Of a DNA stretch of 34,887 nucleotides, positions 1 to 34,887 are shown one piece after another (the first letter of the stretch is position 1; each line of letters opens with the position of its first letter). The stretch is taken from positions 1 to 34,887 of the IMG/VR virus record IMGVR_UViG_3300012940_001437. The stretch is one strand, 5' to 3'. The notes beneath the pieces are model-generated. The model searched no databases and had not been told where the DNA came from. It saw only the letters and a program-made list of their open reading frames with translations. The translations under genes were made by a program, and so were the position numbers. The DNA is from a virus (Duplodnaviria > Caudoviricetes).

Positions 1-126
1 CGGGGTTTTCACGGCGTGCGCGAACGAGATCGGGCTGACGCGATCGTGCTGGTGAGGGCCGAACCCCTCCCAGCCGAAGCTGCCGCCGAGATCGCCTTCG
101 AAGCGCATCATGTCGCTCTCGAATGA
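1..126 (-). pseudogene. Fragment of a host S9 (prolyl oligopeptidase/acylaminoacyl peptidase) gene, cut off from its 5' part at the prophage junction; runs off the window
   Basis: My translation of the minus frame gives SFESDMMRFEGDLGGSFGWEGFGPHQHDRVSPISFAHAVKTP. The SPI...KTP segment precedes the LILHG motif in S9 peptidases. An in-frame TAA at 148-150 lies just upstream. Confidence 0.65.
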
Positions 127-340
127 CGTTACAAGTTGCACCGGCACTTACCCTCACCTGGACCTCAAACGAGGTAGAGCGCATTCTATCTGTTCAGTCG
201 GAATAATAGATGCGCCTAGCCAAAGGTTCCCATTGCTACGGCTGTCCTATTTGGGTACACCCAGTTCGATCTTATTAGTAGGCCATTATGGTCAGGGTCA
301 GTCGGCGTATCCCAGGAGTTTAGGGGTGTACAGGGCGAGG

Positions 341-628
341 ATGCTTGCGGTATCAACGGAGACCGACGAGCGCGTACAACTTATTCGCAAGATCGCAGAG
401 TTCATCTCCGCGGCTGCGATTGGAGAGATACAGGACCGCGAGCCAGAGATCGAATCGCAGTTCGGAGCCGCAGCCACTCACGAGATTATCGAAGCGGTTA
501 TCAACGCGGGTATCGCCGGTTGCGCTAAGGCGGTCGATACGCTGGTGGCTTCCGTTGGCTCCGAGAACCCCTCGACGCCATCGCAACTCCTGAACATCGA
601 GAGTTGCCCTCTCCCCTTCGCGTCCTAA
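341..628 (+). CDS. Hypothetical helical protein (95 aa); only plausible plus-strand gene
   Basis: ATG at 341 preceded by GAGG; 3' part of ORF 110..628; followed by a terminator. Confidence 0.55.
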   Translation: MLAVSTETDERVQLIRKIAEFISAAAIGEIQDREPEIESQFGAAATHEIIEAVINAGIAGCAKAVDTLVASVGSENPSTPSQLLNIESCPLPFAS

Positions 629-635
629 ATTGCAC

Positions 636-676
636 AAAAGGCTGGCGATCAATCATCGTCCGCCTTTCTTTGTTTT
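636..676. terminator. Probable bidirectional intrinsic terminator between convergent genes
   Basis: AAAGGC-T-GGCGAT-loop-ATCGTC-C-GCCTTT stem, with a T-rich tail on + and an A-run on the other side. Confidence 0.65.
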
Positions 677-694
677 CGGTCTTGGCCTAGCCGG

Positions 695-928
695 TTACGC
701 GCTAGGACCGTCGCCGGCCGAATCGGTCGATCCCTTTAGCACGGTAGGCACGATGCCGTGATCCTCCAGCCAGTTGTGGGCGTAACTCACCGCAAAGGTC
801 AATAGGACCGTTCCGACTGCCTGCCCGCTCGCGCCGAGCCCGAGAAACCACTGGTTGACCGCATCGGCGAACACCGCCGAGATCAGTACTTGCATCAGCG
901 TTCGTAACGCACGATCACGCTCGCTCAA
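695..928 (-). CDS. Small two-TM membrane protein, holin-like
   Basis: 77 aa, two hydrophobic segments, N-terminal DRALRTLMQ resembling r1t-type holins, purine-rich RBS. Confidence 0.55.
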   Translation of the reverse strand: MSERDRALRTLMQVLISAVFADAVNQWFLGLGASGQAVGTVLLTFAVSYAHNWLEDHGIVPTVLKGSTDSAGDGPSA

Positions 929-990
929 TCAACAAACCCCCTTGACGCGCCACATGGCTCTGAGAGCCTCAATTTCCGCCCAACCAATGT

Positions 991-1010
991 GATTGGTCAC
1001 TTGGACAATT
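991..1010. promoter_or_regulatory. 20-bp palindromic motif copy 1 (GATTGGTCACTTGGACAATT)
   Basis: Intergenic; matches AATTGTCCAYRTGGACAATT with a degenerate left arm. Confidence 0.7.
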
Positions 1011-1038
1011 CTAACTCGTCATGGGGCCAATTCTCGCG

Positions 1039-2274
1039 TCAAAGGCTAATCCCCACACCAATGCTGAACCTAGATGCCGAAGTCGCCATGAGATCGAACG
1101 ACCAGTCGGGATCGGCAAACAGTCTCGCCGCTTCAAGGTCCGAAAGATCGCGGTCGAAGATCATGAGATCGCGCACGTAAGCATTGAAGTCTTGACTGGT
1201 GTGCAGCCCAATTGATAGCTCGGGTGCAAGAGAGGCAAGTGGCCCACTAGCGGCAGAGGCTGTTTTTACCCCATTGAGGAACGCCGCGACGTTTGTTCCA
1301 TTCCAACGGAAAATGACGGTATTCGTTTGGTCACGAACGAAGGTGGTTGCTGGACTGAGTGTCAATTTGCCCGAGTTATTGTCCCGCATCACGTATTGCA
1401 TGCGATCCGATCCAGTTGCGCGGGTAATCGCTACGAAGCTGTTCGGGCCTCCGTATTGACCAGCGAATACGAGATAACCCGTATTGGCGTTGCCGGCCCA
1501 TGAAGGCACTAAGAACCGGGCGGCGATCGTGCCTTTGTCTGGAAATATGCGCCCAGTTGGCAACGTGACGAGGCGAGCGCCGGATCGAGTGCTTGCACTC
1601 GCATGCGGGGTCGTCGCCCAGGAGTAGCCGACTCCCATCGATCCCGCCGCAAGCGAGGTCGAATAGGCTTTAGCTTCGATCTGCGCCCCGGTCACATCAA
1701 GCACATCGCCAGCAGCACTTCCGGCCACAAGGTAGACGAGCAAGGTGAGATTGTGCCCATCCCCCTCGCACGTGCCGCTTACGGTGATGAGTTGTGCGCC
1801 TCCGGTCAATGTTGTTGTGATATTGCTAGCGCGATTGGGAGTTGTCGCCCCACTCTCATAGATTTGGACGCCGACCTTTTTGCCAATCGTCTGTCCGTTC
1901 GCGCGCACAAGTAATTGACCGGAGATCGGCCCTCCGGCAACGCTCCCCGCATTCCATACCGCGCATTGATGCCCGCTGTTATTGACATCGGACCATGTGA
2001 ATCGAGCCGCGGTTGGAATGATGCCCGCCGTGGGGTGCTGCATCCCAGCGTTAGTTAGCCATGTCCGAATAACATTCGTTCCCGCCGCAAAGCTGCCCCC
2101 TTCAACAGCTAGCGGGTTTGGTGCCTGATTGACGGTCGGCTCTTCCGGAAGATAGCCCTCACCGCTCGGTCCGAAGTGCACAGGTCCCGAACTTGGAAGG
2201 GGGAATACCCCAGCACGATCCCGAGCAATGAGGTCATCGACCAGGGCTGCATGCAATAGGGTTGGGTTGCCCAT
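1039..2274 (-). CDS. Head-spike fibre / carbohydrate-binding protein with C-terminal LamG/ConA-like domain
   Basis: GYLPEEPTVN and GAQIEAKAYSTS resemble the GLLIE..TN and QLE.G..ATSY motifs of RcGTA Rcc01080-like fibres; LamG-like C-terminus (FLNGV...LSIG...DLMIFDRDLSDLE). Confidence 0.7.
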   Translation of the reverse strand: MGNPTLLHAALVDDLIARDRAGVFPLPSSGPVHFGPSGEGYLPEEPTVNQAPNPLAVEGGSFAAGTNVIRTWLTNAGMQHPTAGIIPTAARFTWSDVNNSGHQCAVWNAGSVAGGPISGQLLVRANGQTIGKKVGVQIYESGATTPNRASNITTTLTGGAQLITVSGTCEGDGHNLTLLVYLVAGSAAGDVLDVTGAQIEAKAYSTSLAAGSMGVGYSWATTPHASASTRSGARLVTLPTGRIFPDKGTIAARFLVPSWAGNANTGYLVFAGQYGGPNSFVAITRATGSDRMQYVMRDNNSGKLTLSPATTFVRDQTNTVIFRWNGTNVAAFLNGVKTASAASGPLASLAPELSIGLHTSQDFNAYVRDLMIFDRDLSDLEAARLFADPDWSFDLMATSASRFSIGVGISL

Positions 2275-2277
2275 CGT

Positions 2278-2622
2278 CTAGCTCACCGGCTCCTCTTCGG
2301 GATTGGAAGCCGGATCGACCGGATCGGTCGAGATTCCGGCGTAAGCGTTCCACGCTCCTGAAATCGCGGTCTCGATCTCGGTATCTGTCACGTCCGCGGG
2401 ATTGGTCTTTTCCACTTGAGCCATCACGGCCTCGGCAAAGCGCGGCGCGTAGGTATCGGGGTAGTTGAGAACCATGCGCGACAGATTCGCCCGGTTGGCG
2501 TGGTTCTCGGTGTTGCTCGCCTCGGCGGAGATCTGGATAGCCGCCGAGATCGCTAGGAATTTCACGCGGCGCTGGAGTGTCACGTCTTGCGCAGCGAGTG
2601 CGCGCTCGTCAACCGTTGCCAT
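2278..2622 (-). CDS. Hypothetical phage virion-associated protein
   Basis: 114 aa ORF tightly packed between spike base and fibre genes. Confidence 0.7.
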   Translation of the reverse strand: MATVDERALAAQDVTLQRRVKFLAISAAIQISAEASNTENHANRANLSRMVLNYPDTYAPRFAEAVMAQVEKTNPADVTDTEIETAISGAWNAYAGISTDPVDPASNPEEEPVS

Positions 2623-2643
2623 GTGGTTATTGCCATCCCTGGG

Positions 2644-2904
2644 TTAGTTCAAGCCGATAATGCCGGTGGCCGTAGTTCCGGTGGCCCAAACACGTTTCGC
2701 GCGAATTGGATGCGCTACCCCGCCGGCTAGACCGGCGAATGTCACCGGATTCGTGTCGCCGACGAGCGTTACCCGCACGTCTCCGCCAGCGCCGACATAG
2801 AGACCGCGTGTCGGTGTCTCAAGGTCGTTTGTGTCGTTCGGCGAGATCGCTACGGCTTGGCTAGCCGGGCTCATCACGCTCCCGGCATCGTCATAGAGCG
2901 TCAA
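2644..2904 (-). CDS. Head spike base protein (RcGTA Rcc01079-like)
   Basis: 86 aa with SPA..AVAISPND..DL...TRGLYVG.GGDVRV...HPIRAKRVWATGTTATGIIGL, the characteristic pattern of this family. Confidence 0.8.
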   Translation of the reverse strand: MTLYDDAGSVMSPASQAVAISPNDTNDLETPTRGLYVGAGGDVRVTLVGDTNPVTFAGLAGGVAHPIRAKRVWATGTTATGIIGLN

Positions 2905-2922
2905 TGGCTTCCCCTTTCCGAG

Positions 2923-3975
2923 TTACCCCTCTAGGTACTCAATTGCAGTCCGGAGACTCGCGAACCCAACCATTTGCCGGCGCCACGGGTTGAACACCAC
3001 TACCGGGGTTCCGATGTGTGACTGGAATCCGAACTCCGCTGCATGCCCGTCCTTGACCTTGTAGCTTCCTGTCCGAACGAAAACCCGCTCGGCGCCGAGC
3101 ATTGGCGCGGTCTCGATGCTCGGTTCGTGCTGGTGCTCGACCACAACCACATCCGGCAGCTTGCCGGCACCGTTCACTGTTCCGAATCGCAGTGCCTGGC
3201 GAGCCGCATGTGTAGGGTTGTATCGCGAGCTCATCGGCGGACGGTGCTTGCGGTAGATCACGTATTCTTGCTGGCCGATCGTGAGATCAATGAATCCACC
3301 TTCTCCGGTATAGATCGCAGGCAGCCCGTGGAGAGCGGCAAGCGTTCCATCGATCCCGGCAGCGCGACGCGTCCAGGCGTTGTGGTTGCCATCGCCTACG
3401 GCAATAAGACTCTTGCTCTCAAGCAGTTCGAGCACGACATGCCGGAATAGCGACCATTGCACGATCGGCGGCGTTGCACCCTCGTCACGTGCGGCATGAG
3501 CGAGCTTGGAGAGCACGTAGTTATCAACGGCATCGCCACCAAGCACAACCTTGAGATGCGAGCATGAGGTAATCAGGGCGAGGTCTCGCCGGATAGCTTT
3601 GTGATCGGTCCCCATGCCGCCGATGTGGAGATCGGCGACGAACGCGATACCGATTGGTCGATCAGTTTCGATCCTAACCGGCAGCTCCGTAACGATCCGA
3701 TCTCGTTCAGCGGTAACCGCTTCCTGATGCTCAATGACCGCATCCCATAGCCGTTCCGGCTCGGAATCCGCCTTGATCTCCGGCAGCGTCATCACCGGTT
3801 CGGCGATCTCTTTGCGCCGACGCCGCGGTCGCCCGCCGGTAGCGCGGTAGTGGTACCGCTGCCACCGGTAGGCGTCGAACTCAAACCGCCCCGCATACTT
3901 CGCGTCGAACTCCTTCCATGAAAGTTCGGCGGCATCTTTTCGTGCTTCCTCTGTCCATGCGGGGGAGACAGTCAT
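2923..3975 (-). CDS. Calcineurin-like metallophosphoesterase
   Basis: Motifs DLH, GGDAVD, GNH, H, EHQH in the correct order. Confidence 0.8.
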   Translation of the reverse strand: MTVSPAWTEEARKDAAELSWKEFDAKYAGRFEFDAYRWQRYHYRATGGRPRRRRKEIAEPVMTLPEIKADSEPERLWDAVIEHQEAVTAERDRIVTELPVRIETDRPIGIAFVADLHIGGMGTDHKAIRRDLALITSCSHLKVVLGGDAVDNYVLSKLAHAARDEGATPPIVQWSLFRHVVLELLESKSLIAVGDGNHNAWTRRAAGIDGTLAALHGLPAIYTGEGGFIDLTIGQQEYVIYRKHRPPMSSRYNPTHAARQALRFGTVNGAGKLPDVVVVEHQHEPSIETAPMLGAERVFVRTGSYKVKDGHAAEFGFQSHIGTPVVVFNPWRRQMVGFASLRTAIEYLEG

Positions 3976-5408
3976 TACGCGGCAACCTCGCTCTCAAGCG
4001 GTCGGAACGATTCGTTATGGTTTGGGCGCCAGAGCGTGAAGCTCTCGAATCGGTAGTACTCGCGGCCGTCTGCGAAGAGCCACACGTCAACGATCCGGGT
4101 GTAGCCGAATACAGCCCCGTACTTGAGCCACGACTGAGAGACCGGGCCCTTTTCGTTGAATTCGTAGACCTTGCCGCCTTCCTGATAGCGACCAAAAAGC
4201 CATCCTGCGATGCCGGCATCCATGCCCGATGGATACCCCGAAACGGTCGGCACAGACGTTCCTCCTTTAGCGATGATCTTCCCGACGTTTTCGACAAAAG
4301 TTGGCCAGTACCCCTCACTCATCATGAGATCGGGGCAGTGGTGACGATCGGTGCTCCCCGAGTTGAAGTCCCAATGCCGCTTGACGCGATCTACGCCCAT
4401 CCCGAGCGCGCGCATGACTCCCCCCGCTAATGCCTCAGCATTGTGGCGAGCGGTAGCCTTATCACTTTCAGGGTTGATGCAGAGTTCGCACGAGATGCCG
4501 GACATATTGCCCTGACCGTCGCCGTCCGCGGCTTGCCACGTAACTTCATCGATCGGAATCTTCTGGTAGATCACACCCGAATCGACGGTGAAGTGGTAGG
4601 AGAGCTTTTGCGAAACCCCGTATTGATTGGGTGCGCCCTGATCCAGGTACCGGCTGTGCATTGCCGCTCCGGCTCCAGGATCAGGATTTCCGGTCTCATG
4701 CTGCACCCAATACCCCGGCGTTTGCCGCTTAATTCCCGGTCGCTGGTTGGTCTGCTCAGTGGGGATGAGATCGACAATGAGCGGAACCGGTAGTTCGATT
4801 GGAGTCGTCAGCCCGGCGACTCGATATAGCGCCATCGTTCCTCCTTTGGCGTTGGCGTCCGGTAAATTTGGCCATATGGACAATCCGCGGTCACAAATAG
4901 CCGCGGTCCCTCGTGGATTGGTCCACCACCTCCCTTGCAGGTCACTAAGCACGCGGGCAATGCCGGCGTAGCCCTTCTCAATTGCATCGTCGTATCGAGG
5001 ATCGAGCGAGATGTACGGTTCGAGCCGATGGCCCTTTGGGATCAAGCCGCGGACGTAGAGGTACATGTGCACGACGTATGCGCGCGCAGCCTCGGTGCCG
5101 TTTCTGTACGGCTTGATCTCAAGCTCGCCATCAGTAATGCCGATGCCGGCCGGATTGAGCCATTCCTCCCAGGCATCGGATAGCCACCCGCCGCCGCGTT
5201 TTTCGTCTCCGGTTTCGACGGCGGAATGAGCGCCGAGAATCGCGAAATCGAAACCAATGGTCGGATCGTTGCAAAGCGATTCGAGCTCCGCAGAAAACAA
5301 GCGAACATCCGTCATGCGCTTCGCACCGATACTTGCCGCGTAGGTATTTAGTTGCGCCGCAGTACCGCGGCTTTTGCCCGCGATCGGGTCACTTGGTCTG
5401 ATCGGCAT
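3975..5408 (-). CDS. Multidomain endolysin: glucosaminidase-like domain + N-acetylmuramoyl-L-alanine amidase (Amidase_2) + C-terminal domain
   Basis: AHSAVETG...NPAGIG in the N-domain; QHETGN, SYHFTVD, ISCELC, RHWD, HHCP zinc-amidase motifs. Confidence 0.85.
   Translation of the reverse strand: MPIRPSDPIAGKSRGTAAQLNTYAASIGAKRMTDVRLFSAELESLCNDPTIGFDFAILGAHSAVETGDEKRGGGWLSDAWEEWLNPAGIGITDGELEIKPYRNGTEAARAYVVHMYLYVRGLIPKGHRLEPYISLDPRYDDAIEKGYAGIARVLSDLQGRWWTNPRGTAAICDRGLSIWPNLPDANAKGGTMALYRVAGLTTPIELPVPLIVDLIPTEQTNQRPGIKRQTPGYWVQHETGNPDPGAGAAMHSRYLDQGAPNQYGVSQKLSYHFTVDSGVIYQKIPIDEVTWQAADGDGQGNMSGISCELCINPESDKATARHNAEALAGGVMRALGMGVDRVKRHWDFNSGSTDRHHCPDLMMSEGYWPTFVENVGKIIAKGGTSVPTVSGYPSGMDAGIAGWLFGRYQEGGKVYEFNEKGPVSQSWLKYGAVFGYTRIVDVWLFADGREYYRFESFTLWRPNHNESFRPLESEVAA
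4866..4885. promoter_or_regulatory. 20-bp palindromic motif copy 2 (ATTTGGCCATATGGACAATC)
   Basis: Inside the endolysin, 18 nt upstream of the internal RBS at 4840-4847. Confidence 0.7.
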
Positions 5409-5736
5409 GTTCTGTCACCTTCGTCACGGCATCGACGGCCGCGCCAACCTTGATCTCTCCAGCAAGCACGCGGATAAGTAGGGACCGGGTTTCAGCGAGC
5501 TCTTGCCGCATTTGCAACCGCTCTTCCCGGCTCTCGGACTCCAATCGATCGTGACGGGACTTGAGGTCTTCATACTTCGCGTTCGTTGCGGAGATTTCCG
5601 CTTTCGCGCTCTCCTGGACCGCGGATAGCTCCCGCGGGCTCACTATCCATCCCTTGTAGTGGGCGTAGATTGCAAGCAGGGGAAAGCCAATCGTGTTGAG
5701 TAGCGGGAGCCAATCGGCGGGGTTATTCACGCTCAT
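5389..5736 (-). CDS. Putative holin (N-terminal TM + coiled coil)
   Basis: LLNTIGFPLLAIYA hydrophobic segment; RBS AAAGGAGGTGA; directly upstream of the endolysin. Confidence 0.6.
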   Translation of the reverse strand: MSVNNPADWLPLLNTIGFPLLAIYAHYKGWIVSPRELSAVQESAKAEISATNAKYEDLKSRHDRLESESREERLQMRQELAETRSLLIRVLAGEIKVGAAVDAVTKVTEHADQTK

Positions 5737-5746
5737 TCACCTCCTT

Positions 5747-6079
5747 TCACTGCTGCTCGATTGCCGGCAACGGCACGCCGTCCAGCATCAGATCGCGAAT
5801 GACTTCAATCGCCCGCTTTGTCGCATCGGGGTCGGCCTCAAGATCGAGCGATTGCAATGCGCCGAGCATCTCTGCGCGCTGTCGCTCGGCGCTCGTTGGG
5901 GTCGGCACATAGGAGGCGAGGTCGGCGGCCGGGCTGCGATTGGCGCTCACGGTAACCCCGTGAATGTCAATCGCAGCCCAATCGACGGCATAACCGATGC
6001 TGGAGAGCCATTCATGGATGCGGCCCGCGTCATCGGATTCGGTCATTGCTTCCGGCTTCGGCAGGATGTAAATCGGCAT
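5747..6079 (-). CDS. Hypothetical protein (possible tail-fibre accessory)
   Basis: 110 aa, TAATG-coupled to the upstream tail gene. Confidence 0.7.
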   Translation of the reverse strand: MPIYILPKPEAMTESDDAGRIHEWLSSIGYAVDWAAIDIHGVTVSANRSPAADLASYVPTPTSAERQRAEMLGALQSLDLEADPDATKRAIEVIRDLMLDGVPLPAIEQQ

Positions 6080-6975
6080 TAGGCTGTCCTCTGCGCAATG
6101 GCAATCACAAACGGATTGCGCGAGCTCGTGGTGCCTGTGGCACTCGACTTGAACTGAATTTCGATCGTGATCGTTCGCCCCCCGGCAACGCTCGCGCGGG
6201 TGTGATCGTCCAGAGTTGTGGTCCAGGCTGACGAGCTCATAACAAGCGTGCGCGCGGTGCCGGCGTTGCCGTCGATAACGGTTTGCAGGTTTGACGAACC
6301 GCCTCCGGAGTGTTGGAGCATCGCGCCGCCGAGCGCGTATACAGTCCAGGTACCCGCGGGGAGTGCGAGATTCAGGGTTTGCGCAGTCGCGAATGTCGTT
6401 GTGCTAGTCGTGGATGCAGTGTCCGCCGCGCTCTGCGCGAGTACGCCTACGACCGGCGTATTCAGACTCGCAGCCGTTACCGCCCCATCAAACCGTGCCG
6501 CTCCGGTCGTGCTGTCCAGGTTCCATTTCGCACCCGTCGCCGGTCCGCTCCCGTCATCCGCGAATCCGGAAAGATGCACTCCGTTGACCGCTGCGACATT
6601 CGACGGTGCCAGCGAATCGACGCGAAATACGAGCGTGCCATCGTTCTTGCCAACCGCGAATGCATGGTCATCGTCGCGTTTGATCGTGAGCGGAGCAGAA
6701 ATCGTGTAGACGCCCGGCGCAGATCGCACGAGCTGACCGAGTGCAACCGGCTTCCCTCCGAGATCGAGCATGACCACTTCGGCGCCGGAAGCGAGGTCGA
6801 AGCCGGCGAGTCGCGAGTACGCCTCGCCATCAGGGCTACCAGCACCGAGTCGGGTAATCGTGATCGGTCCAGATCCTCCCGAACTCACCGTTGCTCGCCA
6901 CGGCATGAGCCGTCCGATGATGCCCATGAGATCGTCACGGAGGTCCTTGTAAAAATCGCGCGCCTTGCTCGCCAT
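6079..6975 (-). CDS. Minor tail / tail-fibre protein
   Basis: Start reassigned to ATG 6975 (TGATG overlap with the upstream stop); Gly/Ser/Thr/Ala-rich, beta-rich; last gene of the tail module. Confidence 0.65.
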   Translation of the reverse strand: MASKARDFYKDLRDDLMGIIGRLMPWRATVSSGGSGPITITRLGAGSPDGEAYSRLAGFDLASGAEVVMLDLGGKPVALGQLVRSAPGVYTISAPLTIKRDDDHAFAVGKNDGTLVFRVDSLAPSNVAAVNGVHLSGFADDGSGPATGAKWNLDSTTGAARFDGAVTAASLNTPVVGVLAQSAADTASTTSTTTFATAQTLNLALPAGTWTVYALGGAMLQHSGGGSSNLQTVIDGNAGTARTLVMSSSAWTTTLDDHTRASVAGGRTITIEIQFKSSATGTTSSRNPFVIAIAQRTA

Positions 6976-8066
6976 CAGGCCACCGTCCTGTATGGAACGA
7001 GTTTGTTGAGGTCGTGGGTCATCGGACCGTCGCTCGGCGTAAACCCAACGCTCCAACCGGTGCACCACCACACGCCCTCTGCGACGATCCCCGCAGCGTT
7101 GCTAATCGCGAGTTCGTAGACCTCGTGCGGGTTCCTGCTCGGGTCAGGCGTGGTGGTGAGTTTGAGGCGCGTATAGACGGATGCGGCTTCCTGAAGCGTT
7201 CGGGCTACGAGCTTATCTGCCTCGGATTGTGATGCGATGTTCTGATCTTTGATCGTGCGGCCGATCGTGATTCCGAGGGTCACGGTCGAGACCGGGCTCG
7301 CCGGGTTATCGTTGACGCCGAAGGCAATCAGCGGGTCTTTCGCCGGATCGTCTCGAATCACCGTCACCTGATTGACGATTCGACCGGGGTCCGGGTCGAT
7401 CTCCACCGTACGGATCACGCGCACTTTCCCGAGAGCCGGGGTTGCATAGCTAACTGCCGGCTGCACACTCTCCATGTCGCGCCAGGGCATTGACGCGAGG
7501 TATCCATCGCGAAGCATGTAAAGGGTGTAGAACCCGGTCCCCCCGAGAATGTCGTTGACGAGATCGAGCTTGCTGGTATCCGGTGGCCAAGTCGTGTCGC
7601 TGTCAAAGGTGAGCGGCGAATCGGCGATCACGTGCCGCGTAAGCCCCATCGCGTTGAGCACAATCCGAACGGCTTCGATTCGGTTCGTTCCGGCCGTCAC
7701 CGTGTACGGCGCCGTAAGCGTGTCAACCGAAAGAAGCCATGTCAGATCGCGCCCATCGAGATCGCCACGGGTGAGTTGAGTCGAGGCGCTTTGCTTTGGC
7801 GGTGCTACGGCATAGAGACCAACCTGCTCGGTGATCACCTCGCCGTCGGGATAGACGAGGGTGAGGACCGGCGCCAGGAAATCTCGGTAAGGGTCGATCA
7901 CCTCAGGATCGCTGACCTTGACCGCGAAACTCATCTTGATCGCCCGGTCCTCGTCATAGGTCACCCGCCCGCTGCTCACGTAGCGAGTGATGTCCTCCCG
8001 AAACTCATTGAGCTTGGTGGCACGCCAGAGCGTTGGTTTGATTTGTACGTTTCCGACGCGAGGCAT
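6975..8066 (-). CDS. Baseplate hub / tail-tip (Tal-like) protein
   Basis: 363 aa downstream of tape measure; GRDL, VNQVTV and LTTTPDP pattern typical of siphophage hub proteins; RBS GAGGAGG. Confidence 0.65.
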   Translation of the reverse strand: MPRVGNVQIKPTLWRATKLNEFREDITRYVSSGRVTYDEDRAIKMSFAVKVSDPEVIDPYRDFLAPVLTLVYPDGEVITEQVGLYAVAPPKQSASTQLTRGDLDGRDLTWLLSVDTLTAPYTVTAGTNRIEAVRIVLNAMGLTRHVIADSPLTFDSDTTWPPDTSKLDLVNDILGGTGFYTLYMLRDGYLASMPWRDMESVQPAVSYATPALGKVRVIRTVEIDPDPGRIVNQVTVIRDDPAKDPLIAFGVNDNPASPVSTVTLGITIGRTIKDQNIASQSEADKLVARTLQEAASVYTRLKLTTTPDPSRNPHEVYELAISNAAGIVAEGVWWCTGWSVGFTPSDGPMTHDLNKLVPYRTVA

Positions 8067-8085
8067 TCGCCACTGACCTCCTCAC

Positions 8086-8105
8086 AATTGTCCACATGGA
8101 CAATT
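8086..8105. promoter_or_regulatory. 20-bp palindromic motif copy 3 (AATTGTCCACATGGACAATT)
   Basis: Intergenic, 19 nt upstream of ATG 8066. Confidence 0.9.
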
Positions 8106-8116
8106 TTACTTCGTAC

Positions 8117-10678
8117 TTAGTCAACTCCCTCGTCGTGCGCGACCTCGGTGAGCTCCAGGTCAACCGTGTAGGTCTGCACGCGCTGGTCTTTCTCGCGGAA
8201 CTTCGTAATCACGCAAAACATCTTGCGACCACGCTCATCCCGATAACACATGGTCGATCGCTGTTGTTTGAGCGTTCGGAGTGCCTGGATGTACGCGCGC
8301 GCGGTCGCCAGATCGTCGCTCACGAGCTTGAATGTTCCCGAGAACACCTGATAGTCGGCGGTTCCGAACATGCCGAATGGTTCCCCTTCGCCCCACGGCA
8401 TTTCAAGCACGAGATCGTCAAGGTGATCAGCCTCCCGCTCGGCGTCGAGATGCAAGCCCACGCGATAGTCGCCGCCTCGGAATGCGTGACAGATCACCAC
8501 ATGATCGAGCGTTACTACCAGCTGGGCCTCGCTCCGCTGCGAGGTTGTGACATCGAGGCCTTGAATCGTGCTTTGCCGAATGCTGTAGGTCACATCGACA
8601 CCGCTCGGCGGAAAATAGTCGATCCAGTCGGTGGTGCTCGGCGATGGGAGACGAGCCAGAATGATCTCATTGTCCGGGTCGTCACCGGTCTCGCGGCGCC
8701 CGATGATCCACTCGAGAAAATTCGGCTCGGTGCTCGCATCCCAGGTTAGGCGCGCCGAGCTCGCGTCAGTGTCGAAAATCAGGAGCTCGGGTGACGCGAT
8801 GAAGTTCGAGGGTGCCGGCGGCTCTATATAGTCGAGAGTGAATGTCGCCGGTTCGCTTTGCCCCGTGAGTCCGTTCGAGTCGGTGACTTTAATGACGCGA
8901 TAATAGGTCGTTCCATCGCGCAGCTTGCCTGACGGTTGCTGGTACTGAGAAGCGGTCGTGTCGGAGACCGTGCCGGAATCGTGCACAAGAAAGCCGTCGT
9001 CGCTCCGGTAAACCAGAACCTGATAGCTCACCTGTGTGGCGCCGCTAAAGGTCACCGTCCAGTCATAGAGCGGCGTTCCGGTCGTAACTGTCGCGCCGTC
9101 GGCCGGGCTTACGTGTGCGATTTGCGGCCCGTTGGCATAGACGAATGTCGCCTCCGCGCTCCGAGTTGCGCTCGCCTCGCTTGTCTGCTCTCCGCTCCAG
9201 ATCGTGCCGTCTCCGGCATAGGCTCGCCATCGGAACGATCCGAAGCTCGCGAGATCGCTCGCCGTCGTCTGATACTCCCAAGTGTCGGTTGTGCCACTCT
9301 TGAGTGTCATGACACGAGTGGAGATCAGCGAGCCGGCGTTGTTGAGAATCTCGCACTTGACCATGAGCCCGGTGGCCACGGTGTCATCAACATCACTGCA
9401 CTTGCAGACGAGCTTTGGCCGGCTGCTCGATGCCGCGGAGTTTGCGGGCGTGAGATTGCTCGGGATACTCGGTGCCGCGTCAGTGTGAACAGCGATGCCA
9501 TCCCAATCGCTCCACAGGTTGCCCGTATCCCGAGCGCGCATCTCGATCGTGTAGTCAGAACCCCAGGACAGGAAGTACGTCGATCCAAACGCGGTGTTCC
9601 ACGGAATTGAGATCGTCCCGTTGTTTGCAGTTGTATTCGCGAGGGTCCCGCTTTGCTTGATGACGGCTCCCGTCGAGTCCCGTATTCGGAGCTCGACCGT
9701 ATTCGTCGCGAGCGCGGAGTTGTGCACCCACGATGCGACGATGGGCCCCGGCTGCCGGTTCTCCTGCTTGCCGGTAGGGCTCGTCAGGTTGACGATGCCG
9801 CCGCCGTTGACCGTAAAGACGGTATATCCGGTCCACGCCGACCACTCACCGAACTCGTCGGCAACCTGACATCTCGTGCGGTATTGCACGCCTGCTGACA
9901 GCGCGTTTCCGTCGTACGGTCGTGAAAACTGACCGGCCGATTTCTCTGAGCTCGTCGCCGAGAGCTGGCCCGAATCCCACATCAGGGCGCCGTCGGAAAT
10001 CCGATACACCTGGATACGGAACTTGGTGAGTCGATCGCCGTATACCTCATCGGCATCGTTGAAATCGCCTTTGAAGGTGGGCGATGTCGTGTTGATGGTT
10101 CCAGCGGGGGAAACGACATCCGCGGTTGGCGCGCGGTTCGCCTGATACTCGACCCAAGCGGAGAGATGCCCCTCGACAGATGCCGACGTGTAGCCGAACG
10201 GGTCGCTTGGCGTTGCGGTGCCCGAGCGGTTGTAAAACTGCTCATTATCCGCGGTGATGCCGGACGCTTGGCGCATGCCGTGTCCGAGCGATCCTCCGTT
10301 GACTTGCGGACCGATGCCGTACCTCTTGCCGGCGATCATTTTGATTGCGAGCGTTGAGCCTCCGCCTGGGGATTTGTCGGAATCGACAAGGGCGAAAAGC
10401 GCTTGGTACGCCTGCCCCTGATCCCACGAGGTCATCGGCGCCGCCGGCGAGAAGGCGACGCCGTATCCCATTCGAGCGGCCGGGTTCATGCCGCTGTCGG
10501 CTTCCCACACACCGAGTTGCACGCTCGGCGATCCGCTCTCGATACCGCACCACAGTCCGACCCGGAATCCCCATCCGTTTTCGGGCATGGCGTTGAACAC
10601 GCTGGCTCGCTGCCCGGTGTCGCTAACCACGCCGAAGTCCGGATCATTGCTTGTAATGCGGCGACCGTAGTACGCCAT
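8117..10678 (-). CDS. Large minor tail protein with tandem FN3/Ig-like domains
   Basis: 853 aa immediately after tape measure; repeated SP...T..P...W / Y..RV.D..G.WS.W units. Confidence 0.7.
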   Translation of the reverse strand: MAYYGRRITSNDPDFGVVSDTGQRASVFNAMPENGWGFRVGLWCGIESGSPSVQLGVWEADSGMNPAARMGYGVAFSPAAPMTSWDQGQAYQALFALVDSDKSPGGGSTLAIKMIAGKRYGIGPQVNGGSLGHGMRQASGITADNEQFYNRSGTATPSDPFGYTSASVEGHLSAWVEYQANRAPTADVVSPAGTINTTSPTFKGDFNDADEVYGDRLTKFRIQVYRISDGALMWDSGQLSATSSEKSAGQFSRPYDGNALSAGVQYRTRCQVADEFGEWSAWTGYTVFTVNGGGIVNLTSPTGKQENRQPGPIVASWVHNSALATNTVELRIRDSTGAVIKQSGTLANTTANNGTISIPWNTAFGSTYFLSWGSDYTIEMRARDTGNLWSDWDGIAVHTDAAPSIPSNLTPANSAASSSRPKLVCKCSDVDDTVATGLMVKCEILNNAGSLISTRVMTLKSGTTDTWEYQTTASDLASFGSFRWRAYAGDGTIWSGEQTSEASATRSAEATFVYANGPQIAHVSPADGATVTTGTPLYDWTVTFSGATQVSYQVLVYRSDDGFLVHDSGTVSDTTASQYQQPSGKLRDGTTYYRVIKVTDSNGLTGQSEPATFTLDYIEPPAPSNFIASPELLIFDTDASSARLTWDASTEPNFLEWIIGRRETGDDPDNEIILARLPSPSTTDWIDYFPPSGVDVTYSIRQSTIQGLDVTTSQRSEAQLVVTLDHVVICHAFRGGDYRVGLHLDAEREADHLDDLVLEMPWGEGEPFGMFGTADYQVFSGTFKLVSDDLATARAYIQALRTLKQQRSTMCYRDERGRKMFCVITKFREKDQRVQTYTVDLELTEVAHDEGVD

Positions 10679-10697
10679 TGGTGATATCGCCTCACTT

Positions 10698-10717
10698 TAC
10701 TGGCTATATGGACAACT
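10698..10717. promoter_or_regulatory. 20-bp palindromic motif copy 4 (TACTGGCTATATGGACAACT)
   Basis: Intergenic, 19 nt upstream of ATG 10678; degenerate left arm. Confidence 0.7.
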
Positions 10718-10718
10718 T

Positions 10719-13175
10719 CTATCCGCTAAATGATCCGCCGAAGACAAGCTGTCGCTCCCTCGGCAACGACTGCACGAACTCCGCGGCCTCGGCGAGCTCT
10801 TGCAGCCCGTCGAGATCGACGGTTACATTGAAGGTCTGGTTTATGACCGTTCCGCGACCGCCACCGCTGGATGGAGAAGGAGCCGCGATGCTGGTGGGTG
10901 CCCGTTGAATCGGTTGGACCGCGGCCATCGCCAAGGACTCGGAGGCATCGAATGTCTTGGGTGCGCTCAACTCCATGCCCTTGATCAGGCCGGCACCCAA
11001 CATCTCGCCGTAGTAGGTGGTGAGTCGCGACGGCGAAAAGACTTCCAACGCCTTCCCGAGCACGCCGCCGACCGCATCAGCGAGCGATTTCGCGTAGTTG
11101 ACAACGGAATCCCAGATACCCGTAATGCCGTCAATGAGCCCCTGACCGACGTTCCAACCGACGCTCCATGCGGCATTCCACACGCTGCTCGCCAGTCCCG
11201 TGAGCGTGTTGACGACATCGCTTGCGAGGTTCGTCATGGTTGTGGAAACCGTGCTCTTAGCCGCGTCGAATTGGCCGGTGATCGCCGTTTTGATGCCGAC
11301 GACGAGCGCCGTAGCGGTGCCAAGAAGCGAATTCAGCGCGTTGATAGCGCCAGACTTCAGGTTGTTGAAGGCGTTTACTGCGTCGTCCTTCAGTCCGTTG
11401 AAGGCCGCAACGGCGACGGTACGAGTGGCAGCCGTAAGCGTCGTAACAAGGCCCAGGAGCGTGTTGAATATGCCGATGGCAGTTTCCTTGAGTCCGGAAA
11501 CTGCTTCGATTGCGGCCTCTTTGGCACCATCGAAATCGCCCTCGATAACCGCCTTGATCGCCGAAGTTACGCCGGAGACAAAGGTTTCGAGGCCGCTAAA
11601 GACTTGGCGGATGCCCTCGATCGTCGTGGAGATGCCGCTGGCCGCGGTGCTGATCGTTGTGGAGATCAGCGACCACCCAATGCTGAATGCACTCTGAAGT
11701 ACAGAGAGTCCGGTTTGGAGAACGCTGCTTACGGAGCTCCAATTTGTTTGGAGAGTGCTCCAGACGGTACCGATTGCCGAACCCGCGGTCTGAATCGCCG
11801 ATTGCAGCGTGGGCCAGGCAGATTTCAGCAGATTGATTCCGGCGTTTACACCATCACGGAATCCCAGGAAGTTCGTCTGATACGCGATGTAGAGGCCGGC
11901 AATCGCGGCAACCACAAGACCAATCGGCGAGAGCAGGAGTCCGAATCCAGCCACGATCGGTCCGATTACGACACCAACCATGCCGAGCGCCCCAGCGAGC
12001 ACGAGCAAGCCGGCGGCGAGTGCCGCACCCTTCGCGATGTTGCCCTGCATCGCGGGATCAAGGTTCGTAAACCACTGGATCGCGCCTTGGAGGTGCGTAG
12101 CCAGATCCATGATGTACGGCGAGAGTTGCGAGCCGATCATGATCGCCGCGGTTTCCAGTGTCCCTTTGAGGGTTTCCAGGGCACCACCGAGGTTGTCCAT
12201 GCGCGCCGCTGCCTGATCGGCGGCCGACGCCTGGTTGTGCATCTCGGTTCGGAGCCCGGCGACACCTTCGGCGCCCGCACCGTAGAGAATCGACGCGGCG
12301 CGGATTGCATCACTTCCAAAGAGAGTCGCAAGCGTGGCATTTCGCTGCTCTTCGGTCATACCGCTGAGGGCGGTTTGGAGTACGTCTGCCGACGCCTCAA
12401 GCCCAATAAAATTGCCTTGGGCGTCAAAGAAGCTGATCCCGAGCTGATCCATGAGCGTGGCTTGCTCAGAGGTCGGGTTCGCCATGCTCATGAGCATGGT
12501 TTTGAAGCTCGTACCGGCATCTGAGCCGTTGAGCCCGTTCTGAGAGAAGAGCGCCAGCGCCACGTTGAGGTCTTCGAGCGAGAGGCCCATCATTTGAGCC
12601 GGGAGCGCCGCCGCGGAGAAGCCGAGAGAGAGGCTTTCGATGCTCGCAGCCGACACATTGGCAGCGGCATTGAAGGAATTTGCAACGTCGGTGGCGGAGC
12701 CTGCCTCATCGCCAAAGACGTTCATTGCCGAGGTCATGAGCTCGGCGGCTGTGGTGACATCGGTGCCGGCCGCGGCCGCGAGATCGAGCGCCGCCTTAGC
12801 GCCGTCATTGAGCACGGTCGAAATTGGCATACCCGCTTTGAGCAAGGTATCCATCGCCGATGCCGCCTCGGTGGCGCTGAACGACGTTTGAGAGCCGAGT
12901 TGGAGTGCTTTAGCGCGGACTTTATCGAGTTCGGCGCCGGTCAGTCCTGAAACAGCACCGATAGAGCTAATTTGACTCTCGAACTTTGCGCTTATACCAA
13001 TCGCGGCACCGAGCCCGCCGGCGATTGCGGCTCCAGCACCAATGAACGCCATGCTTGCCACTTTGGCGTTCTCGCCGGATTTGTTTACTTTCCCGTCGAG
13101 GTTATCGAGCTTGCTTTCCGCTTCGCTCGTATCGGCACCGGCGACGATTTCGAGCTCGGCTACGGTCTTCGCCAA
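10719..13175 (-). CDS. Tail tape measure protein (TP901-family core)
   Basis: FESQIS...KALQLG..TSFSATEAA...GSDAGTSFK...FFDAQGNF...TLFGSDA core; start reassigned to TTG 13175 after AGGTGA. Confidence 0.93.
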   Translation of the reverse strand: MAKTVAELEIVAGADTSEAESKLDNLDGKVNKSGENAKVASMAFIGAGAAIAGGLGAAIGISAKFESQISSIGAVSGLTGAELDKVRAKALQLGSQTSFSATEAASAMDTLLKAGMPISTVLNDGAKAALDLAAAAGTDVTTAAELMTSAMNVFGDEAGSATDVANSFNAAANVSAASIESLSLGFSAAALPAQMMGLSLEDLNVALALFSQNGLNGSDAGTSFKTMLMSMANPTSEQATLMDQLGISFFDAQGNFIGLEASADVLQTALSGMTEEQRNATLATLFGSDAIRAASILYGAGAEGVAGLRTEMHNQASAADQAAARMDNLGGALETLKGTLETAAIMIGSQLSPYIMDLATHLQGAIQWFTNLDPAMQGNIAKGAALAAGLLVLAGALGMVGVVIGPIVAGFGLLLSPIGLVVAAIAGLYIAYQTNFLGFRDGVNAGINLLKSAWPTLQSAIQTAGSAIGTVWSTLQTNWSSVSSVLQTGLSVLQSAFSIGWSLISTTISTAASGISTTIEGIRQVFSGLETFVSGVTSAIKAVIEGDFDGAKEAAIEAVSGLKETAIGIFNTLLGLVTTLTAATRTVAVAAFNGLKDDAVNAFNNLKSGAINALNSLLGTATALVVGIKTAITGQFDAAKSTVSTTMTNLASDVVNTLTGLASSVWNAAWSVGWNVGQGLIDGITGIWDSVVNYAKSLADAVGGVLGKALEVFSPSRLTTYYGEMLGAGLIKGMELSAPKTFDASESLAMAAVQPIQRAPTSIAAPSPSSGGGRGTVINQTFNVTVDLDGLQELAEAAEFVQSLPRERQLVFGGSFSG

Positions 13176-13214
13176 CGAACATGTCACCTGACCCTTGGTG
13201 TAATAGCCGCGCCG

Positions 13215-13234
13215 GGTTGTCCATGTGGACAATT
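13215..13234. promoter_or_regulatory. 20-bp palindromic motif copy 5 (GGTTGTCCATGTGGACAATT)
   Basis: Intergenic before tape measure; nested in a 9-bp GC inverted repeat (13207-13245). Confidence 0.9.
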
Positions 13235-13247
13235 CACCGGCGCGGTG

Positions 13248-13502
13248 CTAGATGCCTCGTTTCTTTCGTCCGCGGGATCGAGCGGATTTACGCTCCGCTT
13301 TCTTGTTGAGGTGCTCGCGAGCGTCGTTCTCGGCTTTCATCGCGATCAACACTGCGTTGAGCCAGAAGCTCGGAGCTGCCGCCCATTCCCACGGTTTGAC
13401 GGCGCCCTCCATGTACTTCGATGCCTGTATGTGGTCCCACCACCACTCGGGCTTATCCGAAGCACCGTTAGTGATTAGCGACCGGAAGAGCGCGCTCGCC
13501 GT
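13248..13502 (-). CDS. -1 frameshift extension of the tail assembly chaperone (gpT equivalent)
   Basis: Open -1 frame after slippery C CCA AAA (13502-13508): TASALFRSLITNGASDKPEWWWDH...RKKRGI*; not in the ORF track. Confidence 0.8.
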   Translation of the reverse strand, partial: TASALFRSLITNGASDKPEWWWDHIQASKYMEGAVKPWEWAAAPSFWLNAVLIAMKAENDAREHLNKKAERKSARSRGRKKRGI

Positions 13503-13849
13503 TTTGGGTCCGGATTCGCGTCCTCGGCGATCGAGTTCCAGATATGCGCCATGTAGGGACCCGGGAAGTAGGCGAGGTACTCGGGTTCAATCGGCACCTT
13601 CTCGCCTTCGGGCACGAAGTACTCACCCTCGCCGAACGGCCCCTCCAGCTCCCAATCGCACATGACGCCGGCAACCATGCGGGCAAATGAGAGTTCGTCG
13701 CCGCTCTCAATCGCCTCGTTGATCCTCCGCAACGTAGCCGGCGTCATCTTGTCAACTTCGTACGTGATTTCGAGCCGCTTCCCGTTCGCGAACTTGACAT
13801 CGAACGTACGTTTGCCCTCGACAAGATCGGCAAAGCTCATGCCTGCCAT
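13475..13849 (-). CDS. Tail assembly chaperone (gpG equivalent)
   Basis: Between major tail and tape measure; likely start ATG 13849 after GGAGG; slippery heptamer near the 3' end. Confidence 0.8.
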   Translation of the reverse strand: MAGMSFADLVEGKRTFDVKFANGKRLEITYEVDKMTPATLRRINEAIESGDELSFARMVAGVMCDWELEGPFGEGEYFVPEGEKVPIEPEYLAYFPGPYMAHIWNSIAEDANPDPKRRARSSGR

Positions 13850-13933
13850 TGCTCGAATGCCTCCCACGCGCGCCACGTGACTCTGAGACGCGCGATTTAC
13901 TGCCAAACGACTCCTAGGTCACGTGAACCTAGA

Positions 13934-13953
13934 AAATGTCCACATGGACAATT
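13934..13953. promoter_or_regulatory. 20-bp palindromic motif copy 6 (AAATGTCCACATGGACAATT)
   Basis: Abuts the stop codon of the major tail gene (13954). Confidence 0.9.
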
Positions 13954-14961
13954 CTAAAGCGCGGAGATGTCAGTCTGAACTTTGATGCTCATGAACTTGC
14001 CCCAGGTCTTGTCGTACGCCAGACCGTAGGTAATCGGAAGCACGTAGAGCCCATCCTCAGACTGGAATGAGTCGATATCCGTAATCACTGAGCACATGTC
14101 GAACGAGAGCTTGAACGGAAGCGTGTCCTCGATGATGTCGCCGGTGGCCTGCATCCGGAAGAACTTCTTTTTCGAGTTGCGCGCGGTGTCGGTGAGCATC
14201 GCATTCGCCACGGCATCGGCGCCAAGGGTCATCTCCCATTCGTAGCTCTGATCCTCAGCTTCGAAGAGGCTCGTAAAGCTCGGCTCAGAGCTCTTGAGCG
14301 CCCACTCCGGTGCGTAGAGATCAGAAAGGCTCAGTGTGGCCGCGTAGATCGCATCAAGCTGAGTAGGGGAGGACTCAAGCGCTGCGCCGGTATCGGCCAT
14401 GAAGAGGTCCCAATGATCGCCGTCTACCGGCTCCACATCGACTTCGGTCGGACTCGCGGTCAACGTGGTGCCAAGCTGCATTTCCTGACCGATCATTTCT
14501 CCGGAAATGGTATTGTCCCCCGCGCGACTGATCTCGATTTCGGCGCTGTTGAACGCTCCGTAGGAGAACTTGTTGCCATTGCCGGCGCCCGACTCGCCCC
14601 ATTCGACAGTAGAGGTCACTGGCTGAATCTTGCTCTTGCCGTCCAGGTTCCAAGTCCAGAGGTAGACGCTGGGAGAATTCGCCGCGTCCGGTTGAGTCGG
14701 AGTCACGGCGCCGAACATCGAGCTCAGCACATACACAATGTTTCGGTAGTCGATGAGGCCGTCGTAATCCGCGCCGGCATGCTCGCTCACGAGTTGCGTA
14801 ACCGTAGGCACCTTGTAACCGGACGGCGTGTGCTGCGCGGTCTCGATCATCGGCTGGGGCTCAAGGCTGTAGGCCATGAGTTTCCGGTTCGCCGGCACGG
14901 CGAGACCACGGGTGCTCTCGATCCCGAGTTGCCAGCCTTGATTGACTGCGGCTTTAACCAT
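13954..14961 (-). CDS. Major tail (tube) protein
   Basis: LGIESTRG.AVPA N-terminal motif, acidic and beta-rich; start reassigned to ATG 14961 after GGAGGTG. Confidence 0.8.
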   Translation of the reverse strand: MVKAAVNQGWQLGIESTRGLAVPANRKLMAYSLEPQPMIETAQHTPSGYKVPTVTQLVSEHAGADYDGLIDYRNIVYVLSSMFGAVTPTQPDAANSPSVYLWTWNLDGKSKIQPVTSTVEWGESGAGNGNKFSYGAFNSAEIEISRAGDNTISGEMIGQEMQLGTTLTASPTEVDVEPVDGDHWDLFMADTGAALESSPTQLDAIYAATLSLSDLYAPEWALKSSEPSFTSLFEAEDQSYEWEMTLGADAVANAMLTDTARNSKKKFFRMQATGDIIEDTLPFKLSFDMCSVITDIDSFQSEDGLYVLPITYGLAYDKTWGKFMSIKVQTDISAL

Positions 14962-14979
14962 TTGCGTGAACACCTCCAA

Positions 14980-14999
14980 TATTGTCCATATGGACAAAT
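14980..14999. promoter_or_regulatory. 20-bp palindromic motif copy 7 (TATTGTCCATATGGACAAAT)
   Basis: Intergenic, 18 nt upstream of ATG 14961. Confidence 0.9.
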
Positions 15000-15018
15000 T
15001 CGGCGCATGAAAGAGCGC

Positions 15019-15459
15019 CTAATCCACCTTCACCATGACTTCGTAGAGATTGCCGTTGCGCTGATAGTGCTTGCCGCGCTCGACCATTCCACCAGACGCC
15101 GCCACCGGCCCGGTGTTCTTGCACGCGACGATTTGCCCGCCCGGCACAGTGACCGGCCCCGTCAGTTCGAGTGCGTTCGCGGCTGCGACGGCGAGAGCGT
15201 CAACGCGCTCCGCGGTGAGACCTTGATCCCAGGCGCTCACGTCGTAATTGAGCCGGACTACACCGGTCTTACCGCGGCCTAGCGGGCGCACGATCCGGCC
15301 GACAATGATGTTGACCGTGATGAACGGCTCTATGGCTTGTTCCGGTGCCGGATGTCGATAAACTCCGGTTCCGCCGGCTCCGGATATCTCGTCTGGCAGG
15401 ACAGTTGCCATCCACTGCTCGGCAATCGCCCTCGCCTTCGCTTCGTTACGGGTGCTCAT
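15019..15459 (-). CDS. Tail terminator / tail completion protein
   Basis: 146 aa, VY..PAPE.A..PFI motif, immediately before the major tail gene. Confidence 0.7.
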   Translation of the reverse strand: MSTRNEAKARAIAEQWMATVLPDEISGAGGTGVYRHPAPEQAIEPFITVNIIVGRIVRPLGRGKTGVVRLNYDVSAWDQGLTAERVDALAVAAANALELTGPVTVPGGQIVACKNTGPVAASGGMVERGKHYQRNGNLYEVMVKVD

Positions 15460-15785
15460 TCGCCCAATCTCCCGGCGAGATCAGCAACCGCGGCCTCGGC
15501 ACCCGGCAGCGCATGCTCTACGGCATTCGAGGCGAACGGCTGCGCTTCCATGAATCGGGTTCCGAAGTTGACGTACGCGGCGTAGTCGGCACCCCATGCA
15601 ATCCGGTTTTTCTCCCGAACCTTGCTGTTCTTGAGATAACCGGTATCGACCGGGGTGTTGATGGTGGCGTCTGCGTCCACATCGGTGAGGAACTTATCCA
15701 CGATCGTCTCAGCCGCCTCGGGGAGCTCGCGTGCGATATCGCCGAGCCTGTTGAACTTGACTCGTATCGTGACTCCGGCGCTCAC
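15456..15785 (-). CDS. HK97 gp10-like neck protein
   Basis: TPVDTGYLKNS, YAAYVNFGTRFMEAQPF motifs. Confidence 0.88.
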   Translation of the reverse strand: MSAGVTIRVKFNRLGDIARELPEAAETIVDKFLTDVDADATINTPVDTGYLKNSKVREKNRIAWGADYAAYVNFGTRFMEAQPFASNAVEHALPGAEAAVADLAGRLGE

Positions 15786-16144
15786 GGCCGCACCTCCATG
15801 CAGACCACCGTTAGGAGCGTGCTTAGACTGCGATCAAGGGCGCGGCTAACGAGCAGGCGATGCTCTCTCCAGATCAAGATGTCGCTGTCGCGCACATCTG
15901 TTTCGATCGGCAGGCGCACTGCATGCGAACCCTCGGAACGTATCTGGCCAGCAATCTCAAGCTCGCGATCACTCCGCCCCTCGCCGAGTTCCAACACGCG
16001 GCAAGGCACATTCGAGGCAACGATTGTTAGCGTCTCGATCTGCCCGAGCGATCCATCCGGCGTGAGCGTCACGCGCTCGATGTCGAGGCGATCGGGCAGC
16101 TTCGCTGCGGCGCGTTGTTGGTAGTGCGCCAGTCGCGTCGTCAC
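15782..16144 (-). CDS. Head closure / head-tail adaptor
   Basis: 120 aa, DGSLG...VPCRV...TDVRDSD; position in the neck cluster. Confidence 0.75.
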   Translation of the reverse strand: MTTRLAHYQQRAAAKLPDRLDIERVTLTPDGSLGQIETLTIVASNVPCRVLELGEGRSDRELEIAGQIRSEGSHAVRLPIETDVRDSDILIWREHRLLVSRALDRSLSTLLTVVCMEVRP

Positions 16145-16455
16145 GCCCCTCGGACCTCCATGCTGATAAGCACGCCAGCCGCGTATTGCGCGATCATCCG
16201 CTCACAGTGGGCGATCAACTGCTCGTCGTGATAGGACGAGCCATCCGCCGTCGATTGCGTCAAGTTCGAGACCATGCCAGCCTTCCACCGCCACCCCTCT
16301 GCGGCCGCGGCATTGAGGTCATAGGTCTCGGTGCCATCCGGTGCGGTTCGCTTGCCGAAATCGAGTAGAGCGCCAATCGCTTCGTCATCGAGTGTCGGCT
16401 CGATGGTTGCGGCGACCATCCGCCGTAACAAGGTTTCGGCTGTCTGTCTCGTCAT
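16141..16455 (-). CDS. Head-tail connector protein
   Basis: YDLNAAAAEGWRWKAG motif; start reassigned to ATG 16455 after AGGAG; follows the capsid gene. Confidence 0.7.
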   Translation of the reverse strand: MTRQTAETLLRRMVAATIEPTLDDEAIGALLDFGKRTAPDGTETYDLNAAAAEGWRWKAGMVSNLTQSTADGSSYHDEQLIAHCERMIAQYAAGVLISMEVRGA

Positions 16456-16474
16456 CGCCGTTACTCCTGCGCGA

Positions 16475-16503
16475 AGGGGCCCCGCTTGGCTAACGGAGCC
16501 CCT
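16475..16503 (-). terminator. Strong stem-loop after the major capsid gene (attenuator/stabiliser)
   Basis: AGGGGCUCCGU / GCGGGGCCCCU 11-bp stem with two G-U pairs; weak U tail. Confidence 0.6.
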
Positions 16504-16505
16504 GA

Positions 16506-16525
16506 AGTTGTCCATATGGACAATT
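16506..16525. promoter_or_regulatory. 20-bp palindromic motif copy 8 (AGTTGTCCATATGGACAATT)
   Basis: Overlaps the capsid TAA stop. Confidence 0.9.
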
Positions 16526-17477
16526 AGCTCGCAAGCACACCCTTGAGACGGGCAGCAGCACGGCCACCATGAACGGCAAGGCCAACGTAGAACTCGATGC
16601 GGGTTCGGAACGCCGGCTTGTCGTCAACCTCCCCGAGGTCGTAGACCTGGACGCCGCCGTTCGTCAGACCAGTCACCCCCCTCTCTTCCGGCGTACGTCC
16701 GAAGCGGACCGCGTAAATGCTTCCGGTGACGCTGCTCGATCCCTGCGTTTCGGTTTGCGGGATGATCGCCGAGCCGTTGCCCTTGTTGCCGACATCGACC
16801 ACCGGGATGCCCTGATAGGTCGTGACCGGCTTACCGAAGGCATCCTTGGTCTCGTCATAGATCGTGAGCCGACGAGCGGCGCTCTTGAAAGCACCGAGAA
16901 TCGCCGCATTCGTAAGCAGAATGTCCGGACCGCCAGGAACGGCCGCAATAAGCTGGTCGAGTTTGTCCAGGAAAGCGTGGCGATCGGCATCGCTCGTGCC
17001 GATGATCGGCAGACCATTGGTAGCGGCCGAAATCTCCTGAGTGCTCGATCCGGTCAGGCGCTTCTTGAGCCCGTTGAACGCCTTAGCGTTCGAAGAGGTG
17101 TCGCCGTTGATAAAGGCGTCCTGAAACTGCATCCGGACCGCCTTCGACTTGAGGCGAGTCTGCTCGGCGCGCTGATTCGCTACCTCGCCGGGGTTGGTCT
17201 GCACGATGAAGCGGTCAACGTCCGCATCGCCACCGAGGATCGCCAGCGTTTCGGTGATCTTCTCATCCTCGCCCGTGCTTTCGGTGTACCCCTCGTTGAC
17301 GCCGCGGAAATCGGCGCCCGGCAGGGTCTTTTCCTGAACATAGGCGTACGCATTGCCCGTCACCGTGTGAAAGGGCAGGAGCTGGAGTAGGGGAGCGCCC
17401 TCAATGATCGTCTCGATCACACCGCGCTGGAGATCGTCGGTGGAGAGCGTCGCCGCCTGAACGAGAGTCAGAGCCAT
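16524..17477 (-). CDS. Major capsid protein
   Basis: 317 aa, MALTL.QAA...GVIE...LPF..V.GNAY.Y..E.TLPG..FR.VNE.Y..S...ILGGDADVD pattern; strong RBS AGGAGG. Confidence 0.9.
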   Translation of the reverse strand: MALTLVQAATLSTDDLQRGVIETIIEGAPLLQLLPFHTVTGNAYAYVQEKTLPGADFRGVNEGYTESTGEDEKITETLAILGGDADVDRFIVQTNPGEVANQRAEQTRLKSKAVRMQFQDAFINGDTSSNAKAFNGLKKRLTGSSTQEISAATNGLPIIGTSDADRHAFLDKLDQLIAAVPGGPDILLTNAAILGAFKSAARRLTIYDETKDAFGKPVTTYQGIPVVDVGNKGNGSAIIPQTETQGSSSVTGSIYAVRFGRTPEERGVTGLTNGGVQVYDLGEVDDKPAFRTRIEFYVGLAVHGGRAAARLKGVLAS

Positions 17478-17496
17478 ATGCTGTTACAACCTCCTA

Positions 17497-17516
17497 ATTT
17501 GTCCATGTGGACAATT
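17497..17516. promoter_or_regulatory. 20-bp palindromic motif copy 9 (ATTTGTCCATGTGGACAATT)
   Basis: Intergenic, 19 nt upstream of the capsid ATG. Confidence 0.9.
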
Positions 17517-17527
17517 TCAAGGCGCAA

Positions 17528-18253
17528 TTAGCGCTGTTTCTTCTGATACACACTTGCCAGGCGATCAACTCCGAAGAGATTCGGACCGCTCGGTTTCTGG
17601 TCGCGTTCGCCGCCGTTTCCGCTCCCCGGCGTTGCGGCAAAGAGTCGGGGATGCTCTTTCTTGATTCCGGCAACCAAGTCATTGACATTCGTCGGGTTGA
17701 GGTCGTTATCGAAATCAACCTCGCCGAGTGCGATGAGCTTCGCTACCGCCGTCGGCTCGATCGCGCCGATCTTGCTCGCCGCTTCGATCGCATGAGCCCG
17801 CACGCGATCGGATTTGAGCGAGCTTTCAAGGGCTTCGTACTTGCCCTTCCAGTTGTCGCGGTCCTTGACAGTGCGATCGAGCTCGGAGAGGTTCGCGTCA
17901 TCGCTTGACTGGAGCTTGTCCTCAGCAGTCTTCAGGCGCGTACGAAGGCTGCGATTCTCCGAACGGAGCTTTCTCGCCTCTTCAAGCGAGATCGTCTCTC
18001 CACCGTCGTTATCACCATCGCCCGCCTGGGGCTTCGGATTCCCGCCACTGGGGTTGTCGCCGGACGGCTGACCGCCGCCCTGGGGTTGCCCACCCGTTCC
18101 CGCCGGGGGATTGGCCTCTCCGCCATCCTCGCCACCGTCTGCCTCTTGCGATCCACCACCGATTGGGGGAATGCCGAGGGCTCGAAACTGCTCAAGGATT
18201 GCGTCTCGCGCCGCCTGGGCGCTGTGGCCGGTTTCTCGGGCCTGCATGGACAT
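17528..18253 (-). CDS. Capsid scaffolding protein
   Basis: Gly/Pro-rich disordered N-terminus, coiled coil (KLRSEN..LRTRLK), HPRLF near the C-terminus; start reassigned to ATG 18253. Confidence 0.8.
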   Translation of the reverse strand: MSMQARETGHSAQAARDAILEQFRALGIPPIGGGSQEADGGEDGGEANPPAGTGGQPQGGGQPSGDNPSGGNPKPQAGDGDNDGGETISLEEARKLRSENRSLRTRLKTAEDKLQSSDDANLSELDRTVKDRDNWKGKYEALESSLKSDRVRAHAIEAASKIGAIEPTAVAKLIALGEVDFDNDLNPTNVNDLVAGIKKEHPRLFAATPGSGNGGERDQKPSGPNLFGVDRLASVYQKKQR

Positions 18254-18321
18254 CGTAACACACCTTTTCGAACACCCGTTCTTCGGGTCACACGAACGAT
18301 CAACAACTGAGCGAGGCCGGT

Positions 18322-18558
18322 TTACTGCCGATGACCACCCCCTCTCGGGAAAAGTTCGTCGGCGTAATCCGCCGCATCCTGATCGACTGGATCGAACCGG
18401 ATTCCACGATCGCTGCGGTAGGGCTCGCGGTGATCGTGTCGGCTTTCGTAGATGGCTTCTGGGATACCGCCTGGAAATGCCTTGCACGTCATCCGCTCGG
18501 AATCGTCCCGGTTGTAATGCCGGCAAAAGAGGCACATTGGAGCGGCTACGCTGGTCAT
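18322..18558 (-). CDS. Small Cys/His protein, candidate immunity/partner of the MuF C-terminal domain
   Basis: CxxCxH...CKAFPGGIP..I....HDH..P...D.GIRFDP; TGATG-coupled to the MuF gene. Confidence 0.7.
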   Translation of the reverse strand: MTSVAAPMCLFCRHYNRDDSERMTCKAFPGGIPEAIYESRHDHREPYRSDRGIRFDPVDQDAADYADELFPRGGGHRQ

Positions 18559-20435
18559 CAGATACCGACCTCCTGCTCAAACTTGCGAATGCGGTCCATA
18601 GCCCTGTCGCGATCGTCTATCGGCAGATCGCGCGCATAGCGCCATTGATCCTTGCCGAGCCACTTCGATGGGTCTCCGAGTTCGGCGAGAACACGTCGTT
18701 GTCGCTTGGTGTAGGCGAGCGAGTTGACCCGCTTCGGGTCGTGCACCATGAGCGTAAACCCTTCGGCGAAACTTTCCTCCGATGAGGTGGTGGCGTATGC
18801 CGAGAGCCGTTTCGTCGCCCGGTTGTTGACAAAGAATCGATAGAAATCGACTTGCACCAATCCACCACCGTCTGATGCAACGACCGGGAAATGAGCGATG
18901 TCGGACGGGACTGAAAGCAACCAGTTGTGTACCTGGTGCCCGAATTCGTGCGTAAAGATGCTATCGACATCGACAATCCCGGCAGGATGCCAGCCTGACT
19001 CGGCATCGCGTGCGATCGATCGCTGAAACTTCATTGGATCGCCGTAATAGGCCGGATTGAGGCCGATTCGCTTGCCATCACGGCTCGCGTGTGCATAGGT
19101 ATTCGGGTTCCAGTTGTAACTCTGAATGCGGTTCGGTCCCTGATAGCCGCCTACGTACTTGAGTCGCTTCGTAACCTCGGGATACTGCTGCGCGAGTTGA
19201 TCGAATCGCGCCATCGACGGATTGATGACATCCACATGCATGCCCTCGAAATCCCACTCGATATCGGGGTAGTTCTCCCGAGCCCATCGATGCGCTTCAT
19301 CGAGATCAGCGAACGATCCCGGCTTGATCTCACTTACCGGTCTGATAGGCGTTGGTGCAGGCGGCACCACGCCGCGCTTTGCCGCTCGATTGAGTGCGTG
19401 TTCGAGTGAGCCGCGACTCCTGGTAATACCCCAATCAGACGAAACGCGCGACTGCACGAAATCCTCGAGATCGACCTCGCCACGCGTGTAAGCGCTAAAC
19501 GCTTTCGGTCCGAGGATCGCCCGCTGGGTATCCGCGTCAAGCTCGCGAAAGATGTCGGGCCCGCGGCGAACGGAGGCGCTCGATTCAAGGTGATCCGGAA
19601 CGCTGAATCCGAGCTCTTTCCACGTCTTGGTTTTCGGCACCATTGCGCATCGGCAATTCGGGTGCGTTCCCATTGGTTCGGAGAACGGGAATTCCCGGCC
19701 ATGCATCGCCCAACAGGCAGCACATGTGCGCACGCCGAGTGCCGAATGCCAGATCCAACTCTTGACTACTTTGGAATTCTCTTCGTAATAGCGCCGTGTG
19801 CTCTCGCGATACGCTCTGAGCGTCTCGGTGCGGGCGATCATGCGAGCACGTACGAGATTCCCGTCCATCGCCGCCTTCATGCGTCGGGCGATCCGGTTCG
19901 GGTGCTCACCGAGTGCTACGCCGGTGATGAGCGCTTCACGGATATCCTGGGCTGCCGTTGCACCAAACTGGTCAAGAAGCTCGGCGAGCGGCCCCTCGCG
20001 GGTAGTGCCGACGATGTTCGTGACGGCGCTCTCTGGCAGTCGCGTAAAGAGGCCGTCAACATCTACCCCATCAGGTGCCGGGCCTAGCGCCGCTCGGACG
20101 AGGTCGTTTGCCTCCGTCTGTGCGCGTGCCACTTCCAACTGACGAGCGATGTCAATCGCTTCGCCGATCTCGTCGGCATATCCGGTAAAGAGGTCGTTCG
20201 CTTGGATCAGGAGCGATCGGTACCGATCCATACGATAGAGCCGGCCGATAGTGACCGGCTTCCCGGCATCCAAGAGAGCGGCGAGCTCGTCACGCAAGCG
20301 GTCGAGTTCGGGAATGATCCGATCGGCGGTGCGCTGATACGCCTGGGCTAGTTGTCGAACCGTTTCGCGCTCACGTGCGGCCTGATCCTTGCGAATCTGG
20401 CTAATTGATCGATTGATCCGCGATTCGTAACTCAC
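18558..20435 (-). CDS. MuF / SPP1 gp7-like minor head protein with C-terminal HExxH metallopeptidase
   Basis: RARMIARTET, RTCAAC..MHG, HPNCRC (MuF domain); THEFGH and SAYA....EESFAEGF (zincin). Confidence 0.85.
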   Translation of the reverse strand: MSYESRINRSISQIRKDQAARERETVRQLAQAYQRTADRIIPELDRLRDELAALLDAGKPVTIGRLYRMDRYRSLLIQANDLFTGYADEIGEAIDIARQLEVARAQTEANDLVRAALGPAPDGVDVDGLFTRLPESAVTNIVGTTREGPLAELLDQFGATAAQDIREALITGVALGEHPNRIARRMKAAMDGNLVRARMIARTETLRAYRESTRRYYEENSKVVKSWIWHSALGVRTCAACWAMHGREFPFSEPMGTHPNCRCAMVPKTKTWKELGFSVPDHLESSASVRRGPDIFRELDADTQRAILGPKAFSAYTRGEVDLEDFVQSRVSSDWGITRSRGSLEHALNRAAKRGVVPPAPTPIRPVSEIKPGSFADLDEAHRWARENYPDIEWDFEGMHVDVINPSMARFDQLAQQYPEVTKRLKYVGGYQGPNRIQSYNWNPNTYAHASRDGKRIGLNPAYYGDPMKFQRSIARDAESGWHPAGIVDVDSIFTHEFGHQVHNWLLSVPSDIAHFPVVASDGGGLVQVDFYRFFVNNRATKRLSAYATTSSEESFAEGFTLMVHDPKRVNSLAYTKRQRRVLAELGDPSKWLGKDQWRYARDLPIDDRDRAMDRIRKFEQEVGI

Positions 20436-20451
20436 CCGCGTGCCCCTGAGA

Positions 20452-20471
20452 AATTGTCTACTTGGACAAAA
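20452..20471. promoter_or_regulatory. 20-bp palindromic motif copy 10 (AATTGTCTACTTGGACAAAA)
   Basis: Contains the kinase TAG stop; 16 nt upstream of the MuF GTG. Confidence 0.8.
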
Positions 20472-21072
20472 CCATTCGACGCGCTGCCTCTACGAGACTG
20501 CGCCCGAGTGATCGGCAGGCGATCTCGAACATGAGCGTTGCGGTTCGCCCGTAGAGCGTGGAGAGGCCGCTATCGTTGACAAGCACGTAGTCGGGGTCAA
20601 TCGCATCGAGTGCTCGCTCGCTCGGCATCGGTCCTACTGGCTCGCCTGCGGCCTCAAGGTCGGCGCGGCGGGTTTCCTCTGGTCGATCGACGCGAATAAT
20701 CACGAACCCGAGATCGCGAAGCGCATCCGCTTCGTTCGGCTGGCGCATGTCGTCAACAACCACGTTGCCCTCGTCAGGCAGGTATTCGCGGAATGAATCA
20801 ATCCACCGGTCAGGGGTGCCGAGGTAATCACGGCCAAACGGAGTACCGAGCCATTCGAGCAACGGTCGAAACGCCGGCTTGTTCGCGTCGAGTTCCTCGC
20901 GCGTGATTTGCCGCGGATGGCCCTGGTGACGGAGCCAGTAATTGATCATGTCCACCGCGCTGTCCTTGAGAGGATCAGCCATTGCAATGCGCGTGAACCC
21001 GAAACGATCCACGAGATGTTGCGCGACGGTCGTTTTGCCGCTCCGACGCGGCGCGTAAAGAGCAATGCGCAT
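20458..21072 (-). CDS. Deoxynucleoside monophosphate kinase (T4 gp1-like P-loop)
   Basis: IALYAPRRSGKTT, MADPLK, VVVDDMRQPNE, SE..L motifs; start reassigned to ATG 21072 after AGGAG. Confidence 0.82.
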   Translation of the reverse strand: MRIALYAPRRSGKTTVAQHLVDRFGFTRIAMADPLKDSAVDMINYWLRHQGHPRQITREELDANKPAFRPLLEWLGTPFGRDYLGTPDRWIDSFREYLPDEGNVVVDDMRQPNEADALRDLGFVIIRVDRPEETRRADLEAAGEPVGPMPSERALDAIDPDYVLVNDSGLSTLYGRTATLMFEIACRSLGRSLVEAARRMVLSK

Positions 21073-21084
21073 TGTGCTAACTCC

Positions 21085-21104
21085 TGTTGTCCACATGGAC
21101 AATT
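21085..21104. promoter_or_regulatory. 20-bp palindromic motif copy 11 (TGTTGTCCACATGGACAATT)
   Basis: Intergenic, 12 nt upstream of ATG 21072. Confidence 0.9.
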
Positions 21105-21109
21105 AGCGG

Positions 21110-22579
21110 CTATGCCGCGGCGTCTTCATCGTCTTCGTCACCCTCGCCGGCCGGGGCTTCATCGAGCGCCACACCCTGGTTGAACGCCTGTGCGGCGAGG
21201 CCGGTCATGAGTTGCGTGTGCTCGGCGATCTCTTCCCGGAACTTTTCAATTTCCTTGTCGCTGTAACCGTATTCGCGAAGAATCTGCTGTGGACTAACGC
21301 CCATTTCGCGCCTGATCGCCGCGACTTCCCAAAACTCGCGATCGTCGCGGGTCTCTGCACGCTGCCAGATCGTGCGAAGCTGCGCGTTGCTCTTGCCGGC
21401 GATCCGGAGGGCGTGTTCCATCGCGCGGCCATGCTCGGGTCCGAAGCTCTTCTGCCTGTCGCGGATTTTCGCCACGAACGGCTCTTCAGCGGTTTTGAGC
21501 CCCTCACCGCTCTCGGGGGCTCCCGACTGGAGAAGGTGATAGAGCGGAATGCGCGCCGTGCGAGCAATGCGTACTTCATGGCCCTCAGCGGTATCGCCGA
21601 ACATCGCGAGGTCCGCAGCCTCGAAATCGCCGAACGCGGCCTCTTTCGCCGTTGCGATCCAGAGTTGCCCGGCGCCGGCCTGGAATGGACTAACCGGCTT
21701 TCCCGTCTCTGGATCAAGCACTGGCTGTATGCCCGTCGCCCAGCGCTGTCGATAGGACTGGAACTCTTCAGCCACCGCAAGATTCGCGAGCGTCATATTG
21801 AGACGGTTCTGAAGCGAGATCAGCGGCGCCACTTCACTCTTGCCGTACTGCCCGGTCCTCGCATTGTTCGCAAAGTGAAAGACCGGAACGATGTTGCCCC
21901 ACGCCGGGTCATATCGGATGGGCCACGCAAGGTCGTCCGGATCGCTATACGGCTCGTAGATGTTCGGGTCCTCGGGAGCATCGTCACCCGTGATCGCGCT
22001 GCGCGTGACGTACTTTTCGAGCCGATCCTCGTAGTACAAGTTCAACCGCCACCGGCGATCAGCCCGGCGCCACGTCTTAGCCGCCACTCGCTTCTTGCCA
22101 GGTATCTCGGTGTCGTAAATGACCGCGATGCTGTCGGCAGAGTTGACGTAGATGCGCGGTTGCCCGTCCAGGTCGGGCCAGACGATCAGATAGCCATCGC
22201 CGGTCGTGAGTGCCTCGGTGTGAAGCTCGCCCTGGCCCTTGTCCATGTCGTTGGCAGCCCAAATGCGCGCCGCATCCTGATCGGTTGCGCCATCAGCACT
22301 GCTGAACCCGAGCACTTGAAGCCGATCAGACAACGCATCTACCGCGGGCTGAATGCGATTACAGACAAGTTCGGCGAGCTCTTCACCGAATGCCGTTTGC
22401 AGCTTTTCGCCGGCAAACTTGATTTCCTGTTTGCCGTCGTAGTAGTCGCGTAGCAGTTTGTAGTACGGCCGGTGCGCACGAAGATCGGCCGTCAGAAGCG
22501 CGATGTCACCGAGGTTCGGATCGAGCGATTCATGCCCTTCCGGCAGCCCGTCGAGATAATCAATCCCTCCGATGCTCAC
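21110..22579 (-). CDS. Portal protein (SPP1 gp6-like)
   Basis: DYYDGKQ, N....VD....RL.V.GF, IW.ANDMD, VPVFHFAN, G.SE, ESGEGLK motifs. Confidence 0.92.
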   Translation of the reverse strand: MSIGGIDYLDGLPEGHESLDPNLGDIALLTADLRAHRPYYKLLRDYYDGKQEIKFAGEKLQTAFGEELAELVCNRIQPAVDALSDRLQVLGFSSADGATDQDAARIWAANDMDKGQGELHTEALTTGDGYLIVWPDLDGQPRIYVNSADSIAVIYDTEIPGKKRVAAKTWRRADRRWRLNLYYEDRLEKYVTRSAITGDDAPEDPNIYEPYSDPDDLAWPIRYDPAWGNIVPVFHFANNARTGQYGKSEVAPLISLQNRLNMTLANLAVAEEFQSYRQRWATGIQPVLDPETGKPVSPFQAGAGQLWIATAKEAAFGDFEAADLAMFGDTAEGHEVRIARTARIPLYHLLQSGAPESGEGLKTAEEPFVAKIRDRQKSFGPEHGRAMEHALRIAGKSNAQLRTIWQRAETRDDREFWEVAAIRREMGVSPQQILREYGYSDKEIEKFREEIAEHTQLMTGLAAQAFNQGVALDEAPAGEGDEDDEDAAA

Positions 22580-22905
22580 TCGCGATCACCACCAATTTCG
22601 AGTTCGAGAATGCCCGGATTGTCGTCAATGAGATTCAAAAGACCGATATGGAGCTTGCGGGTTTGCTTCTCGGACAGTCGGATGTCGTATTCAAAATCGA
22701 CTGCATGGATGAGCTCGTGGAAGAGCGTTGCGCGCCGGCGCTGGGGATTGAGCCCACTCACGATCTCGATCTCGTCATTGCCGCCGCTGAACACCCCATA
22801 GCATTCGTCGCCGTCAACCACGATCGAGTTAGCCTCGTACACGTCAACCGATGCCGGGCCAACCTTGACCGATCCGACGTACTTCCGTGTCTCTTGCTCA
22901 CTCAT
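22576..22905 (-). CDS. ImmA/IrrE-like HExxH metallopeptidase
   Basis: YG.F....EIEI...L.PQRRRATLFHELIHA. Confidence 0.7.
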   Translation of the reverse strand: MSEQETRKYVGSVKVGPASVDVYEANSIVVDGDECYGVFSGGNDEIEIVSGLNPQRRRATLFHELIHAVDFEYDIRLSEKQTRKLHIGLLNLIDDNPGILELEIGGDRE

Positions 22906-23291
22906 ACTGCCTCCTGTGGGCCGCTACGTGGCCCTGAGAGCGTCGATAGCGCCGATCGAGGGTGATTGGTCGTGAGACCATGAAAATTGTCTCTATGGAC
23001 AATTCTAGGGCATGTTTCGGCAATCGCGGCTTGCAGTTCTCTTCGGCGAATCTCCACCGCTACACCGCAGTCCGGAGCCCGGACCGGAGTGGAACGCCCC
23101 AAGGAACAAGCCGCTGCACCGAACGTCGCAATTGCCGATACGATGTCACCCGACAGTGATCTGGCTAGGTGCTTGACTACCGCGGAGACGATCGGCTCGT
23201 ATGCTTCCGGATAGCCTGGCCAGTCGATGCCGCTTGCATCGCTCATTGCCGCCTCGTATGCGGTCTCAATCAGTTCGCGACTGGTCGTCAC
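22902..23291 (-). CDS. Hypothetical protein
   Basis: 4-nt overlaps with both neighbours. Confidence 0.55.
   Translation of the reverse strand: MTTSRELIETAYEAAMSDASGIDWPGYPEAYEPIVSAVVKHLARSLSGDIVSAIATFGAAACSLGRSTPVRAPDCGVAVEIRRRELQAAIAETCPRIVHRDNFHGLTTNHPRSALSTLSGPRSGPQEAV
22985..23004. promoter_or_regulatory. 20-bp palindromic motif copy 12 (AATTGTCTCTATGGACAATT)
   Basis: In the 3' part of ORF 22902..23291, about 80 nt upstream of the peptidase gene. Confidence 0.8.
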
Positions 23292-23494
23292 AGCGATCGC
23301 TCCCGCTCTAGACGCTGCCCCTCTTCGATGATCCGATCAGCATCGCACTCGGAGTACCCTGCGGCCTGTAGGGCGAACCAAAACCCTTCGCTCCAATAGA
23401 ACCGCCAGCTTGAACCGGTGTCTGGTGCATGATCGGCGAACATCTCTGCGAACTCCTGCGCTTGGCGATCTCGCGAGAAGTCAACGGCCATCAC
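23288..23494 (-). CDS. Hypothetical protein
   Basis: 68 aa, RBS GGAGGTGG, translationally coupled. Confidence 0.6.
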   Translation of the reverse strand: MMAVDFSRDRQAQEFAEMFADHAPDTGSSWRFYWSEGFWFALQAAGYSECDADRIIEEGQRLERERSL

Positions 23495-23754
23495 TCCACC
23501 TCCGGGGAATAGCTCGACGCGATCTCATCCCAACCGATGTAGCGGCCGTTCTTGTAGGACGCTGCGTGCTCGGTGAACTCAGGTCGAACACCGTCCGGGC
23601 CATCGCAGAGGCCGATTGTGAGATGCCACATGCCGATCGGCTCGGCGCCACGAGATAAGCACTCCTGGCAATACGCCAGGCTGATCGGGCCCAGCGAGGA
23701 AGCCGCCACACCCTTCGCGGCACCACCGCATACATCGCAATTCGGATAGGCCAT
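23491..23754 (-). CDS. Small Zn-finger protein
   Basis: CDVC...CQEC; start reassigned to ATG 23754 (TAATG overlap, RBS GGAGG). Confidence 0.7.
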   Translation of the reverse strand: MAYPNCDVCGGAAKGVAASSLGPISLAYCQECLSRGAEPIGMWHLTIGLCDGPDGVRPEFTEHAASYKNGRYIGWDEIASSYSPEVE

Positions 23755-24404
23755 TATGCTGCCTCCATTCCCGGCAATACCGCTTGTTGCAATCGCCGAA
23801 CGGCGATCTCGCAAAACCGTTCCTCGCGTTCAATCAGCACCGCACGGCGCCCGAGGTCTTTCGCCGCACGGCCGGTGGTGCCGCTGCCGGCATACGGGTC
23901 TAGGATCAAGTCGCCCGGCTCGGTGGCATTCGCAATGCACCAACGCATGAGGCGCTCGGGCTTTTGTGTCGGATGTACGGCGCCGTCCTGGGCAATTGCT
24001 ACCCGGTTGAGGGTGTAAACACGGAGTGCGCGATCAAAGCTCGTAAAGGCGAGTTCCGCATCCGAGCCGTCGATCCGTTGCGCCTTGTCCCACACCAGCC
24101 AGCCCATCGACGGCGGTAGATGCTCGGTAAAGTAATTCCCGCCCCAAACGATCTGATTGCGACTAGCCTCGAACATAAGCCGGAACGCCTCGGCATCCGG
24201 TCGCTCCTGGTCCCAGCCGAGGAAGTCGTACGCCTTTCTCCCTCCATGCGATCCAGTCGATGCCTTCTCACCATCACGCCCAATGCCGTACGGCGGATCA
24301 GTGAGCAGGAGGTCGAAGCTCTTCGGTGCAAACATCGGCAGCACGTCGCGCATATCCGCGCAATAGATCGTGATACCGTCCTGGTCGTAATACGGCTTGA
24401 TCAC
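23754..24404 (-). CDS. Orphan DNA methyltransferase (N6-A/N4-C, beta class)
   Basis: TDPPY precedes HPTQKP and LDPYAGSGTT. Confidence 0.9.
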   Translation of the reverse strand: MIKPYYDQDGITIYCADMRDVLPMFAPKSFDLLLTDPPYGIGRDGEKASTGSHGGRKAYDFLGWDQERPDAEAFRLMFEASRNQIVWGGNYFTEHLPPSMGWLVWDKAQRIDGSDAELAFTSFDRALRVYTLNRVAIAQDGAVHPTQKPERLMRWCIANATEPGDLILDPYAGSGTTGRAAKDLGRRAVLIEREERFCEIAVRRLQQAVLPGMEAA

Positions 24405-24410
24405 GGTCTC

Positions 24411-25859
24411 CTACACCACGTACAGCGTTCCGGTTTCAGCGGCCGGCATCAGGTCATGCGCGCCCCACACGAGCGCGTCTACAAGGTCGTCATGCGCCGA
24501 GGGATCGACGGGGAATACCACCATCTGATCCTCCAGCGGGATGAGCGGGTTGGGTCGATCGCGAGGCGTGACGTGATGCACACGGCCTTGCTCGTAGAGC
24601 GCCGCCACGGGCTCGGCTCGGGTTTGCTTGCCTTTGGTGGCGACCACCGGCTTGAGGCGAGGGGGAATGCCGAGTTTGCTCTTGCGCTGCCGCTCGGCGA
24701 TGGCGTTGCGGATGGTGCTCTCGACCATCTCGCCGCCCTGGTTGCGTTCGTAGACGATCGTGCCGGCGCCGTAGATGTCGCAGAGATCAAGCGCCCGGTT
24801 TGCCCAGCCGTTCGGCGATAGTCGCACGCCCTCGGCATGCATCACGTAGAGATCGCCGTCATAGCCGAGGCCGATTACGACAATGCCGGTTTCGTCGCTA
24901 TCGCTGCCGTGGGTTGTGCTCGGATCAAGCGCTACTACAACACGCTGGAGTTTCGGCAGCTTGGCGCCGTCCTCATGCCGCGGCACTTCATGCACCCGAG
25001 CGGCATCGATCAACGCGAGTGTCCAGAGCGCGCCCTCGATATCATCAAGGACTTCGGCGTAGAGCTCCTGCCGTCCTAGGCGGGTGCCCTCGTACTTGTT
25101 GCGGATGTCCTGAATAAAGCTCTTTGCGAGATTGGCGGCGTTGTCGAAGGTCGAGCCGCGGGTAACGACGGTGCGCGCATCCGCAAGCAGGGCCTTGACG
25201 AGAGCCACCGGTCGCGGCGTGGTGGTGACGACTCCGCGCGGGTGCTTGCCCTTGCGGAATCCGAACATAAGGTTGTCCCAGGTGTCCTGGGCGAGGTTAC
25301 GCGCCTCGGCACTAGCGCCCGGCTTCTTGCTCTTCCAGGCGGCAAGCTCGTCACACCAGAAGCCATCCCACTCCGGGCCGCGGAGACCGTCTGGCTCTTC
25401 AGCGGAGCGGGCGAGGGCAATCGCGCCGTTCTCGAAAGTGATCTTGCGCTTTGATGGCTCATACAGCGCCCGGAACTTCATGCGAGCGCAAACGGCGAGG
25501 ATGCCGGACGGGCCTTCAATCATCACGTCGCGGACATCGGCGGCGGTGCGACCAACAAGCGCCACACGACGCATGCGGCCGCTCATGACCTCATCGCGGA
25601 TGAACTCGGCGCCGGTTTTCGTCTTGCCCCAACCGCGGCCGGCGAGGATCAGCCAGAACGACCAATCCCCATCCGGCGCGATCTGCTCACCTCGCCGCGT
25701 TGCCAGCCACGTCGGACCCTCGGCGTCGAAGAGATATTCAGCGTCACTCCCCAGGCGCCGAATCAGCCTCGCCCGTTCCCTCGCCTGCTTCTTCTTCAGC
25801 AAGCCAAGCAAGGAATCTTTCGGCGGCAGACTCGGCAACCTTGAGCTCAATAGGCCCAT
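24411..25859 (-). CDS. terL: Terminase large subunit
   Basis: AGRGWGKT Walker A, LRG...FWCDE Walker B, VVTTTP, VALDP, YERNQGG, HDDLVDA. Confidence 0.95.
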   Translation of the reverse strand: MGLLSSRLPSLPPKDSLLGLLKKKQARERARLIRRLGSDAEYLFDAEGPTWLATRRGEQIAPDGDWSFWLILAGRGWGKTKTGAEFIRDEVMSGRMRRVALVGRTAADVRDVMIEGPSGILAVCARMKFRALYEPSKRKITFENGAIALARSAEEPDGLRGPEWDGFWCDELAAWKSKKPGASAEARNLAQDTWDNLMFGFRKGKHPRGVVTTTPRPVALVKALLADARTVVTRGSTFDNAANLAKSFIQDIRNKYEGTRLGRQELYAEVLDDIEGALWTLALIDAARVHEVPRHEDGAKLPKLQRVVVALDPSTTHGSDSDETGIVVIGLGYDGDLYVMHAEGVRLSPNGWANRALDLCDIYGAGTIVYERNQGGEMVESTIRNAIAERQRKSKLGIPPRLKPVVATKGKQTRAEPVAALYEQGRVHHVTPRDRPNPLIPLEDQMVVFPVDPSAHDDLVDALVWGAHDLMPAAETGTLYVV

Positions 25860-26403
25860 CGTTGGCTCCGGTTACCTGCTTTTTCTCGGACCATTCGCCG
25901 AGTTCTTGTGCGGCCTGGCGGTTCACGGCGAGGATCTGGTTCGCAAGCGCGGTATCGGCGGCAAATTCCTCCACCACCTGCTGATTGCGACCCTGACCGA
26001 TGACTTTGACTTGTCGGACGATGAATCCGGAGGTTCCACCGGCAGGAGCCGAGCGCTGACCAAAAATCGCCGTCAGCCCCTGCTCGGGGAGGTTCTTCGT
26101 CGCCTCTTCGACCTTCTCGTATTCGGCCTTGCGCTCATCGGCGATCTGCCAGAGTCGGCGGCGAATCTCTTCGTAGTCGTTGAGGCGATTCTGTTTGTTT
26201 GCAATGCCCTCGGAGCGAAGTTCGCCGAGAACGGCCTCGATCTCCGCTTTGATGACAGCATTTGACAGCAGACGCGCGCCCTCTTGGCGAGGCGTCTTAT
26301 AGCCGGCCATTGCCGCGGCTTTCGTCGCGTTCATGCGCGCTTCGCCGAGGTAATAGCTCACAAATGCCTGTTGCTTTGCGGAGAGTCGATCGCCCTTAGT
26401 CAT
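25744..26403 (-). CDS. terS: Terminase small subunit
   Basis: LSAKQQAFVSYYL...NATKAA.MAGYK....EGARLLSN.VIK HTH; directly upstream of terL. Confidence 0.9.
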   Translation of the reverse strand: MTKGDRLSAKQQAFVSYYLGEARMNATKAAAMAGYKTPRQEGARLLSNAVIKAEIEAVLGELRSEGIANKQNRLNDYEEIRRRLWQIADERKAEYEKVEEATKNLPEQGLTAIFGQRSAPAGGTSGFIVRQVKVIGQGRNQQVVEEFAADTALANQILAVNRQAAQELGEWSEKKQVTGANDGPIELKVAESAAERFLAWLAEEEAGEGTGEADSAPGE

Positions 26404-26422
26404 TGTCCACCAAACATATCTG

Positions 26423-26442
26423 TATTGGTCATATGGACAATC
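26423..26442. promoter_or_regulatory. 20-bp palindromic motif copy 13 (TATTGGTCATATGGACAATC)
   Basis: Contains the upstream TGA stop; 19 nt upstream of the terS ATG. Confidence 0.8.
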
Positions 26443-26680
26443 TTAGCATTGCAAGAGCGTAGAGCTCTTCCTCGGAGATCGGCTGATGGTGTTTCGGAGC
26501 ACTGTGCAAGCGATCGAGTGTAGCGAGGATAAGACCGGTGGTGTGATCCAGGATCGTTCGCTCGGCGATGAGCTTACCGCGCTCGATCACCCCTTTGAGT
26601 TCGGACTCATCGGGGAAGATGATTCTCGCGTACCAAAGCGCCGCCTCGTAGGTTGAGGCGAATTTCATACCCGAGATCAT
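26429..26680 (-). CDS. Hypothetical protein
   Basis: 83 aa, coupled to the upstream gene. Confidence 0.6.
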   Translation of the reverse strand: MISGMKFASTYEAALWYARIIFPDESELKGVIERGKLIAERTILDHTTGLILATLDRLHSAPKHHQPISEEELYALAMLRLSI

Positions 26681-26931
26681 TGCTCGCCCTCGAAATTCGG
26701 TACGTTGTCCTCACTTGCGCGATCAAATCTCGCGTTTTGGTAATCGCAAGCAGGGCATCGTTTGAGCGTGAGCACTTCTGGAGAAAACAAGCTGCCGGGG
26801 AAGTAATCGATTGACGACTCTCCGGGGGAGGGGGCGTCACTTTCATCCAGCGCGACGATTGATGTACACGCCCGGCACTCCCATAGGCCGACCCAAGCCG
26901 GGACCCTGTGTCTCAAGAAAACAATTCGCAT
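26677..26931 (-). CDS. Zn-ribbon protein
   Basis: CRAC...CPAC. Confidence 0.65.
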   Translation of the reverse strand: MRIVFLRHRVPAWVGLWECRACTSIVALDESDAPSPGESSIDYFPGSLFSPEVLTLKRCPACDYQNARFDRASEDNVPNFEGEQ

Positions 26932-26934
26932 TGG

Positions 26935-27213
26935 TTACCACTCCGCCATGCCCGTTTCGGGCTCTAGCTCAGCCGAGCCGAAGTACCACTTGCCCTCGCC
27001 GTTATCGAGCTCGACGCGAAAGACGCGGCCGGCGCCGTCGTTGAACATGCTCACGTAGGGGCTGACTTCGCAGACGGCGCCTGTCTTGCCGACGTGAAGG
27101 GCGAGGACAGAAAGAGACCGGGCCACTCGTACCCGGTCTCCGACATTCCACATGCGCGGTTGATAGTGAGCCGCCTCTTTGCGGGTGCGGCTAGTCGTTC
27201 TTGCCCTTGCCAT
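26935..27213 (-). CDS. KOW/SH3-like small protein with basic N-terminus
   Basis: VGDRVRV...VGKTGAVCEV...FRVELD...FGSAELEP. Confidence 0.6.
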   Translation of the reverse strand: MARARTTSRTRKEAAHYQPRMWNVGDRVRVARSLSVLALHVGKTGAVCEVSPYVSMFNDGAGRVFRVELDNGEGKWYFGSAELEPETGMAEW

Positions 27214-27445
27214 ACCCTCTCACTGCCTGACGGCCGGTTACCTCGGTGAGCGCATCCTCAAGCGCAAGCACGGCAGATTCGACGGGCATTCCCGAGCGTG
27301 TGCGCATCGCCATAATCGGCGGCTTACTCTCCGGAACCGCAATCGTCGCAGTGGTGAAGGGAATGCCGTTTGGACTCATGCCACCACTGAGTTGCCAGGC
27401 GTATCCGCGGGCGTAACACTGCTCGATCAGTTCGGTAAGCGTCAT
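27191..27445 (-). CDS. Hypothetical protein
   Basis: 84 aa, coupled. Confidence 0.6.
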   Translation of the reverse strand: MTLTELIEQCYARGYAWQLSGGMSPNGIPFTTATIAVPESKPPIMAMRTRSGMPVESAVLALEDALTEVTGRQAVRGYGKGKND

Positions 27446-28161
27446 GAAGTCACCACCTCGGCGCCGTCAACAACTACCTCCATCTCGCTCGTGTAAACGG
27501 GGATCGAGGTAGAACGCGGTGAAATGAACCGAACGTAGTGATACGGCTGGAGACCTTCGGGCTCTCGCTCGACCCTGCCAACGCTGCCGATGAATTCGTT
27601 GTTTGGATATTTCACGATGCGAACCAAATCGCCGAGCTTCGGTGAGCGTTTCTCGAGGACTGGCGTCTGCACAGACCGATCATGCGGAAGTGGGGTAGGG
27701 GGCTCACCCTCATCATCGGAGATGAGTTCGTCTATGTGCTCGATGATGGCCGTTGCGACCGCAGCCACCTGTACGAGCTCGGTTCGGAGAGCGGTGAGGT
27801 TATCTCGCCGGTTCGAGTGCGGTTTCGGAAAGACCGTATCGCAGATTGCCTTACCAACCTCAACGAATTCCTCGCTGATGATCGCGGACCATCCTCCGAA
27901 ATCGTGACGCTGTATCCCGAACAAGTCGATTTGCCGGCGCCGCTCGCCGTCGATCTCGGCGATCGTGTCAGGCTTGATCGTGCTCAAGAATTCGGCTTCG
28001 AGCCATTGCGTCAGCCTGCCGTTTGAGCACAGAGCGCCACCATCAAACTCTCCGCTAAGCCGACCCTCGGCCGGCACAACCGTCACGCATTCGCCATGAT
28101 TGAAGTGGTGGGAATAGTCGGCGAGCGCGTAAAAGACTTGTCCGACGCGGTAGGTTTTCAT
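27442..28161 (-). CDS. MazG-like NTP pyrophosphohydrolase domain flanked by SH3/KOW-like domains
   Basis: EIDGERRRQ...W..IISEEFVEV...LRTELVQVAAVA; YRVGQVF and LGDLVRIV....IGSVGRV flanks. Confidence 0.65.
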   Translation of the reverse strand: MKTYRVGQVFYALADYSHHFNHGECVTVVPAEGRLSGEFDGGALCSNGRLTQWLEAEFLSTIKPDTIAEIDGERRRQIDLFGIQRHDFGGWSAIISEEFVEVGKAICDTVFPKPHSNRRDNLTALRTELVQVAAVATAIIEHIDELISDDEGEPPTPLPHDRSVQTPVLEKRSPKLGDLVRIVKYPNNEFIGSVGRVEREPEGLQPYHYVRFISPRSTSIPVYTSEMEVVVDGAEVVTS

Positions 28162-28388
28162 TTCGCTCGTTCCTGTTCACGAATGGCCGCATCGCGCCGG
28201 TTTATCAGTGCGAGTAAGCCGTACATCGCCTCGGTGATCGCCTCATCGAATCGCGCTCGCTCCGTGGCAGCGATCCACTTGTGAATCGACTTACTCGGAT
28301 CGATCGCATCAAGCTTGCTCCGGCTGCGCTGGCGATCAATTTGCGCATCAGCCAGGAGTGATTCGACCTTCGATCGCGTCACCCTCAT
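28158..28388 (-). CDS. Hypothetical helical protein
   Basis: 76 aa, ATGA overlaps on both sides. Confidence 0.6.
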   Translation of the reverse strand: MRVTRSKVESLLADAQIDRQRSRSKLDAIDPSKSIHKWIAATERARFDEAITEAMYGLLALINRRDAAIREQERAK

Positions 28389-28570
28389 GACAGAGCGCTC
28401 TCAATCTTGATTTCCAGGTCCGGATCAACGAATGGGATGAGGAAGGGAATGCCTTCTACGCGGATATAGGCATAAGTACCACTCCGCTTGACCACTTCAC
28501 CCTCCCATCCGTAAAAGAAACTCATCGGGTTGCGCACGCGAACATGGCGACCCGGCACGAATCGATACAT
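28385..28570 (-). CDS. KOW/SH3-like small protein
   Basis: Start reassigned to ATG 28570 after AGGAGG; PGRHVRV....FYGWEGEVV. Confidence 0.65.
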   Translation of the reverse strand: MYRFVPGRHVRVRNPMSFFYGWEGEVVKRSGTYAYIRVEGIPFLIPFVDPDLEIKIESALS

Positions 28571-28578
28571 ACCGCCTC

Positions 28579-28653
28579 CTACTCGCGGACGCGCGAGTTG
28601 CCTATCTGCCACGCGAAGATCAGGAGCCCGAGCACAACGAGTACGTGCTCCAT
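28579..28653 (-). CDS. 24-aa hydrophobic micropeptide (MEHVLVVLGLLIFAWQIGNSRVRE)
   Basis: My translation; TGATG overlap upstream; stop abuts the next RBS. Confidence 0.5.
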   Translation of the reverse strand: MEHVLVVLGLLIFAWQIGNSRVRE

Positions 28654-28787
28654 CAGGGGTTGCTTTCCCGTCGGCGGATCGCCCAGCCCAGGAGCCAGAA
28701 CACCGCGACGAAAAAGGCGCCGAGCATGATGGGTGTCAAGGCAATAACAACTGCCCAGGTCGCAAGGAAGTCGATTGCGTTGCTCAT
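28653..28787 (-). CDS. 44-aa membrane peptide
   Basis: My translation MSNAIDFLATWAVVIALTPIMLGAFFVAVFWLLGWAIRRRESNP; ATGA overlap upstream; positive-inside RRR. Confidence 0.65.
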   Translation of the reverse strand: MSNAIDFLATWAVVIALTPIMLGAFFVAVFWLLGWAIRRRESNP

Positions 28788-29239
28788 AGCTCAGCTCTCA
28801 CCTCGATCGTGATCTCGGTGACGCGCAGACTTCGGCGACGATCCGATTCGAGTTCGATCTCGACATCGGCGGCGACGATACTCCGTAGGCGATCGGCAAT
28901 CTCCACAAAGCTCAGCCGGTGCACATCGTTCATAAGGACAACTGAGTGGGAGATGTCAGCGAGGAATCCGGTTGCCGTGATGACTTCAAACGGAGCCACA
29001 CAGTCACATGGCTCGCGACCGGGAATTAGGTAGGAGAAGTCGCCGGGGAAGCCGTCGGATTCCGGAATCCATTCGCCCATTCCGGAAACGTCACAAAGCA
29101 CTCCCTCGGCACACCAGCACGTCTCTCCGCTCGCGGGGTCAGTGTTTCTGAGCGTGTAGAACCCCTGCTTGTACGTGCCGGATTCCAACGCCTCGATCCA
29201 GCGCGTAATCAGCCCATCGGTATCGATCGTTCCTCGCAT
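28784..29239 (-). CDS. Hypothetical phage protein
   Basis: WIEALESG.YKQG...CAEGVLC...MND...SF.EIAD pattern. Confidence 0.7.
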   Translation of the reverse strand: MRGTIDTDGLITRWIEALESGTYKQGFYTLRNTDPASGETCWCAEGVLCDVSGMGEWIPESDGFPGDFSYLIPGREPCDCVAPFEVITATGFLADISHSVVLMNDVHRLSFVEIADRLRSIVAADVEIELESDRRRSLRVTEITIEVRAEL

Positions 29240-29646
29240 TGCGTTTGCCTTTCATTGCTCAGGATTCCGAAGAGAAACTGTTCGGTAGTGGTGAGCGCCG
29301 ATCCGTCTCGGACCATCTCGCCGGTAAAGCGCAGAACAGACCAGCCGAGCATCGTCGCGAGGTTGTACTTGCGGCAGTCCTCGGCATAGCCGGAGCCGCG
29401 TGTGTGCCGTCCCTGACCAAACGTCCCGCCCTCGATCTCGACCAAGAGCCGGGCATCGGGCCAGGCGAAGTCGGATCGATAGCGCCGCGGATGAGCGAAT
29501 GGGTATTCGCGAATTGGCGGCGGCAATCCGGCAAAGGTCACGTGTTGGAGATAGGCAAGCTCAAGGCACTGACAGACCTTGAAGCCGCAATCAGGACATG
29601 GCTCTTTCGGCTTCGACCGCCGCGCTACCCTCGGAGCCCTACTCAT
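29209..29646 (-). CDS. PD-(D/E)XK endonuclease (DUF559/Vsr-like)
   Basis: REY.F...RRYRSDFAWP..RLLVEIEGG...H...DCRKYN....GWSVLRFT. Confidence 0.8.
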   Translation of the reverse strand: MSRAPRVARRSKPKEPCPDCGFKVCQCLELAYLQHVTFAGLPPPIREYPFAHPRRYRSDFAWPDARLLVEIEGGTFGQGRHTRGSGYAEDCRKYNLATMLGWSVLRFTGEMVRDGSALTTTEQFLFGILSNERQTQCEERSIPMG

Positions 29647-30152
29647 GCAACTGCCCCGATCGCGACCGGGAAATTCAGTTGCGGGGCAAATTCGCCGAAG
29701 TGCTCGCGCGCGGCTTCGTCATACGCGGCCGCTGCCGGCTCGGGATCATCGAAGAGTCCGAGGTAAATGAATCGCCCTTCGATCCTGATACCCGCCTGCC
29801 ACTTGCCGGCTCGCTTGTGCCATGTGACTCCGTGATAGCCGCTTGTGTTCCTCCGAGAAATCCGTGTGCGATTGCGTCCGTTCTCTACCGAGGTTGCCCT
29901 GCGGAGATTCGATCGCCGGCAATCGAGCGTATCGCCGTTGATGTGATCAACCTTGTGGTCTGGCGGATCACCGAGGATCACTCGATGCAGCAAGATCGTG
30001 CGGCGCCTGCCATCGATCCGCGCGGTTCGGCGTGCGTACACATGGCCGTCGTCGGCAATAAGCGCACACCACGCTAGCTCGCCGAATCGTTCGTAGTCCT
30101 CGTCATCGACCAACGCCGTATAGCCCTTGGTGAGCGGTATGCGCCGCGTCAT
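29643..30152 (-). CDS. HNH homing endonuclease with AP2 domain
   Basis: LHRVI...VDHINGDTLDCRRSNLR...N; NTSGYHGV.W...KWQA.I...YLGLF...AYD. Confidence 0.9.
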   Translation of the reverse strand: MTRRIPLTKGYTALVDDEDYERFGELAWCALIADDGHVYARRTARIDGRRRTILLHRVILGDPPDHKVDHINGDTLDCRRSNLRRATSVENGRNRTRISRRNTSGYHGVTWHKRAGKWQAGIRIEGRFIYLGLFDDPEPAAAAYDEAAREHFGEFAPQLNFPVAIGAVA

Positions 30153-30171
30153 TGTCTTTCAATGCCTCCAT

Positions 30172-30191
30172 TTTAGTCCATATGGACAATT
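30172..30191. promoter_or_regulatory. 20-bp palindromic motif copy 14 (TTTAGTCCATATGGACAATT)
   Basis: Overlaps the primase-helicase TAA; 19 nt upstream of the HNH ATG. Confidence 0.85.
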
Positions 30192-31936
30192 TATTGGCGA
30201 CGGAGAGTACCGGGGGTCCATGCATCTCCCCCGAGCCAGGGCGAAAAGCACCCGTTTGCGGGGTTGTAGTCAACGCGGTAGACGCCGAGCTCTCCGCACT
30301 CGCGAAACCGCACTTTCTGAATGTGGACCTCAATCGGCATCGACTCGTCAGCCTTGTTACGGGCAACGGTGATGCAGTTGTCGGCCTTGTTGTACCAGTG
30401 GGCGCTTCCGGAAATGTCGTAAGGCGTCGGAACGGGGTACTCGCCACCCTCCTTCGCCATCTTTGCCGGGTGTGCGATGACGATGACGGCTACCCCGTAG
30501 TGGCGGGCGAACGTGCGGAGTTTCGTGAGCGCTTGCGAGATGTATTCGGTCTCGCTTAGCCCGCCTGGCCGCTGGTGATCGAGCTCATTCCACGGGTCGA
30601 TCACGAGTAGCTTGATGCCGGAGCGGTAAACCTCTTTGCGGGCGAGCTCCAGGATGTTATCGAGCGATGGCTCTTCGGGAGCTAGGAAGCGAAACCGTTG
30701 GTGGATCGCCTCGATACTGCGTTCAAGCTCGCTCTCGGTAATGAGCTCGGAGTCTTCTCGCCACTTGCGGACCGCACGACGACTCAGCTTTTCGACCAAT
30801 TTCGCAACGTGCCGCTCGACCGGATGATTCTCCGGCGAGTAAAACGCGGTTGTCCATCCCTCGTATTTGCCGAGGTTTACCGCGAGCGCATCGACCCATT
30901 CGCTCTTTCCCGATCCGGGCATGCCGGTCACGATGATGAGTTGTCCGAGCTTGATCCGCCATCGCAGATCGTGAAATCCGGTCTCCGTTCCGGGGTCCAG
31001 CTGGCCGCGGTAGAGCGCCATCACCTCACCGTACACGTCCCGCGGGGTGATGATTCCCTCGATTGGCCACGGCGAAGCATCCTCGATCAGTGCGGCGAGG
31101 TATTCCGCTCCCGTCTGCACCAATGCCTCATTGGCATCCTTGATCCCATCGGGCCAATCGACACGCCAGCACCGCTCTTTCCCGAGCCGGCGGGCGAGCT
31201 CGGCGGCGAGCTTGACGCCAGGTTCATCGGCGTCGGTCGCGAGAACGATTCGCTTCGCATCGCCGAGCGCCTTTTCCGCAGCCGGATCAGCGAGGAAATC
31301 GAACTTGCTCGCATAGTTACGGGCATCAGGCGCCGGCGCTCCGTCAGGAACGCTCACACATGCCCGAATGCCGGCAGCTTCGAGCGCGAGCTTGTCCATT
31401 TCGCCTTCAACGATCACGATCGTTTCGGCGCCGGCGATGTCATCGAGGCCGTAGAGAATCCGCTCGGTGTCCTTGCTCGTGCGGAAGTCCTTGGAGCCTC
31501 TCGCTCGGTACTTCACGCTTACGAGCTCGCCGTTCCGGAATGATGGGTAGGCGATTGCGTCCCGCTTGCCGTCTAGCTGTGGGAAAAAGACATCGCGAAC
31601 CACCACGATCTGATTGCGGCGAACAACGTCCTCGGGGATGCCGCGGCTCGCAAAGAACGCTAGCGCTTCATCGGTGAGCTCGCCCTCCAGCGGATCTGGC
31701 CGCGTGTGCACCTTGCGCCGCGGTGGCGCGTTCGGAGCTTTCAGGCGCAAGCCGTCGCTCCAGCCGCAGTGATGGCAATACCAGGTTCCCTCTTCGACGT
31801 TTACCGAGAGGTCTTTTTCGTGCCGGTGTTCTGGTCGCCGATCGGGACTGCACCGCGGGCAGGTTGCGCGAACTTCACCGCGTGCGCTCGGTGCAATCTC
31901 AATGCCGAAATCGGCAAAGGTTGGTGCAGGGCTCAA
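30191..31936 (-). CDS. T7 gp4/Twinkle-like primase-helicase
   Basis: CPRC..CHHC Zn finger; IVEGEMD and DAD TOPRIM; KDANE; GMPGSGKS, LLVIDP, IAHP, DISGS SF4 helicase. Confidence 0.92.
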   Translation of the reverse strand: MSPAPTFADFGIEIAPSARGEVRATCPRCSPDRRPEHRHEKDLSVNVEEGTWYCHHCGWSDGLRLKAPNAPPRRKVHTRPDPLEGELTDEALAFFASRGIPEDVVRRNQIVVVRDVFFPQLDGKRDAIAYPSFRNGELVSVKYRARGSKDFRTSKDTERILYGLDDIAGAETIVIVEGEMDKLALEAAGIRACVSVPDGAPAPDARNYASKFDFLADPAAEKALGDAKRIVLATDADEPGVKLAAELARRLGKERCWRVDWPDGIKDANEALVQTGAEYLAALIEDASPWPIEGIITPRDVYGEVMALYRGQLDPGTETGFHDLRWRIKLGQLIIVTGMPGSGKSEWVDALAVNLGKYEGWTTAFYSPENHPVERHVAKLVEKLSRRAVRKWREDSELITESELERSIEAIHQRFRFLAPEEPSLDNILELARKEVYRSGIKLLVIDPWNELDHQRPGGLSETEYISQALTKLRTFARHYGVAVIVIAHPAKMAKEGGEYPVPTPYDISGSAHWYNKADNCITVARNKADESMPIEVHIQKVRFRECGELGVYRVDYNPANGCFSPWLGGDAWTPGTLRRQ

Positions 31937-32778
31937 AGCGCCAACCTCCCTTCACCGATCAGCACGCGGCCGTTAGCTCGTATCGGCGCCGGGTCGGGAG
32001 CGTTGCGCCACCACTGGTCAGCGATCCACTTTGCCGGCGCCGGAATAAAGCGCCCGCCATCTTCGCGCCATTGATCGCTCTTTTTCCACGCCTCCAGCGC
32101 GAGCATGATTTGCTCTCTGAGCACGGCATCGGGGCTCAACTTGAACCACTCGGTACTCGCGCCTACTTCCCCGATCGGTCGTGGATAGGAATCAAAGAAC
32201 TCGCGAAACCATCCAGCGAGCTCTTGTCGCCGATCATCGTTGAGGCTGTCCCGCGTGCGCTTAGAGAGTGCGTTAGCACTCTCTTTGGTCTGGTTAGGTC
32301 TGGTCTGGTCTGGTGCAACCGTAACGCGACGTTTCGTCACGTCGTTACGCAACGTCTCCGTAACGTTCGCGTTGTGCGTTACGGGATCGTCGCGTAACGA
32401 TTTCTGCTTTTCTCGGTACCGCTTTTGCCGCTCGGCGGCTTTCTGTTTCGCGGTTTCGTTCTTGTCCCGGAGTGCGATATAGCGGCCGGCGTATACCCAC
32501 CAATCGTGGATCACGATCTGGTCACCGTCCCGATCAAGAAAGCCGGAATCGATGAGCGCCTCAATGAGCATTTCCGGATCGCCGTCCCACTGCGAACCGT
32601 CCGCGATCTCGATCGCATCGAACCGGCTAATGTCGCCGTCATCGGTGTAGTTGAGCGCCCACCACCACACAAGATGCAATTGCCCGATTGCAGCGGCCTT
32701 GGAGATGCCGAGCTTTCTCGCGAGCCTTCGCACCTTTGGATGGTTGGCGAGGGTGTCGTGCGATTCAATCCATGCCAT
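31933..32778 (-). CDS. Phage replication initiator (replisome-organiser type)
   Basis: MAWI..H......PK...L N-terminal wHTH, IHDW, AAERQKRYREK, VT-rich linker, C-terminal F..YPR...FIPAPAKW. Confidence 0.8.
   Translation of the reverse strand: MAWIESHDTLANHPKVRRLARKLGISKAAAIGQLHLVWWWALNYTDDGDISRFDAIEIADGSQWDGDPEMLIEALIDSGFLDRDGDQIVIHDWWVYAGRYIALRDKNETAKQKAAERQKRYREKQKSLRDDPVTHNANVTETLRNDVTKRRVTVAPDQTRPNQTKESANALSKRTRDSLNDDRRQELAGWFREFFDSYPRPIGEVGASTEWFKLSPDAVLREQIMLALEAWKKSDQWREDGGRFIPAPAKWIADQWWRNAPDPAPIRANGRVLIGEGRLAL
32287..32399. repeat. Iteron-like cluster within the initiator gene (putative phage ori)
   Basis: CGTWACG at 32320, 32343, 32359, 32377, 32393 plus variants; adjacent tandem GGTCT pentamers. 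Confidence 0.6.
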
Positions 32779-32783
32779 CGGTG

Positions 32784-33122
32784 TTATCCGTTTTTCGCGA
32801 GCAGATGGGCGCGAATCGAGTCCCAGGTGTCAGGCATGCTGTACCGCTGATCCCAAAGCAACATCACGTCTGACAATCCGCTGCGTTCGCGATCGGTCAG
32901 TGTGCGATGCAGCACGTTTTGAGCGTCGTCCGCTGCCTCGACGCCATCCAACGGATAGCTCTCCGGTCTCTTTGCGCGCCGGTTGCCGAGATTCCATGAG
33001 ACAAAATTGCAGGCGCCGATGATGCAGAAAGTGGAGATGCCTATCACGATGTCATCGCCCTCAATTGGCGCCGCGAGGACGATATCGGCGACCTTATCGC
33101 CGTAGATCGTTCGGAGATTCAT
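32784..33122 (-). CDS. Hypothetical protein, paralog of 33119..33484
   Basis: Shared MNLR.I.GD..AD.VL..PI and CIIGA. Confidence 0.75.
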   Translation of the reverse strand: MNLRTIYGDKVADIVLAAPIEGDDIVIGISTFCIIGACNFVSWNLGNRRAKRPESYPLDGVEAADDAQNVLHRTLTDRERSGLSDVMLLWDQRYSMPDTWDSIRAHLLAKNG

Positions 33123-33484
33123 AGGGCTTCCTCCGAAATTGGCCGCGCCAAGAGAGTGGATCGAGTTGCTTCCATGCGGTCGTTGATCGCCATTCGATAG
33201 TCGTCATCCCATGCTTCGATGGCGTCTCCGATCGTGTGCATTTCTTGGGTCGTGAGCGGTCGGTTGATCAGGTCTTGGGTCTGCAATATGGCCACATCGC
33301 GCGACGGCCAGAATTCGACAGCATGCACGTTGAGGTCTTGCTCTATCGCTGTCTCGGCCATAAGGGCACCGATAATGCAACAGCGCCTTGAAGCCTTACC
33401 GCCGAACAGAATCGCTCCATGACTGATCGGCATTTCGAGCACGGCATCTGCGGCGGCATCGCCGAAAATCGATCGCAGGTTCAT
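33119..33484 (-). CDS. Hypothetical protein, paralog of 32784..33122
   Basis: Shared MNLR.I.GD..AD.VL..PI and CIIGA. Confidence 0.75.
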   Translation of the reverse strand: MNLRSIFGDAAADAVLEMPISHGAILFGGKASRRCCIIGALMAETAIEQDLNVHAVEFWPSRDVAILQTQDLINRPLTTQEMHTIGDAIEAWDDDYRMAINDRMEATRSTLLARPISEEAL

Positions 33485-34284
33485 TGCTGGTTCCCCTTGG
33501 TGAGTTCGTCGGATCGCTTGGTTACGGCTTGAGCGAGGAAGTCGGTAAAGGCGTCGGCTTCATAGGCTGCATTGGCGATGGCGTTGAGGACGTTCTGATC
33601 AGGCGCGGAGCGAACGAGCAATGCCCATTTGCCCGGCGAATTCGCCTCTCGGATTAGCGAATCCCACGCCGATTCAAATCCCGAACTCCACGCCTTGATC
33701 GCCGCGTCGATGCGGTTTTGCCATTCGGTTCGCGGGTCTGATGGCAGATTTTGAGAGATACCCCGCGACACGCCGCCCGATGCCCCTGTGGCTCGCTGTG
33801 GCGGTCGCTGAGCGCCATTTGCCACCTGATTCGGCTGATTGTTCATGTGGACATTTCCGGATCGTTGTGGGGCCTGCTGGCGTGCTGAGCGCTCGATAGG
33901 TGAGTCAACGATGCGCGGACCGTTATTGCCGTCAAGCTCGTCTCCGATGAATTGTGTTCCGAAGCCGAGCGCGGCAAGCGCTCGACCAAGCGCCTTCGTT
34001 TCCGCCTTCTCAACGAAGTCGCGAAAGTCGTTGTATTGCTCGGAGCCCCATCCGGTTGCTGATCCGCCGTTCGGAACCGAAACGCGAGCGCGAAAGACGG
34101 CGCTCTGGCCGTCGTATGTCGTCATCTCCGTTTCAATGTGCGCGTCAGGGTGACGATCGCGGAGCCACTTGAGGCGGAATTTCACTTGAAGATAATCGGC
34201 ACCCTTGAGGTCAACGATGTCGCCGGACGGATCGTAAGGGGCAGGGGTTTGGACTTGATCGGTGTCGGTCATTTCAGCACTCAC
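33481..34284 (-). CDS. Rad52/Sak-like single-strand annealing protein
   Basis: LKGADYLQV..RL.W...ATGWG...EKAETKALGRALAALGFG followed by a disordered linker. Confidence 0.7.
   Translation of the reverse strand: MSAEMTDTDQVQTPAPYDPSGDIVDLKGADYLQVKFRLKWLRDRHPDAHIETEMTTYDGQSAVFRARVSVPNGGSATGWGSEQYNDFRDFVEKAETKALGRALAALGFGTQFIGDELDGNNGPRIVDSPIERSARQQAPQRSGNVHMNNQPNQVANGAQRPPQRATGASGGVSRGISQNLPSDPRTEWQNRIDAAIKAWSSGFESAWDSLIREANSPGKWALLVRSAPDQNVLNAIANAAYEADAFTDFLAQAVTKRSDELTKGNQQ
33837..33856. promoter_or_regulatory. 20-bp palindromic motif copy 15 (GATTGTTCATGTGGACATTT)
   Basis: Intragenic, in the disordered linker of the annealing protein; 3 mismatches. Confidence 0.6.
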
Positions 34285-34631
34285 TATGCGGCTCGATCGA
34301 GCTCGATGTCTGCGATGAGATAGCCGTCAGACGTTGACGCCTCAAAGTGGTAGGGGGAGAAGTCGCTTCCGAAGAGTTCGCGAATGAACGCCTTTGCGAC
34401 GAAGAGTCCACCGCCGTTCGCTGCCGATACCGTGTAGGTGTGGCTCGCTCGATCTTTCGCCGGCCGAATGCCGATGCGGCGGTTTGTCACGTCGAGGGCA
34501 AGCTCGACATGCCGCGGGCAATTGAGTGCCTCGAATGCCGCGTGATTCAGTGCGATGTGGCCAGATCGGTAAACCCGAATCTTGGGGAACGGCGACGAAT
34601 TACCGCGACCGCTCCGATAAACCTCGAACAT
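34284..34631 (-). CDS. Hypothetical protein, possibly AbrB-like swapped-hairpin fold
   Basis: IRVYRSGHIALN.AAFEAL....HVEL.LD....RIGIRP; RBS GGAGG. Confidence 0.6.
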   Translation of the reverse strand: MFEVYRSGRGNSSPFPKIRVYRSGHIALNHAAFEALNCPRHVELALDVTNRRIGIRPAKDRASHTYTVSAANGGGLFVAKAFIRELFGSDFSPYHFEASTSDGYLIADIELDRAA

Positions 34632-34643
34632 ACAGACCTCCGG

Positions 34644-34663
34644 AATTGTCTATGTGGACAATT
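34644..34663. promoter_or_regulatory. 20-bp palindromic motif copy 16 (AATTGTCTATGTGGACAATT)
   Basis: Intergenic, 12 nt upstream of ATG 34631. Confidence 0.88.
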
Positions 34664-34665
34664 TG

Positions 34666-34887
34666 TTACGAACATAAAAAGCCGTAGTGGTTGTCGCGCA
34701 GTCGGACGGCGAGATTGCGGGCGGTCTCAGCGGTCAGCGGCTTTCCGCCGTCATCCTCGTACCACCGCCATCCGGTATCCGACCGCTCGACATAGATCGT
34801 TGCCCCGCGGCGGCAAATGGTGAATGTCACGCGCGACCGCGGCGCCGAGTTGGCGACGGGTTGATATTGCGGCGCCTGAGCAACCAT
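34666..34887 (-). CDS. Hypothetical protein (start at window edge)
   Basis: 73 aa ORF; true start may lie outside the window. Confidence 0.5.
   Translation of the reverse strand: MVAQAPQYQPVANSAPRSRVTFTICRRGATIYVERSDTGWRWYEDDGGKPLTAETARNLAVRLRDNHYGFLCS

Follow-up and report, generated by a model that had tools for sequence, protein, structure and literature searches.

Sixteen polar quasi-palindromes along a prophage of a likely Thermomicrobiales host, candidate operators of a distributed repressor

A truncated prophage and its gene-junction sites

The window analysed here, the whole 34,887-nt stretch of IMG/VR record IMGVR_UViG_3300012940_001437 (Caudoviricetes), is an integrated prophage with all of its genes encoded on the minus strand. 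Positions 1..121 (minus strand) are host DNA up to the attachment junction and hold the 3' part of an S9 peptidase gene, which shows 78% identity over 40 aa to an S9 peptidase of Thermomicrobiales; a member of this order is the likely host. Sequence of the empty site continues past position 121 in three of four runs (depth 39 versus 19 in X1), and IMG/VR classes the record as 'provirus'. Additionally, the sequence continues 3,550 bp beyond position 34887, and the window therefore lacks about 3.5 kb of the prophage at the end expected to encode a repressor. In a related prophage in G017, the early genes are directly preceded by an integrase gene and an XRE-type HTH gene, a part that corresponds to the one cut off here. 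The long pieces listed from runs X2–X4 are identical to the window and thus hold no conservation signal.

An earlier note had described 16 copies of a 20-bp motif in this DNA, and every one of the starts it gave is correct, with 0–5 mismatches to the 20-mer consensus. The sites are built of 9-bp arms around a centre of fixed length (2 nt) and variable sequence, and the 7+7 core is perfect in 6 of the 16. Twelve sites in the window lie within three mismatches of the consensus, against 0.00 expected from 100 dinucleotide shuffles. With a symmetric position weight matrix (PWM) the 16 sites score 22.0–35.5 bits (18.9–35.1 when each is left out in turn). Because the next-best position, 28924, reaches 10.4 bits and the maximum over 30 mononucleotide shuffles is 14.5 bits, against at least 22.0 for the sites, we regard the set as complete within the window.

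The reported placement at gene boundaries holds. Non-coding DNA is touched by 13/16 sites, where 5.2% would be expected per site (p=1e-14), and sites occupy 13 of the 18 gaps of at least 15 nt and none of the 29 tighter junctions, counts that use gene starts picked by us, a few of which (for example that of the scaffold gene) are uncertain. Distances from site to start span 12–84 nt across the junction sites, and in 5/13 of them 19 nt separate the end of the motif from the start codon, in one other 18 nt. The flanks share no common homology and contain ordinary, variable Shine–Dalgarno (SD) sequences.

Followed from the early end, with all features on the minus strand, the array begins at 34644..34663, in the gap between the first two early genes and 12 nt before the ATG of a gene for a 115-aa protein (34284..34631). 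The next site (33837..33856) lies within gene 33481–34272, in a Q/N-rich linker of what is, judged by eye, likely a single-strand annealing protein. One site (30172..30191) falls at the stop of the primase-helicase gene, with the ATG of an HNH endonuclease gene 19 nt further on, and another (26423..26442) includes the upstream stop codon and stands 19 nt before the small terminase ATG, while that at 22985..23004 is within an unannotated ORF (22902–23291). Past the portal stop, the site at 21085..21104 precedes the dNMP kinase ATG by 12 nt; that at 20452..20471 includes the dNMP kinase stop and lies 16 nt before a MuF-like head gene. The gap between the scaffold and major capsid genes holds a site (17497..17516) 19 nt before the ATG, and the major capsid stop is overlapped by a further one (16506..16525), followed by a GC-rich inverted repeat. 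The tail tube gene is bracketed by sites 18 nt before its ATG (14980..14999) and immediately past its stop (13934..13953), and the site before the tape measure gene (13215..13234) is nested in a longer GC-rich inverted repeat, with a 60-nt fold of -28 kcal/mol. The weakest copy (10698..10717; three mismatches in the downstream core) follows the stop of the tape measure gene and is separated by 19 nt from the minor tail ATG, whereas the copy between two tail genes at 8086..8105, again 19 nt before an ATG, is the consensus itself. The endolysin ORF contains a site (4866..4885) 30 nt before an in-frame internal SD and ATG (Met192), ahead of the amidase domain, and the last site (991..1010) follows a LamG-domain gene and precedes the last small ORF (695–928). 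Three sites are thus inside coding frames, those starting at 4866, 22985 and 33837.

Polarity of the sites

The sites had been described as palindromes; they are real, but quasi-palindromic and polar instead of symmetric, and this polarity, which had been missed, is a new element of the present analysis. Read in coding orientation, all 16 sites have an identical upstream half, TGTCCA, whereas the downstream half drifts, so that mismatches in the core number 1 upstream and 15 downstream. The upstream half is the better conserved one in nine sites and the downstream half in none when 7-bp cores are compared (p=0.004), a post hoc test with 10 informative sites; with 9-bp halves the count is 13 to 1 (p=0.002). 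The bias is 5 to 0 when only the 11 sites whose downstream core is free of coding constraint are counted. By these post hoc counts, site orientation correlates with transcription. None of the 35 deviating arm pairs is compensated, which is expected of a DNA site and argues against an RNA hairpin.

Distribution of the motif and the search for its reader

A scan of the likely host order found the motif at background level, unlike a host repeat: cores with at most one mismatch total 91 in 192 Thermomicrobiales genomes (61 genomes, at most 8 each), compared with 11 in the 35-kb window, a comparison that rests on genomes of the host order and not on the host's own. The strongest of the host-order matches, in genome G175, fall on separate small contigs, within or next to short tandem repeats, are likely coding, and were set aside. 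The full 20-mer has no exact match in viral contigs. The 16-mer core occurs at 47 loci and the 18-mer at 96 metagenome loci; three or more sites were found in only 5/227 loci, all from the prophage's own contig, and two sites in three others.

The motif scan of related phages found no relative, among those examined, that shares the motif. The highest score of the window PWM is 11.4 bits across 57 capsid-relative loci (at least 9 kb) and 13.6 bits in related prophage stretches. The closest structural relatives (G001, G017, L010 and L011) have no palindrome array, and a de novo array search found nothing convincing in these four or in L232 and L237. The de novo search of the 57 capsid-relative loci flagged 12, of which 10 were put down to codon bias, on CG-rich words alone; inspection covered the flagged L381 and L393 and the unflagged L426, L433 and L364, the last of which was negative. 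As a separate observation, G001 contains the word GGGTGTGGTGGG on both strands.

No HTH regulator was found among the 51 ORFs of the window with PHROGs and Pfam, and the c-family repressor domain PF25746 is absent from it, which bears out the earlier statement that no cognate repressor is visible. What that statement had missed is the reason: the record stops short of the repressor end. PF25746 was likewise found in 0/192 Thermomicrobiales genomes, in a search where the control gave no match either.

A predicted repressor and its alternatives

We suggest, with a probability of roughly 0.55, that the 16 quasi-palindromes are operators or roadblocks of the phage's own predicted dimeric repressor, encoded in the approximately 3.5 kb absent from the window and silencing the whole prophage. 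Such a repressor would occupy sites along the entire prophage and would block transcription at each of them. RNA polymerase, travelling in the single gene direction, would meet the upstream half-site first, and this we propose as the cause of the polarity: selection would keep the upstream half perfect and leave the downstream half free to drift. The idea of a dimeric protein bound along the whole prophage, already raised in the earlier note, is the best reading of the dyad symmetry, the lack of compensation, the restriction to this prophage and the phiC31-like layout.

We judge it unlikely that lytic growth uses the sites to bind an activator or as phage-specific promoter elements, whose polarity would follow from a -35-like upstream TTGTCC. 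This hexamer agrees with TTGACA at 4/6 positions, the spacing of 19 nt (5/13 junction sites) or 18 nt (one) is near leaderless-promoter geometry, and the highly expressed capsid and tail tube genes are preceded by sites. However, none of the three sigma-70-like matches in the window uses a site as its -35 hexamer, a conserved -10 was not seen downstream of the sites, and four of the five gaps of 19 nt contain an SD, a spacing in keeping with a ribosome footprint; site-to-start distances vary (12–84 nt), and early and replication genes are covered too. We consider it improbable that the reader is the 115-aa early protein, as a Cro-like or nucleoid-organising factor for the whole genome. Its gene has a site 12 nt ahead of the start, and the predicted model of the protein is confident (pLDDT 92.6), with a twice-repeated beta-beta-alpha-beta-beta order that presumably recalls AbrB-type DNA binders; a DNA-binding fold, judged by eye only, is possible. 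However, the protein belongs to a family without a name (166 homologues) and has no match in Pfam, NCBIfam or PDB and no named Atlas match. The motif is absent from 11 loci of its homologues in Thermomicrobiales genomes (best PWM score 9.7), larger stretches of 11 genomes bearing homologues hold no array, and its own site is not special, since most open-gap genes have one. A palindrome upstream of the homologue in G127 was discarded as weak (PWM 3.7), single and within chance.

More doubtful still is binding by a host protein (PucR-type, TetR-type or DnaA) that would couple the prophage to the state of its host. In L123 a PucR-type regulator and a proline-utilisation operon have a near-consensus copy between them, another copy is beside a TetR gene (L130), and five sites carry TTGTCCACA on one strand, which we take to resemble a DnaA box. 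Against this, a PucR gene flanks 1/21 inspected single-match loci (of 91 outside the prophage), the motif is at control level in the 192 genomes of the likely host order, and the centre in coding orientation is CA in only 4/16 sites and TA in 7. In 5/5 genomes, a stretch of about 1.5 kb around the dnaA C-terminal domain held no TTNTNCACA box, and the host's own box may differ. We give even less credence to a role at the mRNA level, where hairpins would guide processing or control translation. Folding energies of -7 to -8 kcal/mol for perfect copies, their position immediately ahead of ribosome-binding sites, and the internal translation start that follows the endolysin site would suit such a role, but with 0/35 deviating pairs compensated the mRNA alternative offered earlier is unsupported. 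The non-Watson–Crick pairs on the coding strand comprise 31 mismatches and 3 G-U, and the fold of four sites is no stronger than -0.9 kcal/mol; a linear RNA motif may still reside in the invariant half alone. Least probable of all is a role in gene exchange without any regulation, with the repeats as recombination joints or relics. Gene-boundary repeats can mediate deletions, as is suggested for the Cluster O repeats (PMC4351075), but three sites are embedded in coding frames, the flanks share no homology, and recombination needs no dyad symmetry with a free centre.

Dispersed sites are known from other phages. To call the array an uncharacterised regulatory system, as the earlier note did, overstated its novelty, since palindromic sites scattered over gene junctions were known before (Cluster O, SPBRE, phiC31), and our data reveal no new class of system. 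The L5 repressor binds dispersed sites, and the Cluster A stoperators to which these belong resemble the present sites in being numerous along a temperate phage, placed in short spaces between genes, and oriented with transcription (PMC9283540, PMC6550527); Streptomyces R4-like phages have operators and stoperators as well (PMC10276819). Stoperators, however, are 13–14 bp long, without dyad symmetry and bound by a monomer (PMC9283540, PMC6550527), in contrast to the 20-bp dyad here, which is polar only in how much change each half tolerates. Cluster O phages share dispersed, partly intergenic 7+7 inverted repeats, for which a dimeric regulator was proposed, but their 17-bp dyads (34 copies, about one third coding) have invariant arms and little orientation (PMC4351075). 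As these phages are not obviously temperate, with neither stable lysogens nor integrase in that account, such arrays need not serve lysogeny. The ESAS of Cluster K are imperfect inverted repeats just upstream of ribosome-binding sites, and their left repeat is nearer the consensus than the right, a published precedent for polarity; they differ in their 17-bp arms, variable spacer and conserved 13-bp SAS (PMC3203893), whereas the window has 9-bp arms and a fixed 2-nt centre, and the flanks of its sites contain no conserved 13-bp SD-containing SAS. The SPBRE of SPbeta is a repeated intergenic element, first recognised in silico and afterwards established as the site of the master repressor MrpR, which binds dispersed sites; it is a 15-bp motif in promoter regions, and its reader has a tyrosine-recombinase fold (PMC10516654). 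No gene for such a protein was seen in the window.

Like the window, phiC31, a temperate Streptomyces siphophage of about 40 kb, has some 16 dispersed gene-junction palindromes, placed at portal, capsid, tail, lysis and early junctions. We take these to be the conserved inverted repeats (CIRs) bound by repressor c. We re-found 16 at junctions, 15/16 of them outside coding regions, with one 58 nt before repressor gene c and one inside c. The CIRs differ in their core, TACTCACGTGAGTA (CC-TAC...GTA-GG), which is unrelated to the window consensus (over the first 20 kb of phiC31 the window PWM does not score above 3.4), and in being near-perfectly symmetric without polarity (p=0.34–0.69); phiC31 also has repressor c (Pfam PF25746), of which the window contains no homologue. 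Phages with the window's capsid family carry the same type of array together with c homologues: palindromes number 9 in G194, 13 in G195, 6 in G197 and 12 in G198, with none in controls, and 3/5 records encode a c homologue, with a site a short way upstream of the part that matched.

Tentatively, the window may hold a middle form between phiC31 CIRs and L5 stoperators, in which a symmetric dimeric repressor of a family not yet described, in a Chloroflexota phage, acts as a one-way roadblock and only the half-site met first must be perfect. If so, genome-wide operator networks would extend to prophages of the little-studied Chloroflexota, and the 16 graded sites with a constant upstream half would be a natural test of how a dyad operator turns directional. 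The array would also add to the evidence that distributed silencing has originated repeatedly with unrelated motifs, even within one capsid family.

An oriented array at gene junctions

The 16 dispersed palindromes claimed in the earlier note are real: all were recovered at their start positions with 0-5 mismatches to the consensus, and the 12 copies with at most 3 mismatches compare with 0.00 expected from 100 dinucleotide shuffles. With a symmetric position weight matrix the sites score 22.0-35.5 bits, versus 10.4 for the next-best candidate in the window (at 28924) and a maximum of 14.5 over 30 mononucleotide shuffles. They lie 633 to 3,875 bp apart in DNA of 59.7% G+C.

Non-coding DNA is touched by 13 of the 16 sites against 5.2% expected (p=1e-14), and sites occupy 13 of the 18 gaps of at least 15 nt and 0 of the 29 tighter junctions. 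The claims that 13 copies sit at gene boundaries and that most uncoupled junctions carry one both hold. The next start lies 12-84 nt beyond the motif end (at 19 nt in five instances), and a Shine-Dalgarno (SD) sequence usually follows the motif directly; in two sites the upstream stop codon falls within the downstream half. Site 4866 stands ahead of an in-frame internal SD and ATG inside the endolysin gene. Within 4833-4885, a stretch that includes the site, this 477-aa ORF has a strong internal SD and, 30 nt beyond the site, an in-frame ATG (Met192); initiation there would yield an amidase-only product of 286 aa.

When the sites are read in the coding direction, all 16 have the same TGTCCA at positions 4-9. 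The 7-bp cores hold 1 mismatch upstream and 15 downstream, and in a post hoc test, devised once the alignment had been seen, the upstream half was better in nine sites and the downstream half in none (p=0.004), with 9-bp halves giving 13 to 1 in favour of upstream (p=0.002). Overlap with coding sequence does not account for this polarity: the cores contain 35 coding bases upstream and 27 downstream, and among the 11 sites whose downstream core is free of coding sequence the upstream half still leads by 5 to 0.

The prophage, its host and the missing end

All 48 curated genes lie on the minus strand, in the order early genes, replication initiator, primase-helicase, HNH nuclease, terminases, methyltransferase, SPP1-like portal, dNMP kinase, MuF, scaffold, capsid, tail and endolysin. 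Two adjacent small early genes (32784-33484) with near-identical starts, MNLRTIYGD and MNLRSIFGD, look like tandem paralogues. In the tail assembly chaperone region (13248-13849), a 124-aa ORF and then a 54-aa short frame precede the tape measure gene, a layout in which programmed frameshifting is common.

After position 121, contigs from three of the four sequencing runs with the same prophage diverge from the window into other DNA, and depth in run X1, which may be where the window DNA comes from, is 39 up to 121 versus 19 on the phage part; therefore, positions 1-121 are host DNA at the attachment junction. They fall inside an S9 peptidase gene, with 78% identity over 40 aa to an S9 peptidase in Thermomicrobiales genome G153. 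Integration (window 1-147) is near residue 528 of about 621, X1 holds both occupied and empty forms of the site, and an in-frame GTG on the phage side precedes the cut 3' part of the gene. The most syntenic structural module found is in the Thermomicrobiales MAG G001, and the host likely belongs to this order, the one with which the host fragment was compared.

The X1 record begins at 92 and extends 3,550 bp beyond 34887, and the 39,328-bp source contig of loci L095/L126 holds the window at offset 2. Thus, the prophage measures about 38.3 kb, and the window lacks its upstream end; in the related G017 prophage, the corresponding end has genes for an integrase and for an XRE-type HTH protein. 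As the earlier note held, no cognate repressor is visible: no window ORF matches a repressor family. At 34284-34631, a 115-aa gene falls into a family without a name (166 hits; no named match), and its structure model is confident. Of 192 Thermomicrobiales genomes, 13 have homologues of this gene (a tally that takes in the unpublished G031 and G175), and the motif is absent from the 11 homologue loci examined. The simplest reading is that the repressor would be encoded in the missing upstream end.

Alternative readings of the sites

The sites could instead act in mRNA, as processing or translation elements forming a stem. This is unlikely, because none of the 35 pairs that deviate shows a compensating change and four sites have folds no stronger than -0.9 kcal/mol; that proposal of the earlier note is not supported. 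No sigma-70-type promoter using a site as its -35 element was found in the window. Nor is the array a repeat of the host order, a possibility raised earlier as motif density in host chromosomes: 91 core matches over 192 Thermomicrobiales genomes (at most 8 per genome, versus 11 in the window) are similar in size to control counts, in tallies that include the unpublished G032, G126, G140, G175 and G176. The strongest of these matches, in the unpublished G175, fall within or next to short tandem repeats, likely coding, on small separate contigs.

Single motif copies adjoin a PucR-type regulator (locus L123) and a TetR (L130), with PucR flanking 1 of 21 single-copy loci inspected; all that follows from such copies is that the word is suited to dimeric regulators. 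Part of the motif also resembles a DnaA box, and in 5 of 5 genomes the DNA within about 1.5 kb of the dnaA C-terminal domain held no box of that sequence with which the motif could be compared. The available parts of two sources (PMC13599513; PMC7652997) contain no PucR consensus matching the motif. The near-consensus copy at L123:5069-5088, between the divergently oriented PucR-type regulator and the genes for P5C dehydrogenase and proline dehydrogenase, is a candidate operator of that regulator.

Relatives and known dispersed-site systems

As an array, this motif occurs in no other sequence searched (viral and metagenome loci, related prophages, capsid relatives). Genomes G001 and G017 and loci L010 and L011 show no convincing palindrome array of another sequence either, a point against reading the array as a clade-wide trait. 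G001 (C17:60844-83916) has a non-palindromic word, GGGTGTGGTGGG, in 5-6 copies on both strands, often followed by a pyrimidine-rich tract. The palindrome in the Ornatilinea prophage of G002, a more distant relative, is a different one of 11 bp, ATRCTSAGYAT, with 7 of 11 genome copies within its 36 kb, by a pattern built from the counted copies themselves. These copies (G002:C34:153526-189629; L290-L292) are mostly coding, about one per 6 kb; one lies just downstream of an HTH repressor-like gene.

In the capsid-family relatives L381, L393, L426 and L433, palindromes stand where structural genes meet, in many cases directly after stops. A pattern from these loci finds 9, 13, 1 and 6 sites in the respective records, 0 in controls and 12 in G198, which was left out of pattern building. 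A homologue of repressor c of phiC31 (PF25746) is encoded in three of the five records, and in each case a site lies 0.1-0.3 kb upstream of the part that matches. Palindromes resembling the phiC31 conserved inverted repeats (CIRs), of the form CACC-TAC or TCC ... GTA or GGA-GGTG, number 6-13 per genome in G194, G195, G197 and G198 (L381, L393, L433, L411), and their central bases vary among phages as immunity variants would. A mostly single-copy capsid homologue (35-58% identity; e.g. G153:C7:1082691-1083578) in 120 of 192 Thermomicrobiales genomes, including the unpublished G031 and G175, may be a domesticated capsid, gene-transfer-agent or encapsulin-like locus.

Applied to phiC31, the same unbiased search returned one palindrome in exactly 16 copies, of which 15 lie outside coding regions; one copy precedes c and another is within it. 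We take these to be the CIRs bound by c. The window sites are not members of the CIR family by sequence, and the phiC31 palindromes lack such a half bias (p=0.34-0.69).

Most likely, at a probability slightly above even (about 0.55), the array works like the CIR network; it would do so through a repressor and a roadblock to transcription, both of which are inferred. Among other systems, Cluster A stoperators are asymmetric and oriented and lose function on reversal (PMC9283540; PMC6550527), and R4-like Streptomyces phages have stoperators too (PMC10276819); the window sites differ from stoperators by dyad symmetry. Cluster O phages carry a 17-bp dyad in >30 copies with little orientation (PMC4351075), left repeats of the Cluster K ESAS are nearer consensus than right ones (PMC3203893), and the dispersed SPBRE of SPbeta are bound by MrpR (PMC10516654). 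What distinguishes the present array is its one-sided dyad conservation and its likely Chloroflexota host.
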